Shown piece after piece: positions 1-64,000 of a stretch of 64,000 bases of DNA (positions within the stretch are counted from its first letter, which is position 1; each line of letters starts with the position of its first letter). A program made the translations under genes and the position numbers. Below the pieces are notes generated by a model. The model was not told the origin of the DNA. It was given only the letters and a program-made list of their open reading frames with translations, and ran no database searches. The stretch lies in assembly GCA_051294375.1 (NCBI GenBank), contig CM119263.1, positions 11,943,130 to 12,007,129 on the forward strand. The letters are read 5' to 3'. The DNA is from Paraspadella gotoi. Lineage: Eukaryota > Animalia > Chaetognatha.

Positions 1-80
1 TCATAGAAAAAATTCACGAGTTTAAAAAGGAAAATTCTTCGCTATTCGCGTGGGAGATTCGTGAAAAGTTGATCCTTAAG
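1..80 (+). CDS. Pax paired-domain exon (runs off the window start)
   Basis: Frame from nt 3 reads IEKIHEFKKENSSLFAWEIREKLILK (paired-domain FAWEIR motif); GT donor at 81, phase 0. Confidence 0.9.
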
Positions 81-180
81 GTGAGACCTCATACGGTATT
101 CATTACTATTCAATATTCATGCAAACAAGAACAGTAATTCCAATGTGTTACGCCGCAGAGACTTCCTTTCATTTTAAGGT

Positions 181-390
181 TGATGAGTCAGAAATATTTA
201 TTATGAGTTAATAACAGACCCGTTAAATATAAGAAGTCCCTGAGCTTCAGATCAGCATGTAACACCGTGTTACAGGCGGGTTAAGGCGCCAGCGGGCGAG
301 AACCCCGCACTTTTCGGTTAAAGAAACGAACGACTTGCCTCCTGCACCAATGGCAGCTGATAAAGTGTTGGTGAATTTTAGTCCACCATA
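181..390 (-). mobile_element. Solo LTR, tRNA-containing TRIM family F1 (diverged)
   Basis: Reverse complement of TATGGTGGACTAAAAT..; flanks aggt/agat. Confidence 0.7.
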
Positions 391-1540
391 AGATGATCAC
401 TTAACTTCTAGAACAAATCACGCAGTGTCATGGCCATTGGCCAATAATCCAATGTATCAGAATTCCGTCTTCGATTTTCTATATGATTTCTTAAATGCTA
501 AAGGTACCGCGTGAGTCAAATCCCCTGACACAAAACAAATCATTGTCATGGTTTACTACATCAAGATAAACATAAACTGTTTTTTGTAATAGAAAAATGT
601 TTGACATTTTTTCTGCATAAATTTTATATTATATATCATATTATATTTATATTATATTATTTTATTAATAACTTGAAATTAATTTTTTTTCAACGATGTC
701 AAAATCGTTAAATTGATGGCTCCATACATTTTTTTAAGATCAAGTGCAATAAATCATTTTTATTCAGTATCCAAGTTTACAGTATAAATATTTTGGACTT
801 TATTATCTTTACAAGGTCAAAAACCGCAAAAAATCAATGGGAGGTATTAAAACTTTGTTTGGGTAAAAAACAAAATCATATTTTTAAAAATGTTTTGCTT
901 GATGAGAAATAATTTTTTTAGCGATAACAGGTTCATACCAACATATTCGGAAAGCATTTTAAGCATGTTTTAAACCCACTTTAACCAATGTTTTTAACAT
1001 TGTAATAACGTCAATATATTATGAAATTGATACAACCAATATAAAAATTATCTATTCATTTAATATGGTATGACAAAATTCTCTTAATGATTGGTAAGTC
1101 ATATATTAAATTTTTTTACTTCATATCATTTTTACTTCGTATCAGCGGATTTGGTTCACGGGGTAGCGCTATCACTTCGATTTGACGTTCTTTTAAGTTA
1201 GCAAAAATAACAAAAGAGCAACCGAATTTAATACGCATTTAATTGCGGGTCATGTGATTGCTTTTTGAGGTAAACACGTGGCGTTACAAAGATGATACAA
1301 TTGCACTTTTAAGGTTTTAGGGCAACTTACTTTCATACCAAATATAAGATAAATTGTTTAAGTAATACCCAAGTTAAGTACCATTTGTAACGTAAGTGTG
1401 ACAAACCGACAGATAGACATCCAAAAAGTGGCTTATTGAGTTGCTTCGCGAGTACTCGCTGCGTAACTATAAACAAAAATAATTTTTTAGGCGTTTTCTA
1501 TAAACTGTATTTTTCCCCTGATCTCGATCGATCCTCGAAG

Positions 1541-1948
1541 GGTGTCTGCTCAGCTATGTCGGCTCCTTCGGTCTCTTCGATCAACCGAATTCTTCGAAAC
1601 GCCTCCAGACTAAAAGCTCCTCGAAAACGGCACATCGACAAAGTCGGCGAGGACAATCTTGGCCGCGACGATACTTATGTTACAAGACGCTGTCACGACG
1701 ATAACATTCATTGCAGGCGGTCCAAAGACCGACTCTGTCAAAATGGTAGCATCGTCAAAAATAAACACGACAACAAAGAAGGCGAAACAAAGATGCAGGA
1801 AACTCCATCGACAGTTTGCACAGAAGGTCGAACCGCCTTTACGACGTCAAATACCTTGACGACCTCTAAATGGAATGAAAATAAAGTCGGAAAGAAAAAA
1901 ATCGGTTTTTTCATTCGCGAAATTTTGCGTACTGACTCTGGAGTATGA
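1541..1948 (+). CDS. Pax last exon: paired-domain end plus C-terminal eh1/octapeptide-like motif, no homeodomain
   Basis: AG acceptor at 1539-40, phase 0; reads GVCSAMSAPSVSSINRILRN...KIGFFIREIL, stop at 1948. Subfamily not assigned. Confidence 0.88.
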   Translation, partial: GVCSAMSAPSVSSINRILRNASRLKAPRKRHIDKVGEDNLGRDDTYVTRRCHDDNIHCRRSKDRLCQNGSIVKNKHDNKEGETKMQETPSTVCTEGRTAFTTSNTLTTSKWNENKVGKKKIGFFIREILRTDSGV

Positions 1949-2507
1949 ATTTCGCAATTATTATATCAAGATATCTAAAGAATTATTGAAACTGTATTCT
2001 TATATCTACTGATAAACCTGGCTATTATAACCGTTAAAAGATGGGCTGGCGGATCGAATGATATACGGACCGAAAAGTAAAGAGAGTACGAAAACATAGA
2101 ATGTGGGTACATTAAATGAGTAATTTTGATTTGAATTTAGTAGCTTTTGCATGATGAGGTCGTTAAGTCTATTATTTGGAGCATGGAAAAAGAGACGCAA
2201 AAATAAAAATTTAAATAAAAAAATTAAGAGAGACTTAAATAATAAACCTCCATGTTTGTAATGTAAAATTAGTTTAGAGAAAGGAAAATTAGGATTTTGT
2301 AAAAACTTGGTGAATTATAAAGAAAAGGTAATCCAAAAAATTCATCGTTTCCGCGATTCACAAAAACAAAATGAAATTTCCACCTTCAAACCAAAGAAAG
2401 TCTCACTACAGAGAAGAGAGAAATAGTCAAATATGGCCTGAATATTAAATATTGAATATTAATAGTCAATTTTCACTTTCTCGTTTCATTTTTTCCTCAT
2501 ATTGCCT

Positions 2508-2544
<37 letters not shown>

Positions 2545-3711
2545 GTATATGTGAAAGTTTGGAATCAAAATTTAGCAAATATATCTTGAAAACTATCATA
2601 TTAGTGAATACTAATCTTTAATTATTTTTCTTTTTTTACAAATATAGTAGCCCAGTTAGCTTATTTTGTATATAGTACTACCCTTATATAATGTCAAAAT
2701 TTAAAAATGTTTTTTTTTTAATTTTGAGAACAGATTCAGATTCCTTGTTAAAAGTTGATAAAAAAAATATTAATCTTTTTTAAACATTATGTCATTAAGT
2801 AGGTTAAAATTATAAAAAACTATATTTTTAAGCTTGAAATTAAAAATCGGAATCTTAAATACATTTTTTTACATTTTTAACCAACTTAATGAAAGAATTT
2901 TTATAAAAGAACTATACTTTCTTATATGAACTTTTTGCAAGGAATCCAAATCCGATCTTAAAATTTAAAAATTTGCATTTGGAAATTTTAGCTTATAATA
3001 TACTTATTACCATATATAAATATAGCTCACTGGTAGCCACTAATGTATAAAATTAAAAAATTAATTTACCAAAATATTTTTTTTGGTTTTTATTTTCATG
3101 TTTTATATGCTAAATTTTAATTTTCTAAAATATTATCATTTTCACATCACTCTGGAGTGAAGTGGAGTGGAGTGGAGTGGAGTGGAGTTTCCCTTTTTTT
3201 CCCGTTGGTTAGAAATTATTTGCTTCCTGTTTTGTATACGAAATTTTTAATGGACAAGGTCGTATGCCGTATTGACTTTCTGATAACGTGATCGTATTTC
3301 TATGTGGTCACAGAATTACACAAGTATAAAAATATGCACAAGTAGCGTTTATGATACCTTATCTCTTTGCAAAATAATATTTACATTAAGTAAATAATAT
3401 ATGGGTTACGGACTAAAAATATTTGGTTATATAATTAAATTTTAACGCGATAACGGGAACGCTTACCTCACACTAAGTATGAAACATGTATGTGTACTTA
3501 CGGAGCAACTTAATAAGTCACTTTTTGGTCGGTCAGTCGTTCGGTCAGTCGGTGTGGCTGCCGGTCTTTCCTGCTTACATGGTGACCATTTGAAACCCGC
3601 ATCTAGAAAAAATTCACCAAACGAAAACGTGAAAATACTTAAAAAAGAGACATGCTCATTTTTTAAGTTAATTAGTCTAATTAACTCTCTATTTTGGCAA
3701 AATACAACATA

Positions 3712-3932
3712 TGTGGATCAGGCGCTTAGTGGGCTGAAGACTACTATCCGTAACTTCTATTCCCCCTCAGTAGCCATGGAACGGGTCCTGGGCTTGGAAC
3801 CAGGCTTGAGGGTTTTCCACGCTTATCTATCTTATCTATCATAAGCTGATAGATTTACTCAATAAGCCATCGGGTCACAACTGAAAGTGTCATGCTTATT
3901 AGCGGGGTGAACTAAGGCAATGCCCGACTACA
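3712..3932 (-). mobile_element. Solo LTR, TRIM family E (internally deleted)
   Basis: Homologous to 34698-34983; TG..CA ends; TSD cata. Confidence 0.8.
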
Positions 3933-4155
3933 CATATAATGAAGAGGAGGGAAGCCAAAACATAGGTTTCTTAGCGCTAATTACACAAATTACTCGTCGG
4001 AAATGCGATCAGTGCTGAATTGACATTAGTTGCTTTATGTTCATGATTTTTGTACAAATCCCTTCTTCCTATTTTTTTAATTTCTACAGCTAAACGAGTG
4101 TTGTTTAGTTTCATGTCATATTCAGTAGAGAGTTAATACTGTTTTAATCAAAAAT

Positions 4156-4278
4156 ATGGAAACGGAAAAAACTACGAAATTGTCAGCGGGAGAAACTGAG
4201 AAAACCGACGAAGAACATTTCGATGCGAAATCTAGTGTCCCACTCGATGCAAAGGATGGCAACAGTAGAAATCAAGAG
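4156..4278 (+). CDS. ABCA transporter, putative first coding exon
   Basis: ATG METEKTTK...SRNQE then GTGAGC donor; phase-compatible with 5257 and 6460. Confidence 0.5.
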
Positions 4279-5256
4279 GTGAGCTAAATTATTAAGTTTG
4301 AAGAAAACAAGTTTGAGCAGAAAATGTCGTATCTGCCTGCGATAATTAAGCGGTAATCAGCTAATCAGATGATAAATGACGATAATTCTTTCAATTTGTG
4401 ATCATAACAAATCGTACCATACCAAACCAATGGCTGCGCATATACATGTAAATCGCTTACAAGGGATTAAACTGAACTGTTACTAAAGTACAAACAAATA
4501 ATTTTTTTAACTATTATTATTTTTGTAATTTTTTTTTTTAACTTGCGACCTTTTTTCAACAGGCATAATTTTTTCAATTTGCACATTTTTTCAACTGGCA
4601 TAATTTTTTCAACTTGCACTATTTTTTCAACTTGCACCATTTTTTAAACTTGCGCCATTTTTTTAACTTGAATCATTTTTTAACTTACATCATTTTTCAA
4701 CTTGCATCATTTTTTTAATTTAATTAATTAATCAATTAACTAATTAAAACATTTATGAGTAAGCATAAATAATAAAATTTCTAGTCAACTTGACTTTGGT
4801 TTTTTCATGCAAACTCATTTCCACTCCTTGATTCCATCTAAACTTTATATTCTGCTCAATCACATACTTTCCTACCCACACACAAAATTTAATCTCAATA
4901 TAACCATCCAATTATTATTAATTAGTATAATTACAGGTTAAAATTAATCAAATTTCATTCCAATTCAACCATCCAATTACGAGTAATTGGAGTTTTTTGC
5001 TAAGGGGGATGGACAGATGGACAGACAGACAGACGGACGAACAGATATCATTTTTTTTTGCCTAATTGAGAATAATATGATATTCTAATGTGATAAAAAT
5101 GATTTACCGACAAGATTTAGAGTCGGAATCTGCTGATAAGCAGATCCGACAAAAAACATAACTGTTTTTGACTTTAACTAAGTTACGTAAACTCAGGTCA
5201 AATATTTTGTCCAGAAACGTAAAAAAATGTATTGAAAATGTGTTCTCGTCTTTCAG

Positions 5257-5294
5257 AAAAAAAGTTCAAGTGGACCTTTAGTTACTATCTCAAG
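5257..5294 (+). CDS. ABCA putative micro-exon 2
   Basis: TTTCAG acceptor, KKSSSGPLVTIS, GTATGT donor; phase 0 to 2 fits neighbours. Confidence 0.45.
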
Positions 5295-6459
5295 GTATGT
5301 AACTATTTTGTATGAAAAATTGCAAGATTACTTGTTTTACTAATTTAGACTTAAAATTTTATATTAAATTTTATTTTAAAATTTATTTTATATTAAAATT
5401 TTAAAATGTAAAAATTTTAAGAAATTTAATTATATTCTTTATATAGAGTATATTCATTTATAATGTAATGGGAAGAGGGATGTTAGTGTTGTCTTCTGGA
5501 AATAGAGGGAGCATCTATACAACACAAAGTTAAAAGTTACTTTCTGCCCTAGTTTTATAATTAGATATTAGACATCATTCTTATTAAAATTTTAAAAAAA
5601 CTAAAAGTCTGAACAGAAAGGAGTGGATAGGATAATTTGTTAGTGATTAAGGTTATTTATAACTCGTTATTTACTTTACTACTCCCTAATTTTTTTTTTT
5701 CGCATACCTAACTTTTTCCCTCCTAATACTAGGATTTGTTATCTCTTACTTTCTCTACTATAAGCAATTTCTTTTTATTTTTTATAGAAATTTGCTCTTC
5801 TGTCTGCACCCACCAGTTTTTCTTTTGCATTGCTTTATACAAAATAACAATTTTTTTCTTGTTTTAATCTAAAGCAATGCAAGAGAAGATCAGGTAGATG
5901 CAGACAGAAGAGAAAATTTACATACGTAGAAAATAAAGGGAAAATTCTTATACTAGAGAAAGAGAGAGAAACAAAAACTAGTAGTAAAGGGGAAAAAGTT
6001 AAATAACCAAAAAAAAATATTAAAAATAATAGAAAAAAAATACAATTTTAGGGGTAGAGTTTACCGCTAGAGTGATTTACAATAAATTTACTTACGAGAA
6101 GATAATGGAAAAATGAAAAAAATTTTCTTGACTTTTCCTGTCATTCGAATCAGAAGACGAAAGTAAAAATGGACAAAAATGGTGACTTTTTTACCCGGTA
6201 TTCTACTACCCTCTCTACTTTCTCCTCATTTCAGACAAACGAGACGAAAGAGAGGAAAAGAGTTTTGTATTCTTCTGGAAAAAAACCTCAAGATAACAGT
6301 CCGAGAGCGGTGCAATTGCGCTTGTTCGTTCATTATTCCACTTATAACCTTGTATGTATCATAGTCATATCGCATTAAAAAAACTTTTTTTAATAACTTT
6401 TATTTTGTCTACTCACAAGAATTTTTATTTGGCTGATTGTATATTTAACAAAAGTCAAG

Positions 6460-6541
6460 AAAATTTCTGCGGTATATGTTACTCCTTATCATTTGGAAGA
6501 ACTCCCGGCGTTTGACTACACAAAATTGGGTACCCATTAAA
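6460..6541 (+). CDS. ABCA exon with N-terminal LLxWKN motif (3' boundary uncertain)
   Basis: RKFLRYMLLLIIWKNSRR resembles the ABCA LLLWKN motif before TM1. Confidence 0.65.
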
Positions 6542-7349
6542 GTAACCAGTCGCTGCGCATGTCTATGTGTACTGGTTTTATGGTTTTTTATATGTGCAAA
6601 AATTTTATTAATAAAAAATAATGTTTTGCAGGAAAGAAAAGGATATACGAGGGTTAAAAAAAATTTGAATACAATTTATTTATAAAGGAACCAAAGCCGA
6701 AAAATGTCCGATTTTATGTAAAAATAAAAACATCCATTGTTAAAAACAATTTTTTTTCTCTAAATAAATGATATCATATTTATTTATAAATAAACTCAAA
6801 AAGAAAGCAATTATGCCATTGTAAAAAAAAAGTTATATTTTTTGAAAGCGCCTTATTTCAGCTTAAATTCAGAATTAAACGAAATTGGTTATTTTGAAAA
6901 GAGAAAATGAATTTGTTTTTATCTCGCCAGACTTGGCTAGATTTTGGTTCGGTTCAGCTTAGCTTCTTTGACGTCGTCGTCGGCGTCGTCGTCACGCTTT
7001 TTTCTTATATAGTTTTGACTGGGGCTTATAATTTAAAAAAAAAAAAAACTCCTACATATTAGGATGGATTTTTATAAAAGTTTGCGAACATAATAAGTTA
7101 AAGATTTAGATATGGCTTCTCATCTTTAAGATCTTTGCAATTGTTATGTTTCATATGGATTCAAATATTTTATGTCTGTATTTCTTTATTATTATGATTT
7201 ACTGCAATATGCAAATTACTAACTATAATATGCAAATTAATATATTGAATACTATATTATAAATTACAATAAATCATAAAGAAAAAGAAATTCAAACAAA
7301 AAATATTTGAATCCATATGAAACATGACAATTGCAAAGAAATTAAAGAT

Positions 7350-7604
7350 TATGGCAACAGCCGGGTTGCCTGTGATGCCCATTGGGATGGGGCATCTCAC
7401 TGTTGGCTTTGGGGGCTTCCGACCATCAGTGACGCCTCCAGTCACTGGCGCGGTTACCCTAGGACGGTCTCGCTTTGCCAACGCAGAGGGAAGTCGTTAG
7501 GACTGTGGATGGAACACAACGCCTGGGATGGTGAGTTCCCCCTCTGAGCCAATGGATTTGGCTGAAGGATTGTGGACGTGAGGCGGTGTGAATATACCGC
7601 CACA
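7350..7604 (-). mobile_element. Solo LTR, family A (255 bp)
   Basis: Near-identical inverted copy of 48159-48413; TSD agat. Confidence 0.85.
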
Positions 7605-8417
7605 AGATTCACTTTTCCAATTGAAAAAATTATAACTATTTTTAATTGTAAACAATTGTAACTTTTTTGTTTTTCTTTTATATCTTTATTTATTATTATT
7701 TACTGCAATATGCAAATTAGAATATAATACTTACTGCAATATGCAAATTAGTATACAGTATACTACATATATAAATATGTAAATCATATTAAAGAGGAAA
7801 TTCATACAAATAATGCTTGAATCGATATGAAACATATGATTTTAAAAGATATTGATGATGAGAAGCTATATATCAATTTTAATACAAATAAAAATACACA
7901 CTTTATTTGAGCTGCCTTGGTTTAATATCAAAATTTTCTATTTTGGCTGACTTTCTAGTAGACGACGATCAAGAATCCAACAATGTTTTAAATGTTTATT
8001 TCTGTCGAGATAGACGGATACGAGGATTAAATAGTTTCAATTGTTTCACAATACACAACACGTTAAAATCCACTTAAATATGTGTACGACAAACCCTTTT
8101 CTACTCCCGGTCAGTTCATATTTATAAATATATTATTATTTAAACAAGAATTCAAAGAGGTATTATGTTTTAAAATCATATGCTTTACTAATTAAGCCTA
8201 TCAATTACCTCATTTTGGATTGTTTTCACTTGTTTGTTTTTCATTAAAAATGAGAAATTGCATAATATGTAAAAACTATAAATAGGCTCAAATATTAATT
8301 TTTTGTACTTTTAAACATCAAAACTACATTAAAAATTTATTTGAGCTATACTTTGTTAAAAATAAAAACAAATTTCTCATTTCATAAATTTTCAAAATTG
8401 TTAATTCTATTGCATTT

Positions 8418-9120
8418 TTAGTCGGATCTTCTTATCAGCAGATCCCGACTCTATAATTCACTTTGTCGGTCTGTCGGTCCACCCCTGCAATCTTGTCGGG
8501 CATTCACTTATATCATGTAGAACATCGAATTATGATAAATTATGCAAAAAAAAAAACGATGTCTATCCATCCATCTGTCTGTCCGTCCGTCTGTCCGTCC
8601 ATCCCACCTTAACAAAAAAAACCAATTACTGTGATTGAACAGGATATGAAGTTTCGATAGAATCGTCCGAGTGGAAATGAGTTTAAATGGAAAAAACAAA
8701 AAAATATATTTCATTATTTGAACACCAATTACTCATGAATGGATGGGGAAATTGACCTTAAATTTTGTATGTGAGTAAGAAAGTGTGTGATTAAGCTGAA
8801 AATCAAGTTTCCATGGAATCGTTTGAGTGGAAATGAGTTTAAAGTGAAAAAAAACAAAAACTAATTGATTATGTTTTTTTTTATTTTAAATGTAAATGCA
8901 AGATGTATAAATTAATCAAATTAATGAGTTAATTAATCAATTAGTCAATTAATTAATCAATTATTAATTAATCAGTCAATTAATCAATCAAAACAAATAT
9001 TTTGGATCAATTGACTAATTAATTAATTAATTTGAATTAATTAATTATTAATTAATTATTTATTATTTATTACAGATAATGATCGTGGGCAGATCCGACA
9101 TTGTTTGCTCAAACTTGTTT
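8418..9120 (+). mobile_element. Helentron-associated (DINE-1-like) HINE; more copies near 4307-5170(-), 9180-10100, 15822-16597, 32170-32730
   Basis: 5' GTCGGATCTGC sub-TIR with palindrome, (GTCY)n, 3' GCAGATCCGAC followed by GTTTGCTCAAAC stem, T-rich flanks. Confidence 0.7.
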
Positions 9121-10536
9121 CATTTTGGACGTATTGCAAAACCGAGAGAACTGAAAAATTGGGCAAGCGAACTACGGTTTTTAGTCGGATCTGCTTATCA
9201 GCAGATCCCGACTCTATAACTCACTTAGTCGGTCCGTCGGTCCCCGCCCCTCAATATTGTCGGGCAGTCACTTATATCATGTCAGAACATCGAATTATGA
9301 TAAATTATGCAAAAAAAAACGATTCCGTCCGTCCGTCCGTTCCGTCCGTCCATCCCACCTTAGCAAAAAACACTAATTACTCGTGATTGGATGGATGGAT
9401 TGGAATGAAATTCTTGTGGTGGGTAGGGAAGTGTGTGAATGAGCTGTATATGAAGTTTCGATGGAATCGTGCGAGTGGAAATGAGTTTAAATGGAAAAAA
9501 TAAAAAATTAAATGTCACTATTTGAAATTTTGTATTTGGGTAGGAAAGTGTGTGATTGAGCTGGAAATCAAGTTTCGATGGAATCGTTTGAGTGGAAATG
9601 AGTTTAAATGGAAAAAACACAAAAAACCTGTTTCACTAATTGATTATGCTTCTTTTTTCTTTATATTAAATGTAAATGAAGGATGTATTAATAAATCAAA
9701 TAATTAATCAGTTAATTAATCAATTAGTCAATTAATTAATCAATAATTTAATTAGTCAATCAATCCGTCCTTCCGTCCATCTTAGCAAAAAGCTCCAATA
9801 ATTCGTGATTGGCTGGTTGGATTGGAATGAAATTTTGTGTGTGGGTAGGACAGTGTGAGATGAAGCTGGATATAAGTTTCGATAGAATCGTGCGAGTGGA
9901 AATGAGTTTAAATGGAAAAAACATAAGTTGCATTTACTAAAATATTTTTACTTATTTTAACCAATAAATACTCTATTTAATCATAATTGGATGGATATTT
10001 TGAGTTTAAATTTTGTGTGTGGGTAGGAAAGTGTGTGACGAAGCTTGATACAAAGTTTCGGTGGAAACGTACGAGTGGAAATGAGTTTAAATAAAAAAAA
10101 TATGAGTCACATTTACTTGAATTTTAATACAAATAAAAATAAAATCGTTTTTTGTCTTTCTTTTATTTATTTTTTAATTATTATATATATTTTTTTCAGG
10201 CGCTGCCTTTCTGAATCGTTTAAAAACGAGTTCAGTCTCTCTCAGTCTCTGTCTGTCTCTCTCTGTGTGCGTCTGTCTCTCTCTGTACCGATCTCTTGCG
10301 TGATCGTTCGTTTTTTGAAAATTCTGATTATTTTTTTTCTTTCTAAAAAAATATATATTTGATCAGGCGCTGCCTTTCTGAATCGTTTAAAACGAGTTCA
10401 GGCTCTCTCCCTCACTCTCCCTCGGTCTCCCTCCGTCTCCCCCCCCTCTCTCTCTCTCTCTCTCTCTTTTAAAAAAAAAAAATTATTCACTTTTTTTTTC
10501 ACCACCGTTACAAGGCGACGAGTAAACGAGTTCCGG

Positions 10537-10567
<31 letters not shown>

Positions 10568-10590
10568 ATCTTTCTCTCTTTCTGTCTCTT

Positions 10591-10629
<39 letters not shown>

Positions 10630-11279
10630 CTCTCTTCTCCTCTCTCCTCGCTCTCTCTCTCTCTGTAACGAATCGTTGTCGTTTTTGAAAAATTCTTATA
10701 AATTCTTGCCTTCCTAAAAAACTTTTATTAACGCCATTTATTTTTTTTCTCAATACAAAATCCCAGATTTTCGTGGATTCATTTTAGAAAAAGGGAAGAA
10801 TAACTTATAATGCAGGCAATGTCACATGTACATCAACTTGCGTGACAGGTATATATCTATATATCTATATATATATTGCTATATATCGGGCAATTACGCG
10901 GATTAATATAAATAATAGATAATTTTTATATTGGTTGTTACCAATTTTAATAATATAAAAAAATAACATCTAAATTTCATTCAAGATTAAATTTTTTAGA
11001 TGAGGAAATAAAATTTATTTGGATAAGTAAAAAAAAATATTTTGGAAGTCAAAAATATCATAGATCGTTAACTGATTATTGTCAACTATATATTTTGTTA
11101 ATAGAGGGTTAATACAAAATCCCAAATTTATTTCGAGATTTCTTGGATTTTTTTTTTCCTTCTAAAAAACTTTTATTAATATTTATTATTCTCTCTATAT
11201 TTCTCTCTCAATCAACTCTCTGTCTTTCTCTCTCTCTCTCTCTCTTTCTCTTCTCTCTTTCTCTCTCTCTAATTAACTC

Positions 11280-11525
11280 ATCGCGTCAATGAATGACTGT
11301 CATCGCATCAATGAATGACTATCATCGCATCAATGAATGATTATTATCCGATCAATGAAATACTATCATCACATCAATGAATGATATCATCGCATCAATG
11401 AATGATTATCATCGCATCCATCATTTGGTTATCATCGCATCAATCCTTTGGTTATCATCGCATCAATATTTGGTTATCATCGCATCAATATTGGTTATCA
11501 TCGCATCAATATTTGGTTATCATCA
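11280..11525. repeat. About 21-bp tandem repeat (ATCATCGCATCAATGAATGAYT)
   Basis: About 11 visible units. Confidence 0.9.
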
Positions 11526-11599
11526 AAAGCAGGCTCGATCCTATTGCTTTTAAGATTTTTTATTTATGATTACTAATAAATGTTAATTAATCAATTAAT

Positions 11600-12175
11600 T
11601 AATTTGAAAAAATGATACAATTTAAAAAATTATGCAAGTTGAAAAAAATATGCGAGTTGAAAAAATTATGCAAGTTGAAAAAATTATGCAAGTTGAAAAA
11701 ATTATGCAAGTTGAAAAAATTATGCAAGTTGAAAAAATTATGCAAGTTGAAAAAATTATGCAAGTCTAAAAAAATTATGCAATTTGAAAAATATATGAGC
11801 TTGAAAAAATTATGCAGTTGAAAAATATGCAAGTTGAAAAAATTATGCAAGTTAAAAAAATTATGCAAGTTAAAAAAAATTATGCAAGTTGAAGAAATTA
11901 TGCAATTGAAAAAATGATGCAAGTTGAAAAAAATGATGCAAGTGGAAAAATGATGCAAGTTAAAAAAATGATGCAATTGTAAAAATGATGTAAATTGAAA
12001 AAATGATGAGTTGAAAAAATTATGTGCATGGAAAAAATGATGCGAGTTAAAAAAATGATGCAAATTGTAAAAATGATGTAATTTAAAAATGATGAGTTGA
12101 AAAATTATGTGCGTGAAAGAATTATGCAAGTTGAAAAAATGATGCGAGTTAAAAAAATGATGCGAGTTAAAAAAA
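11600..12175. repeat. 18-bp minisatellite TTGAAAAAATTATGCAAG
   Basis: Tandem array ending in a HINE 3' end; inverted copy at 4540-4715. Confidence 0.92.
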
Positions 12176-12819
12176 ATATAAAAAAATATTGTGATTTATC
12201 ATCTGATTAGCAGATTACCGTCTCTTAATTATTGTAGGCAGATCCGACATTGTTTGCCCAAACTTGTTTAAATTTTTATAGGTAGAAATAGATATTAGTC
12301 AAAAAATTAGGAGGGCTCGAGATAAGATTATTCACATTTTGTAATTATACTTCTCAATCTCCCATGATTCGCGAAGACGTTGAGCAATTACATCACAAGG
12401 CCGACAAGGTCCGTCTATACTATAGGTCTATTCCGTTGATGGTGTAATTAAACCTTTTGTAATTAGCTCTATCATAGATTAAGTAGGATAATAATTAAAT
12501 AAGATTATTTTCTTGTTGGTTGTCATTTTTTTATCTTTATTTTCTCATTTATCTAAAAAATCTGGGTTTGTAACAAAAAATATTTAAAAAAAAATGATAG
12601 GTATTCATGGTAATTATCCTTCTTTAAAATAAAATTTGTTGCAAAATAAAATCAAACTTTGTTAAAAAAAAATGAAAAAAAAATTAATATAAAATTACAA
12701 AGAAAATCAGTGACTTCGCCAATACGTATATGTAAATCGCTTTCCAACAATAAGCGCGAATAACAATAATAAAATGTTTTATTATAGCTAAAAGACAACA
12801 GTTTTATATCTTATTACAG

Positions 12820-12956
12820 AGGTTACGTTTCCAAAAGACAATTTTATAAAAAAACGTGGGGTAAATACCCAAAAATGGAACCATTGGAAGTTTATCATGA
12901 ACATTGATCCTGTTTTGAGAAGAATGGTCGCTCAAGGATGGTGGTCCGTTCTTAAG
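12820..12956 (+). CDS. ABCA putative exon (extracellular domain)
   Basis: ACAG acceptor, open frame VTFPKDNF...GWWSVLK, GT donor phase 0 matching 13316. Confidence 0.5.
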
Positions 12957-13315
12957 GTACACTTCCACATTTTCTTATATGACCCGATTACCTAAATGCA
13001 AATTTAGTAAAGTGAGAAACAGCTCACTAGCCGGCCTTGTTTGTTCCCCCGTTTAGAGTTCATGATTAGTAGAGGGATGAAATGTTAAACCCACCTTAAG
13101 AAACCGACTACATACCTAAATAACATACATACATAACACCCATACATACGTACATAATTACATACACACATAACAGTCACATTCGCAGTTTAGCTGTAAT
13201 AAGCAATAATTTGTCCTTCCTAGTATTCTGGGAAAATAAGGCGCAAACTTTTTCTCCCTATTTTTACTTAATTTATTATTCTTTACTTATTAATAAAAAG
13301 AAAAATTTTTCTCAG

Positions 13316-13498
13316 AAATCAAAAGATATTAGTGATGTTAAAAATTTGATGCGGTTCAAGTTGGCTTTTACTCCAAAAACAAAAACAACAATTCGAATTA
13401 TGAAGGCGATGCAGCGTCATCTTAACTTTTTGAAAGTCATTGATTTTCAGTCAGAAATGGAGATGATCGACGCTATAAATAAAGGTGAAATACAATCT
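13316..13498 (+). CDS. ABCA exon (extracellular domain 1)
   Basis: KLAFTPKTKTTIRIMKAM...VIDFQSEMEM resembles ABCA3-type LAYxP...GFxSE; AG/GT bounded. Confidence 0.65.
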
Positions 13499-14110
13499 GT
13501 AAGGGCCTCAGTTGTTAATTTTTGTTCGGTGAACTTAATTTGGCCGCTATGACTGAGGGAAAAACGTCTTCCAGATATAATGGGAATGATTCAGAGAGTA
13601 AATCTTAAAGAACAGTTCTTGTCAAGTAAATATAAAGTTTCGATGGATTCGTATGAGTGGAAATGAGTTTATTTGGAAAAAAACATTAGTCGCATTTACT
13701 TGAATCTTTTTACTAATTTTACTAATTGACTTGAATTTTCATTATTTTTGCTTACTTACTTATTTAATTAATTCAATTGAAAAAATGATAATAGTTAAAA
13801 AATTTTTTTTTGTACCATAGTAACAGTTCATGTTGATCCTTTGCAAGCGATTTACATGTATTGGCACAGCCATTGGTTTGGTATGGTACGATCGGTTATG
13901 ATCAGTTAGGATCACAAATTGAAAGAATTATCGTCATTTATCATCTGATTAGCTGATCACCGCTTAATTATCGCAATAATTATTGTTATGTGTTAGTGAC
14001 AGAACCGGGACCAATGGCCGCTGATGAACGGTTGGTGAATTTTAGTCCACCATAGTAGGCAGATCCGACATTGTTTGCTCAAACTTGTTTTAACTTACAT
14101 CATTAATTAC

Positions 14111-14308
14111 TGGAACTTTAGACGCGGCGGTAGGCTTGCTACCGGTGATTTAACCGGCCCGTCACTCTTTTTGCAAGGACTAGGGTTAGGACGAGGGCTA
14201 GAACCAGTGACCAGTGGGTTCGGAGAGGAAGCGTTAGCCCAGTGCGCTATTAACGGCGCGGCTTGATAGGAAGGAATAGTCGTATCCATTTTGATTCCGA
14301 ACCCTACA
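14111..14308 (-). mobile_element. Probable solo LTR with tRNA-like A/B box, family I
   Basis: TG..CA ends, flanks ttac/ttat; minus strand TAGCGCACTGG..GGTTCTAGCC. Confidence 0.55.
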
Positions 14309-14515
14309 TTATACAACAAAGTTCTAACAATGGTTTTGAATTGAGTATTTGTTACTAGAGCACATGGCCCAACATTGTAAAATACCTTCCACTGTTTTCA
14401 GTGAAAGATGGGGAGCAAGCTTCAGCTTCAGCCTGGAATCATATGCTCAACAGAAAGGGATAAGGCGCTAAGTGGGCAAAAGATTACTATCAGCAATGGA
14501 ACAAAAATTTTGGCA

Positions 14516-14772
14516 TATGGCAACGGGAGGATAGCCTGTGATACCCGGGGCGCGAGGTATCTCACCAACTGGCGTAGGGCCTGCGGACCCTCAGTGACCG
14601 CCTCCTGTCACTGGCATGTTTATACCGGCACCGTCACATTTAAGCCAGAACCGGGATACCCAGGGATTGAACCCGGGACGCACGGATGGAATGAGATGAT
14701 TTAGCCTGCTCAGCCATTGAGACGAGGCTGAGGACGGACAGCAGTGAGGCAGCTTTAAGTCTTGCTGCCACA
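14516..14772 (-). mobile_element. Solo LTR, family B (257 bp)
   Basis: TSD ggca; minus strand TGTGGC..GCCATA, A box TGGCTGAGCAGG, B box GGTTCAATCC. Confidence 0.82.
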
Positions 14773-14898
14773 GGCATTTATTTTGAACTGATTTCTCTTA
14801 GCAGATATGTTAGAGGGAGAATTAAAGAATTTTAGGTATTTGTTAATATGCTTGAAGGAGAAAGTTTAAAAGAAAACTTTTGCAAGGATTAATGATTT

Positions 14899-15132
14899 TA
14901 TGGTGGACTAAAATCCACCAACCGTTCCTTAGCGGCCATTGGTGCAGGAGCCAAGTCATTCGACTCCCAACCCAAAGGTCCTGGCTTCTAGCCCGGTGGT
15001 CATCTCGCAGTTAAGAGGGACAGGGGGCTTAACCCACCTGTAACACGGTGTTACTGCCTGATCCGCAGCTCAGGGACTGCTTATATTGAACGGTTCTGTC
15101 ATTCACACATAACAATAATTACTGTCTCCTCA
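14899..15132 (+). mobile_element. Solo LTR, family F1
   Basis: TATGG..CTCA; TSD attt. Confidence 0.85.
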
Positions 15133-16827
15133 ATTTCATAGATCATCAATTGGACGTCAGCCTCGGTATCAAATCGGCAGTCAAATCTCGGCTCGACAAA
15201 TTTCTCTGTGGAATTGTGTTTGAAGATGGAAATTTTGCTGAGAAAAATGGTGACATACATATTAAGATACGCTTTCCATATGATTCTCCCGAAATTACTT
15301 ATATTCAAAATTGGTAATCGTTTTTACCTAGTTTTAAGGAAAAGTTTTGCAAATTTTCACAGACAAATTTGAGCAAACACTGGGTAAAGGCGGTAACAGT
15401 GGGAATGGCGGTAATGTAACCGGATCTGCCCTCGATCATTAGCGGTAATTAATTAAGACGCAGAGTAAGAACACGCTTAATTTGGTTTTCACCCAACTGA
15501 TCATTTTTACTTCACTCGTCACCATATTTGATTCATAATATTTTAGTTATAGTTATCGTTTGGTAATCGGAGACCTAAGTTACTATCTCCATGAGTGTCA
15601 ACCGCCCACAAGAAAAAGAGAGAAAAGAGCAATATTTGGCCAATGTGCATGATAAATTAGGTTGCTTATTATGCAAGATTAATATGCTTAATTAATTTTT
15701 AATTATTGAAAAAGATAGAATAATTTATTTTTTCAAAAAAAACATTTTTGTGTTCAGAATTTTATATTTACAGGGAAGTGATTCAAAACTTAGAAAATAC
15801 TTATCACCTCATCCTATTTTTATTAGTCGGATCTGCTTATCAGCAGATCTCTATAATTCACTTTGTCGGTCCGTCGGTCCGCCCCCTCAATCTTGTTGAG
15901 TATTCATTTATATCATGTCAGAACATCGAATTATGATAAATTTTTTAAATAAAAATGATGTCTGTCCGTCCGTCCGTCCATCCGTATGTCCCACCTTAGC
16001 AAAAAACTTCAATTGCTCCTGATTGGATGGATTGATTGGAATGAAATCTTGTGCGTGGGTGGGAAAGTGTGTGATTTAGCTGGATATAAGGTTTCGATGG
16101 AATCGTGCAAGTGGAAATGAGTTTAAATGGAAAAAACAAAAAAATATATTTCACTATTTGAACGTCAATCACTCATGAGTGGACGGGGCGATGGACTTGA
16201 AATTTTGTATGTGGGTAGGAAAGTGTGTGATTAAGCTGGAATTAAGATTTGATGGAATCGTCCTTGTGGAAATGAGTTTAAATGGAAAAAACAAAAAACC
16301 TTTTTCACTAATTGATTATGCTTCTTTTTCTTTTTATATTAAATGTAAATGCAAGATGTATTAAATAATCAAATAATTAATCAGTTAAATAATCAATTAG
16401 TCAATTAATTTATAAATAATTAATTAATCAATTATTCAATCAATCAATTCATTTATAAATTAATTAATTATTTAATCAATAAATCAATTAATTTATAAAT
16501 TAAATTATAATTTTAGTTTATATAGTTTGTATTAATTAATTAAATAATTACCGCTAATGATCGTGGGCAGATCCAACATTGTTTGCTCAAACTTGTTTAG
16601 TGTTGAATCATGTGCGTTAAAATAAAAAAAATTAATTGAAGATACTTAACCAGATCTTGTTCTAATTATTAATGCAATGCGATAAGCACTATTGCAAATT
16701 CCAATCCATCCATCCAATCACGAGTAATTGGAGTTTTTTCTAAGGGGGTACAGACAATCAGACGGACGGACATCATTTTTTTCTAAACATTTATAACGTT
16801 AAATAATAAATATTTTTATTAATATAC

Positions 16828-17027
16828 TGAAGAGACAGTAATAATCATTTTGAATTAATGACAGAACCGTTCAATATAAGCAGTCTGAGTTTCAGATCAG
16901 GCTGTAACACCGTGTTACAAGCCCCATCCCTCTTAACTGCTAGGAGACCACCGGGTCGGGAGACAAATGACTTGCCTCCAGCACCAATTGCCGCTGATGA
17001 ATGGTTGGTGGATTTTAGTCCACCATA
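16828..17027 (-). mobile_element. Solo LTR, family F1
   Basis: TSD atac. Confidence 0.85.
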
Positions 17028-17461
17028 ATACTAGTTTAAACAAGTTTTAAAATTGTGTTTATTCTCGATTATCGCTCTGTGACAAAACTGGACCAATTTT
17101 CCTGATATTCACAATATATATTTTCCCTCTATTCACAAGACATTAACTGATTAAGTAATCAGTATTCCGAGTTGTGAGGGAACAATCCAAAATACCTTTC
17201 TATGAAATTGGTACAACCAATATAACAATGTGACTATCATCGCATCAATCCATAAATGTCATCGCATCTATTAATGACTATCATCGAATCCTAAATCCTA
17301 AACCTAACGAAATCTCTCACTCTTCCCTCACAATAATCCTTTACCTTATTTTTAAACCTTATTAAACTTATTGTGTAATCCTTTCGTTTCGTTGCTTTAG
17401 GAATTTGCAGGAATAAGTTTGATTTGTTTGTGACAACAATTTGTTTTATTTCAGTTTAGAA

Positions 17462-17503
17462 TCAGACATGTTTCGGCTTTGAATACAAGCCTTTATCAGC
17501 ATT
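17462..17503 (-). ncRNA. Hammerhead ribozyme copy with mutated core (CTGATAA)
   Basis: Inverted copy of 19474-19516. Confidence 0.65.
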
Positions 17504-17924
17504 GACAGATTTGTCAATTATATTTCAAATTTGTGCATAATGAAGACAGTGAGAGAGAGAGAGAGAGATACAGAGACAAAGGGCAAAGTTTTCCAACACA
17601 GATTTGAGAAAGGACAGTGGTCAATGTTGAGGACAGATTAAGTTGTGAACAGAATAGAATTAGTTTGTGAAGGGAAATTGAAATGGTGATAGTGAAGTGG
17701 CAGTGGCCACCCAGGGGCTGCCCAAGTAGCCGCTAACGCAGATTCTACCTCGGTCCCCCAGGAGGAAGAAAGGGCACTTGCTGCTGAAGAGCCAACCGCG
17801 CCCACAAAAGCGCACCTGGATGATAAGCAAAAGCGCCCTAAGAACGTGGGTCACCTGTCCCTCCCCTACCACCAGGGGATCACTGAGTCATTGGTGTGGG
17901 TGCTCGAAAAGCAGGGGATCTCCA

Positions 17925-18310
17925 AACCAAAAGATAAAATCCCCAGACCGAAAACATCAGGAGCCGTCTATTGGGCGCCCTAAGCAGGGGCGGGCAACCA
18001 AGCCTGCACAGCAGCATAAGTGGACAAGACAGGCAAGTCTCTAACAGACCGCTTCCAACAGCATACAAAGCCCTACCGCGATGCCCGAGAGCATTACTTA
18101 TCTACTGTAGCCGAGCACACGGCAAATACTGGCCATCTATTCAGAGAGTTGGACTGTCTCGTGCTGTCCAATGACCCAAACCGGTTTTCAAGAGGTATTA
18201 GAGAGGCAATTTACATCAAAGCTCTCAAGCCCTCTTTGAATTGTGATGGAGGACGATTCGACCTCCCTCCAAGCTATGATCCACTCAACGAGACTGGCGG
18301 AGACCTATGA
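17925..18310 (+). pseudogene. Penelope GIY-YIG endonuclease remnant
   Basis: PKDKIP..GAVYWAP*..C..*VDKTGKSLTDRFQQH..VAEH..GH..REAIYI..PSLN with in-frame stops. Confidence 0.88.
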
Positions 18311-19473
18311 GCAGGCAATGGGCTAACGATGCCTCCCACTCAACTGTAGCAACTCAATCCCTCTCTCTGTGGAGCGAGCGCCGCCCAAAATGACGGCTAC
18401 AGGAGGAGTAGTCCGCGACCCCTGCCGCAAAAGCGGCAAGAACAGATAACCGCCGCCTCTCCAGCTTGCAAGAAGAGGGCAGTCAGCAGGCGTAGCAGGC
18501 CAGAGAGACATTCAAGTGGCCCTTGGAATGTTCCCACAAAGAAGTCTTCCTAGCAGCGCACATATAAACTCGACGGCACTGTCCTCTCAGCTACTGACAC
18601 GTCAATGACCCGACCTCATCGTTCAGACCTCTCATTTGCAAAAAACAGAGCTGAAAATGAGCTAGCCCCCTATCTTAATCCTTGAATATTCACTTTATCA
18701 ATTTCAAATTTCTCTAAATTCACTTATTTATTAATAGCTAATTGTTAAAGTTAATTCATTTATAAATTTATTATTTGTTGTACATTGCACAATGTATTTA
18801 TTTCAACTTCACCCTGTAACTCTCTGTATCTGTGTTGGGCCGCGCGGTTCCCCTTCGCGTTTTGGATCGCAAAATGCAAGCTTCTTCCCTGCGGTCCTGG
18901 ATTGGCGGGCCTGGACCAATCACCGTCGAGAGTTGGGAGAAGAGAATTGTATCTTTTTTACCGCGGTTTCCGCGCGCAGCCATTGAGGAAACGCGTTGGT
19001 CGTAATATTATTGAGATGCATTTGATCTTGTAGAACGGACGGCCAAACGTTTTCAATGTTTGATCTTGTACTCAAATAACCTAATTTTCGCGACGCACGA
19101 TTTTTAACTTGTTTTTACATTGTTTTTAATTGGTTTTTTAATTGATTTTAATACGTTTATTTCGTGCCTTTTTTATTGATACCAATACATGTTCTTTAAA
19201 CCTCACTAACCTTCGAATTCGTGGCCGAGAAAATTAGGTTATTTGAGTACAAGATCAAACACTCTCTCTCTCTTTCTTCCCTTCTCTCTTTTCACTATCT
19301 CCATTTCAATTTCCCTTCACAAACTAATTCTATTCTGTTCACAACTTAAATTTTTCAACATTGACCACTGTCCTTTCTCAAATCTGTGTTGGAAAACTTT
19401 GCCCTTTGTCTCAGTATCTCTCTCTCACTGTCTTCTTTATGCACAAATTTGAAATATAATTGACAAATCTGTC

Positions 19474-19516
19474 AACGCTGATGAAGGCTTGTATTCAAAG
19501 CCGAAACATGTCCATT
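19474..19516 (+). ncRNA. Minimal type I hammerhead ribozyme
   Basis: CTGATGA, stem II GGCTT/AAGCC, GAAAC-ATGTC with palindromic stem III. Confidence 0.8.
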
Positions 19517-19765
19517 TCTCAACTGAAATAAAACAAATCGTTGTCACAAACAAATCAAACTTATTCCTGTATTAAACTTTAAAATAAGGCCCAATGTTTA
19601 CTAATCAAATTTTTTATTTCGATTTTCTTTTCATGCTTGAATACATACTTAGTTGACAAAGAAAAGCCTTCTATACTGTAGGAAAATAATCCCTCATGTA
19701 TCATGGAAGGTTACAATGATGAAAATTAATGGAGACTATTTGAAAAATATGTTACGATAAATCAG

Positions 19766-19830
19766 GAATTTGTTTAAGGTTTCGAGACGATATTGAATAT
19801 TGGAGAACTGACATTTTTTTCAAAAAGCAG
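19766..19830 (+). CDS. ABCA putative exon (5' boundary uncertain)
   Basis: LRFRDDIEYWRTDIFFKKQ resembles ABCA3 LRF...WxTxxLF; phase 0 donor matches 24978. Confidence 0.5.
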
Positions 19831-22715
19831 GTGAAAAATGTATTTCTATCAATTTTTCCATAACCCCACTTATTATAATTATTGCATTTGCTTCATCTGC
19901 AAATTAACCGTATGAAGTAAAATGTCGTATAATTGTTCATTCACTGTTAACTGTTAGAGCCTAGTGAAAGTTATGTACAAAAATTCTAAAAGTAAATTAT
20001 GAGCAGTATTTCTAAATATATTTCTCGTAAAAGTTGATAAAAGAAAATATAAGTCATTTTTAAAAATTCTTTCATTGAGTGGGTAAAAATTTAAAAAAAA
20101 AACTATATTTAACATATAAATTTTTAATTTTAAGGTTAAAATATAGGTTTTTCTGATATTTGACCAACTTAATGAAATAATTTAAAAAAAAACAACTTTT
20201 AATGGCGATTCCAAATCTGCAAAAAAAGTCTTACAAAAAACTATTTGGAAATTTTAACATTTAGTGGATTAGTACTATGTATAAACATGGCCTACGGCAT
20301 AAATTGTAAAATTTATAATAAATTTCTTTATACACAAATGTTTGTTAGTATAATGTTGTTCGTTCCTCACTTTTAGAATTTTAATTAAGGTAAAATTTTT
20401 ACTATGCTTCACCGTTTAGAATCTTGACAGTGAATATTTTTCTGCTTCTTATGAGCACAAACATAAAAAACAAAAAATATTTCCCTTCCTTTTTTAATCC
20501 TTTCTTTATACACGCCTCTTGTAAATTTTAAACCCTAAACAGAATGCAATGATATATTATTTGTTGTGATTATAATTTGGATTAACTTCTACTTTTTACA
20601 ACGCATATAAAAAAATCTTAAAAGAAAAGTGATCTCGCTAAACCGGAATCTAATTTGACGCCGTCGATCAAATAACTTTGTTTCCAAACATAAAACGTAT
20701 TCTGACTAAATCTCGGAGTCGTAAAATAAATCCTCAAATCTCGGATGTAAATTTGGGATTTTGTTTTGAGAAAAAAGCTCGAAATAAATGGCGATAATAA
20801 GTTTTTAGAAGGAAAAAAATAATCAGTCTCCACGTACGATCGAAATCTTTTAGATAATGATTTCTGAACTTAAATAATTACATCTCTTGATTTCAGTGAT
20901 TAGAATGAAGTTTTCTTAATTTAAAAAAATGGTTTGATATGGTTATCTCATTATTACTTTGTACTGTTCAGTTAAATTTTTACGAGTTAAAAATACGGTA
21001 AGACATGATTTCTTCAGAGATTATCAATCTAATCTCATTAACTACCTAATTTGAGATGAAAGTATGAATGAATTTTTATGGTACCAACAACTTTTAAAGA
21101 TCAAATTCCTCTTAATTTTTGTGGATTTTATTTACACAAAACTTTTCTGGCAAGACGCCACATCTAATACAATTTTTTTTCTTTCATACCGTTTCCCTGA
21201 TTCTTTTTCTTCATCTCTTTTCTTCTCTGTGTTTCTATTTTTATCTTCCTCTTTCCTCCCCTACTTTTCACGCCGTAACTTACCTTTTCTATAACCCTAC
21301 CTTTCTGTCAATATTTGACTTTTTTATCGCCTTCTCTCCTTCTTTCTTTTCCCCTCTTTTCCCCCCCTTTTTTTCTTTCCAATTTCCCTTCTTTTTCCGC
21401 CTTTCTTTATCTCCTTATTTTTTCCCCCTTTGCCTTCCTTTTTATGCTTTTCCCCCTTTCTCTCTCCTTCTCTCCCCTTTTACTTTTCTTGTTGTCCCTT
21501 TCCTGTTCCCTCCCACTCCTTTTCTGCATTTACATTGAGCCAATTCAAATAAATTCTTTAATATGCATTATAAGAAAAGAAATTTACGGTATCTCATGAT
21601 TTTATTTCAATTTTTCCGCAAAATCTTTCGATTCTGAGAAAAAAACAAGTCCTGATTCTTTCCATTGGTTTAAAAGGATGTGGTTTTTTGTTTTGTTTTT
21701 TCCTAAACTGTTAAAACTTTAAAATAAATTTAAAATCATATCTTTATTAACAATAAATACAAGCCACAAAAAGTCACAAATTAATTGTCTTTAAAAATTA
21801 TTTGTGGCTAAACGAAAAGATTTTTTTTGATAATTTTGTAGGTGTTAAAAGCTTATTCTGTGGGCTATATTTTCTGTTAGTTTAAACCTATTTCAACTAT
21901 TTTTGTTTAATAAATTATAATAAAAACTAAAACTGCGACTTTTTGACTTGTCAACTTTAAAATTTATTCATAAGTGAACCAAGAATGATATATGGAAAAT
22001 ATTTTACTCAAGGGTGAAGAAGAAAAGGAAGTAAGGAATTCCAAAATAATAAAAAATTTTCTAAACTTTTCTTGGCATTCAACTTTGAAGACAAAAGTGA
22101 AAATGGACAAAAATGGACATGACTTTCTTTCCTAAATGGGAAAATGTTACACTTATATGATTAGAAATAGCTGGAGATGGTTTTAACCAATCCATATTTT
22201 GGCCTAATTTATATCATGGTGCAAATTAAATTAATTTTGTTAATAGTAACTGAACAATACTGGAAAAAGTAGTTTTTTTCTGAATGCGAGGATTGTAAGC
22301 AGAGGCCAGAGAGAGAGAGATAGAAAAAAATAGAAGCTGGACAGCCGCTGCAGAGCTGAACTAGTTTTTAGACGAATCTGAATAGGAACTTTACTATCTA
22401 TAAATAAATATTAAAAAATAAATATTTGGGTATAGAGCCATATAAGAATTTTTTGTATATTAAAAGTATACTTAAAAATGTATAATTTTTTATTTGAGCA
22501 TATTCTCAACCTAAATTTTTGCCTCACCCCATTGAGAGGGGCTACCTCCTATTCAGAAAAAAAAGAGAGAGAGAGAGAGAGCGACATATAATTAAAAGAG
22601 AGAGAGAAGCTTGACAGCCGCTGCAGAGGTTTTTACACGAATCAGAAGCAGCATCGATGGAGAAAAAGAGAGAGAGCGACATATAATTAAAAGGGAGAAA
22701 GAAGATGGACAGCCC

Positions 22716-22849
22716 CGTTACTCGTCAAAGAATCAGCTGTACCTATGGCGCCGGAGGTACCTCGAGCTCCTCCCAACCCAAAGGATTCGGGTTTGTGCCC
22801 TGCTGATCCACGCAGGTAAGTCGGCATCATCTAACACATTGGTGAGCCC
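22716..22849 (+). mobile_element. About 123-bp LTR plus tRNA-Trp PBS, family G (truncated TRIM)
   Basis: tRNA-like core TGGCGCCGGAGG..CTCCCAACCCAAAGG shared with F1; ends ACA followed by t-TGGTGAGCCC. Confidence 0.7.
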
Positions 22850-23413
22850 ACAATATATATAAATTTTTTTTTGTAAAAAAAGAGAGAGAGAGAGAAAGAG
22901 AAAGAAAGAAGCTGGACAGACGCTGCAGAGCCGGAACTAGAGTTCCGATAACCGTTAAAAGTTAACGGTTATTAACGGTTAATTATAATTTTAACTTAAC
23001 CGTTAATATATTTATTTTAACGGTTAAATTCGGTTAATTTTCAAATACGATTTTTGTTATTATTTGTTGAGAAATCTTTGATTTTTTAAAAAGAAAAGTA
23101 TTTTTTTCCCGTCCTCTCTTATTCTCCTCTCCTTTTCTCACCATATTTTTCCCCCTCTCTCTCTTGTCCATTTTTTCAATGTTTTTTTTCCCTTTTTATT
23201 ATCAACCCCAATCTTTTTTCTATCCTAATCTCTCTTATTCTTTCTTCCCCTAACTTTATACCCTTATGTTTCTTTTTTTTTCTTTCTCTCTTTTCCCCTC
23301 CTTCTTTCTCCCCTTTCTTTTCTCTGCTTTTTTCTGCCCTTCCAGTATTTTTTTTTTACTTTCTCCCAATTTTTTTTCGTTTTTCCTTTTAACTAATTTT
23401 ATGCATTTACATC

Positions 23414-23545
23414 TCAGAGACAAAGTTTGAAATAATTGGCAATAACAATTTATTTTCAAGATGAAAACGTACATGTTTTGGCTTCTTTTTTTTTCAGCGT
23501 CAATTTAGTTTGTGAAAATATTAGACAGATTTTGTGTAGAAGAAG

Positions 23546-23587
<42 letters not shown>

Positions 23588-23806
23588 CAGAGAGAGGGCA
23601 AAGTTTCTCTGTTTCTCTCTCTCTCTCTCCCCATCTTTTACAAAAAATCTGTCTAATAATTTCACAAACTAAAATGACGCTGAAGAAGGCTTATAAAAAA
23701 GCCGAAACATGTACGTTTTCATCTTGAAAATAAATTGTTGTTGCCAATTATTTCAAACTCTGTCTCTAATCTCTAATCACAATGAAAGAAAGGATTACAT
23801 AACACA
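23414..23806. mobile_element. Palindromic non-coding Penelope derivative
   Basis: Long inverted arms, hammerhead, tail, 13-bp TSD atgcatttacatc. Confidence 0.82.
23676..23717 (+). ncRNA. Minimal hammerhead ribozyme
   Basis: GACG-CTGAAGA-AGGCTT..AAGCC-GAAACATGTA-CGTT. Confidence 0.8.
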
Positions 23807-24977
23807 ATGCATTTACATCAAAGAATATTTTGAAATATAATATATATGCAAATACATACATTTTCTTTAAAATTCAATTCTTACATGAAAAACTTTTTGT
23901 TCTATTTTGTTATTAAAAAAATAAATAATTCTTCGTTTTCTCTCTTTTTCTTTCCCTCTTTAGAACGAACAAAGAAGCAAATGAAAAATAACCGAATGAA
24001 TGAAAAAAATTAATAAAAAAATTATTATAAAAAATTTAAGAATTAATAATAGAAGGAAGGAATCTTTAAAAAGACATTAAGGCTAACTAAATATATCCTT
24101 CAATGATGATATACTTTTTAATAAAACAAAACAAAAAATTTATTAATCAATAAATCTTTTGAACAATAGCTCAATCAATAAACTAATATTTTATATTTAT
24201 AATTATGGTCATGGTTTATGAAAGACTAACAACTAGGAAAAAAATGAGGAAGAGAAATAGAGAAAGAAAAATAGAAAGCGAAAGAGAGAAAGAGAGAACG
24301 AGAAAACTTAATATAAAATTAGAATTACATTGTGCTTGTTCTTTCTTTGACTTTTTTTATATTTATATTATGCTTAAGGCAAAAGAAAAAACTTGTATGC
24401 AAGATTTATCATGATGTATTATTTGATTAGCTGATAAGCTCAATTATCATGGGTAATTTCAAGATAGTTTGCTCAAACCAATTTTTCTTTTACTAACTAT
24501 AATGTGTACCTCATCTATCTGAAATAGAAGATAAAGAAGATTCAGGAGCCAGAGTTAAAGAAAAAATTACCAAAAAATACTTTTGTTTGTTTTAAATATT
24601 AGTATTTTAAATTTAAAGTTAAATTATAAAATTGACCGATTTTAACGGTTAACCGTTAAAAATGTTAGTTTTAACGGTTAAGCGAATTTCCTGAAAAATT
24701 AACGGTTAACGAAACTCTAGCCGGAACTCGTTTTTAGACAAATCAGAAGAAGCAGTGGCGTAGAAAAAGAGAGAGAGAGAGAGAGAGACATATAATTAAT
24801 TTTTTTTTTTAAATAAAATATAAACAAATAAGAATATTGATATCTTGATGATTAGAAGCCATATCTAAGTTTTCAACTCCCTGTGATATCACACTTTCAA
24901 TAGTTAAATAGTAAAAAAGCGTAACGCCGACAACGACCACGCAAATTTTTTTATATATACCTTATTTTGTCTTAAAG

Positions 24978-25050
24978 GTGTCCGAAGTTCAGTATTTGGA
25001 ACCAGCGGATATAAGTGGAGTTGGTGGAAATCCCAGATATTATTCTAAAG
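24978..25050 (+). CDS. ABCA exon
   Basis: VSEVQ...GGNPRYYSK splices in phase 1 to GFLAVQ, giving the ABCA3-type GGxPxYxxxGFLAVQ motif. Confidence 0.8.
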
Positions 25051-26537
25051 GTAGAATAAGAAGTTACAAATAATGTTTGAGCAAACAATATTGGATCTGC
25101 CTACGATTATTTAACAGGAAGCAAATAATCAGATGATAAGTCATAATAATTTTTCCAATTTCCAATCATAACAGATCATTAAAGATCATACCATCAATAA
25201 AGATATGTTGAGCCGCCGTGACTTTATTTTCACGTTTAATTCTCGTGACATGACATGACTTTACATGATGACATGACTACAATAACTTTCTTAGCCCGTG
25301 TATTTATGACAGGCACTGCATCGGAATTCCGTCTTTTATTCTTTATAGTTTTTAGGTTTCCTGAAGGCGGCTCTCCCAGTCCCTTAGTTTTGAGGGTTTT
25401 TTTTATGTTTTGACAAATGAGCAACTAACTATAGGCAAATTATGTTCTATGACTATGTCTAACGGAAAGTGGTTAAAACTTGAATCAAATAGAAAAAATT
25501 TTTAAAATGTATTACAAACGTTCCACGAAAAATGTCTAATAAAATAGTTTTAGATTCATTAGGCTTACGAGACTTACGATTTAGAATATTCAGACGAGCA
25601 CATTCCCAATTTGTTAGTTTAATGAACTCGTCTCCGCTCCTTCCGGAGTATATCAAAGATATTAATAAATACCCGTATTTGGGAAATCACATTAGTCCGA
25701 TTGCCTTTTTAAGTAATGTTCCGTTAATATATGAAACTGTAGTTTTTTGTTTTTTTGTAGAATTGGCTTTTTTCTATTAGGAAAAATTTATTCATTGCTT
25801 AAATTTACTGAGTTTCTGGAAATCTAATTTTCTAATGTCATACTTATTGTATTACTGCTTGTATCTCTGTTATCTGCTTTGTGTTTTTGTAAAACCACTG
25901 TGGCCCATGGTCCTCGGACCCGCTGTATGAATAAATACAATACAATACAATACAATGTGCATTTTTAATATAAGTGGGAGAGCCCGACGGACAGACCGAC
26001 CACAGACCGATTGAAAAGTGACTTATAGTATTGCTCCGCGAGTAAAATTGTCCATTTTTGTCCAGATTGGCTTTTGTCTTGAGATTGAATACCAAGATGG
26101 TTAGAGAAATTTCTTTTATTTCGACATCCAGGTCCTTTTTATCTTCCTTACCTCTGAGTCAGTTCATATGCCATTGATCGTCTATTGTTTGCCTATGAAT
26201 TAGTTTTTATTACAATTTGTTAAACAACAAGTTTGAGCAAACAATGCCGGATCTGCCCACGATCATTAGCGGTAAGAAGATAATTAATTAATTAATATTA
26301 TTTTTTTTATTCGTGTCAAAATCGTTTTCCACTTTGTCTCGCCTCTCAATCACAAAAAAACAATATCGATCACAAAATTAATTAATTAATAAAAAATAAT
26401 TAATAAATGTGAAGTGAAAGTTGGGAATCAAAATTTAGCAGTTATATTTTGAAAACTATCATATTAGTAAATACTAATCTGTAGTTATTTTTCTTTTTTT
26501 ACAAATATAGTAGCCCAGTCAGCTTATTTTGTATATA

Positions 26538-27398
26538 CAGTGTGTCCCAATGGTACTGTCGGTTAACCTTTACATATTGTGCGGAACTGTGTTATTAAAT
26601 CTTATTTCTAAGATAACAATGTCAAAGACAAGTTCTTACCATTTATGATACTATATTTTGAATTCAATTTTTATCAATTTTTCTTTGAAGAACATTCAAT
26701 TTAAATGAGTCATAATTTTTTACTTTTTTAATTTTTAAAGAATTTTTTTATTTTAAAATAAAATTTATTAAAAAAATGACATAAAAAATATTCTAAATAG
26801 ATATCAATTATTTAAATTTAAATTGGTATAAAATAAATGCATTAATAAAAACAAATAAACAAATATTAAAAAAAATACAAAAATTGATAAAAATATACTA
26901 TTTAATTTGATATTTAAATTGTATTATTTGAAGTTGTGAGCGATTGAATCATTAAGCCAGAACAAAATGGTTGCTATTTATTCAATAAATTATTATTAAA
27001 TCAATTAAAAAAGTAATATAAACAAGGTAAATAAATAATTTTAAAAATAATGATTACTGTATTATAAAAGCTCTGGAGCTAAAAATATGAGGTAGTTTCT
27101 TACTGTCCTGCATCTAAAGAAAAGATTTAAAACATTATTTAATCAATATTATAAAAAATATAAATATTAAAAAATATATAATTTAAGAATTTGTTTTAAA
27201 AAATCACTGAAAAAATTTTTTTTACTAATTGCTTTATGTAATAACTACATGAGTTTGCTTTGTTCAATTTTTAAAATTTAAGTATCCTATAAAATGGTCC
27301 ATACTTGTACGTATATTCATTATAATAAATTAAAGTTTCTCGATCTGGTATAGGAGCAGTAAGCTTTTCTTAACAGACAGTACAATAGGGACACACTG
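26538..27398. mobile_element. Tc1/mariner-type MITE
   Basis: CAGTGTGTCCC TIRs, TA duplication; empty site in the paralog near 2670. Confidence 0.85.
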
Positions 27399-27601
27399 TA
27401 GTACTACCCTTATGTAATGTTTTTTTTAAATTCTGAGAACAGATTCAGATTCCTCGTTGAAAGTTGATAAGAAAAGAAAATATAAATCTTTTTTAAAAAT
27501 TATAAAAATTATAAAAAACTATATTTTTAAACCAGAAATTGAAAATTAGCGTTTTAACTATAGTTTTTTACATTTTTAACCAGAATTTCTAAAAAAGAAT
27601 T

Positions 27602-27872
27602 GATGCGATAATCCTTTATTTTTCGTTATTTATTATTAGAGAAAGCAAAGTTTTATGGAATTTGTACAACGATTTTTATTTTTAAGAGACGTATATGTTT
27701 CGGCTTGCTATTTGAAGCCTTCATCATCGTTTAACAATCAGTAAAAAGTTAGTTTGTGTTAGTTTGTGTTAGTTATGAAAAGAAGTGAAACTTGTTAGAG
27801 AGAGAGAGAGAGAAACATGTCCGCCTCTTAAAAATAAAAATCGTTGTACAAATTCCAAAACACTTTGCTTTC
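27602..27872. mobile_element. Short Penelope derivative with inverted arm and decayed hammerhead (27687-27732, minus strand)
   Basis: TSD tctaaaaaagaatt; paralogous empty site near 2895-2915. Confidence 0.78.
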
Positions 27873-28367
27873 TCTAAAAAAGAATTATACTTTCTTATGT
27901 TAACTTTTTGCAAGGAATCCAAATCCGATCTTAAAATTTAAAAATTTACATTTTGAAATTTTAGCCTATTATATACTTGATACTATATATAGGTTTTTAA
28001 TTTCATGTTTTATATGCTAAAGTTTAATTTTCTCAAATTTTATCATTTTCACATCTCTCTACTCTATAATATAGAGTCGGGATCTGCTGAAAAATATTCA
28101 TTAAATTTTCGTTGCGCTAATCAAAACATTTTTCTGCTAAAAAATCTTCAAAATTCAAGTCGCAAAATAATATTTGTGCCATAGTAACAATTCAGTTTAA
28201 TCCCTTGAAAGCGATTTATATGTATTGGCGCAGCAACTGGTTCATAATCTGGTATTGCTTGCTCAAACTTTTTTGTACAATAATGTCATTTCTAAAATTT
28301 ATCCTTTACCTGTTTAGGTGAGTAATCCTGTGAAGTAAGGCATAGTAAAATTTCTAAATTTAACCAA

Positions 28368-28890
28368 TATGGTGGACTAAAATCCACCATCCGTTCATCA
28401 GCGGCCATTGGTGCCGGAGGCAAGACATTTGCCTCCCAACCCAAAGGTCTGGGGTTCTAGCCCGGTGGCCGCATTGCAGTTAAGAGGGATGAGGCTCTTA
28501 ACCCGCCTGTAACACGGTGTTACAGCCTGATCCGAAGCTCAGGGACTGCTTACATTGAACGGTTCTGTCATTAACACATATCAATAATTACTGTCTCTTT
28601 ATTGGTGAGCCTGACTTCCGAACACAACATCAACAACAACACTTTCAGGCGACATGCCTCAACCTGGTGATGCACTTTCCGCCAACAACACATCAGGCGA
28701 CATGCCTCAACTTGGTGACGCACTTTCCACCAACAACAACAATTCACTGAGGAGACGCAACAGACTTCTCCCTATGGGAGGGGGGAATGTTTGGTGGACT
28801 AAAATCTACCAACCGTTTATCAGCGGCCATTNNNNNNNNNNNNNNNNNNNNNAGGTCCGGGGTTCTAGCCCGGTGGTCGCCTAGCAGTTA
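28368..28890 (+). mobile_element. TRIM family F1: LTR 28368-28601, PBS 28603-28611, PPT 28776-28787, second LTR (gapped and truncated)
   Basis: Direct repeats flank TGGTGAGCC and GGGAGGGGGGAA. Confidence 0.85.
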
Positions 28891-29382
28891 AACCGATTCC
28901 GTTTTGGAACTACAAAGAAAGTACTACGTAGTTCAAATCATTAGAACGCCGAATTTAGCCTAAGCTTTGTATGCGTGATCCGGGCCTCATAAGAAATGAC
29001 TGAAAAAACCATAGACTCGGCGGTATCATAAGAATACCGAAGTAAACAAAATAAAGGTGAAAATACATTATTTTTGAACGATATATGTAAATCTATGTAA
29101 AACTACGCCGGTCATGACAAGATACGACCGTAGCCGTGGGACACGACGAGATGATATCCGGATCCTGCCTCGTCCGTTTCTCCGCGAAGAATATCTTTTG
29201 AAGGANNNNNNNNNNAATGAACAACATTATATTTATGAACATTTCTGTATAAAAATATTTTATTACAAAGTTTACAATTTATGCATTACCATTAGGCCAT
29301 ATTTATACGGAGTACTAATCCAATTTCAGAAGATTTTTTTGCAGATTTGGATTTGTCATAAAATGTTGATGAAAAGAAATAT

Positions 29383-29585
29383 TGTGGTGAATCTTAAATT
29401 CGCCACCCGTATAGCTTGGTGCAACTCAGCTCATCCCATTGGCTTGGACAGCAAAGTACTCGTTCACCAACCGTGAGTTCCGGGTTCAATCCCCTCACGG
29501 TCATGCTGGTTAAAGTGTGATGGTGTTGGCATAAACATGCCGTTGAATGGTGTGATCACTGCAGGTCCAAAGCCCTGAGCGCCAG
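29383..29585 (+). mobile_element. Probable tRNA-containing LTR, family H (3' end unclear)
   Basis: TGTGG hairpin start, TCAGC, B box GGGTTCAATCC; interrupts another repeat. Confidence 0.55.
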
Positions 29586-31544
29586 TTATATTTTCTTTTA
29601 TCAACTTTGGACAAGGAATTCAAATCTGCAATCAAAATTAAGAAAAGCTTATTTTAATTTCTTTTTATTTTATAAGGATAATTCTATATATAAATATAGC
29701 CTAATGTAGGGTATTGCACAAAAATGTTAAAAATACTTTTTTTCTTCATTCGATTGATTTAAACCTTATATTAAGCCTTACGAAGTGTACTTTAATAATT
29801 AATTGGCAGTTTTGTTTTTTAAATATGGGAATTACGCCAACTGATTGACGTCAATTTGTAGTTACCTTCCTGCCTCGTTACTGCTGTCAAGGATATTCAA
29901 CTAAAATTTTTAAAAAACGCTTTTTTCTAATTAAGAATATATTGTAGTATTGCATTCAGCTTTGATTTCTTTTTTTTTACATTTTTGTTGGCGCTGGTGG
30001 TGTAAAAACTACGCCAAAACGTATTATTTTCTATTTAAATATGTGGCGTTAATGATTTTTGCAATGAAATTTTTAAAATTTATCAAGTTAAATAATTGTA
30101 AATGTATATATTTAAAATTTGAAAATAAATTGTGGCGTAAAATGGCGTGAAAGGAAGGTAAAACCGTTTAATATGATATCCAGATGTGGCGTAAAGACTT
30201 TCTGATTATTTTCTGGTAAAAGCTATTCAGTTAAGTGGTTTTAAAGATTTATCCGGCATTTTTTATACTGATGTGGCGTAGAATGGCGTAAAATAATCAA
30301 GAAACCATATAACTACTATTTAATTTTGTGGCGTAAAGGGTTTTAGTTTATTTTCTAATAAAAACTATTCAGTTAAGTTGCGTTAAAGATTTATTCACCC
30401 TTTTTTTATACAGGTGTGGCGTAGAATGGCGTAAAACAATCAGAAACCATATAAATATCATTTTATTTTGTGGCGTGAAAACTTTTTTTCATTTTCCAGA
30501 TAAAACTATTAAGTTAACATGCTCTGGCATAGAATGGCGTAAATTGACGTAAAACTGCGCCACTTAATCCTCTCATCTCTTTCCTTTTCCTCCTTTTCTT
30601 TTGTCTTTTATTTTTATACAATCTCCGATTCTATTTTTCGGTTTTATTTCTTTAAAATCATAGAAAAACCAAATACCGAAAATAAATCTCAAATCCTAGA
30701 TAAAAAGAAAACAAAGAAACACCCACATAAAAGCCAGTGGACCAATTTTACTAAAAGTATCAGAAATTGTGGATCCACAATGGGTCTTTAGGTTTATGTT
30801 TGAAATTGGTTAAAAATACAAACTATAATAAAGAAATTACCCATATATAATAATTACAGGTATCATGTATATTTTAGCAAAGGAGGAATGATTGTAAGCA
30901 GAAAAAAAGGGACGATAAATCTTAAAGATCATAATAAATATATTATATCAGTTTCATACATATTAATGATTCATAGGCCTTAATATACAGTAGGAAAGAT
31001 TATATAAAATGACTATCGCCAGAACTGCTGCTGGCGCATTTTTGCGCATCATTTTTGGGAATTAACAATGATAATTTGTTGAAAGAAAATACATTTGCAT
31101 CTCCTGTAACCAGAGGTTTTGCGAGGAAAGCCTAGTTTTTGCGCTACAATAAAAAGAAATATTGCTTTCTGTACTATTTCAATATTTTTATTATTTAAAA
31201 TATTCTTTTTCGATTTTTTGTTAGACTTACACTTGCCCTACCTACATTCAAAAAATAAAAATTTTCTTTTCAGTATTTTCCATACAGTAAATATTTCAAA
31301 AAGCCTTGTTTTTTGGTATCAAATTCCCTATTATTTTTCGGCCGATAGAGAAATAAAAATTTCGTCGAATACTGCTAATCCCTACCTAATGCAAAAATTA
31401 AATAACATAAAATAAATTTTTTTATAAATTAATGTTCACTAATAGTATGTTTTACATAATTAACTTTTAGAATTATAGTACATAATTTTCCCTATGCTCT
31501 ACTGTATCTAGTATCCAAGTATCTAGTTTTAACTTTATTTGCAG

Positions 31545-31721
31545 GTTTTCTCGCGGTACAATGGGTGTTGGCCAAATATGCTTTACAAGAAGTTAAAAAA
31601 AATCCGGAGATTCCTCTTTTAGGCATAAAACAATTGCCTTTCCCCGGATTTGGACTACCAAGGGCTACGGAAACGATACTTTTATTATTTGATTTTATGA
31701 TGATTATCATGCCACTATACA
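31545..31721 (+). CDS. ABCA exon
   Basis: GFLAVQWVL...IKQLPFP...TM2; TTGCAG and GTATGT splice sites. Confidence 0.85.
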
Positions 31722-31867
31722 GTATGTACAATGTTTAGTAGAGTGAAGTGAAAATAATAAAATTTTATAAAATTAAAATTTAGTATATAGAAGTCGGACT
31801 TAATTAGATAATTAGTCTTGAAACTGTAACGGGTGTACTTGAAGATGTTGGGTAAATCTATTATATA

Positions 31868-33510
31868 CAGTAGCATCCGTCTAGAATTTCTGAGACGGCA
31901 AGCTCTGTAACTCGAGTCCAAATGATAATTTGAAAAAGACTTTTTGTCTTGTTATCGAGTACTCATATGGCTACTCCCCCTTCGGTAAGCCATTGCTCTA
32001 CAACCACTTTTGGGACATAGCAGTTTATTGTAAAAGTTTACCTTGAGTGGGATTCAAATCCGACTATTTCATTCTGCGTCGAAATCTTAGTTTTTAACCA
32101 CTCGGCCATCTCGTTAATTAAAATAACAAATTCAAAACCTCAATATAAATTTTGTTTTTTCTTTTCTTTTTAGTCAGATCTGCTTTCAGCAGATCCTTAC
32201 TCTATAATTCACTTTGTCGGTCCCTAATCTTGTCAGGCATTCACTTATATTATGTCAGAACATCGAATTATAATAAATTATGGCAAAAAAAAACGTCCGT
32301 CTCTCTGTCCATCCATCCCCCTTACCAGTTACACATGAATGGATGGATGGATTGGAATGAAATTTTGTGTGTGGGTAGGGAAGTGTGTCATTGAGCTGAA
32401 TATGAAGTTTTGATGGAATCGTTTGAGTGGAATATCAGTTTAAATGGAAAAAAACAAAACGTGTTTCACTAATTGATAAAGCTTTTTTTTCCCTTTTTAT
32501 ATTAAATGTAAATGCAAGATGTATTAATTAAATCAAATAATTAATCAGTTAATTAATCAATAATTCAATTAATTAATCAATAATTAATTAATCAGTCAAT
32601 TAATTAATCAAAACAAACTTTTTTGGATTAAAATAATTAATTAATTGCCAAATTAATAATTAATTAACTTGAATTAATTATAAATTAATTATTAATTAAT
32701 TAATTACCGATAATGATTGTGGGCAGATCCGACACACGATGCTTCCTTTAGAAATGATCAGAAAACATTACCAGAATTATTATTGTATTAGCTTATTACC
32801 ACTTAATTATTGTAGGCAGATCCGACTTTGTTTGCTCAAACTTGTTTTTTTGCAAATCAAAAACTTAAGATTATTTTTTTTTCAAAATGATTTCATTCTT
32901 TCATTCTCTCAATCGTTAGCCTATTTATTAATATTGATACAATAGACGAGGTATAAAAACATTTTCAGTTGTTTCACAATAAGCAACTGGATTAAAACAC
33001 TTAATAAAACACTTTAGAAGCAACGTGGAAATGTTTCAACTTTGCGGCCTCTGACTTCCTCAATTTCAAACATTAAAAATAAGCCAGATATTCGCTTTCT
33101 TCTACGTATCAATCGTCGTCGTTGCGGAAGTTTCGTCATGAATCGGAAACTTGGGACTCGGATGTGAAATCTTGTCTTCGATTGTTGAAGGTTTTGTTTC
33201 CCCAAAAAAATTAAAAGCGAACCTCCAGCTTTCTATAATTTATTTTGTACAAAATTTTTATGAAAATCATTTGGCCGAGTGCTTAGCGCGCGGATTTCAA
33301 CATTACGAAAAGGTTTCGGGTTCAAATCTGGCCGAAGCTACTTTTTACAATAGGTTCTGATGTCCCAAAATTGGTCTTAGAGCAATGGCTTACCGAAGGG
33401 GGAGTAGCCATATGTGTACTCGATATCAAGACAAAATCTCTCTTTAAAATTATCATTTGTACTCGAGTTACAGAGCTTGCCGTCTCAGAAATTCTAGACG
33501 GATGCTACTG
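31868..33510. mobile_element. TA-flanked MITE with about 160-bp TIRs and internal tRNA-like units
   Basis: CAGTAGCATCCGTCTAGAA TIRs; related copies at 36893-37413 and ending at 42400. Confidence 0.85.
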
Positions 33511-33529
33511 TATCTATCTGTTTTTTCAG

Positions 33530-33782
33530 TAATATTAGAAGCTACAAGTAAAGAAAAAGAATCTGGAATGAAAGAATTATTGGCTATATTTGGTGTGTCG
33601 CCATGTATCCAGCGAGGCGCTTGGTTTATCCATCATCTTTTAGTGATATTATTTCCATTTGTCTGTAGTTTGATAAATTATGCAATATTGCTACCTGGAC
33701 AAGTTGAATTTGGTCTTAGTTTTTTATTTATAATTTCGTTTTATTTGGCGGGTATTTCTACAGCTAGAATTTTTAGTGTGAC
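33530..33782 (+). CDS. ABCA exon (TMD1, EKE motif)
   Basis: KEKESGMKELLAIFGVS...AWF and TM segments; TTTCAG and GTAAG sites in phase with the previous exon. Confidence 0.88.
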
Positions 33783-34697
33783 GTAAGTTTGTTTTTAGTT
33801 GCGCCACGAGGACTCGCAGAGCAACTCCATAAGTCACTTTTTGGTCGGTCTGTCGCAGAAAAAAATATAACTTATTTTAAAAATTATTTCATTAAGTGGG
33901 TTAAAAATTAAAAAAAAACTATATTTAATATAAAAAAAGTTAATTTTCAGCTTAAAATATAACTTTTTCTGATTTTTGACCCACTTAATGAAGGAATTTT
34001 TCCAAATTTTTTTACTTTTTATGACGAATCTAAATCTGCAAAAAAATCTTTAAAAAAACAGTTCTTAAATTTTAACATTTATTGGATTAGTAGTACTCTG
34101 TATAAATATGGCCTAATGCGTAAATTGTGACATTTATAATAAAAAATTTTTATACAGAAATGTTCATAAATGTTCCTCACTGTTAGAATTTTAATTAGTT
34201 AAGTTAAATTTATAAATTTTACTATGCCTTACTACACAGGATTACTCAGCTAAACAGATAAAGGATAAATTTTAGAAATAAAGTTAATGTACAAAAAAGT
34301 TTGATCAAGCAATACCAGATCTGGATACTGGACAGTGCACACTACACAGTAGGGCGTAGTGAAGGTTACATACAAAAATTCTAAATGTCAATTAATAACA
34401 TACCATCAGTGAACATTAATTTGTAAAAAAAATTAATTTTATATCCTTCAATCTTCGCAGTAGGCTATATTATCAATATTAAATATTATAATATATATTA
34501 TATTATATTATCTATTTTCATTAAGATGACCCTAGTCATCATCAAAGGACCTTTAACCCTTCGAGAAATTGAAAACGGTCAGAAGGATCGGGCGAATGAC
34601 TCAAGGATGGAATCGACTAATGCGATTGCAAGACTGCAAGCTTGATGGAAAATCTACCCGTGTCGATCCTCTTCTAAGCTATAAATACACTTAGCCT

Positions 34698-35402
34698 TGT
34701 GGATAAGGCGCTACGTGGGCTGAAGATGACTGTCCGTAACTTCTATAACCCCCTCTAGCAGCCATGGAACGGGTCTTGGGCTTGGAACCAGGCTTGAGGG
34801 TTTGCCATGCCCCCAAGGCGGCTTACGGTCGTCCTCAGGCTTCCTGCAGGGTAGGTACCGGGTTGGGATTGAACCCGGTACCTAGTGGTCATGAGCTGAT
34901 GGCTTTACTGAATGAGCCACCGGGCACAACTGAAAGTGTCCATGATTCTAGGCGGGGTGAACCTAGGGCAATGCCTGACTACATGCCCCCAGATTGTAAA
35001 CCCACCCTGCACTGCTTTCAGTGGAGGAGGGGAGCAATCTTCAGCTAGACCAAGGGCCTGGAATCAGAAGGTTGGAATACCGCTCGACAGGATAGGCTCA
35101 CCAGTGTGGATAAGGCCGCTACGTGGGGCTGAAGATGACTGTCCGTAACTTCTATTAACCCCTCTAGGCAGCCATGGAACGGGTCCTGGGCTTGGAACCG
35201 AGGCTTGAGGTTTGCCATGCCCCAAGGCGGCCTTACAGCCATCCTCACGCTTCCGCAGGGTAAGGTAGCGCGGGTAGGGATTGAACCCGGTACCTAGTGG
35301 TCATGAGGCTGATGGCTTTACTCAATGAGCCACCGGGTCACAACTGAAAAGTGTCATGATTCAGTCTAGGCGGGGTGAACCTAGGCAATTTGCCCGACTA
35401 CA
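34698..35402 (-). mobile_element. Two-LTR TRIM family E: LTRs 34698-34983 and 35105-35402
   Basis: Minus-strand PBS TGGTGAGCC at 35095-35103, CTGGGGGCA before the 3' LTR, tRNA-Met-like core in the LTR; no matching TSD. Confidence 0.82.
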
Positions 35403-36469
35403 TATAGTACTATCCTTATAAGATCAAAAAATTTCAAAAAAGGCTCTTCTTAATTTTGATTGCAGATTTGAATTCCTCGTTAAAAATTAATAACAGAAAA
35501 TATAAATCATTTTTAAAAATTATTTAATTAAGTGGGTAAAAAATTTAAAAAAATCTATTTAATATGTAAAATTTTAATTTTCAGTTTAAAAAACAAATTT
35601 TTTTCTATATTTGATCAACTTAATGAAAGAATTTTTTAAAAGAGTTATATTTCTTTATATCAACTTTTCATGACGAATCCAAATCTGCCAAAAAATCTTA
35701 CAAAAAACTATTTTGTAATTTTAACATTTATTGAATTAGTACTAGTATAAATATGGCATATTGCGTAAATTGTAAAATTTATTATAAAATTTTTTTATAC
35801 ATAAATGTTCATTAGTATAATGTTATTCGTTCCTCACTTTTAGAATTTTAATTAAAGTTAAATTTAGAATTTTTACTACGCTTTACTACACAGGATTACT
35901 CACCCAAACAGATAAAGGATAAATTTTAGAAATAACAATATTGTACAAACAAGTTTGAGCAAGCAATACCAGATCTGCCCCTGATCATTTACCGGTAAGA
36001 ATCTAATCAGATTATAAATCAGTTCTACGCCAATACATATAAATCGCTTTCAAGGGATTAAACTGAATTGTTACTGCGGCACAAATATTATTTTGCTACT
36101 TGAATTTTGAATATTTTTTTAGCAGAAAAATTCTGTTTGTCTGTCTGTCCGTTCGTCCGTCCGTCCCAACTGAGCTTTGAATGCTAATTACTCATGATTG
36201 TATTGGGCGATTGACTTAAAATTTTGTATGCCGGTAGGAACGTGTGTGATTTAGCTGGAAATAAAGTTTCGATGGAATTGTCCGAGTGGAAATGAGGTAA
36301 AATGGAAAAAATAAAAAAAAACTATTTCACTATGAAATTTATTGAACCAATATAAAAATTATCTATTCATATACTAAATAAGCTATCTTGCCCCTGACTT
36401 TGGACAGGCTTTGGTGGTTTTAGGCCTTCATCACTCTTACAAGATAATGACATAGCAAATCCATGCAAG

Positions 36470-36672
36470 TGAAGAGACAGTAATTATTGTTGTGTTAGTG
36501 ACAGAACCATTCAATATAAGCAGTCCCTGAGCTTCGGATCAGGCTGTAACACCATGTTACAGGCGGGTTAAGCGCCCCATCCCTCTTAACTGCCAAACGA
36601 CCACCGGGCGAATGACTTGCCTCCGGCACCAATGGCCGCTGATGAACGGTTGGTGGATTTTAGTCCACCATA
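36470..36672 (-). mobile_element. Solo LTR, family F1
   Basis: TSD caag. Confidence 0.85.
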
Positions 36673-36892
36673 CAAGCTTTCAATCAAGACTCTCTCCCAG
36701 TCTCGTTTATTCACTCCCAGAGTACCTGGCTTCCATATCAATGAGGTGGTATAATATTTAAAGAATGTTTCAATTGTATGAAAAGACCACTCCCTTAAGT
36801 ATTGGATCGGGGAATACTTATTGTACTCTGCACTAGCATTAAAATACAAGGAGCTGAATTTTAAATTTAAATTTATCCATTCATTTAAGCTA

Positions 36893-37413
36893 CAGTAGCA
36901 TCCGTCTAGAATTTCTGAGTCGGCAAGCTCTGTAACTCGAGTACAAATAATAATTTGAAAGATAGTTTTTGTCGTGTTATCGAGTACTCATATGGCGACT
37001 CCCCCTTCGGTAACCCATTGCTCTACGACCACTTTTGGGACATAGCAGTTTATTATTCCAGTTTAATCAACACACAGTAAGTTGGTGTTCAAATAGTGAA
37101 ATATATTTTTTCCCCGATCGCTAAAAAGAAAAGAAAAACCAAAATTATATGAGGTTTTTGATTTTTTTTTTAAATAACGAATGGCCGAGTGGTTAAAACT
37201 AGAACTTCGACGCAGAATGGAATGTAGAGATTCGAATCCCACTCAGTGTAATTCTTAATAAACTGCTATGTCCAAAGTGGTCGTAGAGCAATGGCTTACC
37301 GAAGGGAAGTTGCCATTGAGTACTCGATAACAAAGACAAAAACACTCTTTCAAATTATTCATTGTCTCGAGTTACAGAGCTTGCCGACTCAGAATTCTAG
37401 ACGGATGCTACTG
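36893..37413. mobile_element. Short copy of the CAGTAGCATCC MITE family
   Basis: TIRs and TA flanks. Confidence 0.85.
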
Positions 37414-40163
37414 TACATATTTAGGTAGGATCAACTAAATTTTTTTTTCATAATTATTAAATTTTTGTTTCCGGTACAATAAGAGATAGGAATTTTTTAG
37501 CCACTTTCCCGTACAAAAAAAAATTATGAAATCACCATTCAAATTCCTTGATGAAGACCCTTAAGCTATTTATGATATCCTTTTTATCACTGGGTCCCTA
37601 AATGAAAAAAATTTTAAAAATGATTTTTTTTTTATCACTTTACGGAGGAAACAAATCTGTAATAAAAATAAAGCCCATTTTGAAATCTTTGATTATAAGT
37701 AAGGAGTACTATAGATAAATATAGCCTACTGCAAAAATTAAAAAACAAAATTAATTTTTTTTTACAAATTAATATTCACTGATGGTATGTTTTTCATAAT
37801 TACTTTTAGAATTCTTTCGTACGTAACTTTCACTACGCTCTACTGTGGAGTAGAGTTCGTATCGATTTTTTATAAACTGACGTAAATTACTTTTTCTACG
37901 AGGCGCCTGCACCCGTAACGCATGAGCGGCTCCCAAGAAGGCGAATGGGTGTGTGGAAAGACTCAAGAGCAGTGCCATTTTTAGCGTCCATTTGCCAACT
38001 TGCCTAAGTAATATTCGCTATGTCAGGAATGCACGACGGACGCCGGTCGGCAGGGATATTCGCTCGTCGTTTTAACGATCAATAGCAGGTGTAGTAAGTC
38101 AGAAGACATGAGGAGCACGATCGCGATGCCGCGTTGAAAATCAGGCCTGAAATTAAACGAACTGAATTTATAAACGAAGCACCAGTTAAATAAAGACATA
38201 TTTGCCTCATCAAAGTTATATTAAAAACCGTTGACTTATAATCTCTAAAAAAAAGCAAGTTTGGAGTTCAAGCAATGTCCGGAATAAATAGCGGTAATAA
38301 GCTACACGCACACGATGAAAAATAATGTGGCGAAACGTCTCGTGCTGATTTGTCGCCTTAAAATCGTTCTGAGCCAAATTAATTGTTCACTCTTTTGGTA
38401 TACTGTGCGATTACACTACTGGACATATCTGTATCTGCCATACCTTGACCATCAACAAAAAGCTAAACTAGATCAAAATAGATAAAAAGATGAAAGCAAT
38501 ATCGCTCGAAACGTGTACAAAATTTTAGACCATTGCTTTTATCAATGACCAATTATTAATATTATTAAAACAAACTTTAACGACAACCTAATTAGTTAAC
38601 CGAGAACAATGATGAATATTTTTTCCCGCATCATTTACTCAATTTATATGATCATTTGTTTGTAATTGGTCAATTATCTTAAAATAACAATATGACAATT
38701 CAAAGGTATTTCAAAACTTATATAAATTATTAATTTTTCACTTTTTTTCAATTCTTTCAAACAAAACACATCATAAAAAATTTAAATAATTTAAAGAAAT
38801 TGATTAATGATTTTGGAAAAAATATTTTGAAACTTGAGAATAATGGATTATAAAGTCAGGAAAAAAATTTGCATTGCAAAAAAATCCAGCCCCGCCTGCT
38901 AGCCTTTAGTTTTTCTAGAGCTATTTATTTTTTTGATATTTTAATTTTCTATGCAAAACATTATCCATGAGCATAGTGATGAAATTTTTTTCCCATACAA
39001 TTTGAAAATTTCCTTTTCTAATTAGCTTTTTTGGGGAAAATAATAAATAATTATTATACGATGGGTACATCTGAAGTGATATGTCTCTAAATGACAAAAA
39101 AATTTTTTCAGTTTTAATTTTGAAATTTAAGTATTGTACCAACCGAAATAGTGAGATACTCCCGCTTTGCCAATTTTTATTTTAACAAAGATTTGTACTG
39201 CGTAATTTAAAACGTTTATTTTTTTAATAACTTTGAAAGAAAAGAGGTACAAGGTGGATGTGGGTATCAACTTAAAGCTTATCATTGGGACACCTTTCTA
39301 AAAGAGTTTTATTAAATTAACTCATAAATCTTTACACAGCTTTTTGTTAAATCAGAGTTAAAAGTATAAGTTTTTTTGGCTTTTAAAAAATTTCAATGAA
39401 GACATGAATTTTTTCTTTTCTTTGTAATTTGAAAAGGAAAGACTGAATTACATTTTGTTTATTATAAATTTTTTTATTCATAAAATTGCTTTATTCTTTC
39501 AAGTTAAAGTAAAAACAAGCAAAAATTTATTGTTGTAGTTTTTTGGGAATAAAACTATATTTTTAATATTGAAAAATGATAAATAGCAAAAAGTTTTCAG
39601 CTTGATATAAACAGTCTGGACATCTACCTTGCTTCTGTCTGTAAAAAAATCGTATTTTTCATTCTTTAACTGCACTAAAAGCTTGACACACTGTGTTTCA
39701 TCATATTAAAGTTGTAAAATTATATACGCTGGTAATTTTGACAACGCAAAACATCAACATTGTGTTTAATTTGTAATTGATAATTTTTTTTTAATATAGC
39801 AAGGATTTAATTCTTTATATTTATCATCTCATTTTAATTAGAAAAAATGATTTCTCGTAATGCCCATTGGAAAGGGTTTCATTGACTGACTTAATGTTAT
39901 GAAATTTTTAGATTTCTTTCTGCCCATTGTCACAAGATTATTAGAAAGTCATGGTTTATCATGTTCAATAAGTCCAGATTATCTGTACGCCTTTCTGGGC
40001 AACCTGCATTCCAAATTTTCTTTTTTTCCCTTTCAAATGTATTAAATAAAAAAAGTTATTTGAGAGAAAATCGGCGTCGAGGATGCCATTGGTAAGCCTT
40101 AGTTAGCCCCACTTCCGGATCGAAATTTTTTAAATGAGGTTTTTTTTCCATCTATTTGGACAT

Positions 40164-40908
40164 TGAAGAGGCCTGGTTCTTACAGGGCGCCACACCGCAG
40201 CGGTGTCACCGGTCGTGGCGACAGCGAGACTGCATGTTCATGTAGTCGCAGAGCTTTGGATATGGCAGTAAGGCCAATGCCTACAGGCGGTTACCCGGTC
40301 ATCCGCACTTTCTACATGGACAGCTCAGGGCTCGCAACCAGGGACGCACCATTGGATGGTGGCATTAGTCCGCACTGAGCCACGAGCGCCGCCTGCGAAG
40401 AAACAGCTTTAATCTCTGTGTGGATAGGGACACAGACAGCCGCCCAGACTCTCGGCATATGAGAGCGAAGCACGGGGGATGAAGCGCAATGTCTCTCCGC
40501 ACTGAACCTCTCTTCATTCTGGTGGCCTTGCTTTGAGTGCAGCATGTGTAGCTCAAACCACATCAGGGCAGAGGAGTATTTCATGCCCGGGTTGCCGTGT
40601 TCGGGATCACGTCGGGCTCAGCATTGAAGAGCTGGTTTTACAGGGCGCCACACCCCGCAGTGGGGGGGGGGGGGGGGGGGGAGGGGGGGGGTTGTCACTC
40701 GTGGCGACAGCGAGACAGCATGTTCATCGTAGTCCGACTTCTGGATCTGGCAGTAGCCCATGCCTACAGGCGGGTTACCCGGTCCATCCCCTTTCTAATG
40801 ACAACCTCGGCTCGAACGCAGGACGCACATTGGATGGTGATTAGTCACTGAGGCCCTGGAGGCGCTGCGAAAGAAAAGCTTTTCCAATCTTGTGATAAGG
40901 ACCACAGA
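40164..40908 (-). mobile_element. Complete TRIM family C: LTRs 40164-40438 and 40625-40908
   Basis: Direct repeats, TSD acat, PBS matching the tRNA-Trp 3' end (atcacgtcgggctcagca, 40606-40623). Confidence 0.85.
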
Positions 40909-41639
40909 ACATAACACTAACTATTAGTACTAATTATTTTTTTTAAATTTTTTTCTATTAACAATGTCTATAGAATAAATATGAATAAGTAAACTTTTTT
41001 AAAAAAAATTTATGCATCTTTCACTATATTTCTGTCATATAAAAACAAAAAAGGAATTTTGCATTGATATTACTTGGATATCCAGCATATGAAATTATAA
41101 CGTTTCAAAAATACAAAAGAAATATAATAATATTGAACAGTGAATTTTTTTTTTATGCACGGACAGTAACGTTACGCCATTTTCATTGCTGTCCTAATCG
41201 ATGATAAGTCATGGTAATTTTTAGTGCGGATTTTGCTCGTTGACGCCAAATTAGGCTCCAGTTGATAAATTAATGCAGTTGACAATTATGCCCGGTTGAC
41301 CAAATTAATCTTAATNNNNNNNNNNNNNNNNNNNNNNNNNTCAAGTTTCGATGGAATTGTTTGAGTGGAAATGAGTGAAATGGAAAAAAACAAAAAAATG
41401 TGTTTCACTAATTGATTATGCTTTTTATATTAAATATAAATGCAAGATGTATTAATTAATCAAATAATTAATCAGTTAATTAAATAATAAGTCAATTAAT
41501 TAATCAATAATTAATTAATCAGTCAATTAATCAATCAAAACAAACATTTTGGATCAAAATAATTAATTAGGCAATTAATTAATTAATTAATTACCGATAA
41601 TGATCGTTGGCAGATCCGACATTGTTTGCTCAAACTTCT

Positions 41640-42400
41640 TTATGTTACAACGTGTTATGATCTGTTAAGATCATAAATTTAAAGTCAGAAAACGTTACCA
41701 AGAATTATCATCATATTAGCTTATTACTGCTTAATTATTGTAGACATTGTTTGCTCAAACTTGTATTTTTGCAAATCAAAAACTTAGATTATTCTTTTTT
41801 CAAAACAATTTCATTCTTTCATTCTCTCAATCATTAGCCTATTTATTAATATTGATACAATAAGCAACTAGATAAAAACACTTAATAAAACACCTTAAAA
41901 GCAAGGTGAAAATGTTCAACGTCGCGGCTTAAAGAGGCAACTGACTTTTCCTCAATTTCAAACATTAAAAATAAGCCAGATATTCACTTTCTTCGTATTA
42001 ATCGTCGTCATTGCAACATTCTGTCATGAATCGGGAAACTTGGGACTCTGATGTCGAAATCCTGCCTTCGAACGTTGAATTTTTTGTTTCCCCAAAAAAT
42101 TAAAAGTGAAACTACAGCTTTATATAATTTAATTTGTACAAATTTTTTTTGAAAATCATTTGGCCGAGTGCTTAGCGCGCCGGATTTCAATGTTACGAAA
42201 AGGTTTCGGGTTCAAATCTGGCTGAAGCATCTTTTTATAATAAGTTCTGATGTCCCAAAATTGGTCGGAGAGCAATGGCTTACCGAAGGGGGAGTAGCCA
42301 TATGTGTACTCGATATCAAGACAAAAGCTCTCTTTAAAATTCTCATTTGTACTCGAGTTACAGAGCTTGCCGTCTCAGAAATTCTAGACGGATGCTACTG
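41640..42400. mobile_element. Right half of the CAGTAGCATCC MITE family (left part lost in gap)
   Basis: Colinear with about 32760-33510. Confidence 0.75.
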
Positions 42401-42893
42401 TATATGATTTATTTTATTATCTATCTATTATTTATCTATAAAATATTTAAATTAAACTTTTAAAATAAATGATAAAAAAGAACATGTAACACATCTAGCG
42501 AATTTCTAAAATTAGTTTGTAGCTTTAGAACTAATTTTTTGCTGTTTTTGGTAACTTCGGGTTTGTAAAAGTAGTTTTTCAACATAATAAGCACCTAAAA
42601 CTATTTTTTTAATATATTAACTAACTTGCAATGCAATATTCTAGTCAGGAATGAACTAATTATATTAAAAAATTAATTTTAAATAGAACTTGTTCAAGAA
42701 ATCTACGAATATATATGAATTTTGACGCTCGTGGCACTTTGGCGCTCCTGGGAAGGGCCAAGAATTTTAAAAAGTCTAACAAAAGTCATATATTCAGATA
42801 GAACGGAAAAAAGGAAAAGAATGCCGTTCTCCTGAGATTTCTATCTTAAAAAGAATCGGATTTAAATGTGTCTATTACAGGTTCAGTCTAAAT

Positions 42894-43980
42894 ATGCAAA
42901 CGCGAACGCCACTTTATCCCAAATTAAAAATTTTTGCCCCGTCGAAGGAATTTCAACCTCCACTGTGCCAACCACCCAAAAGAAAAGACGTGCTAGAACG
43001 ATTCTTTGACATTTTCCTTTCACAGTCAAAGAATAATCAGAATATGCAGCTTGCAGCTCACAAAGTTGCAAAGGAGCTCATTGAGCTGTGGAAAATAGGT
43101 GATGCTCGAATTCCCCTCAATGGCCGCAACACCATTAAAAAGAAGATTTTAGATTTTCGGGCTGATCTCAAATATCTGTGCAATAAATCGAAAATTGGAA
43201 GAGGCTCATACAATAACAACAGCACGACACACCATGCCCGCTGGATGGGCTCTTGCCTATACATCCTCAAGATGTTCATCAGTGGTGACGTTTTTATTCT
43301 CGGAGGACAGCAGAAAGTGGACGTCTTGATGTTTTCTTTTTACATTATCTACCTACTTTTTTTATTGGTTCTCGTGCACGCCCCCTTCTTAACACTTCTT
43401 CTTTACAAAGATCTAGAAGCCTGGCGTTCCCGAGATCCTGAAGGGGCGAGGTCAGCCTTGAGAAAGGTCGATCTCCATTGCGAATACCTTTATGGAAGGT
43501 CAGTCGTCTTGGCCTTGGCTTCAAGCAAGGTAAAAGACGAGACTAAGAAGGCAATAGCTGAAAAACTTAAGTCTTTCGATGTTAATGATCACGTCGAAAT
43601 TGGAAAACCTGCAATGCCTCGATTTTACCCTGAGATGAAGCTCGAAGATTTTATTTCTCAAGATTCATGGTTATTTTTCAAGGTAATATTTTCAATTAAA
43701 TGTCTCAAACAAAAAATTTATTCATAAATATTATTAATTATGTCGCTTTGCCAGTTTGATCCAACTTTCCTTGCCAAGGAAGTTGAAGAGTGGAAATGAC
43801 ATGACAATTATAAAATCTTCTGCAATTTGTCAAATGGCTTTTCCCTATTAATGACGCCGGGAAAGGGCTGTCAGTTTGCTTTTGACTTAAACGGCGCAAT
43901 AACTCGAAATAAAAACCAACATCAAGACGATGCTGCAAAGGAGTCGAATACATCGCCGCGTCCATCCAAAGCCAACGAAA
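42894..43980 (+). pseudogene. Internally deleted DNA transposase, hAT (hATm)-like
   Basis: HHARWM, GKP, LEDFI..SWLFF and a downstream frameshifted INDAG motif; catalytic middle appears missing. Confidence 0.65.
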
Positions 43981-46874
43981 CATTGATATCGTTTTGACCC
44001 TTTGAAAACGTTATCAATCACATGAAAATAAATTTTTTTTTGCTTACAACATCAATTTTTTATTGAAAACTGACTTTAGATTTAAATAAAATTAGCAAAA
44101 TAGTTTTTTATGATATTAAAACATGATCTACTCTGATAATAATTGAATAAAAATGTTATGTTAGAAAATTAAATAAAACAAAAAAAATAGCCAAAAACCC
44201 GAAATTTCATATTTCAGCAACTTTAACACCCCTGGCTCGGGCGAAAACTTTTTTTTTTTTTCAAATTAAACTTACATAGTTAAAGAGCTTTAAAAAACGA
44301 AAAGAATGACACCCAGACTGATTGCTTAATTAAAATATTGTCGGATTCAAATGTGTCTACTGGTCAACAAGCCTCTCGGCAGACGAATGGTAATGAGCCA
44401 CTCAACGGACGATGTGGCTCGGAGGGTGTTTTCATCTTCCTCAAGAAGTCGTTTGGGAAGACAGCCTCTCCATCACGCCTCTGGAGAATGGAGGTCGTGC
44501 CTCTATTCCCTCGCGGGGGTGTTTCCTTAACGTCCTCTCCGCGCGCTCGTCAACTTCCCCAGCCTTTTTGACGGTGGAGTTCAAGGCAGTCCCGCGGCGG
44601 TTCAGCTACTCAGGGCAGTGGGCTTTTTTCTCCGCCAGGAGTCGATCCTCGCCCCGGTGTTTTTCTCTGGGACGGCTTGCTTCATCAGACCTCGCTTCTT
44701 CCCTCCAAGTTGGATTCAATCCGGAGTTTAGCGTCCTCCAGTCTTGCTCCGGAGCGTTCAGTCACATGCCTCTGAAGCCACTCTCGCAGTCCCGCTTCTC
44801 CAATGCTGCTCTGCCGGGATTCGGTGGGAAGTTTTCCGCGTCTATCGCTCCGAAGTGGATCTCAATCGCCCGACATCTCTGGATCCTCAAGCGCTGGAGG
44901 AGCTGGAGTGGTGCTCGACGCTTCACCCAGAAGACTGCGTCGTGCCAGTGGAAGACCTGATTTTGGAGGTTTGCGCCCACTTTGTGATGATGGACCCATA
45001 ACAGGAGGGTTGGGGCTTCCTCTTTCAGGCCGAGTTTTACCAGGGGACCCGAGAGGCTGCAGATGCCCTTCACCATTTCAACGTGCAGGAGTTCATTGTG
45101 TTGAGGAACTCCCTCTTGATTCGGCAGTTCTCTACGATACACCATTCTCCCTTGGCTGACATTTTGGTTTCACTACTGTCTTCAGCGCACGTGCAGCCAC
45201 TCTTGATCACCCACTCTCTCGGGATCTGCATCACCGGGAGTCATGTTGTCGGAGGAGAGCTTGGTGACAGAGGGGACGCCTGGTTGCGTATTGGAATCTC
45301 CTTTGGCGAATCTTTGGTCAGATCTGCGAGACCTTCGGCACTCTTTCCATCGACCTCTGCATTGAAGGATTCGGCGCAGTTGCGCCGCTTCTCTTGAAAG
45401 GTGGAGGCATTAGCTTTGGGAGGTTCAAATGTTTCCTCCTTGGGATGCGGCGTTGGTTCTATGCGTTTTGGAGGTCGTCGCAGTCTCCCGCTCACATTCT
45501 TCGTTCTCGCTTTGACCAGGAGGCCGTCGGAATCGTCTTGCTTAGGTGCGACCACTCCAACTTTTTGCTCGCTGCAGACCAGACTTTCTATTCCGTCCAG
45601 GCCTTCCAGGATAGATTGGGTCAAGCACATGGTCCCGTCATTCTAGGTGGACGCCCTCCCGGCGTCATCGCGTTGCCCCATTGAAGCTCTAAGGAGTGGC
45701 TTCGAGTCCGCGAATCTTTGGCGCCCATTCACGTGTTCCTTTTCTGCGCCCCCTCGCCGCCTTTTGCTCCTCTCGCCCCAACATTTTGCGGCGATGCTTA
45801 AGGCACTATTTTTGGAGGCAGATGTTGATGCCCCACCAGGTTCTACGCGCGCCATGGCAGTCTCTGAACCCTTCGCTCGCGGCGTCGATCTCGGCGTCTT
45901 CCTCAGGGCCGGAGACTTGTCTGGAGACCAGACGTTTTTCCGATTCTTTCGTAGGGACATCTCATGGGGCGCTTTGGTTGGCGTTTCTTGGGACTAGCAG
46001 CAGCACTTCGATACTTTTTCGTTTGTCTTTTGTTTTTCTGCTTTACCTGTCTGGTCACAGCGCGGTGTCTCGCCTTTTGGAGAGACAAAAGGCTTATGTG
46101 GGGGTGGTTTTGATAAGAATCATAATTTGGGGATGTGCATCGTTTCTAAACTATTGAGTATTTTTAAATAAATTTGGTACCGACGATAGGGAATTTAAAA
46201 TACTATCTATATGCAAAATTTCATAAAATCGGATAATCCGTTCAAAAAGTTTATGGCAATAAAACAGTCGCCGAAAATCGCGCTTCAAATCGATCAACTT
46301 TCGCTTAAAATCGAACTCGTTTGATCCAATAAGGATTATGAACTATTGTAGTACTAAGCTTTAAACCGATAATAGCGGATTATGCGCCGAACCGCGGCCT
46401 CATAAGAGAAAATAGAATAAGCGAAGCCCGAAAAAAGGAATCCTTACAAAATTAATCACAAAAATAACATAATTATAACAGAATAAAAAAGGGAAAAGAC
46501 AAGAGAGCCAAAGAAGTAATAATATTGAAAGTATATTGACTGATCTCACCAGCAAAACTACTATTAAACTAACTCAATTTAATATCGTTAATTCAAGATT
46601 AAGAATTCACTATCGTCACTTCACGATTAATTTTCATTTTTGAATCATTTTAATTTTATGATAACAGATTTTAATATGATAGCAATAAAACTATAATTAA
46701 AAGATAATGATTGATAATGGTAAGTAAATTGATGCAATGAATAAAATTAATTAACTAATGATGATGACGATAGTTTAATATCTAAAATTTGTCATATCTG
46801 AATCCGGCTTATTTTATTATGAACAAGTTTGAGCAAACAATGCGATTTGACTAAGATAATTTAGCGGTAATCAG

Positions 46875-47370
46875 TTAAAAAGTATGCAAGTTGAAAAAGT
46901 ATGCAAGTTGAAAAAAGTATGCAAGTTGAAAAAGATATGCAAGTTGAAAAAGATATGCAAGTTGAAAAAGAATATGCAAGTTGAAAAAAGTATGCAAGTT
47001 GAAAAAAGTATGAGCATACTTTGAAAAAAGTATGCATACTTTGAAAAAAGTATGCCATACTTTGAAAAAGTATGCATACTTTGAAAAAAGTATGCATACT
47101 TTTAAAAAAGTTAGCATACTTTGAAAAAAGTATGCATACTTTGAAAAAGTATGCATACTTTGAAAAAAGTATGCATATTGAAAAAGTATGCATACTTTGA
47201 AAAAAGTATGCATACTTTGAAAAAAGTATGCATACTTTGAAAAAAGTATGCATACTTTGAAAAAAGTATGCATACTTTGAAAAAAGTATGATACTAAAAA
47301 AGTATGCATACTATATGCATACTTTGAAAAAGTATGCATACTAAAAAATGCTTTGAAAAAATATGCACGA
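46875..47370. repeat. 18-20-bp minisatellite AAAAGTATGCAAGTTG / AAAAAGTATGCATACTTTG
   Basis: Tandem array switching to a palindromic unit near 47010. Confidence 0.92.
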
Positions 47371-48158
47371 AACTTTGAAAAAAGCAATCAAAAAATGCAT
47401 GGTCTTAGAACAAAAAAAAATTGAAGGCTTGACTATGCAGTTTTCACTAAAAACCAGTTCATTTGATTGCTTTATCAAGCATTCAAGATTGCAAGAATTT
47501 AAACTTTTCTTTTTTTTATCTAGTAGAGAAGACAAAAAGCTATCCGAAACCGTACTGATATGTATGATTTGTTCTATTTTACAAAAGATCATGCAGGTTT
47601 TTTGGGAAAAGGGAAAAAACGGTCTGACCAGTTCATTTAAATACCATTTTGGGCATGATAAAATGGGTATTTCGATCGCGCTCTACCTCCGTTGGCTTCC
47701 CAGACGCCAAGCTTTCGAAATCTACCCATATTGATATAATTTATATGGGCCTTGACTATGCAGTTTTGAATAGAAGTGAAATATAAAGGAATCTTGATCG
47801 AACTTCGATTCGAACGATGCGCAGCCCTACATAATTCCATTCAGAATTAAAGATTTTCAGCTTTTCTGATATTTGACCGACTTAATGAAAGAATGTTTAA
47901 AAAAGAGTTATATTTCTTTATATCAACTTTTCATGACGAATCCAAATCTACAAAAAACTTTTGAAATTTTAACATTTATAGGATTAGTACTATGTTTAAA
48001 AATGGCCTACTGCGTAAATTGTAAAATTTATAATAAAGTTGTTTTATACATAAATGTTCATTATTGTAAAGAATAGTTGTACGTTTACTGGATAGCTGAA
48101 ATACACTGCATAGTCGTACGGGCACTGCTTACGGCGTCGTCGATATTTGTTTGAGTTG

Positions 48159-48413
48159 TGTGGCGGTATATTCACACCGCCTCACGTCCACCATCCTTCA
48201 GCCAAATCCATTGGCTCAGAGGGGGAACACACCATCCTAGGCGTAGTGTTCCATCCACAGTCCTAACGACTTCCCTCTGCGTTGGCAAAGCGAGACCGTC
48301 CTAGGGTAACCGCGCCAGTGACTGGAGGCGTCACTGAGGGTCGGAAGCCCCCAAAGCCAACAGTGAGATGCCCTATCCCAATGGGCATCACAGGCAACCC
48401 GGCTGTTGCCATA
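48159..48413 (+). mobile_element. Solo LTR, family A
   Basis: TGTGGC..GCCATA; TSD gttg. Confidence 0.85.
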
Positions 48414-50568
48414 GTTGCCTAGTTACTAAACTACTGTTCTTGAGGCGCCGTAAGACGATTTGGCGTAACGAGTTGTTGAAATAAAAGATTCATTTGAGGA
48501 AAAAAGTAAAAATCCCTAACTGCCCAAAATGTAAGATAAAAATAAACTGTAAAATTGTAAAATGTAATTCGAATTGTATTTGATAAATGTGCGAAAGTAA
48601 GGTATTCTTCTCTTTCTTCTCCCCATTCCCCCTTTTCTTACATCCGATTTTTCCGCTTTTCATCTCGCTCTTGCTCAGTCCATCTGTCTCTCTCTCTCTC
48701 TCTTTGAAGTTTTAAAAAAAAATTAAACATTTTTCTAATAGAGATTTCCGTTAAAATCTGACTACCCAAATTGCAAACGAGATTGCCAGAAATTCAGGTA
48801 AAAAACAGTTGTAAAAACACACGATTCCGATAGCGTTATATCTTAAGAGCTAGCCAAATTCGTCTTATGGCATTTGATAAAGGTTTTAATATCAAACAAG
48901 CCAGGGGAAATGCACTAAGTCATCTCCGGAGAATTTTCAAACCTTGTTTTTACTATAGAAATGAACGGGAAATTTTGCTTTTTGAAAATTGTAAACGAGG
49001 CTAGGGTATGTTAATATTATAAATATTACTTTGAATTATGAGATTTAGAAAGCCTCTTGTCTCAAGAGCTTGCCAAATTTTTTTTTTCATTATTGACCAA
49101 ACTCTTCATAGTAAACCAATGTGGTAAAGTCCATTGGTCTGGTTTGACAACATGAAATTTTTATTTAAGAAGAAATTAAAAGGAAGGTTGAGAGAAAAAA
49201 CTGATTTTTCCTGATATCTTTTGAAGGAACAAAGATACAGGGATGGCAATAGTACCAAAATGAAGCAATAATCATTGGGCACATACAAGTTACAATATTA
49301 GAATTATTTTTGCTGAAACCTCTTTACAGGGTGAGTGTCAAACTAAGTCAAAATTATAATGAATTTTAAAACTAATGAAACCCCATAAAAATAAATGAAA
49401 ATTAAATTCTTTTTAGTGATTCTGAAAGAAAAAAGGCTAAATTGTACTCTAGTAAAACTTTAAAGTTTTTTGGATAAAGAAAATATAACAGGGATGTTTA
49501 CTGAAATGAGCCGGAAGACATTCAACTTCTTCACTTTTCTATAATGAAATAGGCGAATTTTTTAATTATTTAACTCTCACAGGCTATATACTTTCATAAT
49601 ATCCCAAAGTTAATGTAATTCATTATATTTTTTTACCCAGAAATTATAAAATAATAGAAAGTTATGGAATCCTTTTGTTCGTTTAAGGAAAAAAAATTAA
49701 CTAGTGGAATTAAAGTTTGTAAGAGGAAGTCAGAATCGGCGAAAATCTTAAAAGGCGAAAATGTTGAAAAAGGAGTGGAATTTTGGTTGTTTTTGGTCGA
49801 TTTCTTCTAAACCCATGGGCCAATTTAAACGTAACTTAAGATTTACATTATTCCAGTCATTCTCTATCCAAAAATATAAAAACATTATGAAAAAAGGTTT
49901 GGGATCGAGTTTAGGAATTTGGTTCTATTATTGATAATAAAAAGGCCATAAAGAAATAGTAAAGGAATTTAAGGAAAACGTGAAGAGAGGGAGGGAGAAA
50001 GAAGACTTTGGACCAGGCGCGTCACACTGCGTCAAAAGGGCGTGAGGAACCTGATTGGTCAGCGGTCGCGTCTTGTGACGCGACTTCCGCCAATTAGGAG
50101 TTGAGGGCGATGCGCGGGACCCCTGAAAATATAAGAATATAAAAAGAGAGAAGCAACCTAAGAGACAAGAGCTCTCCAAATAGAAAATCCAACGAGGATT
50201 ATTGTGAAAAATTGTAATATAAAAATAAACAATTTTGTAATTAACAAAAATGTGTTTGTGTTTAATTCTTCTCTAAACATTACAAAAAACTACAAGGAGC
50301 TAGGAGTTATCTCTATCACTTAGCCACCTAATGCTACAATAAATAATATTTCTGCAGAGTTTGTACGCTACAATTCACTTTTCCTACACTACATTTCCTA
50401 CAATAAACTACACTTCGTTGAAACTCACGGGCATTTAAATTTAGATAGTTTTTGATAGGCTTTAGGAGTTGAAAATTCGATTTCATAATTAGTATAATTT
50501 GTTTGTTACTCACTTTTAAAATTTAATTTAATTTAAATTTAGAATTTTTACTACGCTTTACTTCACAG

Positions 50569-51940
50569 GTGCTGATGACGAATTTCTTGTTTAACACTGG
50601 CAAATATGCTCACGATTCTTTGACCGCCAAGACAAACACGTCGTCCAAAGTGCAAGTCCATTGCGAAGCGATCAACTTGACATTTGATCCCAGTAAGAGA
50701 TGAATTATTGAATTTACTATGTTTTATTTTTTTTTAAATTTTCGTTACTTTTTAATAGACATGACGGATTTAACGAATTCAACGTCGACGCTCTTCCACG
50801 AGATGTGGAATTTACAAAACACTTGTCCGTTTTGGCTCCTACTTTTAGTTTTTCCATTGATTAATTTAAAATCCGCTACCTTCTTCACCAAATTCAACGT
50901 GCTCGGAACTTGTGAGTGTCCAGATGATTTTCTTTATTATAAATGCTTTGATCGATACTTCACTGACTCACTTAATGATTTTATTTTTTCAAGTTTCCAT
51001 CTTGTATTTGTTTTTCTTCGTCTTTTATCACGCCGTTAAATGGGGACCCTGCGTAAAATTTGATCAATCAAATAATTCCGTTGTTGGTGAGGACTGAGGA
51101 TTCACCATTAATTCTATTACGCCAAATCGTAATTGGTTTTTATTTTCGATGATATTTTTTTAGAGTTCAGCTCATCTTTCCCCGCCCTGTGCGGTACGCT
51201 GTCGTTGGCCATGTTTATCCATAACGGGGTCATGGCTATTCTTCGGAATCAGAAAAAGCCACAAAACAACACGCGCGACCTTTCAATTGCTTACATTCTC
51301 GTTACGATTACCTACATGTACGATTCTACAAACTGAATCTCACTTTGAACTCCGGTTTTCCAAATGTTATTTCCATGCCCTAGGTTCGTGGGCGTGGTTT
51401 TCTACGTTGCCTTTCCGCACTACGACAAGAATCTTATTCCAGACAATTTCCTCAACTTCTTTCCTCCCAACGACGTGTTTAGCGTCGTCGCCCGTGCCTT
51501 TCTTCTCTTGCAGATGGTCTGCGTCTTTCCTCTGCTCATCTACATTCTCAGGATTCAGGTTCAATTAATTAACTCATCACCAAATAATTTTTTTGACTCA
51601 ATTGTTTACTTTTTCCTTCATCCTTCATCCTTTTTTCGTCATCTCTTAGGTGATGCACACCTTTTTCAACTCCGTCTGGCCCTCTCTCTACCACGTATTG
51701 ATTTTCAATGCGTTTCTCCTGGGAATCTGCGCCACAGTGGCTTGCCTCTACCCGTCGGTCGGGGATATAATTCGCTATGCTGGTTCGCTGTGCGGCCTGG
51801 CGCTCGTCTTCACGCTGCCGAGCCTGGTTCACATGCTCAAACTTCGCGAAGACGAGAAGCTGACGTGGGAGGCGCTGGCCGTTCACGTGGGCCTCATCCT
51901 CTTCGGCGTCGCCGTATTCGTCTCGCAGTTCTTCGTTTGA
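50569..51940 (+). CDS. SLC38A9: SLC38A9-like lysosomal amino-acid transporter, 3' six exons (50569-50692, 50759-50911, 50994-51086, 51164-51317, 51384-51558, 51650-51940)
   Basis: VLMTNFLFNTGK, NLKSATFFTKFNVLGT, LSLAMFIHN, NQKKPQNNTRDLSIAY, IPDNFLN, IIRYAGSLCGL; all introns GT-AG and in phase. Confidence 0.9.
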
Positions 51941-52191
51941 ACGAGGACGCTGCTATCCTCAGGTCGAAAAAAAAAAATTTGCCACCTTATGTGCAATTGG
52001 TTATCGCACATTTCGTCATAAATCTTGGGGGGGAAAATTAGAGAAAAACCTTTGACCCGTTCAGTTTTTTACGTGTTAAACTAGGGTTTATTTATATTCA
52101 GTCCTTTTCAAGCAGCATGATAGAAGACATCGCATGTAACAAATGGTTCATGCTTTCCTGGTTCCGAGCTTTTATTTATGAAGAAACGCTT

Positions 52192-52803
52192 AATAACATC
52201 TGACACATAATTATGGAGACAAAAGATTGAATGTGTTAAAGTTTATAACATTCTATTATAAATATAAACACAAAATATAATTTTTTTAATACTAATAACG
52301 TTAACTAAATAGTAAATACAGACGAACAAGTTAGAACCAAAAAAAGTCAATTTTCTAGTGAAATGTGGCGTAGGGACCTTCAATCGAGAAGCCAGCTTTC
52401 TCGTAGAAAACCCAACTTTATTTTCCATTCCTTTCACGACTGTCTTACCGTGAGTTTTCTTGGCTGCCCAGGGCCTTTTTTGTGCTTGAGAGTATCTCCA
52501 GACTTTACTCCTTGTATTACGCGATAAATAGATGGACGGCTAACATGTAGCTTCAAAAAATACTGTGAATTAAATGCTGTTCCTTCTTGTTCATGATTTT
52601 GGTAGAATTGGGCAATGACTTGACATCGCGCTTCATAGGAAATTGACTGCATTTTGAAAATGCGCGGGCTGATAAAAAAAAATTCAGTTTGGTAGACAAA
52701 CATTCTAGGTTTCATTTAAAAAAAAAAGGAGCTTTCTATGTCGTCCTGGACGCCGTCTACAGGCCCCGGAAGCCGTCTCAATAATTATGTGTCAGATGTT
52801 ATT
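52192..52803 (-). mobile_element. Tc1-like deletion derivative
   Basis: About 30-bp TIRs AATAACATCTGACACATAATTAT; HTH remnant VSRPSIYRVI..KGPGQPRKL. Confidence 0.8.
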
Positions 52804-53322
52804 GAATAATTAAATAAGATTTTAGCGATGTATATTTATTTTTTCGTAGACGTACATAGCTAGACAGTTTTATTATGACGAAATTTGTACTCGAATGAAA
52901 AGCTTTTCTCTATTTGGTCTTTCACTGCCACTCTTTGAAAATTTTTCCTCACAAGATTTTTCCAGCTCATTTAATAAGTTATTGGTGCAGATAGGTTCCT
53001 TAACGGTGTTGTAATTGCCTGTTTCGGTTGCTATACAATATTTATGCGTAAAATTTAATAAATATTTCCTGGAAATTGGCAATTATTGTTATAATTTTTT
53101 TAAATTTTTTACTATTATATTTTTCTGGATCGTTTCGTTTGTAATACTTTGTTGTACAATGTACAATATCTTTGCTACGTAATAAATTTTAATTTTTAGC
53201 CCCTTCGAATTGAATTTCCGTTAAGTTTGGCATGAACTATATTCTGGACAATATATAATAACAACGAGTATATAAAAAAAGGAGGAAGAAACTAAACTTT
53301 CCCGCGGCCCACGAATTTCACG

Positions 53323-56300
53323 ATGGCGTCCTACCACAGCAGCGTGCCGCCGTCGATGGTGGCCAAGGATGCCAAATCGGAGGCGAGTGCGGCCGCGGCG
53401 GTCAAAGACCTCGACGACGCCTCCAAGAAGCAGTCGCGCGAGGATTGGCGCAAAGTCAAGGAGTTGGAGGAGATGAGAAAGGCCGGGACCGCCCCGGCCG
53501 CCGTCGACGAGGAGGGTCGCGACATCAACCCCCACATCCCCCAGTACATCGTGTCCTGCCCTTGGTACGTCGGAATTACTCGCCCTACTCTCACGCATCA
53601 ACGGCCTCAGGTCAGCAAATCATTGTTTGTTTTTAATTGTTTCTGAATTAAATTTTAATTCGCGTCTATGCTATTTTTACGTTTCATCGTTTACTTCTAT
53701 AAATTTATAACCAACTCATTTATATAATCAACCAATTTATTTTTGTCCTTCCGCAGAAAGAGAAGCAACACCAGTTCGCCCGTATCGAGGACACTTACGA
53801 CCGGGGACTTAAAAACGATGTTGCGCTGAAGTTTCGCAAAGGCGCCTGTGAAAACTGCGGTTCAATGTCGCACAAACGAAAAGACTGTATGGAGAGACCC
53901 AGAAAAATCGGGGCGAAGTTTACGGGTACTTTGGTCAATGAACGGCTTTAAGAAAAAAAGTCATTCAGTTCAACTTCAAAATAGGCCAAAATGGATTACA
54001 AATTCAGAAAGCTGAGCTCCTGCCGATTCCGAAAATGTATTCACTTTAAACATTTGATGTATTCTACGCCATTTTATATCGGTTCAACAGAGTCGAAACA
54101 TGTACTATGTAAATAAAAATCGTTGTATTGGCAAACAATAAACAATTCCTAATATCGGTTTTAATTATAATATAAAATAAAAGAAACCTATCTGAAGAGT
54201 TGCAGGTCAAACGAAAAGGCCAATCCATCTGATATTTTTTATGAATTTTTTATTACTGAATTAGAAAAATGTAATAGAGAGACATTTTTAAATTTCAACT
54301 TGTATCCTTGAAAATGAAATGTTTTTAAACTTTAACCCTGAATTCTTTCTAACTGGAACACGTTTATCAAAATGTCTCTCTATTACATTTTTACAAATGT
54401 TTTTAAGATTGTTAATCAAATTTTTAATTCAATATTATTGCAGTCGTTTAGGCTGCAACTCTTCAAATTCAGTATAGATTCATTGTTGCTCAAATTTCTT
54501 TACCATCTATTTAACTGAAGATTTTGTTCATGACTGGAAAACCAACAGAGTAACGAGATTGTTTAATTCTCCCCTTCTAAACTAACCCATACCGTGTTTT
54601 AACTTCTTACCTAGAATTTTTTAACAACCAGATTGAAAAACAAATCTTTAAAAAATGTGCTTACCCATTTAACTTAACAATTTTGTTATTTACCCATTTA
54701 AAAAAAATTATTAAAAACAGAATGTTTACATATGAATAAAAACTTATTTTTTTGTGATTACTGATGATTATAATGTATTTCTCGATATATTAGCTCTAAT
54801 ACATCAAGGATTACGTATTGTTATGCTGAATGACCTTTCCTCTTAACTTAGATTTTTTAGTAATGGGGTAGTGCGGGGTAATTCGGAACAGGGGTAATTC
54901 GTAACACTGACATATAAATTGAAATAAAAAAATTGTTGAGATATTTTAAAATATTTTTTGGTGCATTAAATATTTCAACAACCTGACATACCATTATTAA
55001 GGTTACTTTCCGCTGCTGCTGCAGCAGCTTCAGCAGCAATTTCAAAGCTGCTAGTCGAATTTCGTCTTTGAGTAGTCGTTTTCAAGCCTCTGTCAGTCAT
55101 ATTTGACCATCCCAACGTTCCTTGGATCAAAAGCAGTTCAAGTGAAATCCTTTCTCTCTTCACTCACTTTTAGCTTGCTCGACTCTTCCTTCTACTCGAG
55201 CAAGCTCCTCCTACTCCCTTCGAGCTTTGATCGCGTACGTTGGGCGTGAGCTGTCTCTGCTCGTGGTATCGCTAGCGTCGATGTGACCCCCCCCCCTTCT
55301 AAAAAGGGGCGAGGAGGGCGGAGTCTATTAAGGATGAGCTTGTGACGGATGAGGATTCGCGGAGCCGACGTACGAGCGTAGGCCGTTGGACGCCGAATCC
55401 GTCAGTGCGACTCCTTGATCAGCTTGCGCAGAAGCAGCACCAGCAGATGCGGCAGTCGGCGATGATAGCGATGACGAGGACTCCGACCGTAATTGTGGGC
55501 GCAACATTCTGCCATGTCGCCCTTTGCATGAACTCGTGATCGAACATGAGCGCCTCGGAGTGCTTCAACATGAATTCACCCACGTCCTTGAACAGGTCTC
55601 GTACGACGGTTCGGTTCGGGCACAGTTTCTCACAGAATTTTATTCTCTATACTAATGCCTTTGTAGAAAATCTTTTGTATTTTCTATGCCTGCGGGGTCG
55701 CGCGTTCGAGGCGTCGGCCGTCGGATGAACAGATTTTGACAAGGAGCAAGGATTTCGTAGTATCTTACTAAATCTCGAAGCGTAAAGAAAAACGTCGAAA
55801 AATGTAGAATAAATTGTAAATTATTTGTATTTTTGTAGAGATAAATCCATGGCAAATCAATGAAAAGTCGAAAAAATGTTTGTAATAAATCCTTGGATCC
55901 GTAAAAACTACGGTTCCAGACGGCCGATGTTTTCTTTAAAAATGATTCTGATCGAATAACAAGTGACGAGGTTTTCGGCCGAAAGAAAGCCACAAGAAAG
56001 CAACTAGAACGGTGAAAAGATAAGGTCAGCTAAGGTCAACTTAAGGCCTGGGATCACTGGCCAAAAGTTAAAATTAGGATTAAATAAAGCTTGTTTTCGA
56101 AAAGTAGAGGTCCAGTCCAGTCCAGTCTTCGAATCCATTGCTGTTTTTTCGAATTTTATAATACTATATAAAATAAAAGAAACCTTTCGGAAGAGTTGCG
56201 GCCCAAACGGCTAAGCGGATTTTCATGAAATTTTACATAAATTTACTTGAGGACAAGGGTCCCAATTCTATGAGAGGGATTTTTCAAATTCACTTATCTT

Positions 56301-59300
56301 CATAAGAAAAAAAAAAGAATAAGAAAATTTTGACATTAAATTCTTTATATTTTGAAAACTAGTAACATTTTCCAAAATCCCTCTCATTGAATTTCTCCCA
56401 CCTTTCCATACTTATAAAAAAATATTTTAGTTTATTTTTATTTCAAACGGTTTTAGCTCCAACTCTTTTTGTTTATTTATTTTTTTTTTTTTTTTTTTTT
56501 GTAGATTTTACAGAACTGAAAGTCGAGCAAAGAACTTTAAAATCGATACGCTTTTCCGAAATCTATTTTCATGTCTAGTTTAAATGATGGCTTTACCGAT
56601 CTTTAAAGTTTTATCCAAATTTTGTACAATTTTTTTTAAATTAACAAATGGCTGTGGCTGGGGAAAGCAGTCAGTAAACAAGGAGGAATGCTGCAAAGTG
56701 TTTATTTATTTTTTTCTCAGTCTTGTTTTGAACCAGCTTTGAACCTGGGGAACAGAAATTAAATGTCAAAAGCAGAGCATGAGGCTGGTTCGTCTGTGGA
56801 ATCTGTGGCAGTCTAGGGCACCATTGAGGGTTGTTATCAAAGTGGACCCAACTTCAGATGCCAGGGGACGAATGTCTTTGAATTTTAAAATTTTAAAATT
56901 TTTAATCATTCTTTTTTGTAATAAAATGATAATAGACATCCTCATATAAGCGTTCTGCTCTCTCTCTACATAAACGTTTGTTTTCATCATTAATTGATTC
57001 TATAACATAATTGGAATGACTTGGTTTTAGTTGTTAGTATTACACTGAGGTAGGTGCTGTTAATTGAAAAAAAATTAAAATTTGCGTTTAAAAATGACTT
57101 TACCGTGTTGGATGAAATTTTTAAGGTTTACTGATAAAAAAAATTGCCCGATTTTTAGTTGCCTCTTGAAGCTAAACCTTAATCAAATTTAGAGTTTTTT
57201 TTTTTTTGAAACATGAAGGGAATACACTTTCTTTGACATAATAATAAATTGTACAAAGCTTTATGCAATTCTTGTTTGAATGATCCCAGGCCTTAAATGA
57301 CTAAAAGAATGACCCGACGCGAGGTAACATATCTTACACCACGGTCCAAAATTGATTAGAATTTTGCTTCAAAGTAAAAGTCGTGTGATGTTTGAGAAAC
57401 TTGGCCCCGTCATTGAAAATGGTAGAGAATTGTTGCCGTTGGAACCGTCGTCGCCCCCGTCATTGAAAGACGACGTGAAGTTAGAGAAAAGGCACATGGA
57501 AAGAAAAAATTAAACAAAGCTGTAGAATAATTAAGATATGCCATAAAGGCATGTGCATAGGGGTCACTGCCTTAAGTAGCAATGGCACTAGACCACACTG
57601 CTATTAAAAATTAAAGGCTTGTGCATGGTGGTCACTGCCTTGAGTAGCGATGGGGCATAAGCTCCCTGCTACTAATAATTAGAGGCTTGTGCATGGTGGT
57701 CACTGCCTTGAGGGAAGGCGGACGTATTGGGATCGTCCCCTGACCCTCATGAGGAGAGCATACGTATTATGATGTCGCCCGTAAGGGCAGACTTGATCGC
57801 CTGGGCAAGGACTTCGGCTCAGGACTGAGTCACTGGGAAGTCCAGCTCCAGAGATGAATCAAGGCCCAAGATCTAAGATAATTTTGTAAGATGGGATTTC
57901 AAACAACCTCCTGTTTTATTTATTTAAATGTTTACTTCGGAAACTTTTCAATTCATAAAATGATTTTTTTTTTTTTTTTTTTATTTAATAGAACCGTTTC
58001 AAAGATCAAGGTAAAAAAATGTAATATGTCTTGATTTGATGGTATCAATGACGGCGTTGTATCTATGGACGAACTGTTTGATTCGAGCAACATTGTTGTC
58101 GTCATCCACTTTGCATATTCTGGGCTGTCCCGAAAGCGTTGTTCGTCCATGAAGACATCATGAAGAGATGAGTGGTGGAGACCGTCGCAAGCGCTACAAC
58201 TGCGCTCAGAGCGGCAGTCCTTTGATTCGTGTCCTGGACGAAGGCATAGTAAGCAAATTTTTTTGATCGGCGGCCCATTTTCTTTCTTCACTACTTAATT
58301 TACGATAGTGGGCGCAGGAAGGTGTCGGGTGGTTTTCTTCACAGATAATGCATACGACGTTCTTTGATGGTCGATTAAGTTTTCATTTTGAATTAGCGTT
58401 GGCTTTGTCAACGGAATTGGTCGTGGAGCCAAAGATGAAGGTTGCGGCAAAGGAAATGGCCTGGGAGTCGACATTGAAGTCGGTGATGGGTTCGGAGACA
58501 TCGACGTAACCAGCGGCATCGCGAAGGCAACCTTTCTTCTTCTAGGAGATTTTCTATTCTTTGTTAGAGAAGACGTGAAAGGAGGTAAAACTTTGTCGTT
58601 ACGATACGGAGAATAAAGAGGCAAGGATTGGAGGCTTCCTAATTGATGGAGATTTTCCTCCAATTTTCGAATTCGATCATGAAGTGGAGAGACAGCAAGA
58701 GCCACGGCAGCATCAATGAGCGGCGCCATTTGCCTGAGCGAAACGACTCCCCCGTCGTTTTCAAGTGTTGAAAAAAGGGGTGAAGATGAAGGCGTCTTCT
58801 GGCAAGTTCGTTCTTTCTCCTGCTGCTCTTTTATTGTAATGATCTCAACTTTCAATGTGTGAAGATCATCTTGAAGACTCTCCTCCGTCCTTTGGATCCG
58901 ATCGTTGGCCTGAGAAAAAGACACTTTCAAATCATTTAATGGCTGTTGGTATTTCTGCTCCATGCGGAGTAGACTTTCCACCATAAATTTGCTAAAAATT
59001 TCAAAATTTTGGTTAAATGAGAGATTAATCGTGTTGGCCAATTGCTGATTTTCCTGGGACATCGTAGATGAGTCCATTGTTGATGTTTTTGCTTGGTTGA
59101 TTCGATTTGAACGCCGATTCCAGGAGGCGGTTTTGTAGTTTTTACTGTAGAAAATCTTTTGTATTTTCTATGCCTGCGGGGTCGCGCGTTCGAGGCGTCG
59201 GCCGTCGGATGAACAGATTTTGACAAGGAGCAAGGATTTCGTAGTATCTTACTAAATCTCGAAGCGTAAAGAAAAACGTCGAAAAATGTAGAATAAATTG

Positions 59301-61993
59301 TAAATTATTTGTATTTTTGTAGAGATAAATCCATGGCAAATCAATGAAAAGTCGAAAAAATGTTTGTAATAAATCCTTGGATCCGTAAAAACTACGGTTC
59401 CAGACGGCCGATCTTTTCTTTAAAAATGATTCTGATCGAAAAACAAGTGACGAGGTTTTCGGCCGAAAGCAACTTGAACGGTGAAAAGATAAGGTCAGCT
59501 AAGGTCAACTTAAATGACTAAAAAAGAATGACCCGACGCGAGGTAACAAAATATCTTACAGCCTTCTTCTTCCCACTCGAGTTAGGTATCCACTTTGTGC
59601 GCTATTTCTATAGCTAAAGCGCATTTTTCAGCTGTTTTTAAAGGTGCAAACAGTTTACGTATACGGCTAATGGCACTGTGGCCGGCTAACAACGGCGTTT
59701 GTTGCTATGTCGCCCATCGGTGGCATCTTCCGAATTGGAGGAAACTTTTCCGATAATTTTTGTAATCTTGTGGCCATCTCATTTGCAAGCTCGGCCACTT
59801 TATTTCGTTTTTCGATATTTGGATCTGTCTGTGCCCTCTTAACTGAGAAGGACTTGTAATTTTCACAGGCATTATTTTTCACAACAATAACTTCATCATC
59901 GTCAACAAGAAAATCACGCCTTCTCGCATCGAATCTGCCCGTTCTGCCGTTCCAAGGTTGGTCTTTACGTTTATTTGCCCAGCGGCCATCATCGCCAAAT
60001 TTTCGCCGGTCGCCACGGCGATCCTCGAGGCGGTCGTCCCTGCGGTAGTCGCTCGTGGGAGCCGATTTCCATTTCCTTTCTTCAGATGGGCGTGTCTTTG
60101 TTTGTTTCTTGCACCATCGTGCCCTGGTAGAGTGCGTTGGCGCTGTCGGTGGGGTCTTTGTCCGATTGGAGTCTGTGTAGTTGGCGGTCATCTTCTTTTA
60201 CCGAGTTCATGAAGCGGCGGGAAGAGGCGTCAAGACCTCGGGAGTTGAGTTAGCCACGTAGTTTCCATTCGATGATGGAACCAAGCTCGTGGCGTTTCCC
60301 TTCGACCGTTATGCCCGGCGCGTACTGTTCCAGCGCCGTGTTGAGCAGGCGGGCTACGTGGCGGGCGATTGCCGGACGTTCTTCCGTGGCAACATAGTCG
60401 CAATGGCGGTAAACTGTGTTGACCAACGCCAAACCGAACTTCGAGTTGACAACTGGATCGACGACCACTGAGATAGTGGCTGATGCCTCCAGGATCCCTA
60501 CTGACGTCGATTTGCTCATTTCTTTCAGGCGACGCCAAAGACGATGGGGTCAATGAAGACGCTCGCTTTCTCGTCACGGGCGAGCAGGTCTTTCAGCTGG
60601 TTGACCTTGGGATCTTCGCCGCAGTCGCGGAGGGTTTTGTAGACTCCCATGAGAAAGTCCTCTGGCGTCTCGTCTGCGCGGCGCTTTTCCAATTTAATCG
60701 CTTGGCCGTGAGTTCTCAGCAGGTCCGTGCTGGCCGCCGTGGCTGTAGACTGCGGCGGCTCGATTGTCGCGGCTGCGAAGGTGGTAGCGGCGAACGCGGT
60801 GTCGAACTTAGCGTTGATAGAGGCGACTGCGGTGTTCGCCTCGTTGACGGAAGCGTGTCTCTGAAAGCGGCGTTGATGTCTTTCGGCGACATGGATTTTT
60901 TTCTTTCGAGCGTCTCTGGAGTCGCCCGGCAAGTCAATAATGACGCCGTTTGAACCTATGATGGAGGACCGCGGGGGCGTCGCGGCTTTTTACCCCAAGG
61001 TGGAGTAAAACGGAACACGTTTCAATTTTTTAAAAAATGAGCCCCTAAGGTCCGCAGGATAAAAACGAATACATCAACCTGTAACAAATTAATTTACTAT
61101 GTGAAAAATTTGAATACTTCCAAAAGTGTTCCGAATTACCCCGCACTACCCTACCCTAGTCTATTCGTTTTTGAATCTTTCTCCGTCTCAGGCGACGACA
61201 TCGCCCCCGACGAGAAGGTTTTGCCCGATTTCTCCTTCGACTTTGACGGAAAGCGCGATCGGTGGAACGGATATGACGCCCGCGAGCACAAGCGCGTCAT
61301 CGAGGAACACGTTAAGCTGGAGGAAGCAAAGCGGGTCCTCAAGGCACAGAAGTTGGCCGACAGTTTGGTGGGTGTCTGAAAGAAATTGTAAAGATTGGAC
61401 GAGGAAAGCTGCAGCGACGATAATGTCCTTATCGTTAACAGTTGAAAGGCGAATTGCCGGAAAAAGACAAAAAGAAGGCGGAGGATTCTGATTCGGATGC
61501 GGACGAGGACAAGTACGCCGACGAGATGGACATGCCTGGAACAAAGGTGACCATTCTGGAAGGTCTAGGCCTTCGTCCCTCTACTTTTCCCCATTTTATT
61601 CCAAAAATCGTGCCATATTATCCAGATCGATTCGAAACAAAGGATCAGCGTGCGAAACCTTCGAATCCGCGAGGACACGGCAAAGTACTTGAGAAATCTG
61701 GATCCCAATTCGGCCTACTACGACCCCAAGACTCGTTCCATGAGGGACAACCCATACAAGAACGCCGGAAAGAAAGAGGACGAGGTCGATTACGCCGGTG
61801 GGTGGACTCCCAATTTGTAACGCTTCGTTTATGAACTTTTATTGAATGTGAACTTTGTTTTATTTCAAAATGAATTTTTTTTTTTTTTTAAGGCGACAAC
61901 TTTATTAGAGCCAAGGGCGACACTTTAGAAATGGCGGGCGCGCAGGTTTTCGCGTGGGAGGCCGCCGAAAAGGGCATCGACGTTCACTTGCAG
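53323..61993 (+). CDS. SLU7: Pre-mRNA splicing factor SLU7, first six exons (53323-53610, 53757-53925, 61192-61367, 61442-61546, 61626-61797, 61893-61993); continues beyond window
   Basis: [17 protein letters not shown], zinc knuckle [47 protein letters not shown]; GT-AG introns in phase. Confidence 0.95.
55662..59560 (-). mobile_element. Bel/Pao-derived Gag-only LTR element (LTRs 55662-57338 interrupted, and 59146-59560)
   Basis: About 415-bp TG..CA LTRs, 5-bp TSD gcctt, knuckles [27 protein letters not shown]. Confidence 0.88.
56045..57292. mobile_element. Kolobok-type non-autonomous DNA transposon
   Basis: TTAA TSD, GGCCTGGGATCA TIRs; the other LTR is the empty site. Confidence 0.8.
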
Positions 61994-62039
61994 GTTACGA
62001 TCACGAACCTCAGTTTTAGTCCCTCCTTACGTACATGTA

Positions 62040-62515
62040 CATTAAGGCGTAGTAAAATTTCTAAATTTAACTTAATTAAAATTATAAAAGTGAGGAACGA
62101 ACAACATTATATTAATGAACATTTATGTAATAAAAAAATTTATAAATTTTACAATTTACGCAGTAGGCCATATTTATACTAGTACTAAACCAATAAATGT
62201 TAAAATTTCAAAACAGTTTTTTCAAAAAATTTTTTGCAGATTTGGATTCGTCATAAAAAGTTGATAGAAAGAAATATAACTCTTTTTGAAAAATTCCTTC
62301 ATTAAGTGGGTCAAAAATTAGAAAAAGCTATATTTTAAGCTGAAAATTAATTTTTTATATATTAAATAGTTTTTTTCAATTTTTAACCCACTTAATGAAA
62401 GAATTTTTAAAAATGATTTATATTTCTTTTATCAACTTTTGACGAGGAATTCAAATCTGCAATCAAAATTAAGAAAAGCTTTATTTGAAATTTTTCGATT
62501 TTATAAGGATAGTAC
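62040..62515. repeat. Abundant AT-rich dispersed repeat (copies or relatives near 2541-3152, 20030-20410, 26410-28055, 33860-34330, 35403-35990, 47850-48060)
   Basis: Shared blocks such as GCAGATTTGGATTCGTCAT and TTCATTAAGTGGGTCAAA. Confidence 0.8.
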
Positions 62516-64000
62516 TGTGGACGAACAAATAGAACATGCAACCTCGGTCAAACCACTTGACCTTAACAACCTGACCCCGCTCGTTTCCCCAGTTTATTTG
62601 TGGTCAAAATGTTGACCTTTGTAAATACCATTGTAATAGACTTAGCATCTGAGCATTTTAACTGTTATTGTTTATACCATGTTGAAGAATAATTCATTCT
62701 TGATCTGAAACTTGTCGTCCATACGTGGTAAGCCCGACGTGAAAAAACATAAAAAATAAAACGAAAAACAAAAAACAAAAGAAAAACAAAACAAAAATAA
62801 AAACTCAAACGAAATAAATTTTTACGCGTTTTTGCCATTTTGTAAATCTTTTTTTTTTTTTACAGTGAACAACTTAAAACCTGAATCAATTCTTTTTTTT
62901 TTAATGCCACGATCGTACCACCTGAGCGTCACCCGCCCTCCAACGCCTGCCGACGAAGAGGAATCGACCATGCCTGTAACAACACGCAACGCCTCTCAAT
63001 CCGACAGCGCTGGCCGCGACGACGCCTTCCACGACGCCGCCGCCTCGACGTCCGCGACGCCTCTCGAATTGCAAATCGAGAGTCTTTTCCAAATGGTCTT
63101 CGAGATCAACAGAAAACTCGCCGCGGTCACGGAAAGGCCCAATCCCCCTTCAGCGGACGCAAGCACCGCTTCAACGGAGTTGCCTCCATCGGTGGAAGAC
63201 GGCGCCAGTGACGCCACCCCCACAGGCAACCCGACCCTCTCACGCCCTCCAGCGCCTTCCAGCGCTTCAGCAAGAAGGAGAAATCCCAAGCTGACGACCT
63301 TCGACCCAGACCACATCGAGGAGTGGCAAGACCACGCCGCTGTGGAATTCGGCGCCACCGGCGTCACCGAGCCGGCGGAGAAGAAGGCGCTCATCCTCAG
63401 CGCCATCCCCATCTCCCGCCACCGGCTAATCCCACATGGTCTCCGCATCGACGAAGGCCCTGAAGCTTACAAAAATTTGATTCTCCACTTGCAGAAAATT
63501 TATGGTGAGGATGCCAACAGACGTGCCGCAAAGGCGCTGAAGATGACGTCACTGAAAGGCGTCACTCCTTCCCAGCACCTCTCCGCGATCGACGCCGTCT
63601 TGGAAGGTCTCACCATGGACCACATCAAGGCTGCCATCTTGGCTGCCTCCCTCCCTCAAAGCGTCAGGGAACACGCCATCAGGAAGGATAAAAAACCCGC
63701 CGACATCGCCAAAGACGCCGACGAATTTTTCCTTCAGGCCAGCTTCGCAGCTCTGACCGCACTTCATCCTCAGTGAATGCCGTCACTTTCAGTGAGGTCA
63801 CAGTGGACGAGCCACTGGAGCTTCTTGATGAATCGGCAAGCAACGCTGATGACGCCGCCATCTCCTACGCAAACGCAGTTTGCCGGCCGCCGCCGCGCTC
63901 AACGCAGTGCCCTGCCCCGCAGCAATGCCCATCACAGCAGCGCACGCAGCAGCAACGGCGCCCAACATTAACGCCCCGCTCCCCGCCACACCGTGAACCG
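62516..64000 (+). mobile_element. Gypsy LTR retrotransposon (CsRn1-like): LTR 62516-62723, PBS 62726-62742, gag ORF 62832-63776
   Basis: TGTGGACGA..TCGTCCATA LTR, PBS TGGTAAGCCCGACGTGA; Gag KLTTFDPDHIEEW..F..GVT..PSQHL resembles CsRn1-type (DUF7041-like) Gag. Confidence 0.82.

Follow-up and report, generated by a model that had tools for sequence, protein, structure and literature searches.

Descriptions of LTR retrozymes concern mainly plants, where the elements bear hammerhead ribozymes, and the published model for their spread runs through RNA circles (PMC4918200). Animal retrozymes are described as elements without LTR, PBS or PPT, and ligation by RtcB has been shown for those that carry hammerheads (PMC7229834). 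Helenus elements, which are polyphyletic in Kojima's view, can include more than 10 families within one genome and are also known to use the Trp primer (PMC10886601); the available text of that paper reports no ribozyme in them. The known link between twister ribozymes and retroelements, as the available sources present it, concerns RTE non-LTR elements and not LTR elements.

The window analysed here (the whole 64-kb stretch of Paraspadella gotoi DNA) holds families of LTRs that are predicted to carry a tRNA-like Pol III promoter together with a type-P5 twister ribozyme. The first-pass annotation had taken the many families on one primer to suggest an undescribed parasite community, a novelty that does not hold against the available Helenus text, where many coexisting families and the Trp primer are already known (PMC10886601).

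LTR families and retrotransposon hallmarks

Self-BLAST and direct reading of the window yield eight LTR families (A, B, C, E, G, H, I and J) of ~100-300 bp, and the eight of the first-pass annotation are thereby borne out, although the letters used here are our own and may differ from the earlier ones. Its claim of different tRNA-like cores is not shown, since the families are related to one another, falling into related clusters in sequence comparison between families; alignment between them is barely possible.

Family A is represented by solo LTRs at 14899-15132 (+; A2), 16828-17027 (-; with deletions) and 36470-36672 (-; A5), each with an exact TSD, by a solo LTR with a deletion at 181-390 (-; A1) whose TSD has one mismatch, by a fragment at 13990-14054 (-) and by an LTR-internal-LTR unit at 28368-28891 (+; A4). 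Two solo LTRs of family B, at 48159-48413 (+) and 7350-7604 (-), share 97.6% identity and both have exact TSDs, as do the solo LTRs of family E at 14516-14772 (-) and of family C at 3712-3932 (-), the latter with its middle replaced. The solo LTR of family H lies at 14111-14308 (-) and has a TSD with one mismatch, the LTR of family G at 29383-~29587 (+) is cut at its 3' end, and the short LTR of family J, which is related to A, lies at 22738-22838 (+). Families C and I also provide full units at 34698-35402 (-; C2) and 40164-40913 (-).

The TSD tally covers the eleven two-ended copies and omits G, J, the family A fragment and A4, whose 3' LTR is cut and contains Ns. Exact 4-bp TSDs occur at seven of these copies, and all seven sequences named in the first-pass annotation are present; one mismatch is found in three copies (A1, H and I) rather than in the two it had counted, and C2 is the sole copy without a TSD. 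No copy has a duplication as long as 5 bp, an exact 4-mer match has a probability of 0.0075 by chance, and the termini are TG/TA..CA/TA in every two-ended copy. Public contigs show sharp, tail-less ends with random flanks at 14899, 15132, 14516 and 34698. SINE identity is rejected on the fixed TSDs, the lack of 3' tails and 5' truncations and the sharp contig ends; together with the PBS and the paired LTRs, these features support the earlier view that the families are non-autonomous miniature LTR retrotransposons (TRIMs). Contig depth summed over A, C and E exceeds that of the flanks by some four orders of magnitude, a measure that does not equal copy number.

Three LTR-internal-LTR units are present, spanning 524-750 bp and thus <1 kb, with internal parts of 186 (A4), 121 (C2) and 188 bp (I). 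A4 consists of a 5' LTR (28368-28601), a non-coding internal region with a purine tract at its end (28602-28787) and a 3' LTR that is cut short and contains Ns (28788-28891); its PBS at 28603-28620 has 13 of 18 letters complementary to the 3' end of tRNA-Trp. C2 is built from a 5' LTR (35105-35402), a PBS from 35103, an internal region (34984-35104) that is also present in contigs from four sequencing runs and a 3' LTR (34698-34983). The unit of family I has its 5' LTR at 40625-40913, a PBS from 40623 (17/18) and its 3' LTR at 40164-40436. The three units of LTR-PBS-PPT-LTR organisation noted previously are these, with the qualification that the PPT, clear in A4 and short in C2, is weak in the I copy. 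In public contigs, a purine tract precedes other copies of family E.

A PBS is seen in four of the eight families, as had been noted, at 28603 (A), 35103 (C), 40623 (I) and 22840 (J). These sites fit tRNA-Trp genes of other organisms at 11-17 of 18 letters, with two tRNA-Trp(CCA) genes matching the PBS. The statement that all families share one primer holds for these four, and no PBS is seen next to the B, E, G or H copies in the window. In a separate scan of viral contigs for the PBS, 22 loci turned up that lack a tRNA and stay below a twister score of 19, and they were taken as chance.

A candidate autonomous partner begins near the end of the window. Its LTR at 62516-62723 (+) shares five terminal bases with B and E at both ends, with neither a tRNA-like part nor a twister, and is followed by a tRNA-Trp PBS at 62726-62743 (+; 16/18). 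The gag-like open reading frame at 62904-63776 (+) is assigned to Retrotrans_gag by ESM Atlas (0.94), which serves as a lead only, and returns no Pfam match and no word-index homolog. The element runs past the end of the window, where its reverse transcriptase and integrase would lie. On the host side, a quick tree built from 40 of 120 matches places SLU7 in a clade of eight proteins, separate from the sampled insects, chelicerates and molluscs.

Predicted promoter and twister fold in the LTRs

The predicted tRNA-like Pol III promoter sits in the 5' half of the LTR, with the twister fold just 3' of it. The 5' LTR of A4, for example, presents a 5' hairpin, then the tRNA-like promoter (28401-28473) and then the predicted twister (~28481-28546). 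Compared with 60 shuffled sequences, the tRNA-like part scores higher than all of them in A4, C, E, G and H, mostly by a narrow margin, and fails to do so in A2, B, I and J. ARAGORN finds no tRNA at default settings, calls one in A4 at a 90% threshold and returns 36 and 198 calls, mostly noise, at relaxed thresholds. A and B boxes are seen in the LTRs, save that family B has no B box within one mismatch. Downstream of the promoter, the sense strand has 0 T4 runs against 3.9 in shuffles (P=0.01). The count begins with the tRNA-like part and, for G, stops where the LTR is cut, which leaves aside T4 runs that precede the promoter in the 5' LTRs of C2 and I or lie just past G.

The type-P5 twister fold is clear in five families (A, B, C, E and G) and decayed in two (H and I), and none is found in J. 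The first-pass annotation's reading of these elements as TRIMs was sound, and missed this predicted fold. The twister in the A4 5' LTR scores 19/21, with a predicted cut after 28499. The B copies have twisters at 48287-48353 (21/21, predicted cut after 48307) and 7410-7476, G has one at 29512-29579 (21/21, predicted cut at 29532/3), E at 14575-14642, and that of A5 at 36523-36588 (predicted cut at 36570/69) is matched by a strict descriptor of the fold. C2 has one twister per LTR, at 35184-35253 and 34774-34843, with predicted cuts at 35235/4 and 34825/4, giving a predicted monomer of 410 nt. The A2 twister (15012-15077) is decayed in the window copy and its fold is restored by five majority letters from contigs, the C solo LTR retains the 3' half only, and H retains a recognisable 5' half (~14112-14170). 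Both LTRs of I hold damaged versions, near 40777 and 40293.

The strict descriptor has three matches in the window versus one in 100 shuffled windows (0.01 per shuffle). All seven window sites with a twister score of at least 19/21 lie within these LTRs, and the top score in 140 LTR shuffles is 18, reached once. These controls overstate independence, because the descriptor was written after the motifs had been seen and the families are related. The scorer does not recover H, I or J, and the score of E, 18, is at the level of AT-rich background sites. A sequence-only model built from A, B, C, E and G puts 15 LTR sites in its top ranks, among them the held-out sites of I (E 0.005 and 0.97) and H (0.88).

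B, G, A4, A5 and both C2 LTRs hold the full set of core letters (UAA, GA, GC and U..AAGC), E departs from it at two letters, and in H and I the core is damaged. The T1 pseudoknot pairs at 3/3 positions in six families through four triplet types (permutation P=0.017), T2 is intact or restored by the majority letter, and P5 helices of 4-7 bp are found in all seven copies tested. Where the majority letter of the contigs, taken from four runs per search, differs from the window copy (A, E and C), the twister is restored at 10 of 10 of the core positions listed. P2 pairs are complete (4/4) in E and G and 3/4 in B, and in A, C and H the helix is a non-canonical 3 bp with a bulged base, while I shows no clear P2; published twisters have four P2 pairs, an altered number of which might disrupt the active site (PMC5408937). 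MAFFT set the 3-base and 4-base P2 classes out of register.

Comparison with Rfam places Twister-P5 (RF02684) as the top match for G, at full length and with 16 bits against a threshold of 37.6, and twister-P1 as a weak match on B (15.2 against 67.2). With cmscan, A5, C2 and positions 14000-15200 return no twister, and neither does the whole window, where the Rfam scan yields only microsatellite-driven miRNA matches. A metagenome scan with the A/I twister pattern gives no match, and a scan for hammerhead cores finds none inside these LTRs. Penelope-type hammerhead cores occur elsewhere in the window.

Possible routes of spread

Helix P1 of the predicted twister is replaced by a self-complementary segment of 6-8 bases. 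Its folding as a hairpin within one molecule is unfavourable (+2.7 to +6.0 kcal/mol), whereas its self-duplex energy is -4.8 to -11 kcal/mol in six of seven representatives. Its four central bases form a Watson-Crick palindrome in 5/7 versus 5.5% of LTR tetramers, and the P1 of C is also palindromic with the majority letter of the contigs. This shrinkage to a self-complementary segment suggests that the twisters may cleave as dimers through P1, although P1 is dispensable in mini-twisters (PMC5408937), so a weak P1 does not by itself imply that a dimer is needed.

On balance, we regard these families as non-coding TRIMs with a tRNA-like promoter and a predicted twister that probably spread as RNA circles, with a Trp-primed Gypsy element doing the copying. 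Pol III would initiate within the 5' LTR, at its tRNA-like part, and transcribe through both LTRs, whose twisters would pair via their P1 palindromes so that each LTR is cut at U/A, freeing a 410-484-nt monomer without a terminal repeat. A host tRNA ligase would circularise the monomer, a tRNA-Trp-primed Gypsy reverse transcriptase would pass the junction and rebuild two LTRs, and the Gypsy integrase would insert the DNA with a 4-bp duplication. Such a route would explain how transcription by Pol III that begins inside an LTR can still lead to two rebuilt LTRs. The predicted circle of C2 has a folding z of -2.65 and that of I, at -0.04, folds no better than shuffles. Tandem (LTR-internal)n arrays, which are expected from circular templates, are not present in the 64-kb window.

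It is unlikely, if worth weighing, that an active twister acts instead as an end-former on linear RNA, where usually only the 3' copy would be cut and no circle made. The 3' cut would stand in for the absent Pol III terminator and leave a repeat of ~100 nt, from the tRNA start to the cut site, for ordinary strand transfer. The units indeed have no T4 terminator, unlike most Helenus LTRs examined, which have a tRNA and then a T-run; the layout supplies a ready R region, and the absence of tandem arrays fits as well. Yet the ribozyme is identical in both LTRs, and cutting would be expected at the 5' copy too, a dimer would put both sites in active centres, and the two-ribozyme plant retrozymes build up as circles (PMC4918200). 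A less probable reading still takes the twister for a passenger or fossil that came from another retroelement, and would have the elements move as ordinary Helenus TRIMs. A fossil would not preserve the compensated pseudoknot triplets and differing palindromes found across barely alignable families, and majority letters restore the core throughout the positions listed; on the other hand, Helenus spreads without a ribozyme (PMC10886601), family J combines a PBS with no detected twister, and P2 is non-canonical in three families with low Rfam scores.

Largely refuted, and very improbable, is the reading of these units as tRNA-derived or ribozyme SINEs of the Schistosoma Sm-alpha type, which would owe their insertion to a LINE or Penelope enzyme. 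Sm-alpha likewise places a ribozyme after a tRNA promoter (PMC6765202), single units make up most copies here and the window contains Penelope-type hammerhead cores, but fixed 4-bp TSDs, TG/TA..CA/TA ends and sharp, tail-less contig ends stand against it, as do the PBS, the PPT and the three paired-LTR units.

A wider proposal is tentative and stands somewhat short of an even chance. The families may belong to an unrecognised animal class of Pol III, tRNA-Trp-primed LTR retrozymes in which the ribozyme is interchangeable, a twister here and a hammerhead in two gall-wasp Helenus families. A twister that works only as a dimer via a palindromic P1 would then be a coincidence detector, by which two-LTR transcripts are cut and circularised and solo-LTR transcripts and the finished single-twister circle are spared. 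If the circle reading is true, the elements would be LTR retrozymes of an animal, LTR elements with a twister and bearers of a natural dimer-built twister, none of which was found in the literature searched, where the RNA-circle route for such elements appears only in plants and with another ribozyme. Twisters would gain a testable biological job, the seven diverged natural variants would be material for studying P1/P2 tolerance, and ribozymes would be predicted in other repeats filed as TRIMs or SINEs, such as Helenus-2 of Synergus.

Comparison with known systems

The predicted ribozyme shares with the type-P5 twister (RF02684) the order P2'-GA-T1'-P1-UAA-P2-GC-P3-P4(U-T1-AAGC)-P5, both pseudoknots and the core letters, and differs in a reduced P1, the presence of P3, a P2 of 3 bp with a bulge in A, C and H and sub-threshold Rfam scores. 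Its anatomy agrees with the published Schistosoma mansoni twisters in Table 1 of PMC8501958. In Penelope-like elements and amphibian retrozymes, minimal hammerheads likewise have the cut-site helix reduced to a palindromic loop (PMC6765202, PMC7229834); neighbouring copies can complete each other in those dimers, which belong to another ribozyme and element class. A natural dimer-dependent twister was not found in the literature searched.

Helenus/TRIMp3 elements (Kojima 2024, PMC10886601) share a tRNA-like sequence in the LTR, a 4-bp TSD in animals, a Gypsy-type PBS, many families per genome and, in two wasp families, the Trp primer. In most Helenus LTRs examined, the tRNA sits close to the 3' end, ahead of a T-run, whereas here it occupies the 5' half, ahead of the predicted twister. 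This comparison was made by eye and by short-motif search of the supplement sequences; five twister-loop 8-mers give three matches in that supplement, none in a twister context. In Helenus-2_SyJa and Helenus-2_SyUm, the Trp-primed wasp families, a hammerhead core is visible by eye 3' of the tRNA.

Plant LTR retrozymes (PMC4918200) share the non-coding LTR-PBS-PPT-LTR organisation with one self-cleaving ribozyme per LTR (here predicted), the 4-bp TSD, solo LTRs and Gypsy-type primer and end signals. They carry a type III hammerhead, use a tRNA-Met primer and measure ~700 nt, in contrast to the predicted twister, tRNA-Trp primer, animal host and predicted 410-484-nt monomers described here. RNA circles have been seen for them and are predicted for the present families, and a tRNA-like Pol III promoter is predicted in the LTR here, unlike in the plant elements as the available text describes them. 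With a predicted twister in their LTRs, these elements would be classed as LTR retrozymes and no longer as plain Helenus-like TRIMs.

Families and identity of the miniature LTR elements

Self-BLAST and direct reading of the window sort its short GC-rich units into eight families, lettered A, B, C, E, G, H, I and J, with digits for copies. The first-pass annotation had proposed about eight families with 4-bp TSDs, and this count holds: among the 11 copies with both ends, the TSD is exact in seven, has one mismatch in three and is absent in one, and it extends to 5 bp in none (0/11). An exact 4-bp TSD is expected by chance at 0.0075 per copy. Three units show LTR-internal-LTR organisation and, in a window scan, a primer site directly follows the LTR in families A, C, I and J, both counts agreeing with the first-pass annotation. 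The complementary tRNA-Trp sought for these sites is represented by two tRNA-Trp(CCA) genes, which match 13/18 (A), 12/18 (C), 17/18 (I) and 11/18 (J) letters and come from a metagenome scan of other organisms, not from the host. The claim of a single primer for all families is shown for these four; no site was seen in the other four. On two metagenome contigs (L001 and L002), eukaryote-type tRNA genes are densely arrayed, 9 on one and 19 on the other, in an order common to both.

Contigs from public runs show sharp ends and random flanks at 14899 and 15132 (A2, 14899-15132), 14516 (E, 14516-14772) and 34698 (C2, 34698-35402), cover the C internal region and place a purine tract before E copies. 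No SINE behaviour was seen in the window copies or these contigs, which, with the fixed TSD length, bears out the earlier view that the units are not SINEs. The tRNA-like LTR part annotated earlier exceeds shuffles in A4 (28368-28891), C, E, G and H and does not in A2, B, I and J. Two clusters of related families emerge, B-E-G and A-H-I-J, and C has weak links to each. This relatedness points to a single radiation instead of eight independent tRNA captures and leaves the proposal of different tRNA-like cores unsupported. The elements have the features of TRIMs and those of Kojima’s working definition of the Helenus group (tRNA-like LTR, 4-bp TSD), and the units are almost certainly real TRIMs.

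The paired LTRs of C2 and of I (40164-40913) are 89% and 77% identical, with many single-base homopolymer indels that may reflect assembly error rather than age. The same AT-rich repeat end is abutted at 35403-35480, at the 5' end of C2, and at 62440-62515, at the 5' end of a Gypsy-like LTR. These two insertions lie four bases apart in the repeat, in the same orientation and with 93% identical flanks; the common site may account for the absent C2 TSD or mark a target preference.

A twister pattern in the LTRs

A feature overlooked in the first-pass annotation is a type-P5 twister pattern located immediately 3' of the tRNA-like part, at 100-170 bases into the LTR. A strict descriptor, whose architecture was compared with Table 1 of PMC8501958 (seen in part) and the Rfam consensus, matches G (29383-~29587), B2 (48159-48413) and A5 (36470-36672) in the window and yields one match per 100 shuffled windows; it was composed after the motifs were seen, so the controls favour it. 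A 21-point score gives 21 for B2 and G, 20 for B1 (7350-7604) and A5, 19 for A4 and twice for C2, and 18 for E, while among 140 shuffled LTRs the highest value is 18, attained once; H, I and J are missed by this score. All seven sites scoring at least 19 over the whole window lie inside these LTRs, and a score of 18 includes AT-rich background. The Rfam model Twister-P5 aligns end to end with G at 16 bits, below its threshold of 37.6, and twister-P1 partially matches B at 15.2 bits; searches of the whole window, of the 14000-15200 stretch and of A5 and C2 separately give no Rfam twister. When a sequence-only model is built from five families, its top 15 sites all lie in the LTRs and include sites of the held-out families I and H, these two at weak E-values. 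The twister fold is very probably present in at least five families.

Across six families, the T1 pseudoknot is built from four different triplet pairs and is paired in every one, a result equalled by 12/720 permutations, and the P5 helix closes in 7/7 copies tested. The contig majority and the window copy disagree at several core positions: at five in A2 and one in E, among the rows listed (33 more exist), and at four in C2. Each core majority letter, again among the rows listed, restores the conserved AA, pseudoknot T1 or T2, or one of the helices P1 to P5. Another two differences, both in C, fall in the P3 loop. Against a maintained fold counts the P2 helix of A, C and H, which has three pairs and one bulged base, as twister P2 has four pairs and an altered number might disrupt the active site (PMC5408937, in part).

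Whereas the usual type-P5 twister has a hairpin P1, the elements here have a segment that is 8 bases long in B, E and G and 6 bases long in A, C, H and I. Its computed cost as a hairpin is 2.7-6.0 kcal/mol, and its computed gain as a self-duplex is 4.8-11 kcal/mol in six of seven representatives. The inner four bases form a Watson-Crick palindrome in 5/7, with three different sequences (LTR tetramers, 5.5%); the G segment pairs through wobbles and that of C becomes a perfect palindrome with the contig majority letter. This resembles the palindromic loop of dimer-cutting Penelope and amphibian hammerheads (PMC6765202, PMC7229834, both in part). Efficient cleavage is also possible for twisters that have no P1 (PMC5408937, in part), so dimer cleavage is advanced tentatively. 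A strictly dimer-dependent twister as part of a wider animal class is possible, though somewhat less likely than not.

Surrounding genes and repeats

Repeats are abundant in the window, an AT-rich stretch of animal DNA whose genes have short introns. Host genes encode SLU7 (53323-~62000) and an amino-acid transporter (50500-51940). The introns of SLU7 are very short apart from one of 7 kb, which is packed with element fragments; a quick tree (40/120 matches) groups SLU7 with eight proteins, apart from the sampled insects, chelicerates and molluscs. Penelope-type minimal hammerhead cores lie at 17499(-), 19478(+), 23680(+) and 27727(-); the first two are divergently oriented on either side of a fragment (17696-18310) that presumably resembles a Penelope endonuclease end and has no Pfam match. 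A repeat at 36891-37416 is bounded by long terminal inverted repeats, has a tRNA-like segment at its centre and recurs as halves at 31866-32112, 33262-33512 and 42152-42402, with relaxed ARAGORN matches at 33269-33338 and 42158-42228; it may be a MITE that carries a Pol III promoter. The GC-rich, broken coding stretch at 44300-46100 has no Pfam match and is taken to resemble a tyrosine-recombinase (DIRS-type) retroelement. Repeats at 8400-9500, 15820-16600 and 32170-32830, which combine a four-base microsatellite with short inverted repeats in sub-terminal position, are presumably like Helitron-associated non-autonomous elements.

Proposed replication and comparison with known systems

The proposed cycle would begin with a Pol III transcript spanning both LTRs. 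From the promoter onward, seven units contain no sense-strand T4 run against 3.9 expected (P=0.01), in a test that began at the tRNA-like part, ended at the cut end of G and excluded T4 runs upstream of the C2 and I promoters and just beyond G; Pol III could thus read through both LTRs. Cleavage at both twisters would free a monomer without terminal repeat, of 410 nt for C2 and 484 nt for I (predicted folding z, -2.65 and -0.04). For plant retrozymes, the published route is ligation to a circle, with a Gypsy reverse transcriptase then copying across the junction (PMC4918200, in part), and RtcB has in vitro ligase activity on animal hammerhead retrozymes (PMC7229834, in part). The monomer here would likewise be closed and copied past the junction by a Gypsy enzyme. 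The candidate partner is a Gypsy-like element that starts at 62516 and leaves the window at its right end; its LTR has five terminal bases identical to B and E, its primer site matches tRNA-Trp in 16/18 letters, and its gag-like ORF has no Pfam or homolog match. The strongest alternative is a linear route, where cleavage by the 3' twister alone would stand in for a terminator. Active twisters and spread by the circle-based retrozyme route are moderately favoured.

Both the presence of many Helenus families in one genome and the use of a Trp primer have been described before (PMC10886601, in part), and in these respects the community is not novel as first suggested. Reading of most parts of its supplement and a whole-file motif search revealed no twister. 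Reviews and a 2026 preprint, as far as accessible, place LTR retrozymes mainly in plants and describe animal retrozymes as non-LTR (10.64898/2026.07.22.740005, PMC7229834), and the twister-retroelement link found in print concerns RTE non-LTR elements (PMC8501958, in part). The open literature searched, at the level of listings and passages, yielded no paper on a twister within an LTR element or on a dimeric natural twister, in a set without most subscription papers, preprint supplements, Repbase and Dfam (further comparison sources, in part: PMC7761336, PMC5680766, PMC10085705, PMC13725137, PMC8557442). The elements would work like plant LTR retrozymes but lack their hammerhead, as a core scan found none inside these LTRs. 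The only Trp-primed Helenus families found in the supplement portions covered, Helenus-2_SyJa and Helenus-2_SyUm, are both from wasps. By eye, a three-helix hammerhead core is present in their LTRs immediately 3' of the tRNA-like part, the same position as the twister here. The accessible text of PMC10886601 makes no mention of this hammerhead, and both families are, judged by sequence, likely insect LTR retrozymes.

Follow-up and report, generated by a model that had tools for sequence, protein, structure and literature searches.

The closest described relatives of the locus analysed here are the Helenus elements (TRIMp3), tRNA-promoter TRIMs defined by tRNA-derived sequence in their LTRs that includes a box A (TRGCY, YGG) and a box B (GGTTC) (Kojima 2024, PMC10886601). 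As described in that report, these elements are non-coding and shorter than 1 kb, have two LTRs with a tRNA-like A/B-box stretch, a primer-binding site (PBS) as well as a polypurine tract (PPT), make a 4-bp target site duplication (TSD) in animals, leave many solo LTRs, and are proposed to use a Gypsy helper; two gall-wasp families are primed by tRNA-Trp. No ribozyme is described for Helenus in the available text of the report, which has zero mentions of twister and names ribozymes only by way of retrozymes. Plant LTR retrozymes are likewise non-coding, Gypsy-dependent LTR elements with a PBS, a PPT and a 4-bp TSD, and they carry one small self-cleaving ribozyme in each LTR (Cervera 2016, PMC4918200). 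Their ribozymes are type III hammerheads, their primer is tRNA-Met, and no tRNA-derived promoter is described for them in the available portions of the two sources (PMC4918200, PMC7761336). Their unit RNA is ligated to a circle, which lets a tRNA-primed reverse transcriptase (RT) rebuild two LTRs (PMC4918200, PMC7761336).

The non-LTR retrozymes of animals contain dimeric type I hammerheads with a short, palindromic stem III and a small palindromic loop, which do not work singly but are active as a dimer in tandem copies; these elements are tandem repeats without LTR, PBS or PPT (PMC7761336, PMC4209133). In Schistosoma, twister variants with a weak or missing P1 stand at the 5′ end of the autonomous non-LTR element Perere-3, in a single copy and in P1-type order, and twisters without P1 still cleave, inefficiently (PMC8501958). 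Eukaryotic twisters are mostly without an assigned job, and the only link to a retrotransposon that we found in print is to this non-LTR element. Full-text literature searches (twister with LTR, SINE, TRIM, Pol III or retrozyme), from which most subscription papers fell outside the scope, returned no twister-bearing LTR element, the available text of PMC6765202, PMC12471100 and bioRxiv 10.64898/2026.07.22.740005 included.

The window analysed here is a stretch of 64,000 nucleotides of AT-rich animal DNA with spliced genes, and contains a two-LTR copy of an element family termed F1. Our main reading, to which we assign a probability of about 0.68, is that F1 is a Helenus-type TRIM whose LTR combines a tRNA-like head with a predicted twister ribozyme, by which the transcript would likely be cleaved in each of the two LTRs. 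An earlier, sequence-only reading of the locus is supported by the analysis but was incomplete: tRNA-headed TRIMs are already described, as Helenus, and the predicted twister is the new feature. The two-LTR copy has the following parts.

28368..28601, + strand: 5′ LTR of F1 (234 bp); termini TA...CA in the family, but this copy ends in TA
28369..28390, + strand: 5′ terminal hairpin within the F1 LTR (fold z -4.3)
28401..28473, + strand: tRNA-like head with acceptor-like arms; A-box-like 28409-28420, B-box-like 28453-28463
28603..28615, + strand: PBS of tRNA-Trp type
28634..28738, + strand: internal tandem duplication, 2.2 x 48 bp, 91%
28776..28787, + strand: PPT of 12 purines; 2 nt, then the 3′ LTR
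28790..28891, + strand: 3′ LTR in part, with an N gap at 28832-28852; broken off at TTAA immediately ahead of the twister core
28892..29205, no strand assigned: unrelated repeat interrupting the 3′ LTR; a second N gap (29206-15) comes next, then host repeat again

The order of parts is the one that had been proposed from the letters: a first unit, then TGGTGAGCC, which begins at 28603 after a 1-nt spacer, an internal sequence with a duplication of roughly 48 bp, a G-rich PPT and a second unit. The internal part (28602-28789) measures 188 bp, where about 185 bp had been given, and by this layout the element would be 234 + 188 + 234 = 656 bp long, the second LTR being sequenced only in part. This second unit does start, at 28790, but is not whole, being broken by the N gap and stopping at 28891 against another repeat. 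In two runs the interrupting repeat extends upstream into different sequence, which marks it as a piece of some other element; since the host repeat resumes past the N gap at 29206-15, the missing part of the 3′ LTR may sit within that gap. No gap interrupts the sequence from unit 1 through the internal part to the first 42 bp of unit 2. No ORF of 150 aa occurs in the element, and no target duplication is visible for it. Over the sequenced part units 1 and 2 are identical at 73/81 positions (~90%), no closer than unit 1 is to solo copies (205/234 and 188/203 identical), and the copy is therefore old. An AT-rich dispersed repeat at 27875-28364, 29216-29690, 35400-36130 and 62043-62516 hosts or abuts F1, F2, F3 and a Gypsy-like element, and these are nested insertion sites.

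Elsewhere in the window the F1 unit stands alone five times, as had been counted, in four near-complete copies and one internally deleted fragment.

36470..36672, - strand: solo F1 LTR with 4-bp TSD; best-preserved twister layout; tRNA head internally deleted
14899..15132, + strand: solo F1 LTR with 4-bp TSD; twister decayed
16828..17027, - strand: solo F1 LTR with 4-bp TSD; head and twister each carry deletions
181..390, - strand: solo F1 LTR, flanks matching at 3/4 positions; deletion in twister
13974..14054, - strand: F1 LTR fragment, internally deleted

The solos run TATGG...CA, with a 3′ CA in 4/4 full copies. The TA terminus that had been reported is the family's 5′ end, and the TA with which unit 1 closes on its 3′ side is peculiar to the two-LTR copy. 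An exact 4-bp TSD flanks three of the four full solos (chance 0.0055 per site), the fourth being the one with the 3/4 match, and a 5-bp duplication occurs at none of the four. Contigs of organism A leave the reference at 28368 in 155, 80 and 35 cases (runs X1, X5 and X9) and behind 28599, with CA first, in 128, 67 and 36 cases (same runs), each time into unrelated flanks. Its exact TSDs and its sharply defined termini across many contigs mark the repeat as an LTR and not a SINE, as the sequence-only reading had held; the recurring junctions described below point the same way. Classification as a SINE, for which a 5′-terminal head, a simple-repeat tail and a long TSD of variable length would be expected, was rejected on three features, a head that starts 33 nt inside the unit, a CA end without a tail and a constant 4-bp TSD. 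The termini are TA...CA, and TG...CA is absent, but TA ends occur in some published Helenus consensus sequences and in CsRn1, so the F1 termini do not exclude membership among TRIMs. With two direct LTRs, a length below 1 kb, no coding capacity, a PBS and PPT placed by the LTRs and a TSD of fixed length, F1 is almost certainly a TRIM.

The core of the LTR had been described as cloverleaf-like. Arms GCGGCCA and TGGCCGC are present at 28401-07 and 28466-72, but the predicted fold has two inner arms, and no tRNA was recognised by ARAGORN (0 tRNA genes in the 64-kb window) or, for F1, by Rfam. The A box is close but inexact (TGGTG..AGG) and the B box exact, with a spacing of 44 nt (43-45 nt in the other families described below); a B-box scan of the window gave seven sites, two in the F1 two-LTR copy and five in other units, of which two are the LTRs of the F2 element described below. 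Judged by these boxes, the head is likely a Pol III promoter and no functional tRNA. The sense strand of 28368-28891 contains no run of four T, which is weak evidence alone, and 21 of these bases are N. Pol III transcription is not validated for Helenus either in the available text of PMC10886601.

Compared by eye with the complement of the 3′ end of honeybee tRNA-Trp in Fig. S2 of Kojima (2024), the PBS of this copy agrees at 11/13 positions, and its first 9 nt are common to F1 and F2. By its tRNA-derived boxes A and B in the LTR, its 4-bp TSD and a tRNA PBS shared with Gypsy, F1 fits Helenus, with which it also shares the further traits listed above, down to the tRNA-Trp primer of the two gall-wasp families. 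F1 differs from Helenus, as far as the report describes it (PMC10886601), in a head placed within the LTR's 5′ half and not followed by a T-run, and in a 5′ terminal TA. Five F1 motifs had 0 matches in Helenus Data S1, a file in which line breaks can hide a match, and F1 is accordingly not a listed Helenus family; the host is likely new for Helenus. Four variants of the twister L4 motif had no match in the Helenus LTRs and one in an internal region. In two LTRs of Data S1, the gall-wasp Helenus-2_SyJa-LTR and Helenus-2_SyUm-LTR, both tRNA-Trp-primed, we saw by eye behind the tRNA head what we take to be a type III hammerhead core. Hammerheads in these two LTRs are not mentioned in the available text of PMC10886601, and the cores, as sequence, suggest a broader pattern that has gone unremarked.

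Downstream of its head, the F1 LTR contains the features of a predicted ribozyme.

28476..28549, + strand: predicted P5-type twister; P5 28476-80/28545-49, GA+3 nt 28488-92, palindromic linker 28493-98
28476..28549, + strand, same predicted twister: UAA 28499-501, GC 28505-06, P3 28507-25, P4 28526-30/28539-43, L4 28531-38

Three hairpins had been seen in this part of the LTR, and the LTR is indeed strongly folded, better than 200/200 shuffles (z -5.4). That description was incomplete, as the hairpins appear to be parts of the predicted twister, in which, in permuted order, P5, P2′, GA+3, the 6-nt linker, UAA, P2, GC, P3, P4 and a loop of the form U+3+AAGC follow one another, with a predicted cut site in unit 1 after 28499 (U^A). 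Similar P3 and L4 occur in the Schistosoma twisters at Perere-3 (PMC8501958). The layout and the T2 pairing were put into a descriptor, which follows the table of twisters published for Schistosoma (PMC8501958) and was written after the F1 sequence had been seen. The solo at 36470-36672 fits it in full, and the 5′ LTR fits with 2/3 T2 pairs formed; among shuffles of those two LTRs, 1 and 3 per 100,000 are full matches, and 7 and 6 are relaxed ones. The descriptor also found a previously unnoticed unit at 29519-29578, which belongs to a different family, F3. In unit 1 one T2 position and one linker position are unpaired, and most contigs differ from the window copy at these two positions. Among the 40 contig variant rows (≥5%) listed of 42, none falls at 28488-89, 28499-506, 28531-33 or 28535-38, which are the GA, UAA, P2, GC and L4 AAGC positions.

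The full layout is kept in only 1/6 other F1 copies. P2 amounts to just two clean pairs in F1, together with a mismatch or bulge, and is ambiguous in F2; folded to minimum energy, the F1 core takes a structure other than that of the twister. With Rfam, neither the three F1 copies searched nor, at E 10, the whole window gave a twister, and F1 gave no hammerhead; its other matches lie below the cut-off and were taken as chance. Since Rfam scans miss the F1 twisters, animal repeat libraries may contain others. A minus-strand hammerhead (CUGAUGA at 28395-401) was considered and dropped, there being no GAAA before the element end. We hold it highly probable that the twister motif is real, and likely, with somewhat less assurance, that the ribozyme is active in intact copies.

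The same arrangement of a tRNA-like head and a twister recurs in the window in further units.

34698..35402, - strand: complete two-LTR element of family F2, 705 bp; PBS starts TGGTGAGCC; each LTR with a tRNA head and the twister layout; no TSD
3712..3932, - strand: solo F2 with 4-bp TSD
29382..29590, + strand: LTR-like unit of F3, ends approximate, carrying a tRNA head and a twister
about 14355-14772, - strand: relative of F3 (about 14440-14772) with tRNA head and twister
about 14105-14260, - strand: fourth unit, decayed, with tRNA head, twister-like stretch and palindromic linker; ends approximate

The two F2 LTRs are identical at 270/281 positions, and F2 has a run of four T early in its LTR. 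F3 has the cleanest twister, with a 4-bp P2, and its unit aligns over the full length of Rfam Twister-P5 with 16 bits and E 0.42, the gathering cut-off being 37.6 bits. The F3 copy at 14772 continues as an LTR end and an internal region that resemble those of F2 and in which the PBS was apparently deleted between two short direct repeats. Between F1 and F2 or F3 there is no blast similarity below E 0.05, and the T2 pairs differ in sequence across eight copies, as CCG opposite CGG or TGG, CCA opposite TGG, and TCC opposite GGA, where published twisters have CCC and GGG. One T2 position is unpaired in 3/8 copies; all three pairs form in the solo at 36470-36672. In a MAFFT alignment of the eight copies, 85% of 68 cells are paired, with 13 double changes, and 0/500 shuffles scored as high, although these are related copies in an imperfect alignment, and related sequences can beat shuffles; slid controls gave 13-49%. 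By pseudoknot, T2 has 90% of its cells paired and double changes in 2/3 pairs, and T1 75%, with F2 misaligned at T1 and one T1 position paired in only 4/8 rows. Some of the double changes could be CpG decay. Three sequence-unrelated families share the twister layout, with covarying pseudoknot pairs, and F1 to F3 place predicted twisters in the LTRs of several mini-retrotransposon families.

In all families the P1 linker between GA+3 and UAA has six or eight bases and is palindromic. Its central tetramers are GCGC and CCGG in the best-preserved copies, with GGCC inferred from two decayed copies. A monomer would have 1 bp of P1 and two clean P2 pairs in F1, and 2 bp and four pairs in F3, where the P5-type layout has at least 2 bp of P1 and a 4-bp P2. 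The two inner linker pairs, impossible in a monomer hairpin, are nevertheless complementary in 13/16 cells, which suggests a dimeric twister. Folded as a swapped dimer, free of knots and with a P1 of 6-8 bp, the sequences lie 11.7 (F1) and 15.1 (F3) kcal/mol below two monomers, energies in which neither the pseudoknots nor the cost of joining two strands is counted. By this analysis the chances that the twister depends on a dimer, like the double hammerhead of the animal non-LTR retrozymes, are about even; since a twister without P1 still cleaves, dimer dependence is only a hypothesis. The palindrome predicts a dimeric twister as the counterpart of the double hammerhead, none of which was found in the literature searched, where phrases for a dimeric twister led to only one, unrelated paper.

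Under the main reading, Pol III would start at the head of the 5′ LTR and read through the whole element, which the lack of a run of four T on the F1 sense strand makes possible. The two LTR copies would then swap halves into a double twister, the 6-8-nt palindromic linker being too short for a stable hairpin, and cleavage at U^A in both LTRs would release a unit RNA of 422 nt in F1 (28500 up to the matching site of the 3′ LTR) or 410 nt in F2. This RNA, having no terminal redundancy, would be closed into a circle by a host ligase, a step that the analysis allows us to propose only tentatively. A CsRn1-like Gypsy RT, primed by tRNA-Trp, would copy the unit RNA into two-LTR DNA, and the Gypsy integrase would insert the copy with a 4-bp duplication. 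Plant LTR retrozymes have such a cleavage-to-cleavage unit RNA (PMC4918200), and circles are shown for them (PMC4918200, PMC7761336), whereas for F1 both are only predicted. Folded as a circle, the F2 unit is only modestly stable (z -2.2, 61% paired, 2/100 shuffles as low). F1 may work like an LTR retrozyme but is no member as defined, since Rfam finds no hammerhead in it and it has a twister layout instead; its layout joins the tRNA-promoter TRIMs to the ribozyme-bearing retrozymes, of which those with LTRs come mainly from plants. It is possible, if somewhat doubtful, that animals have a whole undescribed class of ribozyme-bearing Pol III mini-LTR elements, with several abundant families in one genome, a domain-swapped double twister, a circular unit RNA and a tRNA-Trp-primed Gypsy RT. 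If so, little activity would be expected of solo LTRs and of the completed circle, and the gall-wasp Helenus elements, with a hammerhead core in the corresponding position, would be a convergent branch.

The twister could instead substitute for a terminator: each ribozyme would fold alone, only the 3′ copy would cut in time, and a linear RNA reaching from the 5′ head to the cleavage site of the 3′ LTR, with a terminal redundancy of ~100 nt, would be copied by ordinary strand transfer and form no circle. Something must set the 3′ end of an F1 transcript, the element having no Pol III terminator; twisters without P1 cleave inefficiently (PMC8501958), the minimum-energy fold masks the ribozyme and could spare the 5′ copy, and the F2 circle is only modestly structured. 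We nonetheless regard such a terminator role as unlikely, because it leaves unexplained both the self-complementary inner linker, present in 13/16 cells and in all four families, and why only one of two identical ribozymes should cut.

Less probable still is that F1 is an ordinary Pol III TRIM of the Helenus kind, its twister-like stretch being an inactive relic or a structured packaging or promoter element. Rfam misses the twister, P2 is weak, and most copies in the window are damaged, all of which this simpler account would accommodate; decay of old inserted copies is, however, expected anyway, and the pseudoknot covariation across unrelated families, together with the constant core positions, is the expected trace of selection on catalysis, as the main reading of a cleaving twister has it.

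The two junctions of the F1 element recur at other loci in records from public runs of three studies of organism A, of which the richest run is possibly the source of the window itself. The LTR-PBS junction is bridged by at least 31 letters on each side in 5/27 listed records, with 10-23 differences from the window copy, and one LTR-PBS junction record comes from organism B (run X10), at low depth; the PPT-LTR junction is bridged in 6/32 listed records, with 8-12 differences. Joints that go back by 48 bp occur in 4/4 runs and show an extra 48-bp unit at other loci. The sequence-only reading had staked its case on further two-LTR copies with this internal region; that there are none is unlikely, both junctions recurring elsewhere, although no single contig among the listed records of these runs spans LTR, internal part and LTR. 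That two adjacent SINE copies or an assembly join merely mimic a two-LTR element, as the gapped, incomplete second unit, the 73/81 identity of the units and the missing TSD at this copy might suggest, is very improbable and largely refuted by the gap-free sequence from unit 1 into unit 2, the recurring junctions, the tailless solos with their constant 4-bp TSD and the complete F2 element of the same layout.

A possible source of the RT and integrase lies at the end of the window.

62516..64000, + strand: gag-bearing LTR element; putative LTR 62516-62723, TGT...ATA; PBS from 62726

The PBS pattern has three matches in the window, against 0.05 expected. The third, at 40611-40623 on the - strand, has one mismatch in TGG. 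The reading frame of the element with the PBS at 62726 was assigned by an Atlas feature search to retrotransposon gag (0.95; 130/256 features shared), while the gag-like ORF has no Pfam match and no homolog among longer proteins, and in the part of it inside the window a CHCC motif was not seen. From the sequence of this one partial copy, the element is a candidate for the helper lineage and CsRn1-like. The CsRn1 clade is described as having tRNA-Trp priming, a 4-bp TSD and TGT...ATA or TGT...AAA ends (PMC2582038, PMC3630058). F1 shares with it the tRNA-Trp primer, the 4-bp TSD and one non-CA end; CsRn1 elements are autonomous and protein-coding, in contrast to F1, whose TA end is on the PPT side, and are thus a likely helper and not the family of F1. 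With termini of TGT...ATA and TA...CA, respectively, each of the two elements has a CA-3′ and a TA-3′ integrase end, in opposite arrangement.

The candidate helper stands behind the last matched exon of a Slu7 gene (53323-62017, + strand) with at least six exons and a 7-kb intron; its six exon matches are identical to one transcript at 281/360 positions (78%) and to those of eight animals at 58-67%. In two quick trees the clade of that transcript is separate from the groups included, which were arthropods, molluscs, an annelid, a nemertean, a brachiopod, fishes and echinoderms. Just upstream, at about 50570-51940 on the + strand, lies a likely amino-acid transporter gene with short introns and a weak Aa_trans match. 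Minisatellites of 18 and 20 bp and a 117/156-bp repeat family with AATT-rich microsatellites occupy 11580-12200, 46870-47390 and 8600-10130.

What the first reader, a model, noticed from the sequence alone, without database searches (positions are those of the whole stretch)
62516..64000. Candidate helper Gypsy matches the TRIMs in primer site and unusual LTR ends
Seen: LTR TGTGGACGA..TCGTCCATA ends in TA rather than CA, as do families A and B (TGTGGC..GCCATA). Its PBS TGGTAAGCCCGACGTGA is nearly identical to the TRIM PBS. Known: CsRn1-clade Gypsy elements use tRNA-Trp and make 4-bp TSDs. Inference: this lineage supplies Gag, RT and integrase in trans. This copy has a stop at 63776 and pol lies outside the window.
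Basis: partly seen in the sequence, partly recalled or inferred. Interest (0 to 1): 0.72.

Follow-up and report, generated by a model that had tools for sequence, protein, structure and literature searches.

The report
Broken CsRn1-type retrotransposon beside miniature retroelements
This is the front end of a broken copy of an ordinary retrotransposon that very likely belongs to the known CsRn1 group, whose odd TA ends are already described; that group likely lends its enzymes to the miniature elements nearby, but nothing ties them to this particular family.

Summary
Observation confirmed. A 208-bp LTR (62516-62723) runs TGT..ATA, followed by a tRNA-Trp-type primer site and a gag frame that stops at 63776. 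Clade: 35 of 47 Gag relatives carry the CHCC knuckle that defines CsRn1, and none carries CCHC. TGT..ATA ends are a published CsRn1 trait (PMC2582038), so they are not unusual for this clade. Contigs from three of four runs list no other letter at the T. RT, integrase, the 3' LTR and this copy's TSD lie outside the window and were not retrieved. The helper claim holds only at clade level. Seven of 9 nearby small elements have a perfect 4-bp TSD. But the primer match is with family D, which ends in CA, while the TA-ending families A and B are solo LTRs with no primer site here. No LTR similarity links the Gypsy to any TRIM. Gypsy-driven, tRNA-promoter TRIMs (Helenus), including a Trp-primed family, are already published (PMC10886601). 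This copy cannot be the helper, because its Gag is cut short before the knuckle. New member of known kinds; modest interest.

The parts
62516..62723 (+). 5' LTR of the Gypsy, 208 bp, TGT..ATA, 8 of 9 terminal inverted repeat
   Evidence: 15 contigs of run X1 have unlike flanks before 62516
62512..62515 (+). left flank gtac, the expected 4-bp TSD; it is the centre of the palindrome AGTACT in an interrupted host repeat; right copy not seen
   Evidence: paralogous host-repeat copies continue TATA or similar at this point; duplication itself untested
62726..62742 (+). primer-binding site of tRNA-Trp type, after a 2-nt spacer
   Evidence: 11 of 12 to the CsRn1 motif in PMC2582038; 15 of 17 by eye to the bee tRNA-Trp end printed in Fig S2 of PMC10886601
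62904..63776 (+). gag, capsid region about 63261-63734, frame ends early at TGA 63774-63776
63692..64000 (+). second stop-free frame to the window end, likely the capsid-to-knuckle linker of gag
   Evidence: profile test inconclusive
48159..48413 (+). family A solo LTR, TG..TA, TSD GTTG
7350..7604 (-). family A solo LTR, TG..TA, TSD ATCT; 249 of 255 identical to the other A copy
14516..14772 (-). family B solo LTR, TG..TA, TSD TGCC, Pol III A and B boxes on the TG..TA strand
   Evidence: 0 of 200 shuffles reach its box score
34698..35402 (-). family C TRIM: two LTRs TG..CA, 120-bp interior, PBS-like TGGTGAGCC, A and B boxes, no TSD
3712..3932 (-). family C solo LTR, TG..CA, TSD TATG
40164..40908 (-). 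family D TRIM: LTRs end CA, PBS at 40623 is 15 of 17 identical to the Gypsy PBS, TSD ATGT; noisy sequence
14899..15132 (+). family E solo LTR, TA..CA, TSD ATTT (other copies 36470-36672 -, TSD CTTG; 181-390 -, 3 of 4)
28368..28892 (+). family E TRIM: LTR TA.., PBS TGGTGAGCCTGAC at 28603, purine tract, second LTR with an N gap and cut off
61626..61993 (+). host SLU7 exons just upstream; the element likely lies in the next intron, same strand
   Evidence: GT at 61994 read; downstream exons lie outside the window

Best explanation
62516-64000 is the 5' LTR, primer site and broken gag of one copy of a multicopy Gypsy family that very likely belongs to the CsRn1 clade, and enzymes of that clade, not of this copy, likely moved the nearby miniature elements. 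Shown: the LTR, the PBS, the Gag homology, the early stop, many related copies in four runs, and 4-bp TSDs on the small elements. Inferred mechanism: intact CsRn1-type copies elsewhere in the genome make particles. These would package the short TRIM RNAs (for B and C likely made from their tRNA-type Pol III boxes), prime them with tRNA-Trp, and integrate them with a 4-bp stagger. The integrase would accept ends in TA as well as CA: at the U5 end in this Gypsy and, by inferred orientation, in A and B; at the U3 end in E. My odds: CsRn1 clade 0.9; some CsRn1-clade family is the helper of most of these TRIMs 0.65; this exact family is the helper of A and B 0.25; this copy is a working helper 0.03.
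For: Gag: 47 relatives at E<=0.001, best 1.4e-18. 35 of 47 carry C-x2-H-x7-11-C-x2-4-C, 0 of 47 carry CCHC, and all 4 with E<1e-10 carry CHCC. PMC2582038 section 6 gives the CHCC knuckle, Trp PBS, 4-bp TSD and TGT..AAA or TGT..ATA ends as clade features. PBS 11 of 12 to its motif. A third of crustacean Gypsy elements fall in CsRN1 (PMC3587641 passage), and the best named SLU7 hits are crustaceans. TA at 62722-62723: contigs cover the site in X1, X2 and X7 (3 of 4 runs), including a second LTR variant, and no other letter is listed at the 1% threshold. Small elements: perfect 4-bp TSD in 7 of 9, 3 of 4 in one, none in one. PBS of D, E and C match the CsRn1 motif at 11, 11 and 10 of 12. PMC10886601 infers Gypsy helpers for animal Helenus TRIMs from the same two signs, a shared PBS and a 4-bp TSD, and says LTR homology is not needed.
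Against: No RT, integrase, 3' LTR or TSD of this element was seen. The knuckle is shown only in relatives at 24-43% identity, not in this family. No TRIM family in the window shows both a matching PBS and a TA U5 end. The Gypsy LTR has no similarity to any of 10 small-element LTRs (highest z 2.5). TA ends are not exclusive to CsRn1: some fungal, Copia-dependent Helenus consensus LTRs end or start in TA (supplement part 1). Other Gypsy clades also make 4-bp TSDs (Osvaldo-type Isis-like; Saci2). For A1, A2, B and the C solo LTR, a 5-bp TSD that takes the terminal A fits equally well (5 of 5), although it fails for D, E1 and E3. One CsRn1 member is reported with a 6-bp TSD. Two X1 contigs stop just before the last two LTR bases, so a CA-ending variant is not excluded.
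Confidence: 0.68

Rival explanations
1. One reading: this very family is the dedicated helper of the TRIMs, shown by the shared primer site and TA ends.
For: PBS 15 of 17 identical to that of TRIM D, beyond chance. A and B share TGTGG starts and CCATA ends with this LTR. The family is multicopy in four runs. Three LTR insertions here sit in the same host repeat family.
Against: The two matches concern different families. A Trp PBS is shared by a whole clade, with 14 families in one mosquito genome. Contigs under 90% alike are common over this stretch (193 of 861 in X1, 76 of 223 in X5), so several candidate subfamilies likely exist. No shared LTR or interior sequence beyond the PBS. The spacer before the PBS is 2 nt here and 1 nt in C, D and E, though Fig S2 of PMC10886601 shows such spacers vary.
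Confidence: 0.2
2. The likeness is incidental: the TRIM families have several unrelated helpers (other Gypsy clades, possibly with other primers for A and B), and the shared TA ends are convergent.
For: The primer of A and B is unknown. C matches the Trp site over only about 9 bases. TA ends also occur in Copia-dependent fungal Helenus. Animal Helenus families use many primers within one genome.
Against: All three small families with a visible PBS begin with a Trp-like TG(G/C)TGAGCC, all but one insertion have a 4-bp TSD, and three or four families have an end other than CA, as CsRn1 elements do.
Confidence: 0.1
3. The stop at 63776 is an assembly error, and this copy is intact and could itself serve as helper.
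For: The window has noisy stretches: the LTR pairs of C and D differ by 18 and 33 gap runs against 10 and 12 substitutions, and there are three short N runs.
Against: At several gag positions every contig laid in all four runs differs from this copy (table 3), as expected for an aged copy or a different population. No listed contig spans the break in this copy's form in the rows shown.
Confidence: 0.05

Closest known systems
CsRn1 clade of Gypsy (CsRn1, PwRn1, AgCR1-14, CsRn1_Cv1)
   Same: Trp-type PBS, TGT..ATA ends, short LTR (146-407 bp in AgCR), CHCC knuckle in relatives; relatives' Gag ends 6-38 residues after the knuckle, as for a gag frame separate from pol.
   Different: PBS has A where the published motif has G (position 5). 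Gag is distant from Pfam DUF7041: no hit for this protein, 29 of 47 relatives hit at E<=0.01 and 5 pass the cut-off. That DUF7041 is the CsRn1-type capsid is my recollection; one search found no paper naming it. RT, integrase GPY motif and TSD unseen.
Helenus / TRIMp3 (Kojima 2024, PMC10886601)
   Same: TRIMs with tRNA-type boxes in the LTR, 4-bp TSD in animals, solo LTRs, Gypsy helper inferred from a shared PBS, including a Trp-primed wasp family paired with Gypsy-32_NVi.
   Different: The arthropod cases in the main text are parasitoid wasps; the word crustacean does not occur in it. The parts read do not name a Gypsy clade as helper or use LTR-end letters as a sign. Here boxes are clear only in B and C, marginal in A and D, and not above shuffles in E; ARAGORN and Rfam see no tRNA.
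Cassandra, Ajax and retrozymes (non-autonomous LTR elements with a small-RNA module)
   Same: Short non-coding LTR elements moved in trans without LTR homology to a helper.
   Different: No 5S rRNA or ribozyme family was matched by Rfam in the window or in three focused scans.

Membership tests
CsRn1 clade (Gypsy) | PBS complementary to tRNA-Trp | tested here: met
   11 of 12 to the motif in PMC2582038; 15 of 17 by eye to bee tRNA-Trp; the host's own tRNA was not available
CsRn1 clade (Gypsy) | CHCC zinc knuckle in Gag | tested here: inconclusive
   Not in the window: it lies 105-119 residues past the capsid end in 5 of the 6 top relatives, and 89 codons are available. Present in 35 of 47 relatives, CCHC in 0, which supports membership indirectly
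CsRn1 clade (Gypsy) | LTR ends TGT..ATA or TGT..AAA | tested here: met
   no other letter listed at 62722 in contigs of 3 of 4 runs
CsRn1 clade (Gypsy) | 4-bp target site duplication | not testable with these tools
   3' end outside the window; no genome held; no copy found in metagenome, viral or prokaryote collections
CsRn1 clade (Gypsy) | RT phylogeny inside CsRn1 | not testable with these tools
   pol not retrieved; search for longer fused proteins gave none
CsRn1 clade (Gypsy) | GPY/F motif at the integrase C-terminus | not testable with these tools
   pol not retrieved
Helenus-type TRIM (families A-E) | tRNA-derived A and B boxes in the LTR | tested here: inconclusive
   Met for B and both C TRIM LTRs (0 of 200 shuffles each); 6-11 of 200 for A, the C solo LTR and D3; 52-168 of 200 for E and D5 (box patterns recalled)
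Helenus-type TRIM (families A-E) | two LTRs around a short interior with PBS and purine tract, under about 1.3 kb | tested here: met
   C 705 bp and D 745 bp; E2 has LTR, PBS, purine tract and a cut second LTR; A and B seen only as solo LTRs
Helenus-type TRIM (families A-E) | 4-bp TSD (animal type) | tested here: met
   perfect in 7 of 9 insertions, 3 of 4 in one, absent in one
Helper-TRIM pair (this family with A/B) | same primer site and same ends in one TRIM family | tested here: inconclusive
   A and B have no PBS in the window; the PBS-bearing C, D and E end U5 in CA (one decayed E copy reads TA)
Helper-TRIM pair (this family with A/B) | shared LTR or interior sequence | tested here: not met
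   highest z 2.5 over 10 LTR comparisons; the leader matches D and E only weakly (z 5.4-5.5, score equal to the PBS stretch) and C not at all; PMC10886601 says such homology is not required

The most novel reading that the evidence does not exclude
One CsRn1 lineage in a crustacean drives a swarm of at least five unrelated, Trp-primed, Pol III-promoter TRIM families. Its integrase leaves a readable fingerprint: ends cut after TA or other non-CA letters at either U5 or U3, a 4-bp stagger and a purine-NNNN-pyrimidine target. In family E the TG next to the purine tract is missing from the integrated ends, as if trimming went by distance from the DNA end and not by the CA signal. This would be the first named helper clade for animal Helenus-type elements.
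Probability: 0.3. Interest if true: 0.55.

Novelty: new member of a known kind. Interest (0 to 1): 0.3.

Why it matters
Helpers of animal TRIMs are mostly guessed from the primer site alone, and some searches found none (PMC6934838 passages). If TA ends plus a Trp primer plus a 4-bp TSD hold up genome-wide, they would narrow the helper to one clade and extend Helenus-type elements to a likely crustacean host. The element at the finding is itself an ordinary, broken CsRn1-type copy, and its TA end is a described trait of that clade.

Tried and rejected
Retrieving the rest of the element failed: no genome is held. No relative was confirmed in metagenome contigs by protein (0 of 232 pattern hits) or by LTR-PBS pattern (0), in viral contigs (0 of 3 and 0 of 110) or in prokaryote genomes (0 of 105). 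Word-seeded protein searches found nothing among 7991 longer and 464 similar-length candidates; only the full HMMER scan found relatives. Pfam gave no hit for the Gag itself. The single-sequence fold was poor (pLDDT 50): Foldseek gave no match at E<=0.001, and VIA-align gave best Z 5.4, with Copia and Ty3 capsids only at Z 4.1 and 3.9, so it was not used. A profile of the capsid-to-knuckle linker from 10 relatives did not single out the open frame (35 of 200 shuffles scored as high), and BLAST of the three frames against 45 relatives gave nothing at E<0.05. No RNA holder was listed for the stretch. Dating the TRIMs from LTR pairs was rejected because the pairs differ mainly by 1-bp gaps. A blind scan for TG..CA/TA elements with TSD gave mostly chance pairs, so the TRIM set was taken from self-similarity and boundaries set by eye. 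In one search the E3 coordinates were wrong; they were corrected. tRNA, 5S and ribozyme families were not found in the TRIM LTRs. A programmed gag-pol frameshift at 63776 was considered and rejected: relatives end Gag after the knuckle, 35-136 residues past the capsid end, whereas this frame stops about 14 codons past it. Three look-ups of earlier findings returned nothing.

Full report
Observation. The sequence is as described. An LTR of 208 bp runs from 62516 to 62723, TGTGGACGA..TCGTCCATA, with an 8 of 9 inverted repeat. Two bases later comes the primer site at 62726-62742, then an A/T-rich leader and a gag frame from ATG 62904 to TGA 63774-63776; another frame is open from 63692 to the window end. 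No pol domain was found in 59 of 59 long, GC-richer frames of the window. The element interrupts a palindromic host repeat at AGTAC|T. It lies just downstream of SLU7 exons, likely in an intron. The best named hits of one 57-residue SLU7 exon are crustaceans at 88-89% identity, a weak pointer to the host group.

It is a multicopy family. In four public runs of one organism, 861, 223, 203 and 163 contigs lay on 62440-64000, many under 90% alike. Fifteen contigs of run X1 carry unlike flanks before 62516, which fixes the LTR start. Over the LTR-PBS junction, contigs exist in X1, X2 (same sample) and X7 but not X5. They include a second LTR variant, and no other letter is listed at 62722 at the 1% threshold. 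So TA is not a private mutation as far as 5' LTRs show. Limits: 31 loose-end rows were hidden, no 3' LTR junction was seen, and two X1 contigs stop just before the last two bases.

Clade. A language-model search placed the protein among retrotransposon Gags. A full HMMER scan with the capsid region found 47 relatives at E<=0.001, best 1.4e-18. Of these, 35 of 47 carry the CHCC knuckle and 0 of 47 carry CCHC; all four with E<1e-10 carry CHCC. The 12 without it include short pieces and two long proteins that look like chance hits. 29 of 47 hit DUF7041 at E<=0.01, five above the curated cut-off. PMC2582038 (sections 5 and 6 and passages read) lists the CsRn1 traits: Trp PBS, CHCC knuckle, 4-bp TSD, and ends modified to TGT..AAA or TGT..ATA. 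PMC3630058 (passages) repeats the definition and reports one member with a 6-bp TSD. PMC3587641 (passages) puts a third of crustacean Gypsy elements in this clade. The PBS matches the published motif at 11 of 12. CsRn1 membership is therefore very likely, and the TA end is expected for the clade. The knuckle itself lies past the window: 105-119 residues after the capsid end in 5 of the 6 top relatives, with 89 codons available here. RT, integrase and TSD could not be retrieved.

This copy is broken. The gag frame stops about 14 codons after the capsid end, short of where relatives place the knuckle. One contig in each of the four runs differs from this copy at the break region, carrying 12-33% of the summed depth there, and at several other gag positions every contig laid differs from it. 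That the second open frame is the rest of gag is likely but unproven: a linker profile scored no better than 35 of 200 shuffles. An assembly error is possible, since parts of the window are noisy.

The small elements. Five families of short LTR-like elements lie in the window. Of 9 insertions with both ends, 7 have a perfect 4-bp TSD, one has 3 of 4 and one has none. For four of them a 5-bp reading that takes the terminal A fits as well; it fails for D, E1 and E3, so 4 bp is the only length that fits all. Of the 8 insertions with a TSD, a purine precedes it in 6 and a pyrimidine follows it in 7 (p 0.011 against 50%). This pattern was noticed after the fact, and PMC2582038 saw no target preference in mosquito CsRn1 elements. 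A and B are related solo LTRs (z 30) with TG..TA ends. C, D and E have a PBS, matching the CsRn1 motif at 10, 11 and 11 of 12, and end U5 in CA after a 1-nt spacer; one decayed E copy reads TA there. E starts with TA in 4 of 4 integrated left ends, while its second LTR has TG between the purine tract and that start. D shows a similar offset in noisy sequence. Pol III boxes are clear in B and both C TRIM LTRs (0 of 200 shuffles), marginal in A, D3 and the C solo LTR (6-11 of 200), and not above chance in E and D5. In C the boxes lie on the PBS strand, and in B on the TG..TA strand. So B's TA end is likely its U5 end, as in the Gypsy.

The helper question. The Gypsy LTR resembles none of 10 small-element LTRs (highest z 2.5), and its leader shares only the PBS with D and E. 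A Trp PBS marks a clade, not a family: one mosquito genome has 14 such families, and this genome has several subfamilies. TA ends also occur in fungal Helenus consensus sequences that depend on Copia (supplement part 1 of 11), and 4-bp TSDs occur in other Gypsy clades. Taken together, Trp-like primers in all three PBS-bearing families, 4-bp TSDs and tolerance of non-CA ends point to the CsRn1 clade as the likely source of Gag, RT and integrase (0.65). They do not single out this family (0.25 for A and B).

Comparison with what is known. PMC10886601 (parts 1-5 of 6 of the text, supplement parts 1 and 10 of 11 and one search) describes Helenus TRIMs with tRNA-derived LTRs and 4-bp TSDs in animals. 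It infers Gypsy helpers from shared primer sites, including a Trp-primed wasp family. The word crustacean does not occur in its main text, and a search from 2024 on listed no other Helenus paper among the ten shown. I did not read the animal rows of its Table S1 or most of its animal consensus sequences, which may hold TA-ending cases. PMC6934838 (passages) found no helper for bivalve TRIMs. PMC12471100 and PMC6238403 were seen as passages only. Two searches listed no paper that names CsRn1 as a TRIM helper, which is weak evidence of absence.

Verdict. This is a broken copy of a new CsRn1-type family, next to new Helenus-like TRIM families. The general model is already in print. What could be new is the likely crustacean host and the use of non-CA ends to narrow the helper to one clade. 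Interest 0.3.

Noticed in passing
window 28770-28800 and 14899, 28368, 36672, 390: Family E begins with TA at all four integrated left ends, yet its second LTR has TG between the purine tract and that start. This suggests the U3 end is trimmed two bases inside the usual TG. Family D shows a similar offset in noisy sequence.
   Followed up: partly
window 62043-62515, 35406-35885, 28247-28364: Three LTR insertions (the Gypsy, TRIM C, TRIM E2) sit in copies of one palindromic AT-rich host repeat. TRIM C lies four bases from the position of the Gypsy in a paralogous copy.
   Followed up: partly
window 48310-48413, 7350-7453, 14516-14619: Families A and B share a 100-base 3' part with predicted hairpins; 1 of 28 pairs shows a change on both sides among three sequences. 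No Rfam family matched. It may be a packaging or strand-transfer signal.
   Followed up: partly
window 62630-62676: The middle of the Gypsy LTR draws far more contigs and summed depth than its 3' end, which hints at related LTR families or non-autonomous derivatives sharing this core.
   Followed up: no
window 55662-59513: A 3.85-kb unit bounded by 383-bp direct repeats (95% alike), with a 290-codon frame on the minus strand (58295-59167) and no convincing Pfam hit; possibly another retroelement.
   Followed up: no
window 34698-35402 and 40164-40908: LTR pairs differ mostly by 1-bp gaps (18 and 33 gap runs against 10 and 12 substitutions), which suggests uncorrected long-read sequence; ages from these pairs would be wrong.
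   Followed up: yes
window 42780-43727: A 315-codon open frame with no convincing Pfam hit; it may be a DNA-transposon remnant.
   Followed up: no
window 62730: The primer site has A where the published CsRn1 motif and TRIMs C, D and E have G. No other letter is listed there in the contigs laid, so it may be family-wide.
   Followed up: partly
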